DNA of 64,000 nucleotides from a virus (IMGVR_UViG_3300011008_000010:73796-137795), one strand, 5' to 3'. Positions 1 through 64,000 are shown, numbered from the stretch's first letter. Notes: generated by a model from the letters alone, not told the origin. Numbers and translations are program-made.

Positions 1-3000
1 GGGAGTTTCGTCAACGAGAAAGATATTAAAAAGAATGTAGAAAAAGTTGTTGGCAGTGCTTTCTCAACATACAATCAGGTATTTAATGCCGGTGGTGGTA
101 CTCAGGAAGCTGCTGCAAAAGCAAGTAGTGCGGCTTTAGCAGATCTCGTAAAAAATCAGGATCTATTGGCAAAATCATCCAGCGATTTAACTAAGTCTAT
201 GATTGAACGGGCTGCTCAAGAAGGTACGAACATAACGCTTGAACAGCAAGAAGCGAAGACAGTAGAAGTTCTGAACAATGAACTTGAGACTGGCGGAAAG
301 AACAGTGCTCAATTTGCTAAAGGTCAAGCGGCAATGAAGAGTGCTATTGCTGCTATTGCTGTTATTGGCGTTTCTCTTGCCATTAATGCTATCAGCGCCT
401 ACATTCGAAAACAGGACGAATTAAGAGAGAAAATTATTGAGAACGGTAAAACGCAAGTAAAGCAAGCACGTAGTTTGCGTGATGCCGTTAATAGTTTTGA
501 TAAGATCAATGCCGACTATAAGACCGGTGCGGCGACATCAGACGAATTAAGAAATGCTATTGAAGGCGTAAACGAAGCTCTCGGAGATCAAAAAGAATTA
601 TTAGCCGGTGTTTCGTCTGGCAGTGATACTTGGAGAAAGCGTCTCGATGAATTAATCGAGAAACAGAATGAGGTTGCTAAGAACGCGGCTCGTTCTGCGT
701 TGTACAATGCATCTAAGAAAAGTGCGACAGATACGGTCAAAGGTATTGGCTGGAGCATTGCCAAATACTGGACTTCTTCTTGGGGAGGTATGTTGCCGAT
801 TGGCAACCTCCTTAAAGACGTAAATCCGATCTCTAAATTTTTTGGAAATAAGAAGGATCTTACCAATCGATCTTCTCAAATTAAGGCATTAAAGGAATGG
901 CAGGATGAGTTAAAAGAACTCGAAGAAGAATATAAAGAACTTGAAAAAGCCCAAGAAGAGGCTATGTCGGAAAATAATGGTGCTGCACTAAAGACCAATC
1001 CGATAAAGGTTCTTCTTGGTTGGCAAACGGATTATGCGAAAGAACTTGATAAGAATCAGAAGAAACAAGACGAGTTAATCAAGAATATTGCTCAATATAA
1101 TGATTCTGTTCAAGAGACGGCTCAGGCAGCAGCATATCTTGTTTGGGAAGACAGTATTAAAGATATAGATAATGCGGCTGACAAATACAAAAAATTAGAT
1201 AAAGCCGTAGAGGATGTAATTAGGACATTTGGACTTGCCGATGACGAAGAAGGCATCAAAGCCGCCAAAGAAATGATTCTGAGTTTCATGGAAATGGATT
1301 CGGAATCTGCTGGGTTTATGGCTCTTAAAAAGGGAGCCGAGGATGCATCTAAAGCAATTGGTGCTGCAAGCGTTTCCGTAGAAGGACTGTTAGAAGCGTT
1401 TGATAAAGGAGATCTGACCGAACAAGACATTTTTGATCTTAGCGATGAAAGATTTAAGAATTATGTAGAGCAGAACCAACTTTATATTAAGAGTGTAGAG
1501 CAAGCTATCGAAACGCTTCATGCTTGGAAAGATGAAGTCAGAGCCGAGGCGAAAGAAACCAATACGCTTGTTGGTGTTATTAGGGACTCTAAAGATGCCA
1601 TAGATGATTTCCAGTCTGCTATATCGAAACTTGGTGCTATAATGAAAGCCGATTATTCGAATAACGCTTCTGGTATGATCGATGATCTGCAAGATCTAAT
1701 CGACGTTATCAGTGGGATGGATACCAAAGTATCCGAGCAATTATTCGATAAGTTAAATAGTGCGTATAGCGTAGAAGCTCTTTCGTCTGCAATGAAGAAG
1801 GCCTCCGAAGAGGCAATGAAATTTAAATTAGATGGCTTAATTGATTCGTTAAATCTTGCAAATCCTGCATTGGAAAAGATGCTTCGTCTTCTTGTTGAAC
1901 AGGAAAAACAAGTAGAAGCAATTACATCTGATTTAGATTCGTTTAAATCTGCTTATCAGAACCTTATTGGGGTGGTAAAAGAATACAATGAAAACGGATT
2001 TTTAACGGCGGATAATATTAACACCATTCTGTCGATGAGTCCGGAGTATTTGGCTGCTCTTGATTATGAAGGTAATAAGCTAAAGTTAAATGAAGAAGCG
2101 TTAAAGAAAATTGTCCTTGTTCGATTGGAAGAAGCAAAGAGGCAAATTGAGTCTAATAGACATACTCAATTGTCTGCAATATATGCAGAACAAGAAGCGA
2201 GGGCAAAGCAAAAGTCTGCCGAATTAACATATGAACATGCGACAGCATTGTTACAAGAAGCAATTGCAGCAGGAAAATCTGAAACAGAAATACTGAAACT
2301 TGAGAAGCAAGTTTATAAACTGTATGAAGCACAACAAAAATTACAGGGTGTAGAGTTTTCGGGTACGCTAGATTCAGATTTGCAAGAGCAAGCAGATGCA
2401 GTAAATGAAACTGCCGATGCTGCGATTGATAGTATTGATCATGTCATAGACGAGTTTGAAAACGGATCTATGGATGCGCTCAATACATTTCTCGGTGTTA
2501 CAGATGACATTGAAAAAGATGCCGAGGATGCCGCAGAAGAACTTAAATCTCAGATAGACTCCGTTCTTTCTAAGTGGAAATCTGCGCTGGATTCCGGTGC
2601 GATTAACTATAAGCAATATCTGGACAAAATGAAGTCCATGCGCAATCAGTATGCAGATCAGTTAAATACCGAAGATTTGCTGCAAATGGATGTAGATATT
2701 GCCCAGGAAGAACAGAATATGTGGAAGGAGGCTATGGACGCTGCCGGTAGATATATTGACCGGGAGATGAAGAAGCCTATTGAAGATCGTATCACCGCAT
2801 TAAATTCTGAGAAAGATGCATTAGAAAGAAATAAGGATGCCATCAGTGATTACTATGATGGTATCATTGATGGTTTTGAGAAACAAAAGGAAGCTGTTGA
2901 AAATCAGATTGACGCTGTTGAGAAAGCGTATGAAGCTCAGATTAAGCCTCTTGAGAATCAGCAGAAGGCAATCAATAAGCAAATTAAGGCTATTGAAAAG

Positions 3001-6000
3001 CAGAAGCAAGTTATTGAGGATGAGATAAAGGTTCTTGAAAGATCTAAACGGCCTTATGAAAAACAACAAAAGGCTATTGATAAAGAAATTAAAGCGATTG
3101 AGCGTGAAATTTCTGTTATTGAAAAATCCAAGAAACCTTATGAGCAGAAACAAAAGGCATTAGAAAAGGAAATCAAGGCAATTGAAAAGCAGATTGATAT
3201 CCTTGAACGCTCCAAGCGTCCTTATGAAGATCAACAGAAGGCGATAAACAAGGAAATCAAGGCGATTGAAAAAGAGATCAACGCTCTTGAAAAGACTAAA
3301 AAGCCTTATGAGAAGCAACAGAAGGCTATTGCAAAGCAAGTTAAGGCAATACAACGGCAGATCGATGCGCTTGAAGATACAAAACGTCCTTACGAAGATC
3401 AGCAAAAGGCAATTGACAAGCAAGTCAAGGCAATTAATAAACAGATTAAGGCTTTAGAGAAATCCAAAAAGCCTTATGAAGATCAGCAAAAGGCTATTGA
3501 CAAGCAATCAAAGGCAATTCAGAAGCAGATAAATGCTTTGGAAAAGTCTAAAAAGCCCTACGAAGATCAACAGAAGGCGATAAGCAAAGAAATCAAGTCT
3601 ATCGAAAAGCAGATTAAGGCGATACAGGATACTGAAAAGCCCTATAAAGAAGAACAAGAATCAATCGAGAAGTCTATTCGTGCGATTGAGCAGAAAATTA
3701 AAGCGTTTGAAAAACTGCAACAGCCATATAAAGAACAGCTTGATCTTGTTAATAAGGAAGTTGCCGCTCTTGAGAGAGAAATTGAACTTATGGAGCGGTC
3801 AAAACGATCTTATGAACAACGACGTGATGCAGTTCAAAATGAAATTGATGCTCTGGAATATCAGATGTCTGTTATTGGCAGACAGGAAACTGCGTATAAG
3901 CGCGAACAAGACGCTCTGAATAAAGACATTGAACTTCTTGAGCGCCAGGTTTCTATCCTTGAATATAGGAAGAAGCCTTATGAAATTGCACAAAGACAAA
4001 TTGAAAGACAGATTGGTCTTTTGCAGCAAGAGCAGAAAGAACTTGAGAAATTAAAAGAGCCTTACGAAGAAGAGATTAAAGCCTTAGAGAAAGAGCTTGA
4101 GGCTATGCAGGAAGCCAATGAAGAACGGCAAGCTGCACTTGATCTTCAACAGGCAGAATATAATCTCAGGAGAGCACAGCAGCAAAGAACCAATTATGTT
4201 TATCAGGATGGACAGTTCCAGTATATTGCAGATCAGACAGCTATTAAAGATGCTCAAAAGACGATAGATGATCTCAAATACGAGGAATCTGTAAAACGCG
4301 TTGAAAAGGCAATTGATAGGTTACAGGATAAGATTGACGAGATTACCGCTCAGAGCGATGCTATCCAAAAAGATATCGATGAACTGACAGATAAAAACGA
4401 TCAACTTGCCGAAAGCATTCAGCGCATACAGGATGAAATAGATCCTATTCAGGACGATATAGATGAGCTGACGTTTAAAGCAGAAGAATTACAGTGGTCT
4501 ATAAATGACATTGAGTATTCGATGACAAGTATCCAGTATGCCATCGAAGACTTAGAGGCTGCAAACGAAGATTTGGAAGAATCAATCCGACAGATTGACG
4601 AAGCTATTCAGCCTTTACAGTATAGGCTTGATTCATTAAAAGATACTGCTTCTGACTTGCAATGGGAAATCGACAAGATACAGCAATACATCGATCCGTT
4701 AAATACAGAGATCGAAGGGTTGAATGATACGATTTCTGAACTTCAGCTTATTATTGATGAAATCGAAGAATCAATTGATCCGCTTAATGAAAAGATCGAC
4801 GAGCTGAATGAGCACAATGATTTATTACAGGAATCTATCGATGCTATAACAGACGCGATTGAACCGTTAAACGAACAAATTGACGAGTTAGCGGAACAGT
4901 CAGATTTAATACAGGAAAAGATTGACGAAATTAATGATGCGATTGATCCTCTTAATGATCAGATTGATGATCTGAATGAACAAGGGGATGAATTGCAAGA
5001 AATGATCGATTCTATCGGCGAATCTATTGATGAGCTAAGTCGTCAAATAGATGATCTGAATAGGCAGAGCGATTTTATACAGGATATTATCGATGAAATC
5101 GATGAGGCTATTGAGCCTCTCGAAGAACATTTAGACGAACTGAATGAAAAGAGCGAAGAGCTTCAAGAGCAAATAGATGCAATTGATGAAGCAATCGAAC
5201 CTTTGCAGAGAACAATCGACGAGTTAAACGATCAGATTAGTGATTTGCAGGATGTTATCGATGCTATCGATGAATCTATGGAGCCGCTTCAGGAAAGAAT
5301 CGAAGCACTTAATGAAGAGAGCGAAGAACTTCAGCAGACTATCGATGAAATCGATGAGGCCATTGAAGAACTGAACTATCAGCTCGAACCGTTAAACGAC
5401 GAGATTGATCTTCTTAACAGGCAGAACGATGAACTTAGCGAATCAATAGAAGAACTCAGAGAACAACAGGAGTTGGAAGTTGAAGCGTTACAGGCTCAGA
5501 GCGACGCTATAAGCGAACAGATTGATTATTATCAGCAGTTAAAAGAACAGGCAGAAGAATCGATCCAGGCTCAGATAGATAAAATCGATGAACATATCGA
5601 TGCGTTGGATAAGGAAATCGAAGGTATCGAAGCATATAAAGATCAGCTCACGAGCATCTTTGATGAAATTGATGCAAGAAAAGACGAAGATCTTCTTACT
5701 ACGTTATTCGGTGAAGGATGGCAAGAGAAACTACAATCATTAGATCCTCAGATTATAGCTGATTTTGCTGCTGGATATGAAGATTCTACGGAAAGATTAA
5801 AGGAAGCGAATCAGGTAGTCATTGATTCGTTAGAAGGACCAGATGGTCTTGGACAGGCAGCGGAAGAAACCGAACAAGACGTGTCTGAATTAAAAGATAC
5901 GATGGCCAATGCCGATGAAGCAATAGGCGAAGGATCGATTAAGGATGCTATGGATCAGACTGCTGTATCTGCTGAAGATATGGCAGAAAGTTTTGTTAAA

Positions 6001-7665
6001 GTTAGAGACAACATTGACGAAGTAATTGATGCTATTGGAAGGCTTTGGGAACAGCGTGGGACTTTTAATGAAATTGGAGGCATGATAGATGTCTACCTGA
6101 TTCAAAAGTTCCATGAAACCAAAGAAGCTATTGATCCTACTTTAATTGATACAATTGGTTTGCTGTGGGATGCCGTTCGTGTCAACAGCGTGATGATTGG
6201 CGATGCCATCGAGAATAACATATTAGGTGCTCTAAAGGATATTGAGGAATTCTTGAATAAGAATATTCCCGAAGCATCTGATTATGCAAAACAAGAGGTG
6301 ATCAAAGATATTGAAGAGATCGTCTCTTTTATGACTGATCGTGCGCAGCCTGGTTTATTAACTGCAATCGATACGATCAAAGAAGAGGCAATCAACGCTT
6401 CCGATGAAATTGTTCGTGAAGTTGAAGACGATATAGATCAGATCGTTAGTTATGCGGAAGATCCTGGTAAAGCACAGCTTGTTGCTACGGCAGAGCAGAC
6501 AAGGATTGATATTTCTGAGATTTCAGATGATCTTGTGGATGATATCGAAGATGATGTTAGAGAAATCTGTGAGGTTATTGTTCCTAATGGTCTTAGAGAA
6601 TGCGAAAAAGAGATACAAGATTCCGTTGATAATGTAATTATTCCTAAATTAAGGGATATAAAAGACGAGATCGACGAAATTGTTAGTGCTGCTTTAGAAG
6701 CAATGCAAACTGTTTCTGAAATGGGTATGACAATTGCCAATGCAATTAATGAGGTTGCACAAAATATTAGCAATGTTATTAGTGGTATTGAGGAATCAAT
6801 TAATAATACCTATGAAAATCTCACAAAAGAAGGCGGTCTAATACAAAAGCTACATGAGGCGGCAGAAGCTGCTGCTCAGATCCCTGGATATGGTGTTGCT
6901 CAACCAGATCAAACTCAGGATGATGGCGGTGGCGGTGATCAGAATAACAATTATGATAATAACAACGGTGGTGGTGACAATAATTATGATGTTCAGTCTG
7001 CCGAAGTTCAAACAGATCAGTTTGTTGTTCAGAATGCCAATATTGAAATGACAACATCTGAAGGTAAGCGAGATGGATATCAAACTTACCGGATGGGCGA
7101 AAAGAGCATTTCTTATCAAAGATATAAGACCGAGGCTGGAAAAGAAGAAATTGAAAAATGGAGAGCGCAAGGTTACGACATCAGAGTAACATCTGGAGTT
7201 GGTGGTCGAACACTCTTCACTGTTGATCGCTATGGCAAAGGTGGGTATGTTGCAACTGAAAAGTTAAAGACGCCACTTACCAATTTGGCCAATGCTGTTG
7301 GCGAAGATAAGATGGTCGCCGTACAAGAAGGCGAACGCATCCTTACTCCTACTCAAAATAGGGATTTTGAAGAATTTGTCAGATTAACACCTGAGTTAAT
7401 TAGTGCAACTGAAAGTCTTGCAAAATATGCAAAATTATTCGAAGACATTTCCACTATGGATTCGATGGCGTCAGAAGCAGGCATGATGCGTGGTGTCAAT
7501 GGTGTTGTGGACAGAGCAAATGCTGCTCCTGTTACGAATAATACTATGTCGCTTAATATCGGTGATATCCATGTGCATGAAGCTAAGAATGCTGACGACC
7601 TTGCAAGACAGATTAAGAACAATTTGCCTAACTCTTTGATTCAGGCGTTAGGTAGAGCAAGTTAA
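1..7665 (+). CDS. Phage tail tape measure protein (5' end outside the window)
   Basis: Frame 1 is open from base 1, so the TTG at 166 is not the true start. More than 2500 aa, helical/coiled-coil, with a TMP-like C-terminus (GERILTP; NIGDIHVHE..ADDLARQI), directly upstream of baseplate genes. Confidence 0.85.
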   Translation, partial: GSFVNEKDIKKNVEKVVGSAFSTYNQVFNAGGGTQEAAAKASSAALADLVKNQDLLAKSSSDLTKSMIERAAQEGTNITLEQQEAKTVEVLNNELETGGKNSAQFAKGQAAMKSAIAAIAVIGVSLAINAISAYIRKQDELREKIIENGKTQVKQARSLRDAVNSFDKINADYKTGAATSDELRNAIEGVNEALGDQKELLAGVSSGSDTWRKRLDELIEKQNEVAKNAARSALYNASKKSATDTVKGIGWSIAKYWTSSWGGMLPIGNLLKDVNPISKFFGNKKDLTNRSSQIKALKEWQDELKELEEEYKELEKAQEEAMSENNGAALKTNPIKVLLGWQTDYAKELDKNQKKQDELIKNIAQYNDSVQETAQAAAYLVWEDSIKDIDNAADKYKKLDKAVEDVIRTFGLADDEEGIKAAKEMILSFMEMDSESAGFMALKKGAEDASKAIGAASVSVEGLLEAFDKGDLTEQDIFDLSDERFKNYVEQNQLYIKSVEQAIETLHAWKDEVRAEAKETNTLVGVIRDSKDAIDDFQSAISKLGAIMKADYSNNASGMIDDLQDLIDVISGMDTKVSEQLFDKLNSAYSVEALSSAMKKASEEAMKFKLDGLIDSLNLANPALEKMLRLLVEQEKQVEAITSDLDSFKSAYQNLIGVVKEYNENGFLTADNINTILSMSPEYLAALDYEGNKLKLNEEALKKIVLVRLEEAKRQIESNRHTQLSAIYAEQEARAKQKSAELTYEHATALLQEAIAAGKSETEILKLEKQVYKLYEAQQKLQGVEFSGTLDSDLQEQADAVNETADAAIDSIDHVIDEFENGSMDALNTFLGVTDDIEKDAEDAAEELKSQIDSVLSKWKSALDSGAINYKQYLDKMKSMRNQYADQLNTEDLLQMDVDIAQEEQNMWKEAMDAAGRYIDREMKKPIEDRITALNSEKDALERNKDAISDYYDGIIDGFEKQKEAVENQIDAVEKAYEAQIKPLENQQKAINKQIKAIEKQKQVIEDEIKVLERSKRPYEKQQKAIDKEIKAIEREISVIEKSKKPYEQKQKALEKEIKAIEKQIDILERSKRPYEDQQKAINKEIKAIEKEINALEKTKKPYEKQQKAIAKQVKAIQRQIDALEDTKRPYEDQQKAIDKQVKAINKQIKALEKSKKPYEDQQKAIDKQSKAIQKQINALEKSKKPYEDQQKAISKEIKSIEKQIKAIQDTEKPYKEEQESIEKSIRAIEQKIKAFEKLQQPYKEQLDLVNKEVAALEREIELMERSKRSYEQRRDAVQNEIDALEYQMSVIGRQETAYKREQDALNKDIELLERQVSILEYRKKPYEIAQRQIERQIGLLQQEQKELEKLKEPYEEEIKALEKELEAMQEANEERQAALDLQQAEYNLRRAQQQRTNYVYQDGQFQYIADQTAIKDAQKTIDDLKYEESVKRVEKAIDRLQDKIDEITAQSDAIQKDIDELTDKNDQLAESIQRIQDEIDPIQDDIDELTFKAEELQWSINDIEYSMTSIQYAIEDLEAANEDLEESIRQIDEAIQPLQYRLDSLKDTASDLQWEIDKIQQYIDPLNTEIEGLNDTISELQLIIDEIEESIDPLNEKIDELNEHNDLLQESIDAITDAIEPLNEQIDELAEQSDLIQEKIDEINDAIDPLNDQIDDLNEQGDELQEMIDSIGESIDELSRQIDDLNRQSDFIQDIIDEIDEAIEPLEEHLDELNEKSEELQEQIDAIDEAIEPLQRTIDELNDQISDLQDVIDAIDESMEPLQERIEALNEESEELQQTIDEIDEAIEELNYQLEPLNDEIDLLNRQNDELSESIEELREQQELEVEALQAQSDAISEQIDYYQQLKEQAEESIQAQIDKIDEHIDALDKEIEGIEAYKDQLTSIFDEIDARKDEDLLTTLFGEGWQEKLQSLDPQIIADFAAGYEDSTERLKEANQVVIDSLEGPDGLGQAAEETEQDVSELKDTMANADEAIGEGSIKDAMDQTAVSAEDMAESFVKVRDNIDEVIDAIGRLWEQRGTFNEIGGMIDVYLIQKFHETKEAIDPTLIDTIGLLWDAVRVNSVMIGDAIENNILGALKDIEEFLNKNIPEASDYAKQEVIKDIEEIVSFMTDRAQPGLLTAIDTIKEEAINASDEIVREVEDDIDQIVSYAEDPGKAQLVATAEQTRIDISEISDDLVDDIEDDVREICEVIVPNGLRECEKEIQDSVDNVIIPKLRDIKDEIDEIVSAALEAMQTVSEMGMTIANAINEVAQNISNVISGIEESINNTYENLTKEGGLIQKLHEAAEAAAQIPGYGVAQPDQTQDDGGGGDQNNNYDNNNGGGDNNYDVQSAEVQTDQFVVQNANIEMTTSEGKRDGYQTYRMGEKSISYQRYKTEAGKEEIEKWRAQGYDIRVTSGVGGRTLFTVDRYGKGGYVATEKLKTPLTNLANAVGEDKMVAVQEGERILTPTQNRDFEEFVRLTPELISATESLAKYAKLFEDISTMDSMASEAGMMRGVNGVVDRANAAPVTNNTMSLNIGDIHVHEAKNADDLARQIKNNLPNSLIQALGRAS
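2941..5460 (+). repeat. Coding 84-bp (28-aa) repeats in the TMP: about 13 basic units, then about 12 acidic units
   Basis: KKPYEDQQKAIxKxIKAIEKQIxxLEKS repeats, then IDPLNEQIDELNEQxDxLQExIDxIDEA repeats. Confidence 0.9.
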
Positions 7666-7680
7666 AGGAAAGGGCAGGTA

Positions 7681-7956
7681 ATGAAGAAAGAACAGAAAGA
7701 GGCAATAGATGTTATCGCTGATTCGATCATCGATACTTGCCGAAGGATTATTAATGGGGCAGCATATGATAAAACATATGCTGCCACCATTTTAAAAGCA
7801 AATGATATGAAGAATGATTTTTATGAAGTTATTGTTGAAGGAGAGCCGCGTAACGTAAAAAACGCAACTCCTATGACATTTGACCCAAGTTGTCCCGTAT
7901 GGTGTACTGCGCCTATGGGAGACTTAACGAAGATGTTTATATCTGGAAGACGATAG
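7681..7956 (+). CDS. Small phage tail/baseplate-region protein
   Basis: 91-aa ORF with a purine-rich RBS directly after the TMP. Confidence 0.7.
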   Translation: MKKEQKEAIDVIADSIIDTCRRIINGAAYDKTYAATILKANDMKNDFYEVIVEGEPRNVKNATPMTFDPSCPVWCTAPMGDLTKMFISGRR

Positions 7957-7982
7957 GATTATTTGGATAAGAGGATAAAAAA

Positions 7983-8330
7983 ATGACCATTACATTATTT
8001 GTAACATTGTTTACGGTTGGAGCTACTATTGCAGGATTATTTACGGAAGCAATTAAAAAAGCATACCAAAACGCAGGGAAGCAATATTCAGCAAATATCA
8101 TTGCTTTGATTGATTCTGTAGTCGTCGGTGGTCTTGGTACCGCAGCGGCTTATATGCTAATGGGAATTCCGTGGACTGTAAACAACGTGATATGTTTACT
8201 GCTTATGATGGTTGTTGTTTGGTTGGCTTCGATGTTAGGTTACGATAAGATCGCACAGATGTTAGAACAAATCAAAAACGTGTCCAGCACCTCTGTTTCT
8301 GAATCTTCTCAAAACAACCCTTCTAAATAA
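7983..8330 (+). CDS. Membrane protein with about 3 TM segments (holin-like)
   Basis: Three hydrophobic segments and a polar C-terminal tail. Confidence 0.6.
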   Translation: MTITLFVTLFTVGATIAGLFTEAIKKAYQNAGKQYSANIIALIDSVVVGGLGTAAAYMLMGIPWTVNNVICLLLMMVVVWLASMLGYDKIAQMLEQIKNVSSTSVSESSQNNPSK

Positions 8331-8380
8331 AGTACAACTCAAGCAAAGCACATAATAATACACACAACAGTCGGGCACTT

Positions 8381-8412
8381 TAGGAGAGTGGGAGTCACAG
8401 CCCACTCTCCTA
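8381..8412. promoter_or_regulatory. Perfect 12-bp stem-loop (terminator or processing site)
   Basis: taggagagtggg-agtcacag-cccactctccta in an intergenic region; no U-tract. Confidence 0.45.
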
Positions 8413-8477
8413 CCACTCTATCCTATTACAACAAATGTAGATTTGTTTTACTAAAACATATGTAAAATTGATGAAAG

Positions 8478-9731
8478 GTGAAGACTATGGCAAAACCTGT
8501 AATTAACAATATAAACGCTATGGAGAGTTCGCGTGGCGCGGTTATTACGTTCTCTTTGATGGGCGAACAATCTTATGGTAATAAAATTTGGGTTTACGAT
8601 ACTCTTGACCTGTCATTAGTTTATGAGTATCCGAAGCAATTTAAATATTCAAAAGATTCTGTCGAACTTAGCTGTGCAATACCGGCAAATGTTCTAAACA
8701 ACGGTTCGAAATATTATTGCCAGATACAATGTCTAAACAAAGACGGTAATCCTGGAAGCATATCTGAAAAAAGCGTGTTCTATTGTTTGGCGTCTCCGGA
8801 ACTCCGTTTTGCAGATGTTGTCGATGGACAAAAAGTAGAAACATCTTATTTGAATGTTAGACTAACATATTATCAGGCGAACGGGGAAAAATTACAAAGT
8901 TATAGATTCGGAATTTATGATAAGAATAAGTTATTGATGAATGAAAGCGAATTGTTCTTTTATGCTTCAAATGATTCTATGACTTATCGTTTCAAGGGTT
9001 TGGCAACAGGGCATACATATTATATTCGTGCTACCGGATATACGGCAAAGGGTTTGCAATGTGATACTGGTCTTATCGAAATTAAACCTGAATATACTTT
9101 GAAAAAAGATTTTTCACAACTTAATCTTGAGAACAAATATTATCAAGGTATTATCCTTGTAAGGACGAGTATCGTGCTTATTGGATATGAATTAAATAAC
9201 AAAGATTATTTGTTCGTCCGCAACGAAGCCGTCGATCTTACAGGCCGTAATTTAGATTATCTCGATGTACTTGAATATAAAAGTGGTTTTGTAATTGACG
9301 GGGATTGGACCATGTGGCTCAAATTATATGGTTCGAATATAAACACCGAGCTCTTGAGATTTTCTAACGAATTAGGACAGATGATTAGAATCACTGTGCA
9401 CAGATATGATAATATGATGCGTTATAAGTTAGAAGTGAGCGATGGTATCACTAAATATATTAGATATACGAATGCTATTGCTTATTCTAAGACAAAGTAT
9501 CATACGTTGTTTGTTCGTCGGGAGGAACATCTTTTTGATTTCAGAGTATTCGATGGAACTCAAACAGAACAGGGAGATTATACATTATATCAGACATCAA
9601 ATGGAGAATTGTTTGTTTCATATACAGGTCCAATGCCTGCGTTTAGGTATGTATCTCCTAGTTTATACTATGCAGGCGATGATGAGTTGCGATATGACGC
9701 CAACACCGGTAGTTTATACCGCAGAGTTTGA
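8478..9731 (+). CDS. Baseplate/tail protein with fibronectin type III-like segments
   Basis: Beta-rich; FN3-like motif YRFKGLATGHTYYIRATGYT; lies downstream of the TMP. Confidence 0.6.
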   Translation: MKTMAKPVINNINAMESSRGAVITFSLMGEQSYGNKIWVYDTLDLSLVYEYPKQFKYSKDSVELSCAIPANVLNNGSKYYCQIQCLNKDGNPGSISEKSVFYCLASPELRFADVVDGQKVETSYLNVRLTYYQANGEKLQSYRFGIYDKNKLLMNESELFFYASNDSMTYRFKGLATGHTYYIRATGYTAKGLQCDTGLIEIKPEYTLKKDFSQLNLENKYYQGIILVRTSIVLIGYELNNKDYLFVRNEAVDLTGRNLDYLDVLEYKSGFVIDGDWTMWLKLYGSNINTELLRFSNELGQMIRITVHRYDNMMRYKLEVSDGITKYIRYTNAIAYSKTKYHTLFVRREEHLFDFRVFDGTQTEQGDYTLYQTSNGELFVSYTGPMPAFRYVSPSLYYAGDDELRYDANTGSLYRRV

Positions 9732-9751
9732 TTTTAGGAGGGGCATGTGCA

Positions 9752-11044
9752 ATGGCCGAGAGAAAGATAGCAGAAAACATAAAAGGCGCTGATGCAGAAC
9801 CAACAAGTTGGTCGTTTGTTACCCCAGATACTTTGACTCCAGGCGCACAGGCAACAGTACAGAATTTGGGGACACCAACTCGACCAATCATAAAGTTTGG
9901 AATTCCATCTGGTTTGCAAGGCGCTCCAGGCTCGGCAGGTCGAAATGGGATCGACGGTCAAGATGGTGAATCTATTGTTGGCCCAAGGGGTAGAGCCGCA
10001 ACATTGAAAATTAATTCTGTTGAGATGTTAGATTCAGATGCAGAACCAGAGGTTGAGAACATCGGTAATGAAACCGATGCAGAATATATTATAAGACTAC
10101 CTCGTGCAGTTGGATCTATCCCAGATGAAGAACTTATAGAGAACAGTGATAATACGGTTCAATCAAAAGTAATACAAGAAGCTCTCAACCTTAAAGCAGA
10201 TTCCTCTTCTATCCCTACAAAGTTATCGGATTTGGAAAATGATAGAAATTTTCTTTCAGAATCTTCTGTAGAAATTATGATAGAAGATGCGGTACAAGAA
10301 GCAACAATGGCTGTAAATCCTGTAGACACAGAGATGTCGAATATTTCTCAAAACGCAGTACAAAATAAAGTTATCAACGCTGCTATTCAAGAAAAAGTCG
10401 GTATGACAATTGAACCTGCTTTGGACGATAATGATGTAATGTATGGCGAAAGAGTTACATTTAATAACAGCGAAAGAGCAATATCTATGGTGCTTACCGG
10501 AGAAGATATTGAGTCGGTTATTATTTATCAAAATCTTGCAGAACGCATTCCTACAATTGTGTCTGAATTGCCGACAGAAGGGAACACAGAGAAGTTGTAT
10601 CTGGTTCCATCTGGAGACAACAATTATTCTATGCATATTTGGATGGAAGTTGACGAGGTTGAGAAATGGGTAAATATTAATAGCGGCGGAAGCGCAAAAC
10701 CAACGTTTTTAAGAAAAAGAAAAGAGTTTAACTTGCCCGCTGCTTCCAGTACAATGATCGGGTCGATGTGTTCATATAGCTGGGATATTGAAGATACCAG
10801 TCTTATACAGGAATTTTACGAAGACGGATTCAGTATAGTCGATGTATTGCCCGGTTTTGTAACCGTTACAAGATCTGAGAACGGAGTCGATTCTTACGAT
10901 GGTCTTATTGTTTATACAGACTTTAAGAATGCCGAAGACGATGGCGTGTCTTCTATAAGTGTTTTTAATTGTAGTCAAAAAGACATTTATGTTGATTCCG
11001 ACAGTAGTGTTTATTTGAACATTCTTTATATAAAAAATGATTAG
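9752..11044 (+). CDS. Collagen-repeat tail fibre/accessory protein
   Basis: Gly-X-Y run (GLQGAPGSAGRNGIDGQDGE) and NAVQNKVI fibre motifs; ATG at 9752 follows AGGAGG. Confidence 0.65.
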   Translation: MAERKIAENIKGADAEPTSWSFVTPDTLTPGAQATVQNLGTPTRPIIKFGIPSGLQGAPGSAGRNGIDGQDGESIVGPRGRAATLKINSVEMLDSDAEPEVENIGNETDAEYIIRLPRAVGSIPDEELIENSDNTVQSKVIQEALNLKADSSSIPTKLSDLENDRNFLSESSVEIMIEDAVQEATMAVNPVDTEMSNISQNAVQNKVINAAIQEKVGMTIEPALDDNDVMYGERVTFNNSERAISMVLTGEDIESVIIYQNLAERIPTIVSELPTEGNTEKLYLVPSGDNNYSMHIWMEVDEVEKWVNINSGGSAKPTFLRKRKEFNLPAASSTMIGSMCSYSWDIEDTSLIQEFYEDGFSIVDVLPGFVTVTRSENGVDSYDGLIVYTDFKNAEDDGVSSISVFNCSQKDIYVDSDSSVYLNILYIKND

Positions 11045-11989
11045 GTGCTTAATATGTTTTTCCTAAACTCTCAATTCATCGGAGATGTTCATTCGATATG
11101 TCATACTCCGATCGAATCAGACAATTTTAAAAATATTAAATTGCAGAATGCCATCTTCGACGCTTTCTCAATGACACATGATATATTTTCTACTCCGTCT
11201 TCGAACTATAATAAGATTTGGGATATAGATACGATTCTTTATGCAGAATTTCAGAATTCTGTATCTGCCGGTTCTGTTGATTGGCAGAAATCTGATACCC
11301 CAATGTATCTGATCAAACGTAGGGAATCTGGCGGAGACGAAAATTCATGGATCACAATTGCAAAATACGATATTATAGATGGCGATTCTGTAAACGAAGC
11401 AGGCGTTGATTTCCTGAATGCTTCTAAAATTACATATGATTATGCCTTTGTCCCGATCAGGAACGGTTCAGAGGGCGAGTATATTATGAATACTGTATAC
11501 TCAGAATTTGATGGAATCGCAATCATGGAACAAGGAGAATACTGGTGGTCTCCTATTACCGATGCATTCGTGAATACAACAAGGAATGTCGAGAAAAACT
11601 TTAATACTATGCTTAACAACAGATATCCTATTTCTGTGACAAGAGCAATTACCAATTATGATTCTGGAGATGGTCATGGTATGTTCTTGCCGTTCAACGA
11701 AGAGGATTGCAAGTTTGTTTCCGAAGATAGTGCAAGAGTTAAACACCAGAGAAAATTTATGGATTTTCTTACAAACTATCAGCCGAAAATTCTCAAGACA
11801 TTGGATGGCAGAATTTGGTTGGTCGATGTTGCACCAAGCCCTTCAGACCAAGCCAATGGGTATTATGATGAACGTTACGTCGATTTCACATGGCATGAAA
11901 TTGGAAGATATGATTCAGAAAAGGATCTGTACCGCTCAAACTTGTTGAATGTAGAAGAAGAATTCTGGTCGCAGAACTATGCGGACTGA
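11045..11989 (+). CDS. Phage tail/baseplate protein (possibly distal-tail-like)
   Basis: 314-aa ORF in the tail module; FMDFLTNYQPKILKTLDGRIWLV resembles motifs of Firmicutes phage tail proteins. Confidence 0.55.
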   Translation: MLNMFFLNSQFIGDVHSICHTPIESDNFKNIKLQNAIFDAFSMTHDIFSTPSSNYNKIWDIDTILYAEFQNSVSAGSVDWQKSDTPMYLIKRRESGGDENSWITIAKYDIIDGDSVNEAGVDFLNASKITYDYAFVPIRNGSEGEYIMNTVYSEFDGIAIMEQGEYWWSPITDAFVNTTRNVEKNFNTMLNNRYPISVTRAITNYDSGDGHGMFLPFNEEDCKFVSEDSARVKHQRKFMDFLTNYQPKILKTLDGRIWLVDVAPSPSDQANGYYDERYVDFTWHEIGRYDSEKDLYRSNLLNVEEEFWSQNYAD

Positions 11990-12036
11990 AGATGCGGAGT
12001 TCACAGCTTTAATTGTGAAAATGAGAGGTTGGCAAT

Positions 12037-12150
12037 ACCGTAGGGCATACGGAAATTTACGCTTGTGGACTCTGTGTAAGACTAAAGGTGTGAGCCAATG
12101 CAGTAGAGGTTGAAGCAAGAATCCAGCTATTTTAATTGTGGGGAGTGTCA
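12037..12150 (+). mobile_element. IS200/IS605 right-end remnant resembling a TnpB omega-RNA scaffold; no tnpB ORF
   Basis: accgtagggcatacggaaatttacgcttgtgga ... gaagcaagaatcc...gtggggagtgtca matches the typical layout of the sequence 3' of tnpB and the right end. Confidence 0.65.
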
Positions 12151-14144
12151 TGGCTACTTATTTTATTACTGACAAAGACATCGAACTTATTACGATGCAG
12201 AATCCAATTAAATATGTTGCACGTTTTGAAGTCTATGATTCAAACGAACAGATCATAGACGAAGTGGACGGCATTATCGAGGCTGGTGATTACTCTATCA
12301 GTTCCGATTCGGATGTGCGGAGAACGGTGTCTTTGACGATTGCACCCAGCCAGTTACATCCACATAATATGATCTTTGAAGAAGGCGGCAATATTTGGCT
12401 TGATAAAACCGTCCATTTAAAGATTGGCATTATTGATATCAAAACTGGAGATATAACATATTATTCTTCTGGATATTATGAGTATACGGATGTTAGTGGA
12501 CACTATGATGTGGCTACCAATAATTTAACAGTATCTTTGAATGATTTCATGGTTCTTTTAGACGGTACAAAGAACGGACAGATAGGTGCTTTATCTACTA
12601 TTATTCCTGCTTACCAAGAAGATCCTACGACCGGAGAAGTAATCGAGTATAACTATATTAGAGATGCTATGGTTGCTGCGGTTAGTCAATTGGGAAAAGT
12701 CAAGGAATGCTATGTAGAGGATATTGGAGAAGCCTTTGGTACTGAGAGATTTAATCAGAATTTTGAGGAGTACAGACGCATTCATCCTTTGTGGGCAAGC
12801 GTACCGTATGATCTTGAGTTTGGAACAGGAACATCTGTTCTTGAAATTGTAACGAGTCTAAGAGATTTGTACCCAAATTATGAGGCGTTTTTCGATCCGA
12901 TTTATTATAACTCTTTTGTTTGCCAGCAGATACCAAGTTGTTTGGATGATAAACCTACATTTACAGATGATTTTATGCAATATGTTGTTATTTCTGAGGA
13001 TACAAGCGTAGATTTAACGACAGTCAAGAACGTGTGCGAAGTGTGGGGGCAAATTATCGAAACAGATTTCTACACAGAAGACTGCGATATGTTTAATGAC
13101 GTTGAAATCAGATGTAATGTGGCTGCTTACGATGAAGACTATAAGAACAATGATAAAATTGCCGTTATGATGCCGGAAGACAGCGAATCAGAGTTATATA
13201 TCAACGTCAATGAACTTGGCAGAGTTCCTATTTATGACAGAAATACCGATAAATTTTATGAAGCAGGAACGTTTTCTAAGAATTACGTATATGTATTTCA
13301 GATTGATCGGTCTCGCATTGAGGGTGTAACTATTACCAAAGCATATTATATTGGCTCCTGGCAGGTTCATGCTATTGATGCGTTAGTAGATGGGTCTCAT
13401 AATTCAGGAACACATACTTGTTCTGACGGCAGAATTGTACAGAAGTATAGCGAAGAATATTTTCAGGATGTTTACAATTGTAAAACGGTTCATTTAACGA
13501 TCTATCCTGATTCTCCGTATACGGTGCAAAAACTCGGAGAGTTATTGGATGTCAAAAGTGGTGATGAATATGACAATATTACGAGCGACTATCTTGCAGA
13601 GCAAAGAGCGATCTTTGAAAATTGGAGAAATTGCAGGCTTACAGATCATATTACTATTACCACTCTTTTGGTCCCATATTACGATGTAAATGTTAAGGTG
13701 AACTACAGGCCGATAAGAGATGAAGAAGCGCATGACTATATCATTTCTCAAATTAGTCACAACTTTGATTCTCTCACTTCTACGGTCCAGATGTATCGTT
13801 TTTATCCTTTGTACAACGAAGAAGAAAAGACTACATATGGTTATAAGGGATTGGATGAAAACTTCGTTTGTCTTGGATATCAATATGCTGTTGGCAGTAT
13901 CTTTGTGCATGATGGTGAATTTGAAATGTGTGAAGAAGGCTTCCATTTCTGCTTGGATATGAACGATGCGTTTAAGTATTATCCTCCTGAACTTGGGAGT
14001 AGGTATGCATATGTAAAAGCGTATGGACCGGTTGATGTATCTTTAGATGATACAAAAACGGTATGTAGAAAAATCGAAGTTATTAGAGAGATCCCTTTAG
14101 CGGAAGCAAAATATATTGCAAGACAGACAAAGGGGTTGGCTTAG
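12150..14144 (+). CDS. Baseplate hub/Tal-like structural protein with an extra C-terminal domain
   Basis: N-terminal SISSDSDVRRTVSL motif of Firmicutes phage tail proteins; the last ~100 aa (GYKG...GFHFC...RKIEVIREI) look like a separate domain. Confidence 0.6.
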   Translation: MATYFITDKDIELITMQNPIKYVARFEVYDSNEQIIDEVDGIIEAGDYSISSDSDVRRTVSLTIAPSQLHPHNMIFEEGGNIWLDKTVHLKIGIIDIKTGDITYYSSGYYEYTDVSGHYDVATNNLTVSLNDFMVLLDGTKNGQIGALSTIIPAYQEDPTTGEVIEYNYIRDAMVAAVSQLGKVKECYVEDIGEAFGTERFNQNFEEYRRIHPLWASVPYDLEFGTGTSVLEIVTSLRDLYPNYEAFFDPIYYNSFVCQQIPSCLDDKPTFTDDFMQYVVISEDTSVDLTTVKNVCEVWGQIIETDFYTEDCDMFNDVEIRCNVAAYDEDYKNNDKIAVMMPEDSESELYINVNELGRVPIYDRNTDKFYEAGTFSKNYVYVFQIDRSRIEGVTITKAYYIGSWQVHAIDALVDGSHNSGTHTCSDGRIVQKYSEEYFQDVYNCKTVHLTIYPDSPYTVQKLGELLDVKSGDEYDNITSDYLAEQRAIFENWRNCRLTDHITITTLLVPYYDVNVKVNYRPIRDEEAHDYIISQISHNFDSLTSTVQMYRFYPLYNEEEKTTYGYKGLDENFVCLGYQYAVGSIFVHDGEFEMCEEGFHFCLDMNDAFKYYPPELGSRYAYVKAYGPVDVSLDDTKTVCRKIEVIREIPLAEAKYIARQTKGLA

Positions 14145-14153
14145 GAGGACGAT

Positions 14154-14483
14154 ATGAGTTATACCCACGAGTTGTCTAATTTTCCCAATACGCCTATTAA
14201 TCTGCCAGAATTTAAAGATGTAGATAATACGGTCCGAACATTAGTGGAACAAGTTAGACAATACAGGATGGCAGGAAATTATACTGCTGCGGCAAATTTA
14301 ATTCAACAAAACAATGACACTCTTAGACAGTATAATTTTACTGCTGAAGATGTAAACAGGATTGTTGAAGACATCAGAAACACGCAGTTATATGTGCAAT
14401 CGAAGAAACAGCAACTGTATTATACTGCAAGCGAAAACAATTTTGTCGGGTCAGACCAAGATATTTGGATTGGCCCGAATTAA
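14154..14483 (+). CDS. Small tail/baseplate protein
   Basis: AGGAGG RBS; similar to the N-terminus of the next ORF. Confidence 0.7.
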   Translation: MSYTHELSNFPNTPINLPEFKDVDNTVRTLVEQVRQYRMAGNYTAAANLIQQNNDTLRQYNFTAEDVNRIVEDIRNTQLYVQSKKQQLYYTASENNFVGSDQDIWIGPN

Positions 14484-15412
14484 TGGAGGAGGCGGATATG
14501 CCGAGTTACAATAAAAATAGCGTATTCGCGGTGAGCAGCGCAGGAACCATTCCTAATAAGGTTGATGATCTTATCTTCTTTGAAGACATCAATAAAAATG
14601 AGATTGCTATTTGGAATGAGTTTGAGCGAATTATGTCTACGGGGGATTATGAAGCTGCTCACACTTATATAAAAGGATATGCGGAAGTACATGGATACTT
14701 TGGGGATTTATATAATTTGATGGTGAACAGAATCAAGGCCGTTCAAAACTTTTTAGTTTTGAATGAAACAAATATAAATAATGCTACCGGAGTATTTGAT
14801 TCTTTTAAAAAGCCTGAGATTTTTGTTTATCAACAAGAACCTGACACGCCAAAGGATATTATTAAAGACCAGGTATGGATTGGACCAAAAGGATATTTCG
14901 ATGAAGACGAAGCAAAAGAAAGCATTAATAAATTAAAAATGACGTTGGGCAATTATCCTCCGACAACATTATCTATGACCTCGATATGGGGTACAGATAT
15001 GAGTGTAGTAATTGATGAAGATGGATATGTTACAATAAATGGCGGCTCTGATTCGTTGACAAGTGCTCTTAATCTTAGGATTGGTCTTGTTCCAAAAGGA
15101 GTTCTTTCTAACGGAGAAATATGGTCATATTGGAATTATTATGTTTCTGGTAGTGTAGAGAATTATAAAAGCGGGAGTTTTGAATTTGATTGGTTTACGC
15201 CAGACAACAAATCGAAGTCTATCACGCTGCCGACATCAAGAACTGCAAATATGCATGCCAATTTAATTTCTGTTGATGGCGACGACATGGTTGAATTATT
15301 CTTTCGTAAAAAACCGACCGAAATATATCATAATTTAAAAGTTGGTTTTATGATATGTAAGACTTCGGATACGTCGCCGAATCAAAAGTATGTAAAGTAT
15401 GAAGGTGCATAG
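14465..15412 (+). CDS. Tail protein; N-terminus paralogous to 14154-14483 (true start probably ATG 14498)
   Basis: Shared FxD...GxYxAA...NRI pattern; GGAGG precedes 14498. Confidence 0.65.
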   Translation: MDWPELMEEADMPSYNKNSVFAVSSAGTIPNKVDDLIFFEDINKNEIAIWNEFERIMSTGDYEAAHTYIKGYAEVHGYFGDLYNLMVNRIKAVQNFLVLNETNINNATGVFDSFKKPEIFVYQQEPDTPKDIIKDQVWIGPKGYFDEDEAKESINKLKMTLGNYPPTTLSMTSIWGTDMSVVIDEDGYVTINGGSDSLTSALNLRIGLVPKGVLSNGEIWSYWNYYVSGSVENYKSGSFEFDWFTPDNKSKSITLPTSRTANMHANLISVDGDDMVELFFRKKPTEIYHNLKVGFMICKTSDTSPNQKYVKYEGA

Positions 15413-15421
15413 GGAGGCAAC

Positions 15422-16525
15422 ATGGAACAAAAAACAATAACAGGACAGGCATTCCGTGTGCTTACCGATGCAGCCAACGGAGTGTTTCATAAAATTTCTT
15501 TGTGGACGCATGCCAATGATGTCGAAATGGAAAATGGCGATACGCTTACCGTTGCTATGGAAGACAAATATAATCTTTCTAAAAATGCATTGGTAATAAC
15601 ATCTTTAAATGATCTCGAAGATGATACATTTGGACAGTTTGAAGTAGATCAGGATATGGGAAGTATTGTTGTAGGCGATGTTACTCTTACGTATAATTCA
15701 ACACCATACGGATATTTTTCTTACTCGTTTGGCAAAAGCGGAGTTGACAAGACAATATTCGTATTTGATTTAAGAAGGACAACTGCTTCATATATAACGC
15801 TTGGTACGCCATTCTATGTGTTTACGAGGACTGCTGCAAGTGGTGGTTGGATGGGTCATTTGATGACATCTAAAAGAGAATTGAATGAACTTCAATATTA
15901 TCTTGAACAGCAGATTGCAAGACTTGAAAGAATTAAACTTGGCTACTCCAGTAAAAGGATTGGCATTGCATCTCTTGATGACATTCCGATGAATGAAGTT
16001 GGTAAGGCGCTTATTACTCAAAGTAAAACAATTGGTTATTATGAGAAAGTATCCAATATTACGACTTACATTCTTGCTGGTGAGTATATGTATATGTCTC
16101 ACGAGGACGAGAGACAGCATAAAACAATTGTAATGTTTTCCAATTCAAAAGGCGAAAGTGATCTTTTGATTGGTGGCGGCTATATTTGCACCAATACTGG
16201 CATGACAGGTGCGCCCTGGATCATAACAAGGATTATCAGTCCTACCGACTTTTCTACAGACGAAACCGGTTTAAGAGAACAAATTGTTGCTTCTCTTACT
16301 GGACAGCTTTGGCCGGTAGGTGCTATTTATATCAATCTTACAAGAGAAAATCCTGGAAATTTCCTCGGAGGTACATGGAATCTTATTACGGAAGGCATTC
16401 TTACGGCAATTAAAGGAAGTCCGGAGCAAACAGGATATCATCAAAGAGACTTATACAAAGCCGTTCAAGATGAAGACCGGGGCGAACATTTGTATGGCGT
16501 ATTTGCATGGCAACGCATTGCATGA
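15422..16525 (+). CDS. Tail fibre/baseplate protein, paralog of 16589-17944
   Basis: Shared N-terminus GQAxRxLxDAxN..HKISxWTHAxDVEMxNG; C-terminal WPVGAIYI...NPG..LGGTW motif. Confidence 0.7.
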   Translation: MEQKTITGQAFRVLTDAANGVFHKISLWTHANDVEMENGDTLTVAMEDKYNLSKNALVITSLNDLEDDTFGQFEVDQDMGSIVVGDVTLTYNSTPYGYFSYSFGKSGVDKTIFVFDLRRTTASYITLGTPFYVFTRTAASGGWMGHLMTSKRELNELQYYLEQQIARLERIKLGYSSKRIGIASLDDIPMNEVGKALITQSKTIGYYEKVSNITTYILAGEYMYMSHEDERQHKTIVMFSNSKGESDLLIGGGYICTNTGMTGAPWIITRIISPTDFSTDETGLREQIVASLTGQLWPVGAIYINLTRENPGNFLGGTWNLITEGILTAIKGSPEQTGYHQRDLYKAVQDEDRGEHLYGVFAWQRIA

Positions 16526-16575
16526 GTAAACTACTCGGCTGTAAATAGTCGAGAATTCCCGCCCGATTAATTAAA
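16526..16575 (-). mobile_element. Short IS200/IS605-type hairpin end scar
   Basis: Minus strand reads tttaattaatcgggcgggaa, hairpin ctcgact...agccgag, then tagtttac. Confidence 0.45.
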
Positions 16576-16588
16576 GGAGACATATAAA

Positions 16589-17944
16589 ATGGCGACAGAA
16601 AGAATAGTTATCGGTCAGGCACAAAGAATTCTGGTCGATGCTACAAATAAAATTTGGCATAAAATATCTACTTGGACTCATGCAAGCGACGTTGAAATGC
16701 CAAATGGGGATCCGTTGAATGTGTTTTTGACGGATATGAATGACGATTTAAATGATAAACTGGACGGAAAATATAATAGTTACAACATTGGAACAACTGG
16801 GATCGCCAGTTTAGATGCTATTCCGGAAATCGGTTACAGCAGAATTCAAACGCTTAATGCAATTACGGCTGGGGAATACACATTGCCAGCAAATCATTAC
16901 TGCTATTGCTATTCGGGCAAAGATTCAAACAGTATTGAAAAAATGGCAGTAATGATTGATACGACTGATCTCACTTCCATTGTAATGTATATTGCTCATT
17001 ATAGCATTGAGGCAAGGTGGACTCTTACAAAAATCGCAACTCAGAAACAAATCGATAACTTACAAATGCAGATCGACAATCTGAATCAAGAGTTTAATGA
17101 ATTAAACCTGTTTGTCCAAACTTCTATGGGGACCATGAACGCATGGATTCAGGTGTTGCAAAATCAGATGGATTGGCTTGAAGCAGAGCTTGCAGAATTG
17201 CAGGAGCAGTTGAATGATTTGTTAAATGAGTTGAGAGATTTTAAAAATACAGTTAATGCAAAATTTGGGGAAATAGATAAGATTTTCAAGGGGCTTTATG
17301 GTGAAGTTGGTTCTATTTATCTTACAACAACCCCAACGATAAATGGGCAAATGGTATATGAGTTTTTAGAAGAACATTTTGGTGGAAAATGGGTTTTGGT
17401 ACAAGACGCTTATCTTTATGCTGGTCATTTTACCGGTCACGACGATGTGCCGGATGATTATATCGGAAATTCAGCAATGATAACTAAACCCGCAGAAGAC
17501 AATTATACAAAAATGCGAAATTGGAAAAATGTATTTTCGCCAGAATCGTCTGCTTCTTTTAAAGCAACAATGACAGATCGTATGGCAAGAAATTATTCCC
17601 AGATATATCAGGGCGTTGATGAATTTAAAATTAATTTTTCAAATCTACCGCAACATACGCACAATTTTGACACGGATGATTTGAGGACTAGAATAAGTTC
17701 TTTTAGAGTAAAAGATGTAAATGATTTTAGCAGCTATTTTATTAATGAGCGATATATAAAGAAGGATGCGATCGGTGGAAAAGACGATGGGTATAGATTT
17801 GGTACTTATGAAGAAGAAAAATTAATTGTGCCTGGTCAGTGGCTTACTACTACGGGATATATGTATAAAGGAAAAGACAATCCGGATTCGATTAAATTGA
17901 ATCCAACAAGATTCAAAGTTTATGTTTGGTGTAAGATTTCATAA
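16589..17944 (+). CDS. Tail fibre/baseplate protein with a coiled coil
   Basis: Paralogous N-terminus, heptad region, VGSIYL...FGGKW and NLPQHTH motifs. Confidence 0.7.
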   Translation: MATERIVIGQAQRILVDATNKIWHKISTWTHASDVEMPNGDPLNVFLTDMNDDLNDKLDGKYNSYNIGTTGIASLDAIPEIGYSRIQTLNAITAGEYTLPANHYCYCYSGKDSNSIEKMAVMIDTTDLTSIVMYIAHYSIEARWTLTKIATQKQIDNLQMQIDNLNQEFNELNLFVQTSMGTMNAWIQVLQNQMDWLEAELAELQEQLNDLLNELRDFKNTVNAKFGEIDKIFKGLYGEVGSIYLTTTPTINGQMVYEFLEEHFGGKWVLVQDAYLYAGHFTGHDDVPDDYIGNSAMITKPAEDNYTKMRNWKNVFSPESSASFKATMTDRMARNYSQIYQGVDEFKINFSNLPQHTHNFDTDDLRTRISSFRVKDVNDFSSYFINERYIKKDAIGGKDDGYRFGTYEEEKLIVPGQWLTTTGYMYKGKDNPDSIKLNPTRFKVYVWCKIS

Positions 17945-17971
17945 TAACATTATATTTTAGGAGCAGACCTC

Positions 17972-20900
17972 ATGGCAAAAGTAGGAAAAGTACAACAGAA
18001 AAGATGGCATTTAGATGGCGGCATTGAGGTCACTTCTATTCAAGAAGACGGAGATCAGAAGCCGTCGATTTATTTAGGTAATTATAACGTAGACAACTCG
18101 CCCAGCCTCGCACTCGTTGCTTATACGGGAAGTTATTATGATCTTGTTGATTATCCGGATCTTAGCAATTTTGTTGTAGATGGGAATTATGTCCATACAG
18201 ATAATAATTTTACAGATGAAGATAAGGCAAAGCTTGGCAATATGTTTAATTATACGTTGCCAATTGCGACAGAGAAATTATTGGGTGGTGTAAAAGTTGG
18301 CGATCATCTTGAGATGAGAAAAGATCCGAAAGATGATTCTAATAACCCGATAAAAGATAGGTTATCTGTAATAGAATCTGATTTTATTCAAGTTTTGAAT
18401 CCTAAAAGCATCGTCACAAAGTTTAGCGACATCCCGTTAGATGCTGCTGGACAATTGGGCATTTCTCCAATATATGCGCCTATCGAAACAGACAAAGATG
18501 TTAATGGATATTATATTCGTTATAACAACATGGCGTTTTTTTCTCAAGATCCGCAAACAGATACAAAGACTCTCAATGGTAAAACCATTAAAATTGAGCA
18601 GGAATATCTTTTGAAAGGTGGTCTTTGGTGGACAACAAAGAATGCCGGACAATGGATAAAAGTTCTTGACCAGTTCAACATCATATCTTTTAACGACCGC
18701 GTTGGAAAAGTTTATCCTGTTGGTATGGATGATTATCTCAATGAATCAGAAGACTATGATGCAAATATGGTCGGCGCTATGGCAAGAAGTGGCCATCCTG
18801 GTGTCTGGACGGTAATAAAAGATGAAGGACGTATTGTTCGTCAGTTTTGGAACGGTCAAACAATAGATTCTCTTAGAACCACTGATTCTGGCTGGGCAAG
18901 AATAGGTTGTCTAAAATGGGATTCGGAAAATAAAAGATTTAAGCCGGATCCCGTTAATTCTCCCACCGGAGGCATTATAAATGGTACATTTTGGAAGTTA
19001 GATGGACTACCTACGCTACCAACATATTGTGCAAATCCATATTATCCTGATACATATCGCGGCAATGGAAAGGGTTCTTTTTTCTTTATGCCAGATGATC
19101 AGGATCGTATCTGGGTAAAAAGAGGGAAAAATTGGGAGGATAACGGCTGGTTCTATCTTGAACAACTTCCAATTGCTACCAGAACAAGACTCGGCGGTAT
19201 TATGGTCGGCGCAGGTCTTGATATAACAGAGACGGGCGTATTGTCTGTTTCCGGTATTGTTACATCGTGGACTGGCAAGCAAGGTGCAAGACGAGTCAAT
19301 GAAGTAGTTGCCATGAATGGCGATTATGATGCAACAATGATTACATTCGGGAGCGAATGGTCAAATACTGCAAATGTAGATTACGAGTTAAAAAGGCTGT
19401 TATCTCTTATTAATACAAAGGCTCCGATTAATTCTCCGGCTTTTTCAGGCAGACCTACGACACCTACGCCGGGTCCCAATGATAATGGTACGCAAATAGT
19501 AAATATTGCTTGGGTACGAAATCATGTTGCAACAGAGTTGCAAAATGTAGTTGGGTATACGCTGCCTGTTGCTACGACATCCACTCTTGGCGGTATTATC
19601 GTAGGAAACGGATTGTCAATAAATGCGAGTGGAGTGCTCAGTGTTAATTTACCAAGCGGAAGTGGTAATGTTGTTGTAGATACATCTCCTAACACATCCA
19701 GTCAGAATCCTATAGCAAATAGTGCTATTACGCAATATGTCAACAATGTTGATAATAAATTCGATGATTATGTATTAAAATTAAACGGAACCGCTCAAAA
19801 TCTTACTCTTACCGGAAATGCAAAATATGTAACTCTTGCAAAAGGTACGTCAAATGACTATTTAGCTACAACCAAGTTTGTAATGGAGGCCATTGACGAA
19901 AAAATTTCTATTATAAATGATGGTAGTGGAGGTAGTAGTGTCGTCATTAACCAATATACTCTCCCTCCAGCAAGTGCAAGTACAAGAGGTGGTGTTAGGG
20001 TTAATGGCGATGGAATTATTCTAAAGAATACGGATCAAATTACTGTTGATGTAGATTATTTAAACAATGGCAAGTTAAAATACATTCGTTCTGAAGAAAA
20101 TTTAAATATTGGTACGCTTAATAGCATTCCAATGAATTCCTCCGGCGTTACAAAATTATCTGCGGCATATGGTCCTACGTCTAAAGATATGACCGGGTAT
20201 TATTTAAAATATAATGCTGGTAACAATGTTAGTTCCTATATTTTATGGTTTTGCGATTTTGAAACAAATGATAGTTATTATTTCGTGCATAAATCAGATA
20301 ATGAATATGCATGGAACAAAACGTTTTCTGTCGAGGGAAGTAGTAATTTTGAAGATTTTGATATAACAAAATATGCAAAATTGGACTCTCCTTCCTTTAC
20401 AGGAACTCCTACTATTATATCTGATTATTTAAATGATCCCGGATATAACGGATCTGGCATAGCAACTGCCACATTTGTTCAAACGGCTATCAGTTACAGA
20501 CTTGGGCAACAAGATAAAGCATCGGAGTCCAAATACGGCATCGTAAGAATTAAACCAAATGGAGGGATTAAAGTTGATAATGGCGTCATAGAAATGGATG
20601 GCGTTGTATCTTTTAATGGTAGAAATGGCGATGTCGTCCCTGGATCTGATGATTATAATTCTACTCAAATTAAATATAGCGGTAACGTTTCCGGTTCTAC
20701 TGTAAAAGCAGCGATTGATAATTTATGGTCAACAAAAGCTGCATCTAATAATACTAAACTGACCGGAGTTGCTACTTTAAATAATATACCAATTGCGACC
20801 CAAAGTTGGGTACAGGCATGGCAACCTATTGCAAGTACATCCAGTCTTGGCATGATTAAAATTGGAAATGGCTTAGAAATAGAATCTGATGGAACTTTGA

Positions 20901-22849
20901 AAACATCTGGAGCTGTTACTGGATGGACTGGCAATCAAGGCACAAGACAATCTGGAGAAGCAATTGCCGCAGATGGTGATTATAATTCTAATATGATCTG
21001 GTATGATCCGCAGGATAGCAGTAAAACTGTGAGATCTGAGTTGGATTTTAAGGCGTATGATGATCAGGTTTGGCATAGAGCCGATCCTTCTTTAACATGG
21101 AAAAATGCGCCGAACTATTCTGCTGGGAACATTACAAATACGACCGATACCGAAATAGATAATCCAGCGTATATGGGCGTTATCAAACTTGGGAACATTG
21201 CTCTGATTGCGAATTCATATTCGGCTGGTTTGTCTACTCCAACTAATTTATTCCCGTATAAAACAAAAATATATACTTCGAGATACAGATCTTATGAACA
21301 AGGTGCTCAATGGACATGGAAATGGACGACACCAATAAGACTGTTGGACACAGAGGATTTTGAATCACCGGCTTTTACCGGAGCACCAACCATTAATGGA
21401 AGTCGGATTGCAGTGGAATCTGTTGCAGGAGATAATTTAGGCCTTGTTAAAAATGGTGGCAACATTCTTATTGATTCAGAAGGAAAAATGAATTATTCAT
21501 TGCCAATTGCTACCTCTTCTATTTTGGGTGGAATAAAGGTTGGAAACGGTTTATCTATTTCTTCCGACGGAACATTATCAATATCTGGTGCTGTAACAAG
21601 TTTTAATGGAAGAACCGGAAATATCGTTTCTGTTGACGGTGATTATAGTGCTACGCAAGTAACATATAATACGACAAAAAGCGTCAAGGATAAGTTTGAT
21701 GAGATAGATTCTGGTTTAGAATCGTTTTCAGATGGATCTGGCTTGCCAATGGCATCTGAAACACAAATAGGTGTGGTTAAGATTGGTGAAGGTATAAATA
21801 TCGATTCTGACGGGAAAATATCAATATCGGGATCAGTGACGACGTTCAATACTCGCACAGGGGACATCGTTCCTCAATACGGCGATTATGATGCATCATT
21901 GATAGAATATGGAACCAATAGTAACGTTAAAGATGAGTTAGATGGTATTTTAGATGGAACAAGGCTCCCAATAGCAGGACTTTCCAAGCTTGGAGCCGTC
22001 AAGTTAAATTCAGAAAGCTCTGTGACGATTGATGCAAATGGTAATATAGATGCCTTTGGTAAAAGAGCAAATTTATCTGTTTCTTCTTTGGATGACATAC
22101 CTATAAACTCTGCTGGATTTGTTACTTATACTGGTTCTTCTCCAAGTTCTAAAACTGGTGCCTATATATGTTTGGCCATAAAAGGAACAAACCTAAATAG
22201 AGCTGTATATATTATAGAAGAAAATGAAAGAGGTATGTTGTTTTGGGGAAATACTACTCGCAAAACCCAAAGGATTTATGTATCATATGGACAAGAACAC
22301 ACATCATCGATTAGTTGGTGCGATTGGATTGCTGTCGATAATTATGTACTTGATATATCTTCAGCAAAAACATATAGTCTCAATTCAACGATAAGTTCTT
22401 ATTATAAAACCACATATAATAGTTCCACATTTGAATGGACTGATTGGAATGGTGTGTCTTTAGACAACACGAATGGTGTAATCAGAACTTCTTTAGATGG
22501 AGAAGATGTAGTCGCATCATATTTCAATGTCTCATATGGCAGAGATATGATCGGGGTAGCAAACAATTATAAAACAGCATATTCAAGATTTCCACTTACA
22601 ATTGCTGCGTTTGGCAAAATCGGAACAGGGTCTCATGCGACAGATTTTAGATATGATGAAATATTAGATGGGTTGTATTATAACAGAGGGACGACGAACC
22701 ATCGAACAGAGAGATGGATCAAACTCCTCGATTCCGAGAATTACACAGACTATATTGGTGATACTTCAAACCTTTACAACACAGAAAATTACACAACAAC
22801 AGAAATAGACGACGCAATCCAGGCAACATTAAATGAGTTGGCCGCGTAA
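17972..22849 (+). CDS. Large repetitive tail fibre protein (1625 aa)
   Basis: Repeated LPIAT..LGGxKVGxGLxI..DGxLS, VTSFNGRxG..GDY and SPxFTGxPT fibre motifs. Confidence 0.8.
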   Translation: MAKVGKVQQKRWHLDGGIEVTSIQEDGDQKPSIYLGNYNVDNSPSLALVAYTGSYYDLVDYPDLSNFVVDGNYVHTDNNFTDEDKAKLGNMFNYTLPIATEKLLGGVKVGDHLEMRKDPKDDSNNPIKDRLSVIESDFIQVLNPKSIVTKFSDIPLDAAGQLGISPIYAPIETDKDVNGYYIRYNNMAFFSQDPQTDTKTLNGKTIKIEQEYLLKGGLWWTTKNAGQWIKVLDQFNIISFNDRVGKVYPVGMDDYLNESEDYDANMVGAMARSGHPGVWTVIKDEGRIVRQFWNGQTIDSLRTTDSGWARIGCLKWDSENKRFKPDPVNSPTGGIINGTFWKLDGLPTLPTYCANPYYPDTYRGNGKGSFFFMPDDQDRIWVKRGKNWEDNGWFYLEQLPIATRTRLGGIMVGAGLDITETGVLSVSGIVTSWTGKQGARRVNEVVAMNGDYDATMITFGSEWSNTANVDYELKRLLSLINTKAPINSPAFSGRPTTPTPGPNDNGTQIVNIAWVRNHVATELQNVVGYTLPVATTSTLGGIIVGNGLSINASGVLSVNLPSGSGNVVVDTSPNTSSQNPIANSAITQYVNNVDNKFDDYVLKLNGTAQNLTLTGNAKYVTLAKGTSNDYLATTKFVMEAIDEKISIINDGSGGSSVVINQYTLPPASASTRGGVRVNGDGIILKNTDQITVDVDYLNNGKLKYIRSEENLNIGTLNSIPMNSSGVTKLSAAYGPTSKDMTGYYLKYNAGNNVSSYILWFCDFETNDSYYFVHKSDNEYAWNKTFSVEGSSNFEDFDITKYAKLDSPSFTGTPTIISDYLNDPGYNGSGIATATFVQTAISYRLGQQDKASESKYGIVRIKPNGGIKVDNGVIEMDGVVSFNGRNGDVVPGSDDYNSTQIKYSGNVSGSTVKAAIDNLWSTKAASNNTKLTGVATLNNIPIATQSWVQAWQPIASTSSLGMIKIGNGLEIESDGTLKTSGAVTGWTGNQGTRQSGEAIAADGDYNSNMIWYDPQDSSKTVRSELDFKAYDDQVWHRADPSLTWKNAPNYSAGNITNTTDTEIDNPAYMGVIKLGNIALIANSYSAGLSTPTNLFPYKTKIYTSRYRSYEQGAQWTWKWTTPIRLLDTEDFESPAFTGAPTINGSRIAVESVAGDNLGLVKNGGNILIDSEGKMNYSLPIATSSILGGIKVGNGLSISSDGTLSISGAVTSFNGRTGNIVSVDGDYSATQVTYNTTKSVKDKFDEIDSGLESFSDGSGLPMASETQIGVVKIGEGINIDSDGKISISGSVTTFNTRTGDIVPQYGDYDASLIEYGTNSNVKDELDGILDGTRLPIAGLSKLGAVKLNSESSVTIDANGNIDAFGKRANLSVSSLDDIPINSAGFVTYTGSSPSSKTGAYICLAIKGTNLNRAVYIIEENERGMLFWGNTTRKTQRIYVSYGQEHTSSISWCDWIAVDNYVLDISSAKTYSLNSTISSYYKTTYNSSTFEWTDWNGVSLDNTNGVIRTSLDGEDVVASYFNVSYGRDMIGVANNYKTAYSRFPLTIAAFGKIGTGSHATDFRYDEILDGLYYNRGTTNHRTERWIKLLDSENYTDYIGDTSNLYNTENYTTTEIDDAIQATLNELAA

Positions 22850-22869
22850 CGGAAAGGATTTAATAATTT

Positions 22870-24597
22870 ATGGCAGATAATAATAAGGCTACAAGCCTGG
22901 ATAATGTAAAACAATATGTTAAAGGTGTTCTTCAAGGGTGGATTCCAAACAAGTCCACCCTTGATGCGTTGTCTACTGGAACAAATGGGGATTTGTTATA
23001 TAATGGTCAGCCCATTGGTTCCGGAGATCCTATAACTGTGGATGCTGTCCTTAGTTCTGTTTCTGAAAATCCTGTTCAGAACAAAGTAATCTATGATGCT
23101 TTGCAAAATATAAGCGGCAGCGGAACTATTATAAGCGTCGATACTGTTTTAAGCGATACAAGCGAAAATCCGGTGCAAAATAAAGTAATTAAGTCTGCAT
23201 TGGATAATAAGGCAAATGCAAGTGACATACCTGATGTAAGCGGATTTGTAACTCAGTCGGCATTGACAGCGAAACAAGATGTATTAACATTTGACTCCTT
23301 TCCTACCGCGAATAGTATAAATCCAGTAACAAGCGGAGGTGTGTATACCGCAATACAAAATATTCCAATTGCTACGCCGATTACTGTTGATACAACGCTT
23401 AATGCAACATCGGAAAATCCGGTGCAAAATAAAGCAATATATTCGGCCTTGCAAAATATTAGCGGCGGGACGCCTGCCATAGTAGACGCCGTGTTAGATT
23501 TAACGTCTGAAAATCCTGTCCAAAATAAAGTGATCAAAGAGGCGTTAGATAAGAAGGCGGATATATCTTCTATCCCAGATGTAAGTGGATTTGCTTTAAC
23601 AAGCGACATACCCGATATTTCCGGGAAACAAGATAAATTGACGTTTGATTTGACTCCTACCAAGAATAGTTCTAACCCAGTAACAAGTGACGGGATATAT
23701 AATGCCTTGCAAAATGCGGGAACCGGAATCGGATGTGATGATACTCCTATGTCACAAATCAATCAAATGTTAATAGATATTTTTGGTGATGATAACCAGT
23801 CCGGGGTTAAAATTGTTTCGTTTGCAAGTGGGACAGATCAGGAACTTGCGGATATGCTCGCAGCTCATTATGCAGGCGACATTGACATTCATGATTATTG
23901 GTCTGTTGGTGATACAAGAACGGTTTCGTTGTCGGCTATGGACGCTACTTATGTAGGAGAGAGCCATGCTTCTCAAAGTGTAGAGATCGTGCTTGTTAAT
24001 TCGGGCGGATATATGACGAGCGATAATAAGGAGTGTGCGTTTGTTTGGCAACAAAAAGATGGACTCGCGGAACCCGGATATATGAATCCTACTGCTACAA
24101 ATAGTGGTAGTTGGACCGGTTCCGCAAGAAAAGCATGGTGTTCTTCTGTTTACAAAGAAGCTTTGCCGACAGGATTCAAAGATCTGTTAAAAGAATGTAC
24201 AGTAAAAACCGCAGAGCCAAACCAAACAGGCGTTCTATATGATGAAACGCAAGAAGATATTTTCCTTGCGTCAATGACAGAAATAAATGGAACGATTATT
24301 GATTCTACGACCAATAACAATCTAACATGGCCAGATGGATACGAAGGAAACCAATGGGACTATTATAAGACAGAGACAAACAGGCATAATAAAAAGATGG
24401 GGACGATTGCCAGCGATACCAGTACGAGACTTTTCTATTGGTTGAGGTCTCCAGACAGGGCAAGTGGCACTTCGTTTATGAGAAACCCGTCATGGACAAA
24501 TCCAACAAGACCAAAGGGAAGCCAAGCGGATTCTGCTTCTGTTACTACTACTGCTTATACATACTACTATATGATAGTCCCATGCGGATTTATTTAA
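22870..24597 (+). CDS. Fibre protein with SENPVQNK repeats and a C-terminal WLRSP (DUF6273-like) domain
   Basis: Four VDxxLxxxSENPVQNK repeats, two NPVTSxG repeats, and YWLRSP near the C-terminus. Confidence 0.7.
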   Translation: MADNNKATSLDNVKQYVKGVLQGWIPNKSTLDALSTGTNGDLLYNGQPIGSGDPITVDAVLSSVSENPVQNKVIYDALQNISGSGTIISVDTVLSDTSENPVQNKVIKSALDNKANASDIPDVSGFVTQSALTAKQDVLTFDSFPTANSINPVTSGGVYTAIQNIPIATPITVDTTLNATSENPVQNKAIYSALQNISGGTPAIVDAVLDLTSENPVQNKVIKEALDKKADISSIPDVSGFALTSDIPDISGKQDKLTFDLTPTKNSSNPVTSDGIYNALQNAGTGIGCDDTPMSQINQMLIDIFGDDNQSGVKIVSFASGTDQELADMLAAHYAGDIDIHDYWSVGDTRTVSLSAMDATYVGESHASQSVEIVLVNSGGYMTSDNKECAFVWQQKDGLAEPGYMNPTATNSGSWTGSARKAWCSSVYKEALPTGFKDLLKECTVKTAEPNQTGVLYDETQEDIFLASMTEINGTIIDSTTNNNLTWPDGYEGNQWDYYKTETNRHNKKMGTIASDTSTRLFYWLRSPDRASGTSFMRNPSWTNPTRPKGSQADSASVTTTAYTYYYMIVPCGFI

Positions 24598-24609
24598 GAG
24601 GAATAAATT

Positions 24610-24789
24610 ATGAGCCATATAACTCCCGAAGAACTCGACAAGAGTTTGAGACGAGTAAAGCGGTATATAGATGAAAATGGAACCTATATATCTTCGGAAC
24701 CAGATGAAGATATCACGGCTATGATTAATGAGGTGTTTGGGTTTTCGAGCAGCTCAAATGGTTCGGGTGGTTCTAATGGGCAAGAATAA
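24610..24789 (+). CDS. 59-aa protein not in the ORF track; putative fibre adaptor
   Basis: GAGGA RBS; MSHITPEELDKSLRRVKRYID...DEDITAMINEVFG; fills the gap between neighbouring genes. Confidence 0.65.
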   Translation: MSHITPEELDKSLRRVKRYIDENGTYISSEPDEDITAMINEVFGFSSSSNGSGGSNGQE

Positions 24790-24809
24790 CGATATAGAGG
24801 TGATTAATA

Positions 24810-25979
24810 ATGTCTATAATATACTTAGACAACGCAGCTACAACTCAAACATCACGGTATGTTTTTGAGCAAATGATGCCGTATTTAAAAGATCAATATG
24901 GAAATCCAAGTTCTAATTATTCGTTAGGATTAAAAGCGCGAAAAGCAAAAGAAGCAGCCCGTGAAAAGGTTGCTTCCTTAATTAATGCAGAGCCGGAAGA
25001 AATATTTTTTACTTCCGGAGCAACAGAGGCAAATAATTGGATGCTCCATTCTGTATTAGATGAATTTCGTGACATTGGGAGCATAATGATTTCCAATATT
25101 GAACACGCTTCCATTTGGAGATCTCTCGAATATGCGACAAAAGACAGGTATCAAATTGTTCGTTGTTCTGGAACTGGAGAGATACATCCTTTTGCACTGG
25201 AAAGAAGATTCAGATCAAATAAAAAAAGGATTACTTTATTGTCAATTATGATGGTAAATAATGAAACCGGAGTAATCAATGATATTAAAAGTCTTGCAAA
25301 AGAAAGCCACTATATGTATGTACCTTTTCATACGGATGCTACACAGGCGCTTGGTCATATAAAAATAGATGTAAAGGATTTATGTGTGGATGCATTGTCC
25401 GGAAGCGCACATAAAATATATGGGCCTAAAGGAGTAGGGTTTTTGTATATAAGAAAAAGATCTACCTTATATGACATTGCTCATAGACACCCTTATATTA
25501 TTGGTGGACATCAAGAGTCTGGATTGAGAGGCGGAACAGAAAACCTTGCAGGAATCGTTGGACTTGGAGCAGCATGCGAAGAAACAAAGATTTATCTCGG
25601 AGACAAGGATAAGGAATTCGGGCTTAAAAAAATGTCAAACAATATGTTGGATGTTTTAAAAAAGGAAGTTATTGCGCAGCTTAATAATGATGAAATTGTA
25701 CGATCTGTGCCTACTTTGAGCGTGAGAATACCTGGCGTCAAGAACCATGAGTTAATTCAGCTTCTCGATGAGGAAAACGTGTGTGTTTCAGCGGGATCTG
25801 CATGTAATGAAAATCAAACAAAACCGTCACATGTATTGAGTTCTATGGGGATAAAAGAGAATGAAATAAACGAAACAATCAGGATTTCTATAGGGAGAAA
25901 CAATACGGAATCAGAGATTAAAACGGCTAGTGAAATAATCATAGATAAAGTTAAGACGTTGAAAACATTCAACGATTGA
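24810..25979 (+). CDS. iscS: Cysteine desulfurase, IscS/NifS family
   Basis: IYLDNAATT, GNPSS, FTSGATEANN, HTDATQ, SAHKIYGPKGVG (PLP Lys), RGGTEN and SAGSAC (catalytic Cys). Confidence 0.93.
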   Translation: MSIIYLDNAATTQTSRYVFEQMMPYLKDQYGNPSSNYSLGLKARKAKEAAREKVASLINAEPEEIFFTSGATEANNWMLHSVLDEFRDIGSIMISNIEHASIWRSLEYATKDRYQIVRCSGTGEIHPFALERRFRSNKKRITLLSIMMVNNETGVINDIKSLAKESHYMYVPFHTDATQALGHIKIDVKDLCVDALSGSAHKIYGPKGVGFLYIRKRSTLYDIAHRHPYIIGGHQESGLRGGTENLAGIVGLGAACEETKIYLGDKDKEFGLKKMSNNMLDVLKKEVIAQLNNDEIVRSVPTLSVRIPGVKNHELIQLLDEENVCVSAGSACNENQTKPSHVLSSMGIKENEINETIRISIGRNNTESEIKTASEIIIDKVKTLKTFND

Positions 25980-25988
25980 GGTATCGGC

Positions 25989-27107
25989 ATGAATAGAATA
26001 CCTATTATTATACAAGGTGGGGGCGTTATAAATCAAAGCAGCGATGATTCAACTGTTTTATATAGTCTGAAGTATGACGCGTCCACCAACGAGCTTATTT
26101 TGGAGAAAGATGGAGTAGAGGATAATAGAATTAATATTACTCCCGATAACGGAAATCTTAAATTAATTCTTGTTACCGCCCTTCCGACGGAAAATATTCG
26201 GGAAGATGCTATTTATCTTATTGAAGATAATTCTGAAGAAGACAATATTTATTCCGAATATATTTATGTTAATGGTAACTGGGAACGTTTTGGCAGTGCA
26301 AATATTGATGTGTCCGGGATCTCTTCTGAATTAGAAGATGATTTAAATGTTTCAAAAGATGTTGGAGGCGTTATTTCTGGTACGAATTATCCAAAGGGGA
26401 CGACACTTGAAGAAATTTTAAGAGACGTGTTAAATCCGCTTGAAAATCCCAGACTCACTGCGCCAAGTGCCACTCTTAGCATCCAAGACGGAACGTTGTT
26501 TGAAAAAGGAACTACTGCAAATATCACGATAAACATTTCGTTTAACAGAGGATCTATTTCTCCTTCATATGGAACAAGTGGGTATAGATCCGGAGAGGCT
26601 GTTTCGTATGCTTTGAATAATGGAGCGGAACAAACTAATTCGACATTCTCGACAAATGTATCTGAAACCAATAATACATTTGTTGGTACAGTAAAATATA
26701 ATGAAGGTGAACAGCCTAAGAATAGTGCCGGAGAAAATTATGATAACGCCTTGCAGGCAGGGCAAATTTCAACAAATACTGTAACATGTGAATTTGTTGA
26801 TCCAATTTGGTCAAATGCAGCAGATATTACTGCCATTACGAAAGAAACATTAGTAAGCAAGTCTGCAAAGTCAAAAATATTTGAGTTCCCCGCACAGACA
26901 TTGAGTGACGTGGAAACATTTGATATTTCTGTTGATTGGGAGGTGACAGACATTCAAGTACTTAACCAGTTAAGTAACAAATACGAAGATTGTGCCTCAG
27001 AATTTACAGTATCGGATGTAACGCATGGTTCTACTCAGTATAAGAGATATTCTGATAATCGTGGATATGAGGCTGGTCCACGAACAATAAAGGTTTTATG
27101 GAAGTAA
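25989..27107 (+). CDS. Phage fibre/structural accessory protein
   Basis: LPT..I..D.IYL...N.YSEY.YV.G.WE.FG module shared with the next two ORFs. Confidence 0.65.
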   Translation: MNRIPIIIQGGGVINQSSDDSTVLYSLKYDASTNELILEKDGVEDNRINITPDNGNLKLILVTALPTENIREDAIYLIEDNSEEDNIYSEYIYVNGNWERFGSANIDVSGISSELEDDLNVSKDVGGVISGTNYPKGTTLEEILRDVLNPLENPRLTAPSATLSIQDGTLFEKGTTANITINISFNRGSISPSYGTSGYRSGEAVSYALNNGAEQTNSTFSTNVSETNNTFVGTVKYNEGEQPKNSAGENYDNALQAGQISTNTVTCEFVDPIWSNAADITAITKETLVSKSAKSKIFEFPAQTLSDVETFDISVDWEVTDIQVLNQLSNKYEDCASEFTVSDVTHGSTQYKRYSDNRGYEAGPRTIKVLWK

Positions 27108-27120
27108 GGAGGGGCTTGTA

Positions 27121-28002
27121 ATGGGCAGAAGAACAGGGACGTTGAATTTAACGTCCAATATAGAAGCCGTGGTTTCAGCACCTCTTGACGCAAGACTGGT
27201 TGTTGAAAACAAAGAGGAATTATTAGATGCGTCATCTTATCCATATAAATATATTGGAATGATTGTATCTGTTAAAGATGAAGGGGCAGCGTACATTCTA
27301 ATAAATGCAGATACGACAGATGCGGAATCTTGGAAAAAGATTACAACTGGAACAGATGGCGTATATGACTATTTGTTCTCTTGGGATCTTACTACGAAAG
27401 AATTGATTTTAAATGAAGGAGAGCCGGACGAGCAGAGATTACGACTTTCAGGATTATCTTCTGCTCAAGACCTTATTTCTGGGTTAGATGAAAAAGTAGA
27501 TAAAGTTGATGGAAAAGGACTTAGCCCCGAAGAATATACAACTGAGGAGAAAACGCTTCTTGCATCGTTGGCGGTAATCAAGAGTATTGGAAACGGATTG
27601 TTACTTGATTCCAACGGAAATTTAATGGCAATAAATAATATTGATTTATCTGATTATTACACAAGATCGGAAACAGATAGTATTATTTCAAACATCAACA
27701 GCCTTGATTTGGTAACGGTTGCCGCTCTTCCAACATCCGACATCAGAACAGATTGTATTTATCTTTTGAATGATTCGACAGATGAAGGCAATTTATATTC
27801 CGAATATGTCTATGTCAATGGTGATTGGGAGAAATTTGGCACAGCATCGGTGGATTTATCAGATTATTATACAAAAAGTGAAGTGGATACTGCGATTGCG
27901 TCTTCTTCGTCTTCTGTTGATGCTGCGTCTGATGATGATGTGCAAGATATTATCGATGATATATTTGGTGGCGGATCGGGCGTGGATCCGGAGGAACCTT
28001 GA
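27121..28002 (+). CDS. Phage fibre accessory protein
   Basis: PLDARLVV...YxGMxVxV motif, KVDKVDGKGLS and DLSDYYT motifs. Confidence 0.7.
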   Translation: MGRRTGTLNLTSNIEAVVSAPLDARLVVENKEELLDASSYPYKYIGMIVSVKDEGAAYILINADTTDAESWKKITTGTDGVYDYLFSWDLTTKELILNEGEPDEQRLRLSGLSSAQDLISGLDEKVDKVDGKGLSPEEYTTEEKTLLASLAVIKSIGNGLLLDSNGNLMAINNIDLSDYYTRSETDSIISNINSLDLVTVAALPTSDIRTDCIYLLNDSTDEGNLYSEYVYVNGDWEKFGTASVDLSDYYTKSEVDTAIASSSSSVDAASDDDVQDIIDDIFGGGSGVDPEEP

Positions 28003-28052
28003 CGCTTCTCACGGTTAAAACCGTTGGTTTTCTCGCCCGCATGATTCATAAA
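27999..28052 (-). mobile_element. Short IS200/IS605-type hairpin end scar; supplies the TGA stop of the upstream gene
   Basis: Minus strand reads tttatgaatcatgcgggcgagaaaaccaacggttttaaccgtgagaagcgtcaa. Confidence 0.55.
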
Positions 28053-28108
28053 TAAATAAAGAAAGTAAGAATTGGCCGTAAGGTCTTTTTCAATGAGGTA
28101 AAACTAAT

Positions 28109-29311
28109 ATGGCCAACAAATTAGAATGGTACGGCGGTAACGGTGTCGTATCTATAGAGAAAATAAGGGAAGAAATAGAGAGACAAATTGCATATATAGC
28201 ATTTGACCTTTCTGAATATGCAAAAAAAGAAGATGTTCCACAGAATATCAGTGATCTAAATAATGATTCCGGGTATCAAACTGCCGCCGAAGTTGATTCT
28301 GCCATTGATGCAAAACTTTCTGGATATCAGCCTGTTGTTACAATTGATGATACATTGTCTGATACGTCAGAAAATCCCGTACAAAATAAGGCTATTAAAG
28401 CCGCGTTGGATAGTATTTCGTTAAGTGGAGTCATTGTAGATTCTGTTATATCTGCCGATAGCGAAAACCCGGTACAAAACAAGATTATTGCAGGAGCTCT
28501 CGATGATAAACAGGACAAATTGACGGCTGGAGATAGCATCAGCATTGAAAAGAATGCTGGGGGAGATACTGTAATTTCTTATACTGGAGAAATAGGTGGA
28601 ATTACGGAAGATCAAGCGAGGCAAATTGCAGCAGAACAAGCTGCTGAAAAAATTGCAGAAGGTAATTTTGCTAAAGTAGATGATATTCCGACAAACATTA
28701 GTGACTTAAATGATGACGTAGGCTATGCCAAAACATCTGATATTCCGGACGAATATGATGATACTCAGATTAAAGCGGACATTGGAAAGGTTCAAGAGGA
28801 TCTTGCGAACTATTATCTGAAGAATGAAACGTATTCAAAGGACGAGATAGACAACATTGTCGCGAATATTAACAGTTTGGATATTGTTGCCGTTACTACT
28901 CTTCCTACGCAGAATATTCGTAGCGACTGTATTTATCTCGTAAAGGATTCGCTTGTAGAAAACAATCTGTATAGTGAGTGGATTTATATTGATGATAAAT
29001 GGGAAAAGTTTGGATCTGCTTTTATTGATACAAGCAATCTTGTAACAAAAGAAGACATTGAAACGGCGCTCGAAGATTATCCCACAAAAGACGAAATGGA
29101 CATATCCATTAGTGAGGCTGTTGGTGAAAAGGTTGGTTATACATGGACATGGAGCGCTTCCGAAAGACAGATGGAAGTTAAAGACGACATTCTTGGTGAA
29201 GTTCAGACTATCCCTATGAAGGAAATCGCTTTGCTTTCAGACCTTGAAGGTCTATCAGATAACGAGGCGGTTGAAACAACAGCGGCAGAAGTGGCCGCTT
29301 TGTTTGCGTAA
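28109..29311 (+). CDS. Phage fibre protein
   Basis: PxNISDLNND repeats, two SENPVQNK repeats and the LPT/IYL/WEKFG module. Confidence 0.7.
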   Translation: MANKLEWYGGNGVVSIEKIREEIERQIAYIAFDLSEYAKKEDVPQNISDLNNDSGYQTAAEVDSAIDAKLSGYQPVVTIDDTLSDTSENPVQNKAIKAALDSISLSGVIVDSVISADSENPVQNKIIAGALDDKQDKLTAGDSISIEKNAGGDTVISYTGEIGGITEDQARQIAAEQAAEKIAEGNFAKVDDIPTNISDLNDDVGYAKTSDIPDEYDDTQIKADIGKVQEDLANYYLKNETYSKDEIDNIVANINSLDIVAVTTLPTQNIRSDCIYLVKDSLVENNLYSEWIYIDDKWEKFGSAFIDTSNLVTKEDIETALEDYPTKDEMDISISEAVGEKVGYTWTWSASERQMEVKDDILGEVQTIPMKEIALLSDLEGLSDNEAVETTAAEVAALFA

Positions 29312-29323
29312 TGGAGGTGAAAC

Positions 29324-30055
29324 ATGGCTGAAGGCGCAACAATTAAAGGTCGTGCTGATTACTCTAATTACGCGACAAAGACAGAACAGAAGGTAATTGC
29401 AGATCAAGTAAGCGCAGTTGTAAATGAAGTGAAGAATCTGCTTCCTAAGAGCAAGGAACATCCGGTAGCATCGGCACAGTATTATTCTGTGACGACTTCA
29501 AATGACGGATGGATGTATGAAAGCGGAGCAGCCAATCGGAACGGAATAGATACGGCAAACTGTGTGGTTAATCTTAAAGCCGGTAAGTATATTTTATCTT
29601 ATTGGGCAGAGAATGAACCGGCTGATCCATATTTTGTATGCAGCATGAGTTATCTGGATAATGGTGAAGGGAAATTCTTCTTCAGAGAAACAAGCCCATT
29701 ATCTGAAGACCCTGATATATATATGGTATCTTTCTATGAATGGGAAGTAGATGTCCCGGAAGACAGAACGGTATATGTGTATTATCAGTTGGGCGGTGGA
29801 TTTAGGTACAGAGCAATGTTGCGTCACGAATCTTTTACGGATAATACGTGGGCACCATATCAAATGGCAACAGAATCGAATGTAACTGAAGAAGTTGCGG
29901 AATATACACCACAGACGGATACAAGCGATGCTGTTTCCGGAACTCTTCCTGCGCCGTCTTCTAAAGTATTATCTTTCTTTGGGTCTGATGGTAAATGGTA
30001 TACGGTTGAGGAACTTTGTACTTTAATCACCGGATCAGATCCTGACGAACCATAA
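29324..30055 (+). CDS. Phage fibre-associated protein
   Basis: GGAGG RBS; C-terminal SDGKWYT is shared with 30251-31135. Confidence 0.65.
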   Translation: MAEGATIKGRADYSNYATKTEQKVIADQVSAVVNEVKNLLPKSKEHPVASAQYYSVTTSNDGWMYESGAANRNGIDTANCVVNLKAGKYILSYWAENEPADPYFVCSMSYLDNGEGKFFFRETSPLSEDPDIYMVSFYEWEVDVPEDRTVYVYYQLGGGFRYRAMLRHESFTDNTWAPYQMATESNVTEEVAEYTPQTDTSDAVSGTLPAPSSKVLSFFGSDGKWYTVEELCTLITGSDPDEP

Positions 30056-30068
30056 GGAGGATTAAAGC

Positions 30069-30239
30069 ATGAAAATTGTAGAGGGCTTTGATCCGAGAGA
30101 GAAGTTGCAGGATGGCAAGATAGTTATTGTTCATAACAGGAAGATTCGGTTTACAGGTGGCGATTTATATCCTTCTGATGATCTGTATCCTGCCGAAGAT
30201 TTGTATCCTAGCGATACGAAAAATCCTAACAATAATTAA
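30069..30239 (+). CDS. 56-aa protein with a (DLYPxx)x3 repeat, not in the ORF track
   Basis: AAGGAGG RBS; ...GDLYPSDDLYPAEDLYPSD... Confidence 0.7.
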   Translation: MKIVEGFDPREKLQDGKIVIVHNRKIRFTGGDLYPSDDLYPAEDLYPSDTKNPNNN

Positions 30240-30250
30240 AGGAATATATT

Positions 30251-31135
30251 ATGGAAAAATTATATGAACGGATTAATTGGGAAGGAAAACCGAGTAAAAA
30301 CACGCCAATCAATAGTACAAATCTGAATATTATCGATAAAGCAATTGACGATCTGGATGACAGAATTATAGAAATAAGCCAAAGTTCTGCGGGGGGGGGG
30401 CTTAATATTGTCCCTTCGTATATAGTCGGAAACGTAGCGTATGCCTCTAATTGGCTTTCTGATGAAGAAGACGGAGCTGTTATCTCTCCTTCAGATGGGT
30501 TTTTATATGTCATTCAAACAAGAGGAGAATATTTCGGTTGTGTTGTTTATTGGGATGGAGATCAATCTGCTTATCGAACTTTTGGCAGAAAAAATGTTTT
30601 AACTACAGATACAAATAAGCAATTGATTAAGTTTGGAGGAGAAAAAACATATTGGTTGCCTTCTGGAACACAGTATCAATTGTATAATAGAACCGTTATA
30701 TCAATACCATTAGAAGAGGGGAGCATTATACGAGCCAACATCCATGCTGCGATGAATCAATGTAATGCAAGAGTTGGTATCGAAGGAACCTCTGATTACA
30801 AAACTTATAGTGCTGGTATTGGACAAGTAGCATTCGACTATGTAATGGATATTGTTGTTACAGAAGAAATGTGTCTTGCTGGAAATCCATTTACCCTATG
30901 GTTTAATTGCAAAGCAGTTAGTGGCCAAGGATACTCCATTTCCGAAGGAAGTTATGTCATTGTCGATAATGGAACTACCGGATATGAAACAATGTTATAT
31001 GTTCCTCCGACAAAATTAAAACCAGGATATTCCGGACTAGTTCCTCCCGCAGAAATAAATGAAATGAATTCTGTTTTAATGTCAGACGGTAAATGGCATA
31101 CGCTCCAAGAATTAAAGGAACTTCTTAACGGTTAA
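30251..31135 (+). CDS. Phage fibre protein with an INW..PS..TPIN..NLN anchor N-terminus
   Basis: N-terminal motif typical of Firmicutes phage fibres; C-terminal GLVPP...SDGKW. Confidence 0.7.
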   Translation: MEKLYERINWEGKPSKNTPINSTNLNIIDKAIDDLDDRIIEISQSSAGGGLNIVPSYIVGNVAYASNWLSDEEDGAVISPSDGFLYVIQTRGEYFGCVVYWDGDQSAYRTFGRKNVLTTDTNKQLIKFGGEKTYWLPSGTQYQLYNRTVISIPLEEGSIIRANIHAAMNQCNARVGIEGTSDYKTYSAGIGQVAFDYVMDIVVTEEMCLAGNPFTLWFNCKAVSGQGYSISEGSYVIVDNGTTGYETMLYVPPTKLKPGYSGLVPPAEINEMNSVLMSDGKWHTLQELKELLNG

Positions 31136-31168
31136 TTCCAGTTAATGCGGCTCCTATAAGGAGCGTTC

Positions 31169-31373
31169 ATGGAAAAAGTTTACAAGCGTATTAACTAGAA
31201 AAAACAAACCATCAAAGGAAACGAAGATAAATAGCGAGAACTTAAACTTAATGGATTCTGCTATTGATGAAATTGATGATAGGGTTGTTGAACTGTTTGC
31301 CAAGAATGATAGCGAGTCAAATATTAAACTTAAAGACGTTATTAAACAACTAATTGACACTCCTCATAGCTAA
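31169..31373 (+). pseudogene. Degraded paralog of the 30251-31135 N-terminus
   Basis: MEKVYKRIN* (TAG where the paralog has Trp), then a frameshift in an A6 run, then NKPSKETKINSENLNLMDSAIDEIDDRVVE; ends in an IS605-type scar. Confidence 0.8.
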
Positions 31374-31403
31374 AACAAAGGGTTTACGGCGACATTTGGT
31401 AAA
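31354..31403 (-). mobile_element. Short IS200/IS605-type left-end/right-end hybrid scar
   Basis: Minus strand reads tttaccaaatgtcgccgtaaaccctttgttttagctatgaggagtgtcaa. Confidence 0.55.
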
Positions 31404-31514
31404 ACTACAACATTAGTCACTATCTAGCTAATTACGCATTGAAACACATCTTTTGTAAGACGATTAAAATAAATGAGAATTTGTTTGAATAAACCCGGCA
31501 ATATGGAGGACGAT

Positions 31515-31601
31515 ATGATAGCGGGGGTTCTTCTGTTTTTGTTTGTGGCTTCAATCGGATGGATCGGAGTTTTGATTGATGATGATGAGAGTCTCATGTG
31601 A
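31515..31601 (+). CDS. Putative 28-aa single-TM peptide
   Basis: GGAGG RBS; MIAGVLLFLFVASIGWIGVLIDDDESLM. Confidence 0.35.
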   Translation: MIAGVLLFLFVASIGWIGVLIDDDESLM

Positions 31602-31681
31602 GGTAAAAAGATACAAATGGATTGTTGGCCTCGCTTGTCGAGGCTTTGTTTATTTCTAAAAAAGAAAAGAGGTAACTTATT

Positions 31682-32404
31682 ATGGCAATTAAATACGCAA
31701 GTTTGCAAACTTTAAAATCCCTTCAGCAGGAGATCGATTCTCGTTATTTAAAAACCGCCGATTTGCCGATTTATGGCCTTGAAAAGCTTACGACTGCTAC
31801 AGAAGGATATCTTGCAAGTTATCAGTTTACAAAAGATGGTGTTGCAGTAGGCGATAAGATCAATCTTCCGAAGGATCTCGTAGTTAAAAGTGCCACTCTT
31901 GAAACCGTTACGGAAGCAGACTCTCCAGAAACTGGATACATAGTGGGCGACCGTTATATTGATATGGTAATAAATACCGTTGAAGGCGACGGTCAAGCTA
32001 CTCATGTTTATGTAAATGTCAAAGATTTGGTTGATGAATATACAGCTGGTGATGGCATCGATGTAACAAACAATGTTATTTCTTTAAAGATCAAGTCCGG
32101 CTCTCCTATTTCTGTTGATGCGGAAACTGGAGAACTTCAGATTTCAACGGTCTCCTCTTCTAGTGCTGGTGTTGTTACACCTGAGATGCTTACAAAATGG
32201 AACAATGCGGCAGGCGCTCAAATTGCCGTAGCGAGTGAAGCGACTGGAAATGGCAATGTTATTACTGGTATTTCTGTAAATGCAGCAAATGAACTCGTTG
32301 CAAATAAAGGTATTACTGCTCTTCAGGAATCAGATTTTGAAGAAATTGATGCTGCTACTGTTACTGCCTTATGGTCTGGAAGTGGTGAAAATACAGGAGA
32401 CTAA
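31682..32404 (+). CDS. Phage fibre accessory protein
   Basis: INLPKDLVVKS and DLVDEYTAGDGIDV fibre motifs. Confidence 0.7.
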   Translation: MAIKYASLQTLKSLQQEIDSRYLKTADLPIYGLEKLTTATEGYLASYQFTKDGVAVGDKINLPKDLVVKSATLETVTEADSPETGYIVGDRYIDMVINTVEGDGQATHVYVNVKDLVDEYTAGDGIDVTNNVISLKIKSGSPISVDAETGELQISTVSSSSAGVVTPEMLTKWNNAAGAQIAVASEATGNGNVITGISVNAANELVANKGITALQESDFEEIDAATVTALWSGSGENTGD

Positions 32405-32452
32405 ATACCGATCTGAAGGAATCATGGTTCATATTGTTTGAGGTAAACTACA

Positions 32453-32839
32453 ATGCCAATTTATTTAACGACAGGAGGAGGAACAGTTACCTCCATCCCT
32501 ATTGTAATTATTACACTTTGTATTTCTTTGGTTTCTTTGATTTTTGCGTTTTATCAATATGCGAAGAAAGGAAGCAAGGAAGAAGCTCGTGACACAAAAG
32601 CCCAAGTATCACAAGATGTCTCTCGCATTACAGAAGTAATGATTAAGCTTGATCATATCCAGATGGATATAACAGACATAAAGCATGAGTTAAAAGGCGT
32701 AAAACAAGAAATGAATGTATTTCGTGACAGGTTGACAAGAGTGGAGATGAAGGCTGATTCTGCGCACCAAAGACTTGACGATTTTTTAGATAAAGTTGGA
32801 GAGCCATTAAGGAAAATTAGAAAAGATGATGAAAAATAA
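32453..32839 (+). CDS. Lysis-module membrane protein (TM segment plus coiled coil)
   Basis: N-terminal TM, coiled coil, RLTRVE...AHQRLD; upstream of the holin and endolysin. Confidence 0.7.
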   Translation: MPIYLTTGGGTVTSIPIVIITLCISLVSLIFAFYQYAKKGSKEEARDTKAQVSQDVSRITEVMIKLDHIQMDITDIKHELKGVKQEMNVFRDRLTRVEMKADSAHQRLDDFLDKVGEPLRKIRKDDEK

Positions 32840-32864
32840 GTGTTTCCCCTAGTGAGGTTTTATC

Positions 32865-33191
32865 ATGCGCATCATCGATAAAAAGCTTTGCAAGAAGAAA
32901 AGAATGGAAACATCTAAAAAGATGACGCTTATAAACTATATTATCTTTGTAGGTGTTACCATTGCAACATTTGTTGCTCTTTTTAAAGGGATTGAGATTT
33001 CTTCTATTGTTACATTTGATCTTGGTATTCTTGGATTGATAACAACATGGAACGCATTTTATTCTGTAAAAGCAAGACAAGAAAATATTGCCAAAATAAC
33101 AAAGGCGTATGAGCTTGATGAGGAGGTCCTAAAGGACCTCCTTTTTAAAGCAATGAAGGAGAATCTTGGTTCTGATAGCAATAATTTTTGA
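32865..33191 (+). CDS. Holin-like 2-TM protein
   Basis: METSKK, two TM segments, FYSVKARQEN. Confidence 0.65.
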   Translation: MRIIDKKLCKKKRMETSKKMTLINYIIFVGVTIATFVALFKGIEISSIVTFDLGILGLITTWNAFYSVKARQENIAKITKAYELDEEVLKDLLFKAMKENLGSDSNNF

Positions 33192-33214
33192 GGATATGAC
33201 CAAAGGAGATAAAA

Positions 33215-33544
33215 ATGAATACGATGACTTTTGAGATTATTAAAGCAATTTTAATGGCGGTTATTGCGGGTGTAACGCTTTATCTTATTCCTCTTATTAA
33301 AGAGCGAATTGGAACGGAACGTTTGAATCAAATGGAAACATGGGCTATGAATGCCGTTCTTTGGGCAGAACAGTTTATAAAAGCTGATGGGAATGATAAG
33401 AAAAAGGCTGTGGTTGACTTTCTCAAAAAGATTAGAAACGAGAAGAATATCAATATTACAGACGAACAAATCGAAATTCTTATTGAGGCTGCCGTAAAAT
33501 CAATGAATGATTCTATGGTTCAAACAGACGAGAGAGAGGAATAA
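33215..33544 (+). CDS. Phage holin, LL-H-like
   Basis: One TM segment, AV.WAEQ...G..KK..V and IEAAV motifs; adjacent to the endolysin. Confidence 0.8.
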
Positions 33545-33546
33545 TT

Positions 33547-35055
33547 ATGGCTACCACAGAACAGATCAGGAGTTTTATTGATACTGTTGGACCATTAGCA
33601 GCACAAGTTTGTGAAGAACGAGGATACGGAAACGCGCAAGCCTGGACATGTGTTGCCCAGGCTTGCTGCGAATCTGGGTTTGGAACATCTGGCATTATGA
33701 TGGGTGCAAACGCCATTCTCGGAATTAAAGCAGATAAAGGGTGGGTGCAGGCGGCAAAATATGGTGGTCTGGTATATAGTGCTCGAACAAAGGAATGCTA
33801 TGATGGTAAAACCTACGTTGATATTACAGATGCATTCAGAGCATATGGAAGTTTAATAGATTCGGTTAGAGATTATTTTGATTTGATTGAAAAAGATCGT
33901 TATAAAGCGAGTCTTAATGCGACCACGGTTTTAGAATGCATTACAATCATTAAAAATGGCGGGTATGCTACAAGCCCTACGTATATCAACACTGTACACA
34001 ACAATTTTTATTTACCCAACAAAGAACAGATAGAAAGTTATAAAGTCAACGTGAAACAAAATGTTTCAGAACCTTCATCTAACTCCGAGCAAACATCGTC
34101 AGAAAGTAAAATTGCGTCATTTCAGTTCCACGATCCAATTGAAAACAATATCCAATTTGCGGAGACGGCTGTTTTTATCGCGAAAAACACAAAAACGTTT
34201 TATGTGAATGGAGCATGGGGATGGCCAATGACTTTAGCAAATAAAAATCGTGCATTGAACGGAACGTCATATAACAAAATCAATGCCAATGCCATTGTAT
34301 CCTTGCCAAATGGAGTGTACGGCTGGGATTGTATCTGTTTATTAAAAGGAATATTGTGGGGTTGGTGTAATCAGTGGGACCGTCAATATGGTGGAGCAGG
34401 ATATGCTTGTAATGGAGTTCAAGATCTTTCCGAAAATGTAATGATTCAAAGATGTTCTGGCGTTACATCAGATTTTAGCCTCATTCATATCGGAGAAATG
34501 TTATGGATGGACGGTCATGCAGGAATTTATATCGGGAATGGCCTTGCTGTAGAATGTACACCGAGTTGGGACAACGGGGTTCAAATTACTGCCGTTTTAA
34601 ATATTGATCAAAAACAGGGATACAATGGACGGAAATGGACCAAACACGGAATGCTTCCATATTTCCGATATGTTGATGGAGATATTGCTATCCCTGAAAC
34701 TGATAAGGCCCCATCTTCTGATTCATCGTCCAATGCAAACACGTCTATTATAACAAATAACGATTTGTCGCAATATACAGACGAGCAGTTGGCACAGATG
34801 GTCTTAGACAATAAATTTGGCAACAATCCTAAAAGACAGCAATTGCTCGGTTCAAGATACCGCGCCGTGCAAGATATTGTAAATCGTATTGTCGCAGGAG
34901 CGTCCGCAAGCGAAGTGTACGTTGTAAAATCCGGTGATACATTGTCTGCTATTGCGTCTAAATACGGCACAACTTATCAAAAAATTGCAGCAGACAATGG
35001 AATTGCCAATGTGAATCTAATTATTGTGGGGCAAAAATTAATTATAAAAAAATGA
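33547..35055 (+). CDS. Modular endolysin: GH73 glucosaminidase, Cys/His peptidase, CW_7-like and LysM domains
   Basis: [22 protein letters not shown]; [13 protein letters not shown]...HAGIYIG; [12 protein letters not shown]; [13 protein letters not shown]. Confidence 0.88.
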
Positions 35056-35065
35056 AAATGTTGTC

Positions 35066-35100
35066 AAGGGCGGTTACTGATTGTAGCCGCTCTTCATTTT
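35066..35100 (+). terminator. Intrinsic terminator after the endolysin
   Basis: aagggcggttac/gtagccgctctt stem followed by a T-rich tail. Confidence 0.55.
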
Positions 35101-35137
35101 GTGTGGTGTTAAACCATGCCTTATTTGGAGGTGCAAA

Positions 35138-37519
35138 ATGAGTTATATTACTCCTGCTCAATTTAGAGAAGGATTGCAAGGTGCAAAGGATTACGTTGAC
35201 AGCAAAGTCGTTGGTGGCTCTGTGGATTTGTCCGTGCTCGATATGAAAGCAGATCTCGAAATTGTAGATGAGAGTTATGAAATTACGGTAAATGCTATAT
35301 CTTCAACACAAGGCATAGAATTTCGAGAAGGAAAAGAAATAGAAGTAATTGCATCAGATGATGCTGTTGCAACAGGAACATGGGAGAATGATGCAGTCGG
35401 CTTTTCTTTTGGCGGCACGGAACCTGATGTTATAATTGAGTTTGAAAACGGAGAATATTCTGTAACAACAGATAATTATGCGAATGGACCGTATAAATTA
35501 ACCGGAAACATAGGAGTTAAAAAACTTGTCAGAGAACAATTACCGGATTTGTCAGAAGGACTCCCTATGTCTGTCGAATGGGCGGATGTAAAAAATAAAC
35601 CAACTCTTTCTACTGTTGCAATATCTGGCAACTATTCTGATCTGACCGATGCTCCAACGATTATGAATGGCGCAACTTCTTACAATGATGGTAAGGAAGG
35701 GCTTGTTACAAAACCGACTACTTCAGATGTTAATAAGGCTTTGTTTGGAGATGGAAAATGGCATACTATTTATAACGAAGGACATGGAGCTACAATACTT
35801 GTAACAACAACGGAAAGTGTGTTACACGGGAAAACTGTTACTTTAACAGATGGATTGTCCACACTTACGGCAGAAATGGGTAATAATGGAGAAGCGGTAT
35901 TTCAAAATGTTTCTTTATTCGGGACTGTAATCGCCTCTGCGGAAGATGACGATAATAATGTTGCAAAAGCGTCTGTAAATATTACCTATTTCGGAACCTA
36001 TGTTGTAAATCTATCCTTGAATTACTCGACGATTGTTTTGTCTTCGACGAGCCCGGATGTGGCAGGATTGGTAGGAACAATTTTAAAAGGCACAACAGAG
36101 ATCGGGACAGTAACAATGCGCCTCGAAGACGCTTCTTTGGCTTTATCAAAGGCTGAATTTTATGTTGAAGAAGTTGGGACATATAGCATAAAATTTGATA
36201 CACAGACAAATGGTTTGTTCCGTGGATCAGTAACTGTATCCGAAATGAAAGAAAAATGCAATGTAAACGTACTGTTGTATCATGTTTATGCCTATTGTAT
36301 TGACGATAATAACTCCGACCCCATGACAAATATAGAGTATTGGGATTCTCCTTGGGGATGTGAAAATCTTGAATATAATTGTGCCCACATGGATTTTGAC
36401 AATGATATTTTTGACATGGGTTCATGGACGGGAAACGAGTTCTTTTTCCCGAAAAAGTGCATGCTGAAATCAAATGGCATAGTAGATTATTATTTTGATT
36501 CTAATAACGATATTCTTAAGGCCGATGGTAATGTATCGTCCGATTACAACAATTCAAGTTATAACGGGAACGTTATGGTTGAATTTCCAACTGCTTATTT
36601 TAATAGGTGGCAAGTTGGAGATAAGTCGTATTGTGTGATTTCAGACAAAAAATTAAGCGATGATTTTCATGCTTACGCCCATCACGATATCAACGGGAAT
36701 GTGCTGCCATATATCTATATAAGTGCTTATAATGGTTCTTACATAAACGGACAATTACGTTCAATTTCTAATATACCGGCAAATACAAATACTTCTACTA
36801 CGAGTGGACGTATTTGTAATTATACAACAAGACAACAGGAAATCAACTATGCACAGACCAATAATAGTGGTGGGCAAGGAGAACAATGGTTTACGTGGCA
36901 TAAAGCAGATTGGGATATGCTGTTAGATTATATGTTTTTAATTGGTAAAAGCACGGATCTGCAAGGAACATTTGGACGTGGATGTTCTACGGGTTATGTA
37001 TCTACGTCTAACACTGGTATGGTAACGACAGGATCTATGGATGGAAAAGGAATGTTTTGGGGTGAAAACGCAGGATCGGCAGGAGTTAAAGTCTTTTTTG
37101 TCGAAAATCCTTACGCAAATAGATGGAATGCTCTTGCTGGATGGGTAAATGATAAGGGTACGCAAAAGGTTAAAATGACCTATGGGCAAGAAGACGGTTC
37201 TACTGTAAACGGTTTTAATTTGACCGGGAGTGGATATGTTTCGATATCAGGAGCCACCCCAAGCGGGACATCTGGCGGATATATAAATAAATGGCAAAAG
37301 ACAGACAAGGGATTTATCCCATATCAATCTTCAGGAAGCCGGACTACATATGTTCCAGATGGACTTTGGTTTGATAATTCGCAAAATAATTATGTGTTTG
37401 TTGGTGCGGGTTCGCACAACGGGTTGTTATGCGGCGCGGCGGTTGCTCTGAACGGCGCCCCGGCGGTTACGGACTGGTACTTTGGCGCTTCGCTCTCTTA
37501 TAAAGGAATGGTATCTTGA
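35138..37519 (+). CDS. DGR target: fibre/receptor-binding protein with a C-terminal CLec-like variable domain
   Basis: ATG 35138 follows GGAGG; fibre motifs; the 3' end contains the VR matching the TR. Confidence 0.88.
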   Translation: MSYITPAQFREGLQGAKDYVDSKVVGGSVDLSVLDMKADLEIVDESYEITVNAISSTQGIEFREGKEIEVIASDDAVATGTWENDAVGFSFGGTEPDVIIEFENGEYSVTTDNYANGPYKLTGNIGVKKLVREQLPDLSEGLPMSVEWADVKNKPTLSTVAISGNYSDLTDAPTIMNGATSYNDGKEGLVTKPTTSDVNKALFGDGKWHTIYNEGHGATILVTTTESVLHGKTVTLTDGLSTLTAEMGNNGEAVFQNVSLFGTVIASAEDDDNNVAKASVNITYFGTYVVNLSLNYSTIVLSSTSPDVAGLVGTILKGTTEIGTVTMRLEDASLALSKAEFYVEEVGTYSIKFDTQTNGLFRGSVTVSEMKEKCNVNVLLYHVYAYCIDDNNSDPMTNIEYWDSPWGCENLEYNCAHMDFDNDIFDMGSWTGNEFFFPKKCMLKSNGIVDYYFDSNNDILKADGNVSSDYNNSSYNGNVMVEFPTAYFNRWQVGDKSYCVISDKKLSDDFHAYAHHDINGNVLPYIYISAYNGSYINGQLRSISNIPANTNTSTTSGRICNYTTRQQEINYAQTNNSGGQGEQWFTWHKADWDMLLDYMFLIGKSTDLQGTFGRGCSTGYVSTSNTGMVTTGSMDGKGMFWGENAGSAGVKVFFVENPYANRWNALAGWVNDKGTQKVKMTYGQEDGSTVNGFNLTGSGYVSISGATPSGTSGGYINKWQKTDKGFIPYQSSGSRTTYVPDGLWFDNSQNNYVFVGAGSHNGLLCGAAVALNGAPAVTDWYFGASLSYKGMVS
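37393..37501 (+). repeat. DGR variable repeat (VR)
   Basis: 109-bp gapless match to 37558-37666 with 22 differences, all opposite TR adenines. Confidence 0.97.
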
Positions 37520-37557
37520 TCGTTTAATATTTGTAAAACAGGGCTTTGTTGAGCGAC

Positions 37558-37666
37558 TGTGATTGTTGGTGCGAATTCGAACAACAGGTTGTTATACGGC
37601 ACGACGGTTAATCTGAACAACGCCCCGACGAATACGAACTGGAACAATGACGCTTCGCTAACTTAT
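37558..37666 (+). ncRNA. DGR template repeat (TR)
   Basis: Lies between the target and RT genes; 10 AAY codons in the VR frame; adenine-specific differences from the VR. Confidence 0.95.
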
Positions 37667-37786
37667 TCCATAATGGGACGATAACTAAATGTTCAGCATA
37701 GTCCTTACCTCTCGGTAAAAATTACCCTAATAAACGTCTGTGAGTAGCATGGTATGTAGTTGAAAATGGACATGGGAATAAGAGAA

Positions 37787-38932
37787 ATGAAATCTTATAA
37801 TCATTTGTTTGAAAAATTTATAAGCGACGAAAACATTGAATTGGCTATAAAAAAGGCATCTATTGGCAAAAGAAGTCGCATACAAGTTCAAAAATATTTA
37901 AACGATCCTGAATTTGCACTTGAAATATGGATGTATGCGATAACGTTCAAAAACGCAAAGCATCGTCCAATTGAAATATATGATGGGATACAAAGAAAGA
38001 AAAGAACTATTATAGTTCCAACGTTTAAAGAACAAATAATACATCATATGCTTGTAAATGTTTTACAACCAATATTCATGCGTGGGATGTACGAACATTC
38101 ATATGGTTCAATTCCCCAAAGAGGAGGACACAAAGGAAAGAAAACGATAGAAAAATGGATCAATAGAGATATTGGAAACTGCAAATATGTTGTTAAAATG
38201 GACATAAAAAAATATTTTGATTCGATCCCTCATGACATTTACTTAAACAAGTTCAAACAAATTATCCATGATAGAGAATTTATGCGCGTTGTAAACGAGA
38301 TAACAAGTGTAATATCTTCTGACAAAGGAATTCCTCTTGGCTTTTATACTTCTCAGTGGACGGCAAATTGGTATTTACAGGATTTGGATCATTATATAAA
38401 AGAAAATTTAAAGGCAAAATATTATATTCGATACATGGACGATATGGTGATTTTTGGAAAAGATAAAACAGATCTCCATAAAATGCGAAAGGCCATAGAA
38501 AAATATTTAAACGAAAAGCTTAAGTTAAAAATGAAGGAGAATTGGCAGGTTTTTAGATTTGATTATATTGATGAGGCCGGAAATCATAAGGGTAGGTTTT
38601 TGGATTTTATGGGTTTTAGATTCTATTGTGATAAAACAATCCTAAGAAAATCTATTATGATAAAGGCAACCAGAAAAGCGATCAGGGCTGCAAAACATGA
38701 CAAACCAACTTTACATGAAATAAAAGGTGTCTTATCGTATATGGGCTGGATTGATTGTACGAATACCTATGGTATGTATGAAAATCGCATTAAACCATAT
38801 GTCAATATAAGATCGTGTAAAAAGAGAATTTCTAAGCACGACAAAAGAGAGACGGCAAAGAGAAAGAATAGAAAATATGAAGAAAAAAGACAAAAAGAAA
38901 GGAGGGAAAGAAGTGGTATTAAACTGGATTAA
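37787..38932 (+). CDS. DGR reverse transcriptase
   Basis: KMDIKKYFDSI, GIPLGFYTSQ (DGR-type GxxxSQ), YIRYMDD and DFMG; start probably ATG 37787 (track gives 37760). Confidence 0.95.
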   Translation: MKSYNHLFEKFISDENIELAIKKASIGKRSRIQVQKYLNDPEFALEIWMYAITFKNAKHRPIEIYDGIQRKKRTIIVPTFKEQIIHHMLVNVLQPIFMRGMYEHSYGSIPQRGGHKGKKTIEKWINRDIGNCKYVVKMDIKKYFDSIPHDIYLNKFKQIIHDREFMRVVNEITSVISSDKGIPLGFYTSQWTANWYLQDLDHYIKENLKAKYYIRYMDDMVIFGKDKTDLHKMRKAIEKYLNEKLKLKMKENWQVFRFDYIDEAGNHKGRFLDFMGFRFYCDKTILRKSIMIKATRKAIRAAKHDKPTLHEIKGVLSYMGWIDCTNTYGMYENRIKPYVNIRSCKKRISKHDKRETAKRKNRKYEEKRQKERRERSGIKLD

Positions 38933-39176
38933 ATCAAGAAGTAGTGTTTTTCCAAAAGAAACTGATTACGAATCTTCTCCTACTACAGTTTATGTTCGTC
39001 GGAATATCAAAGAAATGCAAGAAAAAAACGATGATGGCAGCACTGTTATATTTTATGAATACGAAGAAGCAAAGCTGACTCATGAAGAATATTCAATTTA
39101 TGCGGCAGAAAAAACAATGGAGGATAATGCTTCTATCAAACAGGTTCTTGCGGATATGCTTGAAAGGTTGAAGTGA
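38913..39176 (+). CDS. Small phage protein, possibly a fibre chaperone; not Avd-like
   Basis: GTG after AAGGAGG; SSPTTVYVRRNI...YEYEEAKLT. Confidence 0.65.
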   Translation: MVLNWIKSRSSVFPKETDYESSPTTVYVRRNIKEMQEKNDDGSTVIFYEYEEAKLTHEEYSIYAAEKTMEDNASIKQVLADMLERLK

Positions 39177-39214
39177 GTTTCTAAAAATTTAATAATCACA
39201 TCATATAATATATC

Positions 39215-39243
39215 TTGAAAAATATCGTAACATATGATAGTAT
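39215..39243 (+). promoter_or_regulatory. Candidate sigma-A promoter
   Basis: TTGAAA, 17 bp, TAGTAT with an extended TG and an AT-rich upstream region. Confidence 0.4.
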
Positions 39244-39445
39244 ATGTTGTGAGGAGATATATAAATTACCCCGTATCATAATTCGATTATACGGTTGCTG
39301 TTAAAAGCAGATAATATAAGGCGTTCTTCCATGTTGCTTTCCCTTGTGACATACTTTAGCCTTAAATTTGCAAATGCATTAAATAGAACAAAGATCCAGC
39401 CGTATAACCACCTCTTTGAAGTAATCTGAGCAAAAGGAGAATCAA

Positions 39446-39790
39446 ATGGAGAAAACCGATAAAACAACCGTAGTTAAACCAGACGATGATTTAGACGAAA
39501 AAGAAGGAGTTACAAAAGTCACCTTACTGTTGCGCGACGTATATAACTCTTCTCTTGACAAAGCAGAAGCAAACGCAAAAAGATGGTTTAAGTTTTCTGT
39601 CGCATTGCTACTTGCGTTAGTTTTCACAAATATTGCCTGGTTGGTTTATGAGCTTCAATATGACAACATTGTTATTACACAAGATGCCAACACAGATAGC
39701 GGTGGCAATGCATCTGTAACTGGAGCAGTTGGAGATGTGATATATGGCACGAGCACGTCAGATAATTCGAACGAAAACAAGAAAGACTAA
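39446..39790 (+). CDS. Single-TM phage membrane protein
   Basis: AAGGAG RBS; NAKRWF followed by a TM segment and YELQYD. Confidence 0.7.
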   Translation: MEKTDKTTVVKPDDDLDEKEGVTKVTLLLRDVYNSSLDKAEANAKRWFKFSVALLLALVFTNIAWLVYELQYDNIVITQDANTDSGGNASVTGAVGDVIYGTSTSDNSNENKKD

Positions 39791-39866
39791 CTCATCTAGA
39801 CCTAAAAAATCCAGACCGGTAAAAGTAAGGGTTAATAAGGCGAGATCAAAAGCCAAAAGAAGATGA
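39744..39866 (+). CDS. 40-aa extremely basic peptide, not in the ORF track
   Basis: GGAG upstream; MARARQIIRTKTRKTNSSRPKKSRPVKVRVNKARSKAKRR; followed by a terminator. Confidence 0.55.
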   Translation: MARARQIIRTKTRKTNSSRPKKSRPVKVRVNKARSKAKRR

Positions 39867-39868
39867 CT

Positions 39869-39903
39869 GAGAGATCCTTTCATAAGGGTCTCTCTTTTAT
39901 TTT
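39869..39903 (+). terminator. Intrinsic terminator
   Basis: gagagatcctt-tcat-aagggtctctc followed by ttttatttt. Confidence 0.7.
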
Positions 39904-39913
39904 AGGAGATGTT

Positions 39914-40123
39914 ATGAAAGTGAAAGTGGCTGGGATAAACACGGTAGAGGCAATTCTGTCGAATATAAAAGGCGATATGTCGAATGTTTTAAATGTTGTC
40001 GTCCCTACTTTTGAAGATGTATACGAAGCATTAGGAAGTCTCAATGACGAAAAAGAAAATGCCCCATCGGAACAAGAAATCAATGGATATGAAAATGCAA
40101 TCAATTCCATTTTCGCGGCTTAA
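39914..40123 (+). CDS. 69-aa putative fibre adaptor
   Basis: ATG after AGGAG; C-terminus YENAINSIFAA resembles that of the next gene. Confidence 0.65.
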   Translation: MKVKVAGINTVEAILSNIKGDMSNVLNVVVPTFEDVYEALGSLNDEKENAPSEQEINGYENAINSIFAA

Positions 40124-40158
40124 TAAATGCACATAAATACAGAAAGGAAATATAAATT

Positions 40159-40833
40159 ATGGCTATCACAAATTGGGTACAAGGGGATTTATACACTGCA
40201 CAAGCAGCCAAAGATTATGTCGATGGAAAGGTTCTGACAAATGTACCTGCGAACGCGTTATTTACCGACACTCTTTATGATGATACGGCCCTTGCTGGAC
40301 GCGTAACAACCGTAGAAAGTGCAATTACAACTCTTAATGGATCAGGAGAAGGTTCTGTTTCAAAAGCTGTAGATGATGCCATTGATGATTTTGCAACAAA
40401 AATTACAAACAATGATGTTATAGATACGTTCAAAGAACTTGTTGATTATGCAGCCGAAAACGGAAGCGATTTGGCTGCCATCACAGGAAGAGTCGGGACA
40501 TTGGAAACTGCCGTTGGATCAGCAGCGGTCGAAGGGGATCCTGGGACGCCTGCAACTGGACTGTATAGATATGCGGACGATGCAATTACTGCTGCAATCT
40601 CCGCTCTTACAATTCCAACCGTCCCAACAAATGTTAGTGCATTTACTAATGACACCGGATATCAGACGGCTTCAGATGTCTCTACTGCAATCTCTGGGAA
40701 AGCAAACAGTTCAGATCTTGCCACAGTTGCAACGACCGGTAGTTTTGCTGATTTAACAAATATTCCGGCTTATCTTTCACCAGATCTTTCAACATATGAA
40801 TCAGATATTGATGCAATTTTTGCAACCGTATAA
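40159..40833 (+). CDS. Phage fibre protein
   Basis: VPANALFTDT, DTFKELVDY, PTNVSAFTND and LATVATTGSFADLTN fibre motifs. Confidence 0.75.
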   Translation: MAITNWVQGDLYTAQAAKDYVDGKVLTNVPANALFTDTLYDDTALAGRVTTVESAITTLNGSGEGSVSKAVDDAIDDFATKITNNDVIDTFKELVDYAAENGSDLAAITGRVGTLETAVGSAAVEGDPGTPATGLYRYADDAITAAISALTIPTVPTNVSAFTNDTGYQTASDVSTAISGKANSSDLATVATTGSFADLTNIPAYLSPDLSTYESDIDAIFATV

Positions 40834-40887
40834 GATGTAGTGGCAGGTAGCAAGAATCCCTCTGCCTTTAGGCATGGGGAGTGTCAA
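40834..40887 (+). mobile_element. Short IS200/IS605 right-end scar
   Basis: agcaagaatccctctgcctttaggcatggggagtgtcaa; closely similar to 12114-12150. Confidence 0.65.
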
Positions 40888-40951
40888 TATTGATAGCAAA
40901 AAGCAAGGGCGAGGTTTTTGCTCTTGTCTTGTTTTATAAAGGGGGGTTAAA

Positions 40952-42616
40952 ATGCCTTCAATACAAAGCTGGGTCGATGGAGATCAATACACGGCTCAAA
41001 AAGCAAAAGAATATGTAGATGATATAAATGGATCGGTCGCCTCTGCTTTGTCTGCGATTCAAAGTTGGATGAACAACGCGGAAACAAGAATTGAAAGCGC
41101 ATCTTATCCAGAAGGTGGTATGACAGGTCAGGTTTTAACCAAAAGATCTGATGCAGACAATGATGTAAGATGGACGACGCTTGCAGGCGGTTCTGTGATC
41201 GTGGATGATGCGCTTGACAGTGAAAGCACAAATCCTGTACGGAATGATGTTTTAACCGAGGAACTTCGTAAAAAAGCGACGGGGTATTTAACCGTTACCA
41301 ATACGCGTACCACGGATGTTATTTCACAATCGGCGGTTTCAAACTATGCGACGTACTACACGGAGAATTATGAGAATCTGACAATCAATCATCCGAGTGT
41401 GGATTATGAAGAGATGATTGTAACCGATCCTGCAACCGAGGAAGAGTACAAACATATTTTCACGCCGACCGAACTTGATGATATGTGGGATTTTATCAGC
41501 GGTTCGGCAACCTCGGATGCCGCCCGGTCGTACACGTTAAAAGGAACTACTGGCAACAAGTATCTGTATCTTCGTCGGGTTTCGATCAACGATGCTTGGC
41601 AGTATTATTACACAGTAGCCAGATTGTCGAATACTGCCGAGGTTGTTGAAGCGGTTATCAATGAATATACAGTAACGACAATTGACGAACGGCTTATACC
41701 CGATACGATCTCAAGGACAGAGGATGTTGACTCGCAAATCGCTAATCTTGTCCAAAAATCCGGTGATACTATGTCAGGTAATTTGACAGTATCAAAAGAT
41801 TCTGGCAATACGTTCTTTGTTGCTGAGCGTACAGACGTAACGATCAGCAATAGAAGTTTAGATTCAAACCATAATTGGTATAACAAAAAGGCTAAGATTG
41901 GTATTGGATATGGTGTAAACGGAACAAATTGCGGTCTGTATCATTTTGGTATGGGGGCATGGATGCTCCGTTATAACCAACAGGGGGAGTTGACGCTTGG
42001 CGGCGGAGATATTCCTGTCACTTCGCTTGAAACGCTGAAAACGGCGTTAGGGCTGTCTGCATCTGGTGGCGATGGTGGTATGGTTGCTACTATGTACACC
42101 TACAGTGACTTTACCTATGCAACCGGATTTGCAGCGTATGCCACAGGATCAACGTCAAGCAGCACACCACGTATTATGAAGTGGGGTAGATTTGTTAATA
42201 TCTCTGGCGCATTTAAGGCGACCGCTACACAAACGACAGCGGACGCTGTGGACATCGGATACGTTCCGTCGGATTGCAAGCCGGTCTACAATCAAGCAGT
42301 AAAACAGCAGGCAAGCGGATTAGGCAGTTTTCTGTTGCGAATCTATGCAAGTGACGGACGCATGACGGCAGAACGGTATGACGGTGGTTTGGTCGGTGCA
42401 TGGGATGAAGTCGCGGATTATAGTTCGTTACCAGCGGCATCGAGTCATTGGCTGACTAACCATATTTACCGGACGTCGGATGATGATAAGTTATACAGAG
42501 CAATCGGAACGACGTCAACCAATGCCGTATGGACAGAAGTGACGGATTTGAATTTGAAATCTATCCCGATTCCGAATGGGGCATGGTTGAACATTAACAT
42601 GAGTTACATTTCGTAG
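40952..42616 (+). CDS. Fibre/receptor-binding protein
   Basis: N-terminus shared with 40159-40833; GGMTGQVLTK and KSGDTMSG motifs; C-terminal RBP-head-like region (KWGRFVNISG...IGYVP..CKP). Confidence 0.7.
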   Translation: MPSIQSWVDGDQYTAQKAKEYVDDINGSVASALSAIQSWMNNAETRIESASYPEGGMTGQVLTKRSDADNDVRWTTLAGGSVIVDDALDSESTNPVRNDVLTEELRKKATGYLTVTNTRTTDVISQSAVSNYATYYTENYENLTINHPSVDYEEMIVTDPATEEEYKHIFTPTELDDMWDFISGSATSDAARSYTLKGTTGNKYLYLRRVSINDAWQYYYTVARLSNTAEVVEAVINEYTVTTIDERLIPDTISRTEDVDSQIANLVQKSGDTMSGNLTVSKDSGNTFFVAERTDVTISNRSLDSNHNWYNKKAKIGIGYGVNGTNCGLYHFGMGAWMLRYNQQGELTLGGGDIPVTSLETLKTALGLSASGGDGGMVATMYTYSDFTYATGFAAYATGSTSSSTPRIMKWGRFVNISGAFKATATQTTADAVDIGYVPSDCKPVYNQAVKQQASGLGSFLLRIYASDGRMTAERYDGGLVGAWDEVADYSSLPAASSHWLTNHIYRTSDDDKLYRAIGTTSTNAVWTEVTDLNLKSIPIPNGAWLNINMSYIS

Positions 42617-42653
42617 TACATAGGATTAAAAGGTTATAAGAGAGATATAAAAC

Positions 42654-42926
42654 ATGAGTGACAAAACAAAACTTGACATAGATGAACTATCTTCTTCTGA
42701 TATAATTCATCTTGCAGAAGAATATATTCATCATGATCGAAACAGAAGGATATTTATAAAAAGATATACAAGGGGAATGACAATTCAAAAAATTGTTGAT
42801 TCGGAATTTGAGGAAGAAAAAGAAATAATTTCCATAGATCAAACAAAAAGAGTTCTAAAAAAGAGCCTTGAAGCAGTTATGAAACATGTTATGTTTGAAA
42901 ATGGGAAACTTAGGGTGACGATATGA
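42654..42926 (+). CDS. Small HTH-like regulator
   Basis: EYIH..RNRRIF.KR..RG.T pattern; helical. Confidence 0.5.
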   Translation: MSDKTKLDIDELSSSDIIHLAEEYIHHDRNRRIFIKRYTRGMTIQKIVDSEFEEEKEIISIDQTKRVLKKSLEAVMKHVMFENGKLRVTI

Positions 42927-42945
42927 TTCGTCGCCCTATTTTTTT
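42911..42945 (+). terminator. Intrinsic terminator
   Basis: tagggtgacga/tcgtcgcccta stem followed by T7. Confidence 0.75.
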
Positions 42946-43044
42946 CGCTCAAAAATGACCCATAAATTCTACTGTAATTATATTTTTATGCACTCGCAGA
43001 TAAGTCTATTTTTATTTATTATCTAATTTAAAGAGGTTAAATAA

Positions 43045-43412
43045 ATGGCTTTTGTTTATTTTTCAAATAATCCGAAAAGTAAAAATGTGGGCGACTGTGT
43101 AGTGAGAGCATTATCTGTTGCACTGGATACTGATTGGGAGTCTGTTTATATTAACCTGTGTTCTATTGGCTTGCTTGATGCGGATATGCCTAATTCAAAT
43201 GCTGTTTGGGGCAAATATTTAAAGGAAGCGGGATTTAGAAAACATATAATTCCCGATTCTTGTCCGGATTGTTATACTATTAGAGATTTTTGCAAAGATC
43301 ATTTTGTACTGTTCCATATTTATGCAGATGTTCTACGGTATCTGTTCGTAATACGAGTACGCAGGCAATAAATACAAGTAACTTCAATATTTTGTTCAAT
43401 AGAATACGCTGA
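43045..43412 (+). pseudogene. Probable deletion-fusion of two conserved phage genes
   Basis: NP..K.VGDCVVRA protein loses recognisable sequence after FCKDH; another frame (43308-43412) reads as a start-less C-terminus, TVSVRNTSTQAI. Confidence 0.5.
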
Positions 43413-43429
43413 AAGGAGGATAGATAATC

Positions 43430-43849
43430 ATGGATGACAGAATGCACAAACTTCATGAAATGATTGATCGTGGTATTGACGAGATTCTGACCAAGCCTTC
43501 TTTGGACAAAGAGACCGTCTGTATTGCAGGCGAGCTTGTAGATATCAAAAAAGATCTTACAACGATTGAGGCTATGGAAGAGTACGGATATTCTGAAGGT
43601 GTATATCCGATGCACTATAACAATAATGGACAAAGTTATGGCAATATGTATGCTCGCAATGCCAGAGGAAATGGACGTAGTGGCAGGGGCTCTTATGGAT
43701 ATAACTCCTATGGTAATCAAATGTACAATGACGGATATAGCCGTGGTATGGATGAAAATATGATGTCTCATTTTGAACAGGCTATGGTCAATGCTTCTAA
43801 CGAGCATGAAAGGGAAACAATTCGGAGATTAATGAATCAAATGAGATAA
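43430..43849 (+). CDS. Conserved Gly/Tyr/Arg-rich phage protein
   Basis: AAGGAGG RBS; VDIKKDLTTIEAMEE...YSR. Confidence 0.75.
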   Translation: MDDRMHKLHEMIDRGIDEILTKPSLDKETVCIAGELVDIKKDLTTIEAMEEYGYSEGVYPMHYNNNGQSYGNMYARNARGNGRSGRGSYGYNSYGNQMYNDGYSRGMDENMMSHFEQAMVNASNEHERETIRRLMNQMR

Positions 43850-43875
43850 CTATTGTAAATGCAACAATTACAGTT

Positions 43876-43922
43876 ACAGGCCGACGATTTCTTTTTGTAA
43901 ACGTCGGCCTGTTTCTATGTTT
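43876..43922. terminator. Terminator where late and early transcription converge
   Basis: acaggccgacg/cgtcggcctgt 11-bp stem followed by a T-rich tail. Confidence 0.65.
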
Positions 43923-43998
43923 TGGATCTATTTCGATCAAGGAAACAATTTTCAGATGAGTACGATTGCCCCTCCTTTCAATGTGTAATGTGCGTGTA

Positions 43999-44010
43999 GA
44001 ACAAACGTTC
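43999..44010. promoter_or_regulatory. Firmicutes LexA/DinR-type box
   Basis: GAAC-AAAC-GTTC, extended to the palindromic AGAAC-N4-GTTCT. Confidence 0.45.
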
Positions 44011-44180
44011 TGACTACGATTATGACTACAGTAACATTGTGCACAACCTATTGCCCAGTAAAATCAAGGGTTTCAAGGTCATTTTGAAGCTGCTGACGGG
44101 AATCGGACTTTCCCTGAAAGCTCACAACCCTTGATTTTACTGGGTTTCTCTTTAAAAATCAGTGCTACTATGGCTACGAT
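44011..44180. other. attP: tRNA 3'-end core (44088-44105), 19-bp inverted repeat and arm-type repeats
   Basis: Core on the minus strand is CGATTCCCGTCAGCAGCT; inverted repeat at 44054-44072/44126-44144; TGRCTAC repeats at 44011, 44023 and 44171; abuts the integrase stop. Confidence 0.75.
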
Positions 44181-45434
44181 TCAGGCTTGTTTTTGATGCA
44201 GTAGGGGTTTATTTTTGCCCAATGCGCTCTTAACCTGGGCAATTGCCTCTGCATTTGTCCGATTATTAAATAGATAATGCTTGCGTGTAGTAGCAATGTC
44301 TGTGTGCCCCATTTGATTCATAATGATAGTCTCATCCACATTGCCATTGAATAATCTGGTTGCGTATGTTTTTCTGGCTTTGTGCATAGATCTCTTTTTG
44401 ATCCCAATCTTATCGCAGATCCTTATAAGCTTTTGAGAAAAATAAGTACCGTGGATTCTTTCGCCGGTATTGGGACTTGTGAAGAGATATTCTCCAAATG
44501 GATTTAATCTGCGACATTGCTTAATAATTTTTATTGCCTCTTCTGTCAAGATGATTAATCTGGAGCCGTCTCTGCCCTTGGTGAAATCTTCAATATAAAA
44601 GATTGTATGACCCTCGTTATTTTTGCATCTCGTTTCTTTTCTGCAAATAAAAGCTACACTTGCATCAAGATCGAAATCAGACAACTTTAATCCGGAAATC
44701 TCTCCTACTCTAAGCCCTGTTTCAAAACCTAAAAGAATTCCATAATTCAACAAAGACGGTTCTTCTGAATAGATATATTTCTCAATCATATCTATTTCTT
44801 CGGATGTAAACACTGACTCTTCCGGGTGAAAGGTTCTTTTTTTAAACATATTCTTTGACAACATAAGATCTCCCATAAACCAGGAAATGCTTAGTGTTGT
44901 ATAGCCCTTTTCTTTCCCATACTTAAATATACCGTTGATAAGAGTTCTTGCGTTTGCCCATCCTTTTGCTGTTAACTGGTTATTCCGAATGAGAGATCTA
45001 ATGAAATGCTTCAAGATATCTTCTGTAATATGCCTAAAAAATAACAGCTCGATATCTTTTCCTTTGAAGTATCTATTATAATCGCCAACATATTTATCAT
45101 ATGTCTGCTTTTTTATTTCTCCATAATAGATCTTCTGGTCAACCCACTCTTTAAAGACGGTACTTATTGTCGGTTCGTCTACCCACTCTCTGTACCAGTT
45201 TGAAATATCATCTTCAAGAGACTCAAGTTTTCTTCTTTTGATCATCCTCCTTCCTTTTTCCTTGCGTGGATCCGGAAGATAGGTGAACCACTCTCCGGAA
45301 GGTCCTTGCCAAATTTTAAATTTGTGCAAACTAAGATAATGTTCTCTTTCATACATCTCAATTTGCAATCGCAACTCATCTTCGTCGATGATACCATTTG
45401 CGATTGCAAAATGTAAAGAATTATTATCTATCAT
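44181..45434 (-). CDS. int: Tyrosine integrase
   Basis: TGLRVGE, HKARKTYAT and MGHTDIATTRKHY catalytic motifs. Confidence 0.93.
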   Translation of the reverse strand: MIDNNSLHFAIANGIIDEDELRLQIEMYEREHYLSLHKFKIWQGPSGEWFTYLPDPRKEKGRRMIKRRKLESLEDDISNWYREWVDEPTISTVFKEWVDQKIYYGEIKKQTYDKYVGDYNRYFKGKDIELLFFRHITEDILKHFIRSLIRNNQLTAKGWANARTLINGIFKYGKEKGYTTLSISWFMGDLMLSKNMFKKRTFHPEESVFTSEEIDMIEKYIYSEEPSLLNYGILLGFETGLRVGEISGLKLSDFDLDASVAFICRKETRCKNNEGHTIFYIEDFTKGRDGSRLIILTEEAIKIIKQCRRLNPFGEYLFTSPNTGERIHGTYFSQKLIRICDKIGIKKRSMHKARKTYATRLFNGNVDETIIMNQMGHTDIATTRKHYLFNNRTNAEAIAQVKSALGKNKPLLHQKQA

Positions 45435-45755
45435 TTATTTTCCTTCCGCAGTTTATTTATCTCTTTTTGAAGATGAACGATACACTCCCAAAGAATTTTA
45501 CATTCTTTCTGAAGATCTTTTATGTTGCCTATGTCCGCACAATTGCTTATAGTAGAAGATATGTGAAAAGATGCCGAATCTAAATTTTTATCCACGTAAA
45601 TCATATATTGTCACCTATCTTTTCTTCTCCAGTATTCACAATCATCACCATCCTTGTATCCGGTTTCTAATCCATAGGATTCAGATTCTGTATGCAAGCA
45701 AACCCATTCTCTGTCTACCTTTATATGATATTTACATGTCCCACAGATTTTTTCT

Positions 45756-46172
45756 TCAAACATTTTCCTCAGTTTTAACCGATTCTTCATCGGATTTCTG
45801 CTGTTTTAACACTTGAGCCTTTTGTAAGTCTTCCTCTACTTTCGTCTTGTCTTCTTCTGAAAGTTCTTCAAATACATCAACATTTCTGGATTCATCATTG
45901 GCAACATCCATAATTTCCTGGATCGTTTTCATTTCATCTGAAAATTCAGAAAGAGTTAATTTAGTTGTTTTTTCACAAAGAGTCTTAATGTTTTCAAAGC
46001 ATTCCTTATAAGTATCAACAGAATTAACATCTATTCTGTCCAGATAACCCATAATAGCAGCAGCCACTGTTTTGGATCCGATGGCAATTCCTTGTGCTCT
46101 TGCTTGTTTTAAATGTTTCATAAATTCATTTTTAGCATCGTCCATTGTCATTTCTTTTTTTGTGTCTTCCAT
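45756..46172 (-). CDS. Hypothetical phage protein
   Basis: AGGAGG RBS; co-oriented with the early operon. Confidence 0.7.
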   Translation of the reverse strand: MEDTKKEMTMDDAKNEFMKHLKQARAQGIAIGSKTVAAAIMGYLDRIDVNSVDTYKECFENIKTLCEKTTKLTLSEFSDEMKTIQEIMDVANDESRNVDVFEELSEEDKTKVEEDLQKAQVLKQQKSDEESVKTEENV

Positions 46173-46208
46173 TTTATTTATCCTCCTGTTGTTTTGATGA
46201 TTTGATAG

Positions 46209-46502
46209 TTAGTTTTTAATTCGTGTATTCCACGCTTTGATGATGTTCTGCTTCGCCTTCTCCCAAACGTCTGGCGTTTGCCGACCTGTTACTACACCCT
46301 CCTCAAAGTTTGCTCCGCAATCTGGACACAAAATTTCCCAATAGCACCAATAACTCATGTCAGGTTTTCCGTTGTGACTCGGATGAATCAAAGAAAACTC
46401 AATATCTTCGCCACCGCAAAACGGACACGGAAGTAACTTGTCTTCGATCTCCTTGCGCTCTTGGTAGAAATTCGCTAAGTCTACACCGATTTCATGTTTC
46501 AT
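46209..46502 (-). CDS. Lar-family restriction-alleviation-like zinc protein
   Basis: LLPCPFCGG...CPDCGA...AWNTR. Confidence 0.75.
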   Translation of the reverse strand: MKHEIGVDLANFYQERKEIEDKLLPCPFCGGEDIEFSLIHPSHNGKPDMSYWCYWEILCPDCGANFEEGVVTGRQTPDVWEKAKQNIIKAWNTRIKN

Positions 46503-46806
46503 CCGTTTTGCCCTTTTGATATCCTCTGTTATCTACTTCGTTCTTATATTTTTCGTTTGCCTCTTGCTCATTTGGCATAACGAAAAGATTGTTTTGACAC
46601 GTACACAGGCCAATTTGTTTTATTATTTCTTTAGCCGCATAAAACCTGTATTCCCCAAGTAAGTGTTTCCATTCATATGTACCATTTGAAATTGTACCAT
46701 TTGAAAGTATTTGAGCCACTCCATTATTGTTGCCTGTAGTTTCTATATTAATGCTTAGTGCATGATCTAAATTAACAAGATCTCCTCTTTGTGTTTGAAC
46801 CCACAT
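46492..46806 (-). CDS. Hypothetical phage protein
   Basis: AAGGAG RBS; MWVQTQ.G.LVN pattern. Confidence 0.65.
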   Translation of the reverse strand: MWVQTQRGDLVNLDHALSINIETTGNNNGVAQILSNGTISNGTYEWKHLLGEYRFYAAKEIIKQIGLCTCQNNLFVMPNEQEANEKYKNEVDNRGYQKGKTDET

Positions 46807-47112
46807 TTTTTTTGCTCCTTATTCCCAAGTATCTACAACTTCTATCTTCGTGTCAGAATAATGAATTGATTCGATTGCTTTCTCAAATGCCTCCAACTCA
46901 TCAACGGCATCGATTGTTATTTCGTGAGCCGGAACATATACTATATATCTAATCATAAACTTATTCTTCCTCCCATTCCGCATAATTGCCATCAACAATT
47001 TTCACATACTTCTTTGTATTATCTACCCCATATATACCAGTTGCGGCTTCTTTTTCGGTTAATGAGACAAAGATATTTGTATTCGGAACTTCATAAAAAA
47101 ATTTTTCAAAAC

Positions 47113-47298
47113 TCATATGGAACCTCCATTAGAAAGATTCGTTACAGTTATCTCTTTGTCTGCGCTTCCAACTCCATTTACTTTAAAAATAGACTTACAA
47201 TCATTACATTTATATAGTTCCGGATTCGACATTTGTTTAATCATGCCGCTACAAATAGGGCAAACAGAGTCTTTGTACAACAAGTACAATGTTTTCAT
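47113..47298 (-). CDS. Small zinc-ribbon protein
   Basis: CPIC...CNDC. Confidence 0.55.
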   Translation of the reverse strand: MKTLYLLYKDSVCPICSGMIKQMSNPELYKCNDCKSIFKVNGVGSADKEITVTNLSNGGSI

Positions 47299-47301
47299 TT
47301 T

Positions 47302-47556
47302 TTATCCTCTTGGAATATTGATTATGATATCTTTTATATATTTTTTTCGCTTTTCTTTATCTTTACATATTTCATACGGTACATATATTTCTCTCGTATT
47401 AAATCTTTTTCCGCATTTAACACACTCTTTTCTTCTTTTTGGATATGTCTGAATAGCATCTTGTAATCGCTCGTCATTAAATTCATAATATTTTGCTTTT
47501 CCCGTTAACTTGGGACGCATGGTTTCTCCGCAATGAGGGCACTTAAGTTGTATCAT
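47302..47556 (-). CDS. NrdR N-terminal-like zinc ribbon protein
   Basis: KCPHCG...RRKECVKCGKRFNTRE. Confidence 0.65.
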   Translation of the reverse strand: MIQLKCPHCGETMRPKLTGKAKYYEFNDERLQDAIQTYPKRRKECVKCGKRFNTREIYVPYEICKDKEKRKKYIKDIIINIPRG

Positions 47557-47809
47557 ATTTCGCCTCTTTTATAATATGAATCCCGTTGCTTGCTTTATAT
47601 CCAATAGAATCAAAGATTTCTTTTATTTCCAATTCTTTCTGTTTGTAATATTCGCCGTCTTTTCCAGACAAAAACTTTGTTATGATGACGCCGGATTCGT
47701 TTGTAGAATTAAATCCTTTGGCTTTAAGGATTTCTGCCACATCATCTTTACTGTAAAAAATTTTCCCAGTTTCTTGAACTTGTTTTTCTTGTTTTTTCTT
47801 TGTCTTCAT
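47543..47809 (-). CDS. Hypothetical phage protein
   Basis: Overlapping ORF within the early operon. Confidence 0.55.
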   Translation of the reverse strand: MKTKKKQEKQVQETGKIFYSKDDVAEILKAKGFNSTNESGVIITKFLSGKDGEYYKQKELEIKEIFDSIGYKASNGIHIIKEAKYDTT

Positions 47810-48038
47810 AAGGATAATGCTGCTCCTTGGCTTTCATCGGAGCATGAATTCTTTCATATACTCCGTCTAATTCGTTACAACATTTATTGCATACGTCTCC
47901 ATATGGAGTCATCTTTCTCCATGTTTCGGGAAGAATATCGGAAAGATCTTCTTTTTTTTCTGTCGGAATATCAATTTCGTCAAAAGAAAGTCTGGCTCCA
48001 CACACATCACAAACAAAAGTAACTTGCCTTACAACCAT
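47748..48038 (-). CDS. Small CxxC...CxxC protein
   Basis: CDVCG...DVCNKC; GAGG RBS. Confidence 0.6.
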   Translation of the reverse strand: MVVRQVTFVCDVCGARLSFDEIDIPTEKKEDLSDILPETWRKMTPYGDVCNKCCNELDGVYERIHAPMKAKEQHYPYEDKEKTRKTSSRNWENFLQ

Positions 48039-48281
48039 TGCCCCACCCCTCTAATTACATAACATCTCCCCAAAGTTCTTTGTAACAATTTACGCATATT
48101 TGTGCTTTTGTTGAATGTGCGGGATTTTCAACGTACCATTGCTGAGAATAGTCATGTTCTTCAAGTTGAAGCCAATACTGTTTTGAAACATCCTTAATTT
48201 CCTCTTTACATCTGTCGCATTTTTGAATCGTCATTTCTTTTTTGTTGCTCCTTTCTTTCCTTTATACCCCTTATATTTTTT

Positions 48282-48878
48282 TTACCAGAAATAATTTTGG
48301 CGACCATCACCATTAAAATACACAGAAGACATATTTAAAATATCTTCCGAGACTTCTTCTTTTAAAACCGATTCGATTGCACTGTATTCTTGATCTGTAG
48401 CAGAAAAACTTATATCGGTAGATGCTTTTTTGTATGTAGTAAATTGACCTGGTGCAGATAGGACAGATGTAATACATGGTAAATTACCACCAAAGAATTT
48501 GCCGTTTAAATATCTGTTGAAAATAACAACAGCAACTTTTTGACATCCTTCAATACCGGTATTGTGTGCTTCAAGATACAAAACTTTGGCCAATAGATCT
48601 TTTTCTTCTTGGGTAATCTCTGTTATGCTCCATCTGTTCGTATAAACAGGCGAATCTTCCTGGATAATTGTTTCAACTTCAATTGGATCTGCTTCTACGC
48701 CCGTAGATTCAGGTTTATATTCATAAAGATTAGAAACATGATAATTTTCTTTTTTTTCAATTTCTTCGATATCGCTCGTGTTAACAATACTGATTTTTGT
48801 CCCGACAATAAGACAGAAGACGCATATAATTATTGTTGATATTATCTGTGAAATTGGTTTATATATCCCCTTTAGCAT
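48282..48878 (-). CDS. SleB/Hydrolase_2-like cell wall hydrolase with an N-terminal TM segment
   Basis: LLAKVLYLEA...VAVVIFNR...VLSAPGQF. Confidence 0.75.
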   Translation of the reverse strand: MLKGIYKPISQIISTIIICVFCLIVGTKISIVNTSDIEEIEKKENYHVSNLYEYKPESTGVEADPIEVETIIQEDSPVYTNRWSITEITQEEKDLLAKVLYLEAHNTGIEGCQKVAVVIFNRYLNGKFFGGNLPCITSVLSAPGQFTTYKKASTDISFSATDQEYSAIESVLKEEVSEDILNMSSVYFNGDGRQNYFW

Positions 48879-49455
48879 TATTATCTTCCTTTTCTTCCTG
48901 CTCTTTTAATTTCTTGGGCGGTCTACCCGGTCTCTTATTTTTACTTTGCTTTCTTTCTTTTTTGGGAGTTACGATTCCTAATGCTTCGGCATACTCGCGT
49001 TCTTTCTTCTTTTGTTTTCTTATCTTTTGATCCTGTTCGATTTTTATCTGATAGCACCTGATAAAAACCTTTTCGTCTTGGACAACATTTTCAAGAAAGA
49101 ACTGCTCATTGATGTGTTTTTTAGGAACCTTCCTGATTTTTATCTTCTCTACTTTGGCTCCGCTATAATATTCATTTCTTGCGGCCATCATTGTCTTGGC
49201 TATTGCTATAGCATAAGGTTCTCCGTATATTTGAGCTGCGAATGTTTTGCATAAAGACCATTCAACCCAAGGATCAATATAATAAAGCCTTCCTTTGTTT
49301 GTGATCAATTGAATATAATAGCGGTTAAGAGTCCTGTCTACTCTCGCTACAGCCCTCTTCAACTTCTCCTTTTTCTTCTTTTGAAGACGCTCCTTCTTCA
49401 CCTCCGGATCGAGCGGAGGTCTCCCCTGTTTCCTGATCGGTTCCGTCTGATCCAT
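48859..49455 (-). CDS. Basic protein with two AT-hook-like GRP motifs
   Basis: KQGRPP and RPGRPPKK. Confidence 0.55.
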   Translation of the reverse strand: MDQTEPIRKQGRPPLDPEVKKERLQKKKKEKLKRAVARVDRTLNRYYIQLITNKGRLYYIDPWVEWSLCKTFAAQIYGEPYAIAIAKTMMAARNEYYSGAKVEKIKIRKVPKKHINEQFFLENVVQDEKVFIRCYQIKIEQDQKIRKQKKKEREYAEALGIVTPKKERKQSKNKRPGRPPKKLKEQEEKEDNNAKGDI

Positions 49456-49768
49456 TTTTCACCTTGTCCATCAACTGAATGTACTTCATACGAGACATTA
49501 AAATTTGTTCAAAATTAAATTGACCGGATTGTTCTTCTGTTTCTCCGTTTTCTTTGACAAGCAAAACAGAAATTTTCATCATTGCTGTGTTTGGCGGAAT
49601 TCCAATAATAATTTCTTTCATGCCGTTCTGATCTTGATCGGGCACATTGGTTTCATCAAAAATGGATTCCGCTTCATTTACGGTATTTTCATTCATGGAT
49701 TTTCCCCCTTTAGAAATAAATAAATGATCTTGGACTATATTATATATCCCTTTAAGATGCCGCGTCAA
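49325..49768 (-). CDS. Hypothetical phage protein (true start probably the internal Met, MNENTV)
   Basis: AAGGGG upstream of the internal ATG. Confidence 0.5.
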   Translation of the reverse strand: MTRHLKGIYNIVQDHLFISKGGKSMNENTVNEAESIFDETNVPDQDQNGMKEIIIGIPPNTAMMKISVLLVKENGETEEQSGQFNFEQILMSRMKYIQLMDKVKNGSDGTDQETGETSARSGGEEGASSKEEKGEVEEGCSESRQDS

Positions 49769-52022
49769 CCATTACATTATTATCTTTCCGTAAAAAATCA
49801 TATAAGAAAGTGTTCCTATGAATTTCTTCTTTCTTTTTAATGGCTTTCCGCACCATATCCGGATTGCCCAGATGAATACAACGCTTTTTAGAACGCGTAC
49901 AGCCGACATAAAGAAGATTACTGGTCATCATATACATGTGGCTTCTTGGCGTAGCAAAAATCACTGTATCGCTTTGAGAGCCCTGAGAAGAGTGGACAGA
50001 GATAGCGTACCCAAGTTTAAGATCCGAAAAAAAGGATCTTTGATAATAAAAATATTTATCGTCAAACTTGATGATAGCATAAGTATTACTATCTCCGATC
50101 TCTAAAATTTTGCCCACATCCCCATTGCAAACAAGGTCTTCTTCGTCGGTTTGTCTTTTTGTTTCCATGTCGTATCTGGGAGTATTATAATTGTTCTTTT
50201 TTTGTATCACCAAATCTCCTTCATAAAAAGAAATTTCTCCAAATTTGATACATCTTCTGCTTCCTACGTTTTTATTTATCTCTTTTTGTATGGACTGATT
50301 GATTGCTTGCGATCCTGTTTTGCCTACATTATAAGCCGTAATGACTTGGATATCGTTCATAGCTTTCCCTGAATCAAGCAATCTCTTATACAATGTCGTA
50401 ACTTCGTCAACAATCATATCATCCGATGATACCACGAAGGAATAATCCTTGTCAGTTCCATAATTCAGTGTTTTATGAAACTCTGCGTCTTTAGGAAGAT
50501 AATTTTTGCACGTTCTAATATCTGTAGCAACTCTTGTAAGTCCGCCGTCTTGGTATCTAAATATTTTTGTAAGAGTTGTGGTTGGAATTACTTGACTATC
50601 TATCATATTATGTAAGACATTTCCCGCATCAACAGATGCAAGCTGCGCAGAATCTCCTACAAGCAAAAGTTTTGTTCTGGTGAGATCCAAGCCTTTAAGT
50701 ACATGATACATAAGGTTTACACCGATCATAGAACTTTCATCTATAATCAATACATCGTCTTTCAATTTATTGGCAGCATTAATTTCCCATCCTCTCGACG
50801 GCGTATAACCATATCCTCTATGGATTGTAGAAGCAGAACGGTGAGTATATTCTTTTAAAACTTGACTTGCTCTGGCTGTAGGGCTCATCAAAGAATAAGT
50901 TTTTCCGTTATCTTCGAGCATTTTAATAATAGCCAAACATGTGTTTGTTTTTCCAGAACCGGCAACTCCATTCAAAATACTCACATTATTTTTGCAAAGA
51001 TTGTCTAATGCATTTAACTGCTCTTTCGTAAGATTAAAATCTCCCACTGATGCATATTTGTCTACGTCAATATCCCACTTTACAGAATTATTTATGCCTT
51101 GTAATAAAGATTCCGCACAAAACTCTTCCATCTCTTTAATATATTTTGTAGAAACCAAAAGAGATTCCGCGTTATACCAAATATCCTCGCTTTTTAAGCA
51201 TTCTACAAAATGTTCCGCACACGAAGGGACTGCTTTTGCAACATCCTCTTTTAGTCTAATCAGGTCGTATCTTGTTGATCCTTCTTCGTCCGCAATGTCA
51301 GACAATCTAAATTTAATGTAAGCTAGACATCTCTGTGGACTTGTTTTAAGGTCATAGTCAAAAATGTTCTGTTCTTTTTGCATACCCAAAAGAATTTTGT
51401 CCGCTTTTGTAAAGGCTACTCCGGATAAATCGGTAAAAAATTTATACGGATCTTTCTTAAATAATTTCTTTACAGATTCGATTGAAGGATATTGTTCTCT
51501 GATCTTGGCAATGGTTTTCAAAGAAACGGCTCCACCAAAAAAAGATAGAAGATCTATATTGTCATGGTTTTCAATGATTTTCTTTTTAACGATCTCGAAT
51601 GTATATTCTTTTATACCTTTTACTTTATCAAGATCGACTTCGTTGTCTCTGCCTTGAATAATCATCTCAACGATGTCTGGATAAGCCTTAAGCAATTCAA
51701 ATGCCTGATTTTCAGTTAGAATAGACGTAAGAAACAAAATATTATTGGCTTTCTTGTCGTCCGTAGATCCAACACATTTTTTAACATCGTAAGAATAGCC
51801 ATGTTTTGTCTGTTTTTCTACTGCCGTAAAATTATAAAGAACTCCTTCTTGCAAACCGGATATATTTCCGCACACAGAGACATTACCGAACTTAGATCTT
51901 TTCAGCTTTTTCCCAAGTACCACATCTTCCGGAACATTCAGGGCATATACTGCAAATTTATCAGAATTATACACGGTTCTAATAATGTCGCCGGTAAACG
52001 TTACAACTTTTTCAGCAACCAT
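49752..52022 (-). CDS. recD2: RecD2-like SF1B helicase
   Basis: Walker A GVAGSGKT, IIDESSM, GDSAQL, FRY, YAISVHSSQGS and LYVGCTRSK. Confidence 0.88.
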   Translation of the reverse strand: MVAEKVVTFTGDIIRTVYNSDKFAVYALNVPEDVVLGKKLKRSKFGNVSVCGNISGLQEGVLYNFTAVEKQTKHGYSYDVKKCVGSTDDKKANNILFLTSILTENQAFELLKAYPDIVEMIIQGRDNEVDLDKVKGIKEYTFEIVKKKIIENHDNIDLLSFFGGAVSLKTIAKIREQYPSIESVKKLFKKDPYKFFTDLSGVAFTKADKILLGMQKEQNIFDYDLKTSPQRCLAYIKFRLSDIADEEGSTRYDLIRLKEDVAKAVPSCAEHFVECLKSEDIWYNAESLLVSTKYIKEMEEFCAESLLQGINNSVKWDIDVDKYASVGDFNLTKEQLNALDNLCKNNVSILNGVAGSGKTNTCLAIIKMLEDNGKTYSLMSPTARASQVLKEYTHRSASTIHRGYGYTPSRGWEINAANKLKDDVLIIDESSMIGVNLMYHVLKGLDLTRTKLLLVGDSAQLASVDAGNVLHNMIDSQVIPTTTLTKIFRYQDGGLTRVATDIRTCKNYLPKDAEFHKTLNYGTDKDYSFVVSSDDMIVDEVTTLYKRLLDSGKAMNDIQVITAYNVGKTGSQAINQSIQKEINKNVGSRRCIKFGEISFYEGDLVIQKKNNYNTPRYDMETKRQTDEEDLVCNGDVGKILEIGDSNTYAIIKFDDKYFYYQRSFFSDLKLGYAISVHSSQGSQSDTVIFATPRSHMYMMTSNLLYVGCTRSKKRCIHLGNPDMVRKAIKKKEEIHRNTFLYDFLRKDNNVMVDAAS

Positions 52023-52035
52023 ATAACCCTTCTTT

Positions 52036-52326
52036 CTAAATAATCTTGTTATTTGACAAAAATCTTTTTGCAGCTTTCGTATGGTAAATAGAATATAGCA
52101 ATTCGTCTCTTTCTCTTATTGCATAGTCTCTTTGTTCAAGAAGAGTATTGCTATAGCCTTTGAGTTCTTTATTATTCGTTTCCAAATGATTAATGTGATC
52201 TGCGACTGGGCCTCTGATACGATAAACATACGAATCGCCTATCTTCATAGGTGTTACGTAATCCCTGTCATCATCAATTACGTCTATATAGTATCCTTTT
52301 TCGTCGTGCTTAGTAAAAATAGCCAT
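52036..52326 (-). CDS. Hypothetical phage protein
   Basis: Translationally coupled ORF in the operon. Confidence 0.6.
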   Translation of the reverse strand: MAIFTKHDEKGYYIDVIDDDRDYVTPMKIGDSYVYRIRGPVADHINHLETNNKELKGYSNTLLEQRDYAIRERDELLYSIYHTKAAKRFLSNNKII

Positions 52327-52729
52327 TTTTTATGTTCCTTTTGGTATCGTATATATTTCCAATAATTTCTACGGACTCACATACGTCAATTCCGTCTTCC
52401 CATCTAACATATGGCGTACCCTCCCAACAATTGACTGCAAACGGCGAGAAACCCCCTCTGTCATATTTAACTATCTCTTCTACATCGTAACCAGATCCGA
52501 ATGTATTTTTTATAATATCTCCTTCAAAAATCATAGCCATACGTTTGTCTCTTATCCCTGTATATTGTCCTACAGTATCTTTGACAACTACGATATAATC
52601 TTTAACTATATTTTTATCATTGTCTATAAAACTGCCATACAACCTGTGTTCTTCGTTAATGCAAACATAATTACCGTATACCCAATTATTATCCAGAACA
52701 GATTTTCCACGAAAAAAAATACGTCTCAT
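52310..52729 (-). CDS. YopX family protein
   Basis: FRGK...WVYG...TVGQYTG..D....IFEGDI...EIIGNIYD. Confidence 0.88.
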   Translation of the reverse strand: MRRIFFRGKSVLDNNWVYGNYVCINEEHRLYGSFIDNDKNIVKDYIVVVKDTVGQYTGIRDKRMAMIFEGDIIKNTFGSGYDVEEIVKYDRGGFSPFAVNCWEGTPYVRWEDGIDVCESVEIIGNIYDTKRNIKNGYFY

Positions 52730-52740
52730 ATTATTATCTC

Positions 52741-53013
52741 CTAATCAAGCAAGGCCCTTTTGATTCTGTCGTACTTAATAGATTTCTCTAAAATAGAATT
52801 AAATTCTTCTATTTCAACGATTGTATATTCTTCCCAATCAAACTTTTTTGCGACATCTTCCCACTCTCCAGACAAATCGGGCTTGTTATCATTTGATATG
52901 GATTCAAGGAGACACATTTCTTTTTCGATTTTGTCTTTAAAAATTGGATCAATTTCATTATTCACATAAAGTTTTTTTATTTGTGTTTTTGCGAATTCAC
53001 ATATTGCCCACAT
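52741..53013 (-). CDS. Hypothetical phage protein
   Basis: GAGGG RBS; operon context. Confidence 0.6.
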   Translation of the reverse strand: MWAICEFAKTQIKKLYVNNEIDPIFKDKIEKEMCLLESISNDNKPDLSGEWEDVAKKFDWEEYTIVEIEEFNSILEKSIKYDRIKRALLD

Positions 53014-53047
53014 TTCATTTCCCTCAATTATATATTATATATCCCCT

Positions 53048-53446
53048 TTATGTCAACGTACGACTCATAATAGAGCCGTCTACGGCAATTCTTTGATATC
53101 CGTCTTCTAATTCTTTTTGCAGTTTTCTCTCTGCCTTGTCGAGAAGTTTAACTACCTGAGCTATTTGTTTTTTTGCTATGATGATTGCGGCTTCCTTCTC
53201 AGCAAACCTGATCTGGACACCAAGTTTATTTGCTTCTTTTTCCATCTGGCTTAAACCTCTTCCATACTCAATCCTATCGTATATGATCTCATTTAATTTC
53301 TCAGAAACAATTTGGGAGAAGTTATTGACTTCTTTCTTTGCTTGTTGTATCTCTCTTATACTGCTAATGAGATATTCTTGCGGCCTGTACTTTGGTTGGT
53401 ATCCCATTTCACTACCTCGCAATCGTCTCATATGCAGAGATAACAA
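53048..53446 (-). CDS. Hypothetical coiled-coil protein (start probably MGYQPK)
   Basis: GAGGT upstream of the internal ATG. Confidence 0.6.
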   Translation of the reverse strand: MLSLHMRRLRGSEMGYQPKYRPQEYLISSIREIQQAKKEVNNFSQIVSEKLNEIIYDRIEYGRGLSQMEKEANKLGVQIRFAEKEAAIIIAKKQIAQVVKLLDKAERKLQKELEDGYQRIAVDGSIMSRTLT

Positions 53447-56400
53447 GTTCCTTCTCTCCAGTTTCTACCCATTGATCACCTTGCTTACGCATCTTAGGTT
53501 TCTCCGTAAAGGCATCGATACGAAGAGTCGACCAGAGCCCGAATGGACTATTTTGGAAAATCTTGCTTGAAGCGATCTTTGTTTTTATGTCTTCCCCGGT
53601 ATTAAGACAACGCACAACAACATACGGTCTGGAAGAATTTTTATACGTCTTAAATTCTGTACACATATAATATTTAGGATCGATATTTGGATTGACGTAG
53701 TTAGCCATACCAAGGTTTTCAATCTCATACATGATCTGTGTTTTGATAGGTACGGCTTTGTCTTCTATTGTTTCCGCAATCTCTTCAAGCAAACCTACGT
53801 TGTCTATTTGCGAGTATGTTTTCTCAGTTATCTTACCGGAGTATTTCTCTACCATCTTTTCCTGCAAACCAAGAGAAGGGAGATCGGACTTCTTAATTGA
53901 TTTGCGGTTGCCAAGTTTGGCGTAAAGGTCTTTGAGTTTTAAGAGTTTGCCGTTTTTGCCGAATTCGGAAAAGAAGCCAACGATTGTGAGGATAGAAATT
54001 TGACGAGCATCAACCGATGTTTTTTCGGATATATCTTTAAGCAAACGAATAAAAGAAGAGTACTCGTTCTTCGATAGATCCCAAAATTCTTCTGCTATTT
54101 GTTCGTTGCAATACTTAATACTACTAATACCTTGATAGATACTATTTGTTTTTTTGTCCATAAAATATTCGGATTTTGACTTTCCAAATTTTACATTGTT
54201 AATAGTAATGCCCTTCTTGTTGGCAAACTTCTTTATTTCGACGCTCTTCTTTTCATCAGTATAATAAATATTCATTGCCACAGTAAGATATTCAAGTGTA
54301 TAATAGTACCTTAAATAACCACAAACATATCCAAGCAAAGCATACGGCACAGCGTGATTACGAGAAAATAAATAATTGCTTGCATCTTCTATTACACGCA
54401 AGAAATCTATAACGACCCTTTCTGCCTCTTCTTTTGTAACATTGTGCTGAGATACCATCGTTTCAATGAATCTTCTTTTGATTTCTGGTATGTGTTGCTC
54501 AGTGCCTATTTTTTTTGCAAAGCAATTATGCACAAAAAGATTATTTGCAATATAATTATGATTTGAGTCGACTTCCAAATCGTACACATTTTCTATGCCG
54601 TATTCTTCAATAGATTTAATCCTTTCTGGCATATAATCTGACATAAGCAATTGATATGTTTCTGGGCAGTATGTTCTTTCTGCAAAATATCTTGCTTTAG
54701 TATCGGTTATTTGTGCGCTAGATATTTTGACTTCAAAATCATATCCAGAGTCTTTCGCCATAGATGCTATGCTTCTATTAAAAAGTTTAGCGTTTTCAAG
54801 TATTTCATTCCTATATTTTTCTGGTATATAGTAATTATACGTTGCAACATGTCTCGAAGCGTCTATTATTCTTATATAATCATTTTGCTTTTTCCCTACA
54901 ACATATGGCAATATGCTTTTTTCAAAACGATACAAATGCTCTTTTTTAGAAATACAAACACAATAGCATAAATAATTGTACTTCTTTACCTTCTTTGAAT
55001 AAACATATGAAAATATGTCGTATTTTAGAAGCAAATATTTAATTTGTGTTGCAAGTTTTTTGCTCAGTGTATAATATTCTATTGACAACGCTTGACTATT
55101 ATATCCGCCATCGGAACTAAATAATCCGCCAATAAAATTGGAGAGCTTTTCATTTGCAGGATATGACATAATGCAATCTGGCACAGACTTGTCTGCCGAT
55201 TTATGTAACATATCCAACTTGTTTAACAAATTAAAGAGCATTTTTTTAAACGATTTTGTTTTGATTCGAACCGTATATACATAATCTACTTCAACGCCGC
55301 TTTGTTTTGATATGGAAAATTCACACTTTGTTCCATATCTAGATAGTCCAGAAACGCATTCTTTATATTTTTGTATAAGTGCTCGTTCGTGATTTACATA
55401 TGTTAAGTGTTTTGAATAATTTTTTGTATCACAAAAAGTACAGCCATCTCCAATTAAAATACCAAGCATAAACATCGTTTCGGATGCCATCCTCTGATTT
55501 GGCCTTAACCCATCGCTTATGGCATTTATTCTTTTTGGTGTCATAATACAATCACCAACGTCCAACGATGATATTGGTTTAAACCCATTTTGTGTTAAAA
55601 CTTCATGATCTTTTGTGCAAATAATGGTATTGTCGTGAGTGGTTTTAATTAACAAACACTTCTTTCTGCCATTATTATAAACATTGTTAACACGTTTGCA
55701 TTCCGAGTATCCATTTTCATTAATCGTTAATACATATTCTCCCTTTTTTACATCTTTTATTGCTTTAATGTTTCCGTTCGCCATCGTTATCATTGTATTT
55801 TCGGAAACACATCTCCTGACAACATCTGCTTCGCCTATAGAATATCCACAGAACTTATTTAAAAATTCAATGATCTGCTCCTGGTAAACGAGATAGGAAA
55901 GGGTGTCCGAAAGAAATGCATTAAGCTCTTCATTCCCATTGTCTTTAAATATCCCATGAGACAAGTTTTCTCTATACGATTCTCCTGCTGGTCTTATAGC
56001 ACCGTTTGCCATAGCCATTAATTCAATATATGAAAAATTTGGATTTACTTTTCTTATATTATTAATTGTTTCCTCAGAAAGAACTGTTTGCAAATACTTC
56101 CCAGCATATTCAGATTCAAACTGAAATATTGTTGTACAATCTTCCCTAATATCATTCCATACATTAATGTCGTCAAGTTTTGTGTTGTCTGGCGTAAGAA
56201 ACGGGAGTCCAACAAACTTACACGTTTTATCAATAAGCCCTACACAATCTAAGCCCAAGATGTCGAGCTTAACCAAATTAATAGAGTCCAGTTCCTTCAT
56301 GTTCATTTCTGTAACAGGATACGGGTCTGTTGCAGTAGTAATGGTTCCATAATGATCGTCAATTGTATGTGGTGCTACAATTAAACCAGCAGGATGACTT

Positions 56401-57875
56401 CCAATACTTACCGTTGTCCCATTTACAAGATCCACATAGTCACATAATTCAGGATATTTCTTTCTAATATATTCTGGAATAATATCGTTTCCCTTTTCGT
56501 CTTTTTCTACTGCATCGCTCAACTCTTGGGTTTGATCTGGCTTCATTCCAAGAGCACGACCGACATCTTTTATTGCGCCTTTTGTTTTTATCGTATTAAA
56601 TGTAACAATATCGCTACAATACAATCCGTCTTTATTAACTAGATATTGTCTTACTTTTTCTCTGTCTGTGTCAAACCAGTCTGAATCAATATCTGCTAAA
56701 CTAACTCTTTCTTTGTTCATAAATCTACTAAAAGACAGATTGAATTTAATACTGTCAATCTCAGTAATTCCGAGAAGATAACAAATAATACTTCCAGAAA
56801 CAGATCCTCTTGAATATCCAAAATTTACTCCGGATTTTTTCAATGCAGATTTGTAGTCTTCTTCAAGCAAAATAAAATCGATTGCATCATTATGTTTATA
56901 TGTTTCAAGTTCTTCTATGATTCTTTTTTTATATTCATCGTAGTTAGGCAATTTATCTACGCCACGACGCTTAATGCCAATTGCAATCTTTTTTTTGATT
57001 ACACTCATCGGATCTTTATATAATTTAGGATATTTATTGCTATGATCTACTTCAAATGGTTCAATCATATCAGCAATAATATTGGTATTTTCAATGGCTT
57101 GTTTAACAGCATCCATATTGATACTGCCTTGCTTTTCAAATTGGCTAACAAGTTCATTGTATGTAAGCCAAGTCAATGTCCAATGATCCTCGTCTGGAAA
57201 CGAAATGTTCTTTGCTTTCTGTAAAATTTCTCTTCCTAATGCATGTCTATCATTCAAACTATGCGTATCCGTACAGGCTACCATAGGTATGCCGGTTTTC
57301 ATATGAAGCCTGTAAAGCCACTGATTATACTCATATTGTTTTTGAACAAGGTGTGGTTGTATTTCCAGATAGCAACGATCTTTGTGTTCTGTCATAAAGT
57401 TGATAAAACTATTTACAACTTCTTTGTCATTAGAACGAAGCGGTCCTCCTAAACATGCCGAGGAACATATAATATTATCAGATGTATTATATAACTCTTC
57501 TAATGTAATCCGTGGTGCAAAATAAAAATGCCCATCTAAACGGTTGTATGCATTTGATATAAGTCTGTTCAGTTCTTTTACGCCGTCATAGTTTTTCGCC
57601 AACAAAAGACAATGATAATTGTCTCTAATTTTATTATTAAGATTTTTTGTCAAATATGCTTCGACGCCATGTATATATTTTAATCCCGCTGCTTCTATAT
57701 GCTCTTTTCTTTTCAACCATGAGAGCAAGTTTCCGTGCTCAGATATGCACAGTGCTTTCATGTCGCATTCTACAGCACGTTTAATATAATCATCGACTCC
57801 TGTTATGGAATCAATGGTGGTAGTTGCATTTGAAAGTTGTGTATGACAATGTAAAACGGTGTAGTTATCATTCAT
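53412..57875 (-). CDS. dnaE: DNA polymerase III alpha subunit (family C) with an intein
   Basis: PHP motif HCHT, SRGSVSGS, ADIDSD, HPAG, KLDILGL, YQEQ and YLFSRNHA. Confidence 0.93.
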   Translation of the reverse strand: MNDNYTVLHCHTQLSNATTTIDSITGVDDYIKRAVECDMKALCISEHGNLLSWLKRKEHIEAAGLKYIHGVEAYLTKNLNNKIRDNYHCLLLAKNYDGVKELNRLISNAYNRLDGHFYFAPRITLEELYNTSDNIICSSACLGGPLRSNDKEVVNSFINFMTEHKDRCYLEIQPHLVQKQYEYNQWLYRLHMKTGIPMVACTDTHSLNDRHALGREILQKAKNISFPDEDHWTLTWLTYNELVSQFEKQGSINMDAVKQAIENTNIIADMIEPFEVDHSNKYPKLYKDPMSVIKKKIAIGIKRRGVDKLPNYDEYKKRIIEELETYKHNDAIDFILLEEDYKSALKKSGVNFGYSRGSVSGSIICYLLGITEIDSIKFNLSFSRFMNKERVSLADIDSDWFDTDREKVRQYLVNKDGLYCSDIVTFNTIKTKGAIKDVGRALGMKPDQTQELSDAVEKDEKGNDIIPEYIRKKYPELCDYVDLVNGTTVSIGSHPAGLIVAPHTIDDHYGTITTATDPYPVTEMNMKELDSINLVKLDILGLDCVGLIDKTCKFVGLPFLTPDNTKLDDINVWNDIREDCTTIFQFESEYAGKYLQTVLSEETINNIRKVNPNFSYIELMAMANGAIRPAGESYRENLSHGIFKDNGNEELNAFLSDTLSYLVYQEQIIEFLNKFCGYSIGEADVVRRCVSENTMITMANGNIKAIKDVKKGEYVLTINENGYSECKRVNNVYNNGRKKCLLIKTTHDNTIICTKDHEVLTQNGFKPISSLDVGDCIMTPKRINAISDGLRPNQRMASETMFMLGILIGDGCTFCDTKNYSKHLTYVNHERALIQKYKECVSGLSRYGTKCEFSISKQSGVEVDYVYTVRIKTKSFKKMLFNLLNKLDMLHKSADKSVPDCIMSYPANEKLSNFIGGLFSSDGGYNSQALSIEYYTLSKKLATQIKYLLLKYDIFSYVYSKKVKKYNYLCYCVCISKKEHLYRFEKSILPYVVGKKQNDYIRIIDASRHVATYNYYIPEKYRNEILENAKLFNRSIASMAKDSGYDFEVKISSAQITDTKARYFAERTYCPETYQLLMSDYMPERIKSIEEYGIENVYDLEVDSNHNYIANNLFVHNCFAKKIGTEQHIPEIKRRFIETMVSQHNVTKEEAERVVIDFLRVIEDASNYLFSRNHAVPYALLGYVCGYLRYYYTLEYLTVAMNIYYTDEKKSVEIKKFANKKGITINNVKFGKSKSEYFMDKKTNSIYQGISSIKYCNEQIAEEFWDLSKNEYSSFIRLLKDISEKTSVDARQISILTIVGFFSEFGKNGKLLKLKDLYAKLGNRKSIKKSDLPSLGLQEKMVEKYSGKITEKTYSQIDNVGLLEEIAETIEDKAVPIKTQIMYEIENLGMANYVNPNIDPKYYMCTEFKTYKNSSRPYVVVRCLNTGEDIKTKIASSKIFQNSPFGLWSTLRIDAFTEKPKMRKQGDQWVETGEKELVISAYETIAR
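54525..55811 (-). mobile_element. 429-aa intein with a LAGLIDADG homing endonuclease
   Basis: ADVVRR|CVSENT...CTKDHEVLT...LGILIGDG...GGLFSSDG...VYDLEV...FVHN|CFAKK. Confidence 0.93.
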
Positions 57876-58933
57876 CTGTCTGTATAAAACTCTCCATATC
57901 TTTCTTTAGCCGCCTTTTCGTATGCTTTCGCTGCATCTTCCTTATTTTCATAATTTCCGATAAATTTTTTACCAATATATGCAGACCATTTTTTGTTTAC
58001 ACCATTCTTTAATGCTCGAACGCCCTTATATCCACTTGTATTTGTTTTTGGTTTTTTTGAATTCCATGCATTTTCAGCATGTGTGGCTCTTCTAAGATTC
58101 GATTTTCTGTTGTCTAACGGATTCCCATCTATATGATCCGTTACATCTTTTTCTGTCATTCCATGATGTTGCATAATAAGCTCGTGCAATGCGACCGTTT
58201 CTTTTTTGTTACCCTGTTTATTTTCATACAATTGGACCGCTCTTAGATGATCACCACTTGTTAAATACCAACAATAATCTTTGATCAAATCGTAATCTTC
58301 TTTGTCAAACCAAAATTCTTTGCCACTTGACGTATATCCAATTCCGTATTCTTTAGATATTAAATCGTATTTGTTGTACTTTTTATTAGCAATCCTTCCA
58401 TTTATTGAGGTCAACTCTTTTTGAACACATCCACACGATGTTGTATTTCCACTCTTTAAATTACTTACAACAACCTTTGTATATTTCCTGTCTTTTTCAT
58501 CTTTCTTTAACTGACAATCACATATACACAAACATAGCCTTTTACCAAACTTATTTTTCTCATTTAAAAGTTTTACAACTGTTAATCGAACAAATTTTTG
58601 TCCAACTATGTTTTCAAATCTTCTGCTATGCCCACAGCTTTTTGTTTTATTTCTCATGAGATCACTTTTCTGTACATAACGATATTCTTTTAACTCATCT
58701 GGAACAGAAGATTGACAATCGCAAATAACTTTGCAAACAAGCCTTCTCTTTTCGTCTATGTCTCCGTTATCTTCTACAACTGTCCACATAAAAAATCTTT
58801 TACCTATTAAATTGACTTCTGACGGTTTTTTGTTTTTATATTCTGGAAGCGGTTTCCCATATTTTATTTTTATTGCACCTTTTCCCACTTTATATATCTC
58901 CTTTAACCAAAAATCTATTCTGCGCTTACCCAA
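57872..58933 (-). CDS. Free-standing HNH-AP2 homing endonuclease
   Basis: Two G.KF..LTV...CDC modules, DHIDGNPLDNRKSNLR, and NTSGYKGV...AAKAY. Confidence 0.88.
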   Translation of the reverse strand: MGKRRIDFWLKEIYKVGKGAIKIKYGKPLPEYKNKKPSEVNLIGKRFFMWTVVEDNGDIDEKRRLVCKVICDCQSSVPDELKEYRYVQKSDLMRNKTKSCGHSRRFENIVGQKFVRLTVVKLLNEKNKFGKRLCLCICDCQLKKDEKDRKYTKVVVSNLKSGNTTSCGCVQKELTSINGRIANKKYNKYDLISKEYGIGYTSSGKEFWFDKEDYDLIKDYCWYLTSGDHLRAVQLYENKQGNKKETVALHELIMQHHGMTEKDVTDHIDGNPLDNRKSNLRRATHAENAWNSKKPKTNTSGYKGVRALKNGVNKKWSAYIGKKFIGNYENKEDAAKAYEKAAKERYGEFYTDR

Positions 58934-59115
58934 CAGTCAACCAAACACGCCGCCTTAATATCCTCCGGAGCAGATATGACCTTACCGCGATAAACCGAGA
59001 TTAGATCATGTGTCCTAGGATTCTGATTCTTTTCATAGACAGTTCCGCAATATTCACAAACGGCATCGCGTAATACTGCACCACAATTTTTGCAATTCAT
59101 CATAGAGAACATCAA
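58915..59115 (-). CDS. Small zinc-finger protein
   Basis: NCKNCGA...CEYCGT. Confidence 0.6.
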   Translation of the reverse strand: MMFSMMNCKNCGAVLRDAVCEYCGTVYEKNQNPRTHDLISVYRGKVISAPEDIKAACLVDCWVSAE

Positions 59116-59269
59116 ATTCTTCTCCCCAACTTAATTTTAAATGGTTGCCCGGAAACAGTTTCTCCTGTAATTACTACTCTTTCGCTTCTCCAAAGTATTG
59201 TGCCGTTATCACTTTCAACATTAAGTGATTCGCAATTTGTTCCATTCTGTCCAAGGCAACATAGCTATA

Positions 59270-59629
59270 CTAAGCATCATCTTCCATCAAGCTAACATCG
59301 CCATTAAAGAACCCCGGTCCTTTCGGATCATTTTGAACTTTTGACAACCTCTTTAATCTTGTATCTTTATTTACTTTTCTGATTGCTTCATGTGTGATAA
59401 GAGGATCTAAGTCATTTATATGTTCATAGAACAGCTTATAATCAAAATCAGCATTATCAAAGGAGTCTAGCTCGATCCACTTTCGCAATCCCCACAAAAG
59501 ATGATCAATGCCATTTGACGTCAAAACCACTTTCCCAGAAAAAACATCTTTCCTTAGTTCCTCGATCTTTTTGATTATCTCTTTCGAATTTTTCATATCT
59601 TTCTCACCATTGCATAATCTCTTTGCCAA
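59270..59629 (-). CDS. Hypothetical phage protein
   Basis: Co-oriented ORF; start uncertain. Confidence 0.55.
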   Translation of the reverse strand: MAKRLCNGEKDMKNSKEIIKKIEELRKDVFSGKVVLTSNGIDHLLWGLRKWIELDSFDNADFDYKLFYEHINDLDPLITHEAIRKVNKDTRLKRLSKVQNDPKGPGFFNGDVSLMEDDA

Positions 59630-59696
59630 TATGACTCAGGTATCCTTCAATCGTTATAATATCTCCAACAGAAAGCCTTCTTATATAACCCTTCTT

Positions 59697-59969
59697 CTAA
59701 TACACTCCTTGTTGCATCAACTTATACCTATTCAGCATTACAAGCTTTTCGCACGTCTTTTCATACAGTTCATTAATTTCCTTTTTATTTGTCGCCCCAA
59801 GTAATTCTGTTGCGCTTTGAACAAGTTCTAACCATGTTTTCCTAACAGCAATATCTATATGAAACGAATCTGCCACCTCAAATTCCCAGAAGTCTCCGCT
59901 TTTTAATAGATTCGTCTTTTCGGTTTCTGTATAAATTTCTCCAGAAGAAGATTTATAATATTTGCTCAT
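59697..59969 (-). CDS. Hypothetical phage protein
   Basis: ATGA start/stop overlap with the upstream gene. Confidence 0.6.
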   Translation of the reverse strand: MSKYYKSSSGEIYTETEKTNLLKSGDFWEFEVADSFHIDIAVRKTWLELVQSATELLGATNKKEINELYEKTCEKLVMLNRYKLMQQGVY

Positions 59970-60265
59970 CTTTCTTTCACCTCAAAACTGATACTATTTT
60001 CTATCGGCTGTACAGATCTCATTACGTTATTTGGACTATCGAGGTCTGTAATCCCCTCTAATAAAGACAGCACCTTCTTTGCTTTTAACTCCGTCTCTTT
60101 GCTTTGTGCAATAATTTTATTAATGATTTCATTTCGTTTGTCTATCTCCTCTAAGAGAAATTTAATCTTTTTATCTTTTATAATGTTATCGAACCTTAAT
60201 CTTGTAATATAGTAGGCCAGAAACAATCCGCATGCAATAATCAAAACATAACTAAACACCAACAT
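59966..60265 (-). CDS. TM plus coiled-coil phage protein
   Basis: N-terminal hydrophobic segment. Confidence 0.6.
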   Translation of the reverse strand: MLVFSYVLIIACGLFLAYYITRLRFDNIIKDKKIKFLLEEIDKRNEIINKIIAQSKETELKAKKVLSLLEGITDLDSPNNVMRSVQPIENSISFEVKER

Positions 60266-60587
60266 TATTCATCTCTCTTTTTTCAAATCTCTTACATCCA
60301 TGATTCGTGCTATAAGTGAATCGGACGGTTTGATTGTGTAAGTTACCATTTGAATCAACCATTTTAGGCATATTAATTGCATTTGTACACAGTGTTCTTT
60401 TTGTTTTTCTTCCTTTGTAATTTGTATCGGCCATTTCTTTATAATAAGCACAGTCTTTGCAGCGTCTACTTAAAAAGCTAATGAGTTCTTCTCTATCTAT
60501 ATACGATCTACCATTAATTTTCTTTGCGGGCATATCTGCTATATATTCAATTTGCCATTTCATTTTAGTTTTGTCCTCTGCTTTCAA
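60252..60587 (-). CDS. Hypothetical Cys-containing phage protein
   Basis: RCKDCAYY...C...GCKRFEKR. Confidence 0.6.
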   Translation of the reverse strand: MKAEDKTKMKWQIEYIADMPAKKINGRSYIDREELISFLSRRCKDCAYYKEMADTNYKGRKTKRTLCTNAINMPKMVDSNGNLHNQTVRFTYSTNHGCKRFEKREMNNVGV

Positions 60588-60619
60588 CTTGCCGTTACTG
60601 CGATAGTCTCCTGCTATAA

Positions 60620-60856
60620 TTATCTCCCAATTTTACTTATGGCATGCCACATTTTTTCAACCGCATCTATCATATCTCCTTTTATTTCCTCAATTTTCTG
60701 CCTGTTTTTTGCTTCTTGAAAAAATACAGATCCATGTCCACCAAGATCACTTTCCATTCTTCTGATGGCATCGTCTATTGTCAGACATTCCAGATATCCA
60801 ACGTAAGCAACGTTTTCTCCGTCACGTTCTTTTAAAATAATTTCAAATTTTCCCAT
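60620..60856 (-). CDS. Hypothetical phage protein
   Basis: AAGGT RBS. Confidence 0.6.
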   Translation of the reverse strand: MGKFEIILKERDGENVAYVGYLECLTIDDAIRRMESDLGGHGSVFFQEAKNRQKIEEIKGDMIDAVEKMWHAISKIGR

Positions 60857-60970
60857 AAGAGTTACCTTTTAAATTTAAATTTTTACATAAGATTATAACA
60901 GTCTATAATCCTTAGTATTCCATCAATCACTTTGATTCAGGCGGAAGTTTGATTTATGCGGTTTGTATAT

Positions 60971-61022
60971 CGTGGTTCTCCTTGTTTTATAAGCACCGTG
61001 GTTCTCCTTGTTTTATAAGCAC
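60971..61022. repeat. Exact 26-bp tandem duplication
   Basis: cgtggttctccttgttttataagcac twice. Confidence 0.95.
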
Positions 61023-61172
61023 CCATAAATACATGTCTCCAAGTTCCGTAAGCCACGGCCAGTTAATCGATGTTCCATGCTCAATCAGCCCTGCTGCATC
61101 CAGCGCGTAAAACACAAACATCCATATCGGCGAGTCATACAGGCTTTGCTTCCACCATGTTTCTATTTCCTT

Positions 61173-61397
61173 TCATATACATAAATATTTTTTTGCATAA
61201 TCTCTCAGGCAATCATCACATACGAGATCATCGTTAATCCAATACGCATCATCTTTATAGTATTCATCGTCCTCACCACGGATTTCTCTGCCACATATAA
61301 TACATTCTCCGATCAAAGGGCGTTTGATTTCTAAGTTATATGCATACATTTCTGCGTCTTTTACGGGATCGTCAGACCAATTCATTGTTATTATCAT
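61173..61397 (-). CDS. Small zinc-binding phage protein
   Basis: DDPVKDAE...CIICG...CDDC. Confidence 0.7.
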   Translation of the reverse strand: MIITMNWSDDPVKDAEMYAYNLEIKRPLIGECIICGREIRGEDDEYYKDDAYWINDDLVCDDCLRDYAKKYLCI

Positions 61398-61697
61398 TAT
61401 TCATTCTTCCACTATTTCCATATTCTCACCACCTTTCTTTGTGTCATCATTGGGTGAGTTTTTTCTTCGGGAAATCCCATGTACTCCATGAGCCGTCAAG
61501 CGCACGGTAATGAAACATACTGTTATCATCGAAGTGAAGCGTGAGGTTGAGACTATCCACATCTGCGGATTTGATCGTCTTTCCCTTTAGCCATTCCGTC
61601 GTGCTTGCCTTCGGTCGCTTTTCCTCAACTTGTTTCAATGCGTATTCAAACTCTCTCTGTGTCATCATTGTCACTGTCATCCGTTCTCCATAGAAGG

Positions 61698-62009
61698 TCA
61701 ATGGCTATTCTCAACGCTTCGCCTTGTGAGGTCTGTGGGCTGAGTTGAAGCGTGTTCGCCATCTCTACCAGTTTCTGCGCAGCTTCTTTGTTTGTCATTC
61801 CTGTTTTCACCACCTTCCTCTTTATACGGTTTAGGTAACGGCCTCCATGCATTTGCTAAATTTTCTACGATGAGAGGCAAACATTCTTTGCAGACGTGGT
61901 ACGATATAACGCTCGACGATTTTTTCATTTCAAAACCTTCTTTAATTTCGTAGAAGTTTATCTGAATAAGAACATCCGCAGCATCTTCACAAATATCACA
62001 TATTGTCAT
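61698..62009 (-). CDS. CxxC protein separated from its RBS by the IS110 (start ATG 62009)
   Basis: MTICDICED...CKEC; the ORF-track extension to 62117 lies inside the IS. Confidence 0.55.
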   Translation of the reverse strand: MTICDICEDAADVLIQINFYEIKEGFEMKKSSSVISYHVCKECLPLIVENLANAWRPLPKPYKEEGGENRNDKQRSCAETGRDGEHASTQPTDLTRRSVENSH

Positions 62010-62013
62010 GTTT

Positions 62014-62295
62014 ATAATCCGCCTTTCTGCGAAAGGCACCGATGGGGTTATGAAACCCCGTCGGGCTTCCGCACAATAGTGTTCTCCTGCTATACTCCAC
62101 TTACAGAGCCGGCACACTACAGAACCCGTGGAGGTGAGTGGCGGGCTGATAGCGGCAACCCCGCATGTTTATATGGTGTCGGTCGTCCGTAAAGGCATCA
62201 ATGATTGGCGCAAACCGTAGCCCGTAAACTTATCTCTTCCGAAGTCGACTCGATCTCGCCGGACGACCAGTCACTGCCGGTTCTGTAAAAATCTT
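62014..62295 (+). ncRNA. Candidate IS110 bridge RNA in the non-coding left end
   Basis: About 280-nt structured leader; 14-bp closing stem at 62101-62114/62275-62288; short matches to the donor and target junctions. Confidence 0.55.
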
Positions 62296-63561
62296 TTGCA
62301 GGAGGTGTCAATGTTCAAAATTTTTCGTAACAACTGCTGTGGACTCGATGTCCACAAAACCTGGATCTATGCCTGTATCGGAATCACTGATCCAAACGGC
62401 CGCACTGAGTATAAGGAAGCCCGCTTCTCATCCTTTTCAAAAGGCTTGCGGGAGCTGTCTGACTGGCTCGCCAAATACTCCTGTCATGACGTTTGTATGG
62501 AGTCCACAGGCAAGTACTGGATCCCTGTTTTTAATGTCCTTGAGCAGTCTTGCTGGGTAACGCTTGCGCACCCCAAATACACAAAGCCGCAAAAAGGTAA
62601 CAAGACTGACCGCAAGGATGCCAGATGGATCTGCGACCTGTATATGTGCGATATGGTTAAACCCAGTTTTATTCCGCCACCGGAAATCCGCCATCTCCGT
62701 GATCTGATGCGCTATCGTTTTAAGCTTACCAACATGATCACCGGAGAAAAGAATCGTGCCCAAAACTGCCTCACCGTATCCAATCTCAAACTGGATGATG
62801 TATTCAGCGATGTGTTTGGGAAGTCTTCCCGCTCCATTACCGAATACATTCTCGCCCATCCCGGAGAATCCTTCGATGTTACTCCGTTTGTGGATAAGCG
62901 ATGCAAAACTCCCATTGAAGAGATACAAGCGGCGGTCGATGGCGCAATCTCGCCGGAACAGGCTGTCAAACTTCGTCATTGCCTGACTCACATCGACGAG
63001 CTTGAATCGCACAAAGCGGAAATCGAGGCTGAAATCCTGCGGGTGGTTGAACCGTTTTCCGCCATCCTTGATCTCCTTCGCACGATTCCTGGGCTGAACA
63101 AAAACCCTATGACCGCTGTTTTGATCCTCTCCGAAATCGGCGGCGACATGTCCGTTTTTCCCACTGCCAAACACCTTGTTTCGTGGGCCGGATGCTGCCC
63201 CCGCAATGACCGGAGCGCAAAAAACACAAAATCAACCAGGATCGCACGCGCAGGTTCTTACCTGAAACCGCTTCTCGTTCAGGTCGCAAACGCTCTCCTG
63301 AAATCCAAGGAACACCCGGAATTCAAAGAGCGTTACCGTAGGATTAAGACTCGCCGTGGCCACAAAAAAGCCATTATCGCTGTTTGCAAGATGCTCCTGA
63401 CCGCTATCTGGAATGTCTTAAGCAAGCTGGAACCCTATTCGCCCGATGGATATTTACAGGATCGTCCTGTGAAGGAATCCAAAGTTTTATCAACTTCTCA
63501 GGCGTTAAATTTACTTCGTCAGCGCGGATATGTGATAAAGGACGATCCGGAAGCAGCGTAG
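62296..63561 (+). CDS. IS110 transposase/recombinase (start probably ATG 62311)
   Basis: GLDVHK, MESTGKYW, KTDRKDA (DEDD), TIPG and SWAG.CP...SA. Confidence 0.95.
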   Translation: MQEVSMFKIFRNNCCGLDVHKTWIYACIGITDPNGRTEYKEARFSSFSKGLRELSDWLAKYSCHDVCMESTGKYWIPVFNVLEQSCWVTLAHPKYTKPQKGNKTDRKDARWICDLYMCDMVKPSFIPPPEIRHLRDLMRYRFKLTNMITGEKNRAQNCLTVSNLKLDDVFSDVFGKSSRSITEYILAHPGESFDVTPFVDKRCKTPIEEIQAAVDGAISPEQAVKLRHCLTHIDELESHKAEIEAEILRVVEPFSAILDLLRTIPGLNKNPMTAVLILSEIGGDMSVFPTAKHLVSWAGCCPRNDRSAKNTKSTRIARAGSYLKPLLVQVANALLKSKEHPEFKERYRRIKTRRGHKKAIIAVCKMLLTAIWNVLSKLEPYSPDGYLQDRPVKESKVLSTSQALNLLRQRGYVIKDDPEAA

Positions 63562-63673
63562 CCTTAATCCATATATTCAGTTTTCAATTTTCAGCTGTCT
63601 CTTGACGGTTTATTTGTTGTGTTCTGCTTTATTGGCTATCCGCCACGACTATGTTTCAAACTTCTGTTTCCTC

Positions 63674-63916
63674 CTACCACTCACATGGAATTTCAAACAG
63701 CACCTTATCCTGCCGGATACTGACATCCCCGATCTCGTCAAGTGTGTATTCGTCTTTGTTTTTTGCTTTTGAGATGGCTCCGATGCCTCTACCGTTCGAC
63801 CACTTACGCACCACGCTTGCGTTGGTCATTTCAAGCACATCGTCGTATCGTTCCGTGATAATTCCGCAGATAATCCATCCATACTCACATACTACACATA
63901 CATTTCTGTTACTCAT
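63674..63916 (-). CDS. Small conserved phage protein
   Basis: AAGGAGG RBS; NASVVRKW...GIGA. Confidence 0.7.
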   Translation of the reverse strand: MSNRNVCVVCEYGWIICGIITERYDDVLEMTNASVVRKWSNGRGIGAISKAKNKDEYTLDEIGDVSIRQDKVLFEIPCEW

Positions 63917-64000
63917 TTTTGTCCTCCTTAAAATTTAAGATTTCAAACAGTTTCTTGCCGTAGCCGTCGCCGTAGCCGTAGCCGTCGCCGTAGCCGTTGC
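63909..64000 (-). CDS. 3' end of a Gly-repeat (GYGDG) protein, truncated by the window
   Basis: NGYGDGYGYGDGYGKKLFEILNFKEDKNE*. Confidence 0.6.
   Translation of the reverse strand, partial: NGYGDGYGYGDGYGKKLFEILNFKEDKNE

Follow-up and report, generated by a model that had tools for sequence, protein, structure and literature searches.

Several proteins of a fibre cluster of a large gut phage, encoded within a stretch of 64,000 nucleotides (the window), end in a short capped amphipathic helix or begin with a longer amphipathic one. These ends and starts most likely make up a snap-together joint, so far undescribed, for host-binding fibres made of several proteins. The two motifs would probably join, without covalent bonds, fibre proteins that are encoded by separate genes and are themselves probably trimeric. 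Multi-protein fibre assembly has precedents in principle in the long tail fibre of T4, the neck fibre of A-1(L), and the branched receptor-binding proteins of Klebsiella phages. A published name for this junction family of C-terminal plug and N-terminal socket was not found, and no Pfam or NCBIfam family covers the motifs in the window or the modules in Faecalibacterium phage FP_Brigit.

By sequence inspection, six proteins of the cluster close with a C-helix of the form xxDxxVxxIIxxIFG, TxxEVxALFA or YExxIDAIFA, and four to six open with an N-helix of the form ITPxxLxxxLxxxKxYID, KYAxLxxLKxL or YTAQxAKxYVD (Table 1). When residue positions were located in the translations, every motif string listed in an earlier note on this DNA was found in its place; the list had missed the N-type helix of gp28109. 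Window proteins match the plug pattern [AST][DN]xE[VI]xx[MIL][LFI]xx[VI][FW], at a distance of up to about 15 residues from the C-terminus. The ends of gp28109 and gp31682 fit a short class, and that of gp24610 is, by pattern and inspection, a variant of the long class. The ends of gp39914 and gp40159 form a third class, specific to the lineage, and sequence searches returned the YExxIDAIFA/YTAQxAKxYVD class from this phage lineage only. In the 137.8-kb record, a loose C pattern at most 16 residues from the C-terminus occurs in 12 proteins, six of them in the fibre cluster, where residue shuffles give 3.5 (maximum 10 in 300). A loose N pattern, sought among the first 35 residues, occurs in five proteins, four of them in the cluster, where shuffles give 0.5 (maximum 3). 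Both patterns were drawn up after the fact. An independent check is the recurrence of these motifs, at the same terminal positions, in unrelated IMG/VR contigs.

Table 1. Plug-like and socket-like motifs of the fibre cluster and elements of the DGR, with nucleotide positions in the window.
Protein or element	Feature	Residues	Nucleotides	Strand	Sequence and context
gp17972	weak, divergent C-type-like helix	C-terminal 18	22793..22846	+	TTTEIDDAIQATLNELAA
gp22870	N-type-like helix	start	22888..22938	+	ATSLDNVKQYVKGVLQG
gp22870	C-type, internal	296-306	23755..23787	+	QINQMLIDIFG
gp24610	N-type helix	3-21	24616..24672	+	HITPEELDKSLRRVKRYID
gp24610	C-type	34-44	24709..24741	+	DITAMINEVFG, then Ser/Gly-rich tail
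gp27121	C-type, long class	273-283	27937..27969	+	DVQDIIDDIFG, then tail GGSGVDPEEP
gp28109	N-type helix	13-31	28145..28201	+	VVSIEKIREEIERQIAYIA
gp28109	C-type, short class	391-400	29279..29308	+	TAAEVAALFA, very end of protein
gp31682	N-type helix	4-19	31691..31738	+	KYASLQTLKSLQQEID
gp31682	C-type	223-232	32348..32377	+	DAATVTALWS, then tail GSGENTGD
DGR target	protein		35138-37519		
DGR target	N-type helix	3-21 (from ATG at 35138)	35144..35200	+	YITPAQFREGLQGAKDYVD
DGR	VR		37393-37501		
DGR	TR		37558-37666		
gp39914	C-type	last 11	40088..40120	+	YENAINSIFAA
gp40159	N-type helix	6-22	40174..40224	+	WVQGDLYTAQAAKDYVD
gp40159	C-type	213-223	40795..40827	+	YESDIDAIFAT
gp40952	N-type helix	7-23	40970..41020	+	WVDGDQYTAQKAKEYVD

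The C-motif is widespread across many unrelated uncultured phages. IMG/VR was scanned with fully degenerate back-translated motif patterns, and the EEIDALFA scan gave 74 loci and the EVxxMLxEVFG scan more than 116, compared with 2-3 loci expected by chance on our own estimate. Of 103 non-redundant copies of the motif, 92 lie within 15 residues of the stop, and 10 of the remaining 11 stand upstream in tandem arrays, in which two or three copies of the plug are separated by Gly-rich or acidic linkers.

The gene that follows a plug nearly always opens with a socket. Among 27 non-redundant genes that follow long-class ends, a crude pattern finds the N-helix at the start of 19, against a background of 7.6% (Fisher 1e-15), and inspection by eye, with wrongly called starts corrected, finds it in at least 25. 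Short-class ends are followed by another N class, FLDLxGL, in 5 of 8 cases (background 1.7%). Reciprocally, a C-motif gene lies directly upstream of all 19 fibre-like matches to MAYDxxKLxKL and of none of the six chance matches to the same pattern. The earlier note had made its proposal depend in part on co-variation of motif subclasses across phages, and such co-variation is seen. Long-class ends lead to LxxLKxLA-type starts and EEIDALFA ends to FLDLxGL-type starts, with no cross-class junction among the loci compared. Within the long class there are sub-codes, KHTT-type starts pairing with non-Met at plug position 8 (7/9 vs 2/55) and RIKxEY-type starts with plugs that lack the following Gly (5/5 vs 14/59), and the summed mutual information between plug and socket is 186 vs 170 +/- 3.4 for shuffled pairs, all of these figures being confounded by common descent and by the tight linkage of neighbouring genes.

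The usual layout is a starter with the C-motif only, a linker with both motifs, and a tip with the N-motif only. This order is found in loci L028, L030, L106, L135, L151 and L152, and phage FP_Brigit has two such modules, in which every protein is annotated as hypothetical. As these two modules sit between terminase and portal, 'tail fibre' may not always name the right appendage. The first protein of P2-like baseplates begins with a gpH-like N-terminus for baseplate attachment and carries the plug at its end. Gene order and complementary motif layout fit chain-assembled multi-gene fibres; a search for virion proteomics of the carriers turned up none. The claim of the earlier note that N/C pairs dock in chained fibres gains from the co-varying classes, the complementary layout, and a tip swap between the window and the related phage L025, which together form the pattern that a docking chain predicts. 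The search that it proposed, for homologs with both motifs contiguous in one chain, gave no example in a limited sample of fetched loci and more than 120 database proteins; the only fusions found (P0137, P0138) are deletion variants that bypass the joint and are broken exactly inside the motifs.

In the proposed mechanism, the plug would be a capped amphipathic helix of roughly 12 residues at the extreme C-terminus, with an S/T-D-x-E N-cap, hydrophobic residues at i, i+3, i+4, i+7 and i+8, and, as its tail, a Gly or a short acidic stretch. As the socket, an amphipathic, coiled-coil-like helix of 20-30 residues would open the next fibre protein. We infer that the plug binds by packing on the socket; in the simplest stoichiometry and geometry, a bundle of three N-terminal helices would take three C-helices into its grooves. 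Chains in the virion would run from the starter through one or more linkers to the tip. Plugs in tandem, or plugs outnumbering sockets, would allow branching or alternative tips, and plugs and sockets of non-adjacent genes might also pair. The result would be multi-gene fibres with exchangeable tips, the DGR target among them. More tentatively, the joint could be a widespread class-coded modular connector of Bacillota (gut) phages, in which specificity residues set the joining, tandem plugs branch and each virion has several tips. If this is true, the pairing of fibre segments would be set by residues such as plug position 8 and the one that follows the Phe, one virion could display several alternative or branched tips, including DGR-diversified ones, from a small kit of parts, and nature would have, in this joint, a transferable 'snap-fit' standard for building fibres, hitherto undescribed.

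It is unlikely that the motifs are instead generic elements within the chains of trimeric fibres, with the C-helix as trimer cap or registration tag and a coiled-coil N-helix that anchors each protein independently to baseplate or neck. On that view every gene product would make a short fibre by itself, and adjacency would come from nothing more than the clustering of fibre genes. S/T-x-x-E-capped helices (TKSEVDTAI, TAAEVDSAI) are scattered inside the shafts of the cluster fibres and KxYVD-like strings occur internally in other fibre proteins, so that individual weak matches may be generic. One such match is the end of gp17972, a 1625-residue fibre, which fails the relaxed C-motif pattern at its last position (L, not F/W/Y) and is only a possible member of the family. 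The cluster is filled with foldon-like GDGKW motifs and other generic modules, and several window motifs have no adjacent partner. Generic elements leave unexplained, however, why the first gene of a module has no N-helix and the last no C-helix, why plugs stand in tandem on flexible Gly-rich linkers, why 19 of 19 N-helix genes have an upstream plug, and why the classes co-vary without crossing. Proteins of 59-130 residues, made of a helix and a small domain, would moreover each need an attachment site.

A slightly poorer prospect is that the plug serves as a docking site for assembly factors and that the small downstream N-only proteins are fibre chaperones (Tfa or gp38-type), transient or capping, and not tips. 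Many N-only proteins are indeed small (about 120-146 residues) and occupy the usual position of tail fibre assembly genes, and both capping chaperones and tip-bound adhesins are known, for instance in Alteromonas phages, whose fibres carry chaperone caps (PMC10579305). However, N-only proteins reach 373-554 residues, and those of L168 (373) and FP_Brigit (529) as well as gp40952 (554) have clear fibre or receptor-binding bodies, as does the VR-bearing DGR target. Homologs of the small tip family, phrog_23587, occur as a domain within annotated tail fibre proteins (phrog_27381) and within the baseplate-anchored first protein of L152. The linkers bear the same N-helix together with a plug of their own, which a chaperone would not need.

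The clearest joints of the docking reading in the window would be those from gp27121 to gp28109 and from gp39914 through gp40159 to gp40952. The end of gp27121 matches the consensus ATDxEVxEMLxEVFG of 33 IMG/VR sequences column for column, with a plug of the non-Met, 'D-I' sub-type. gp28109 follows directly, and its N-helix aligns with the xxKLTxLxxLKxLAxRxK starts found downstream of C-motif genes. The trio shows the same succession in a class of its own. Its first gene, called as gp39863, most likely starts at 39914, because a Shine-Dalgarno site is present there and L025 has a 67-residue ortholog. The 69-residue starter gp39914 thus defined has its counterpart in an L025 protein that ends YEAAIDAIFQS. 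The N-helix of the linker gp40159 is conserved in a 62%-identical ortholog (P0002), and at the C-helix the ortholog ends YEAAIDAIFATT. About 100 N-terminal residues of gp40159 and gp40952 are paralogous, and the two are therefore not independent observations. Only the first ~48 residues of the tip gp40952 are conserved in the 509-residue tip of L025, and the bodies are otherwise barely alignable; the termini of the trio are conserved in L025 and the tip body is replaced. Such exchange behind a conserved start, the mosaic fibre loci, and the breaks of P0137 and P0138 within the motifs would also suit gene ends that are mainly recombination linkers for swapping fibre modules by homologous recombination, with no protein-protein role, but this is improbable, since conservation is at the amino-acid level with synonymous variation free (degenerate patterns gave the matches), what is conserved is helix caps and an amphipathic hydrophobic pattern, and plug-to-socket intergenic spacers vary from 0 to about 200 nt. 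A linker function in recombination is compatible with docking and does not exclude it.

In bacteriophage T4, consecutive genes (gp34-gp35-gp36-gp37) supply the parts of the long tail fibre, which are joined end to end with the receptor-binding part last, through larger domains and a monomeric hinge protein. The end-to-end fibre from consecutive genes is a shared feature, whereas the family of short conserved plug and socket motifs is not, and none of our searches gave sequence similarity to the T4 fibre. Sequence searches of the PDB with gp40159, gp28109 and the motif profiles gave no match. In the neck fibre of the Anabaena myophage A-1(L), the adjacent genes gp82-gp81-gp80 encode anchor, head-to-tail extender and distal tip (Yu et al. 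2024, PMC10966104), and the fibre self-assembles from trimers, with a bead chain of about 14 gp81 trimers (PMC10966104). The logic of starter, linker and tip is common to both, but in the model of the A-1(L) joints N-terminal beta-hairpins dock on a globular trimer, whereas here a C-terminal helix would meet an N-terminal one; A-1(L) has a cyanophage neck fibre, and its sequence relation to the present proteins is undetectable. The present system would work like the chain-assembled fibres of T4 and A-1(L) without being a member of either group, as homology to gp34-gp37 or gp80-gp82 was not detected.

In Klebsiella KP32-like phages, a T4gp10-like branching domain is combined with a conserved short N-terminal peptide that docks the secondary receptor-binding protein onto the primary one, an interaction reported to have been validated experimentally, and tips are exchangeable (PMC6872550, PMC13352976). 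The likeness lies in the exchangeable tips and in the short conserved N-terminal element of the downstream protein. In that system a folded branching domain within the first protein serves as the socket and the second protein's N-terminus as the plug, whereas here the conserved upstream partner would be a terminal 12-residue helix; those are podophages of Gram-negative hosts with unrelated sequences. No cluster protein has a Pfam or PHROG match to the T4gp10-like branching domain. In diffocin and A-1(L), the trimers of tape measure and spike are connected by intertwined helices, C-terminal ones from the tape measure and N-terminal ones from the spike (PMC11329794, PMC10966104). This solved bundle of three C-helices and three N-helices has the geometry proposed for plug and socket, although it joins tape measure to spike inside the tube and not fibre segments, and the sequences are unrelated. 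No class code is known for such joints. In modular polyketide synthases, a C-terminal helical tail binds the N-terminal coiled coil of the next-acting subunit, and compatibility classes enforce the order. These are dimeric enzymes, unlike the probably trimeric fibres, and the comparison with their docking domains drawn in the earlier note holds as an analogy of principle and not as homology.

Within the window, the C-ends of gp24610 and gp28109, both ends of gp31682, and the N-end of the DGR target stand without an adjacent partner. The genes downstream of the gp24610, gp28109 and gp31682 C-ends have no N-helix in the window sequence; the gene after gp24610 is a cysteine desulfurase and that 3' of gp31682 a membrane protein of the lysis cassette. 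gp24610 has 59 residues and is an orphan, no true homologs having been found in a homolog search. AF2 predicts both of its motifs to be helical (6-23, pLDDT about 70-83, and 33-43), with a disordered tail at 46-59, and its N-type helix is 43% identical to the start of the DGR target. The C-helix of gp28109 belongs to the class of [IM]T[NT]EEIDALFA-stop, which about 60 IMG/VR loci have at the extreme C-terminus of a protein. The N-terminal 80 residues of gp31682 align with a canonical linker of L169, and its start also matches MAIKYANLESLSYFLEK of L029, which comes after ...ITNEEIDALFASKE. The start of gp22870 resembles the TTLDQLKxLAQR-type starts downstream of C-motif genes in IMG/VR loci. 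Its internal C-type motif leads through a short acidic/Gly linker into a DUF6273 (C-type-lectin-like) domain, placed by Pfam at residues 408-533, and stand-alone DUF6273 proteins start at the equivalent of residue ~313.

The DGR reported in the earlier note is real, its 109-nt VR/TR pair differing at 22 positions, all at TR adenines. The target has the marks of a DGR receptor-binding protein, namely a 3' VR, adenine-specific TR differences and an adjoining RT, whose RVT_1 domain was found by Pfam/NCBIfam search in 37760-38932, beside the VR/TR pair. The gene upstream of the target is an endolysin. The start of the target is close to MAISTDKLLKLSQFQTGLQAAKDYTD of L028, where the preceding gene ends ...STDAEVNSVINQVFS. 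Since its socket is of the kind that elsewhere follows long-class plugs, the DGR-diversified protein is probably one of the exchangeable tips.

The short C-type and N-type terminal peptides that an earlier note had read in the fibre cluster (about 22780-42616) were all found in the window sequence. gp28109 (window ORFs are named by start coordinate) carries an additional N-type helix absent from the earlier list, and gp40159 and gp40952 have paralogous N-termini across about 100 residues. Loose patterns, defined post hoc from the same data, were matched in the whole record by 12 proteins versus 3.5 in shuffles for the C-type (within 16 residues of the C-terminus; six of the 12 from the fibre cluster) and by five versus 0.5 for the N-type (first 35 residues; four of the five from the cluster). 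The external comparison with IMG/VR is therefore the real test. The small ORFs are not artefacts, as all have Shine-Dalgarno sites and, except for gp24610, orthologs or family members elsewhere. By sequence, gp24610 is an orphan; its HMMER matches among 1.8 billion representatives, YIDENG-type repeats in MucBP-like or eukaryote-like repeat proteins, were judged spurious.

Homologs of gp40159 in a collection of 5.8 billion proteins include many with unrelated bodies that share one type of ending (...TDEEIDALFA, ...TDSEVTTMLTEVFGS, ...EVNAMLNEVWGT). Two versions of this C-motif, here called the plug, were back-translated to IUPAC patterns and scanned against IMG/VR, with our own chance estimate at 2-3. 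The short class, EEIDALFA, was found in 74 loci and the long class, EVxxMLxEVFG, in more than 116. Among the matches listed, nearly all in-frame ones lie 0-13 residues before the stop of ORFs of 100-400 aa. Under a relaxed protein pattern, the matches listed contain 103 non-redundant copies, of which 92 end within 15 residues of the stop. Ten of the remaining 11 lie upstream within tandem arrays, in which two or three copies are separated by Gly-rich or acidic spacers. Judged from the sequence itself, the consensus, [AV]-A-T-D-x-E-V-x-E-M-L-x-E-V-F-G, is a putative helix capped at its N-end by T-D-x-E, with hydrophobic residues in a stripe (i, i+3, i+4, i+7 and i+8) and a Gly or short disordered tail. 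AF2 predicted both motifs of gp24610 as helical (residues 6-23 and 33-43) and the tail as disordered. Tandem copies on floppy linkers are expected of a short binding helix and unexpected of a structural cap.

The gene directly 3' of a long-class plug starts with an amphipathic helix, xxKLTxLxxLKxLAxRxK, here called the socket. Among the matches listed, this start is seen by a crude pattern in 19 of 27 non-redundant long-class junctions and by eye in at least 25 of 27, the misses being wrongly called starts; other ORFs of these loci show it at a background of 7.6% (Fisher, 1e-15). Short-class ends are followed by [FY]L[DN]LxGL in five of eight cases, against a background of 1.7%, and the three exceptions are chance matches outside fibre genes. 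The co-variation of motif classes across phages envisaged in the earlier note was borne out, with zero cross-class junctions among the matches listed. A reciprocal scan with MAYDxxKLxKL retrieved 19 fibre-like genes, all with a C-motif gene directly upstream (19/19), and six chance matches, none with such a gene (0/6). Within the long class, KHTT-type starts pair with plugs having a non-Met residue at position 8 (7/9 versus 2/55), and RIKxEY-type starts with plugs that lack a Gly after the Phe (5/5 versus 14/59). Between plug and socket columns, mutual information sums to 186, versus 170 +/- 3.4 for shuffled pairings. This statistic and the sub-codes, which ignore kinship and linkage, show in the aligned pairs that types of plug and socket go together and are not proof of residue contact.

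These ends follow a recurring order: a starter with a plug only, at least one linker with socket and plug, and a tip with a socket only. Modules of this kind comprise proteins of about 104, 285-359 and about 130 aa in L106/L135, 290, 177 and 134 aa in L152, 355, 231 and 202 aa in L028, and 239, 300 and 122 aa in L030. Where the baseplate is P2-like (Baseplate_J, Tail_P2_I), the first protein combines a tail-fibre N-terminal attachment region with a plug end, so the downstream proteins have no other evident route onto the particle. The cultured Faecalibacterium phage FP_Brigit (L256; MG711465, 18413-22770) has two complete plug/socket modules, one of 183 then 529 aa and one of 104 then 294 then 272 aa (at 20655-20969, 20994-21878 and 21952-22770), and all five genes are annotated as hypothetical. 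They sit between the large terminase and portal genes, outside the tail region, so that the appendage built from them may belong to the neck or head and not be a tail fibre. Pfam and NCBIfam models gave zero matches to any family member, and the PHROGs that contain members (33094, 38190, 31688, 23587) are all of 'unknown function'.

It is rather probable that fibre proteins are joined by docking from trimer to trimer, in which the C-terminal helices of one trimer would bind non-covalently to the helical bundle at the N-terminus of the following trimer; the binding itself we infer from the motifs. That the motifs are generic helices packing within their own chains is unlikely, as this would leave unexplained why first, middle and last proteins have complementary ends, why plugs occur in tandem, and the 19/19 reciprocity. 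A plug serving as docking site for a chaperone is quite improbable, being weakened by N-only proteins 370-550 aa long whose bodies are of fibre or receptor-binding type, among them the target of the diversity-generating retroelement (DGR). Conserved ends acting as recombination linkers are very improbable given conservation at the protein level, and would be compatible with docking in any case.

The principle of joining is already known from the long tail fibre of T4, in which several proteins are joined, from the A-1(L) neck fibre and from Klebsiella docking peptides with branching domains. The A-1(L) neck fibre consists of anchor, extender and tip encoded by three genes, and its head-to-tail self-assembly has been shown (PMC10966104). 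In diffocin and in A-1(L), the solved tape measure and spike trimers show the same geometry as the trimer-to-trimer docking proposed here (PMC11329794, PMC10966104). The motifs were not described in the literature searched, and the specific helix/helix junction family appears to be undescribed in the literature and databases covered. If the joint is real, it would account for fibre assembly from strings of small 'hypothetical' proteins in many gut phages, cultured Faecalibacterium phages included, and give a role to PHROG families 33094, 38190, 31688 and 23587. It would also provide a simple annotation rule for starter, linker and tip genes, reveal the attachment site of DGR-diversified tips, and offer a small connector between proteins, apparently with specificity classes, that informs fibre evolution by module exchange.

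A chain in which a plug is directly followed by a socket, as the earlier note had suggested seeking, was not found in the searches for fused homologs. Among longer relatives of a tip protein, the Rosetta-stone search gave two joint-bypassing deletion fusions only, and stand-alone DUF6273 homologs of the C-terminal half of gp22870 had no plug in neighbouring genes. In the two fusions (P0137 and P0138, relatives of L110:4491-4877), the starter is broken inside or just after the plug and fused straight to the tip body, with the linker gene and the tip N-helix gone. One complex prediction job (three copies of gp27121 241-293 with three of gp28109 1-70, each with a custom alignment) ended with no verdict (score 0.01), which counts neither for docking nor against it. 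Searched against PDB sequences, gp40159, gp28109 and the two motif profiles had no significant match; the plug came closest to a calmodulin helix, TDEEVDEML (E = 0.14), a chance likeness of capped helices. Megablast of the fibre cluster against cultured phages gave zero matches, and tblastn of the DGR target matched its C-terminal half only, in Butyrivibrio phages. A search of IMG/VR gave zero relatives of the gp40952 tip, and the protein atlas gave weak fibre-like leads only.

Late-gene features of the window
Feature	Position	Strand	Remark
Late genes	166 to ~43000	+	giant tape measure, baseplate-like genes, fibre genes, lysis cassette, DGR
Fibre, 1625 aa	17972-22849	+	followed by a run of fibre-like ORFs
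Holin	33215-33544	+	lysis cassette
Glucosaminidase/CW_7/LysM endolysin	33547-35055	+	lysis cassette
DGR target	35138-37519	+	
DGR reverse transcriptase	37760-38932	+	
Three more fibre genes		+	after the DGR

The window covers bases 73796-137795 of a source record 137.8 kb long, with a completeness estimate of 77% (IMG/VR). Endolysin type and nearest relatives point to a Bacillota phage from a gut-type habitat. The DGR is genuine: its repeats, VR (37393-37501) and TR (37558-37666), show 22 differences, every one at a TR adenine.

Within the window, the end of gp27121 (SDDDVQDIIDDIFG...DPEEP) adjoins the start of gp28109 (SIEKIREEIERQI), and the pair fits the consensus plug and socket in alignment, as members of the non-Met sub-class. 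The trio gp39914, gp40159 and gp40952 has a motif class of its own, kept in the related phage locus L025 in the order ...YEAAIDAIFQS, then MAVTNYVDADKYLAQKAKAYVD...YEAAIDAIFATT, then MAVTNYVNADYYTAQKVKEYVD; about 48 N-terminal residues of gp40952 are kept in the L025 tip, on a different body. A YExxIDAIF-class scan of IMG/VR gave 16 matches, all internal or chance, and the class was not found there outside the window lineage. The first ORF of the trio had been called from 39863 (86 aa); its start is most likely the ATG at 39914, which has a Shine-Dalgarno site and agrees with the 67-aa ortholog in L025, so that the starter probably measures 69 aa. The 39863 start lacks a Shine-Dalgarno site and overlaps a terminator-like hairpin (39869-39894).

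Alignment shows gp31682 to be homologous to canonical linkers, and the start of the DGR target resembles that of the L028 linker, which comes after a long-class plug. Several ends have no adjoining partner: the C-end of gp24610 (followed by a cysteine desulfurase gene), the C-end of gp28109, both ends of gp31682 and the N-end of the DGR target. Either docking is independent of adjacency, insertions having disrupted the order, or some ends are relics. In gp22870 the plug is internal, immediately before a DUF6273 domain, which has been described as C-type-lectin-like and a frequent DGR target (PMC10743442). Stand-alone DUF6273 proteins homologous to the C-terminal half of gp22870 exist, and the internal plug may mark a branch point or be left over from a fusion. 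In the DUF6273/C-lectin-like domain, the first helix (W[AS]xGTDxEIxAMVxAA; gp22870 residues 319-335, window 23824-23874; P0130-P0136) resembles the plug ATDxEVxxMLxEVFG, a likeness that may be accidental among capped helices or may hint at the origin of the plug. Small proteins with tandem plugs, in L151:22-402, L153, L212, L156, L197 and L111/L125/L138/L166, are candidate multivalent or branching connectors.

Other elements were observed as well. An intact cysteine desulfurase/class-V aminotransferase gene (24810-25979; Pfam E = 1e-71) lies within the fibre cluster directly 3' of the 59-aa gp24610. A 56-aa ORF (30069-30239) has a good Shine-Dalgarno site, three DLYP(S/A)(D/E)D-like repeats at its C-end and only a weak partial PHROG match (phrog_18190, unknown function, E = 7.5e-05). 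Between gp30251 and gp31682, a 546-nt gap holds a decayed duplicate of the N-terminal anchor of gp30251 (31169-31400), which reads MEKVYKRIN, meets a stop and resumes in a different frame as KPSKETKINSENLNLMDSAIDEIDDRVVEL...; it is the frameshifted remnant of the start of a duplicated fibre gene. At the window end, a GC-richer stretch (0.49 versus about 0.36) contains a 421-aa ORF (62296-63561), a candidate IS110-type transposase judging by its start.
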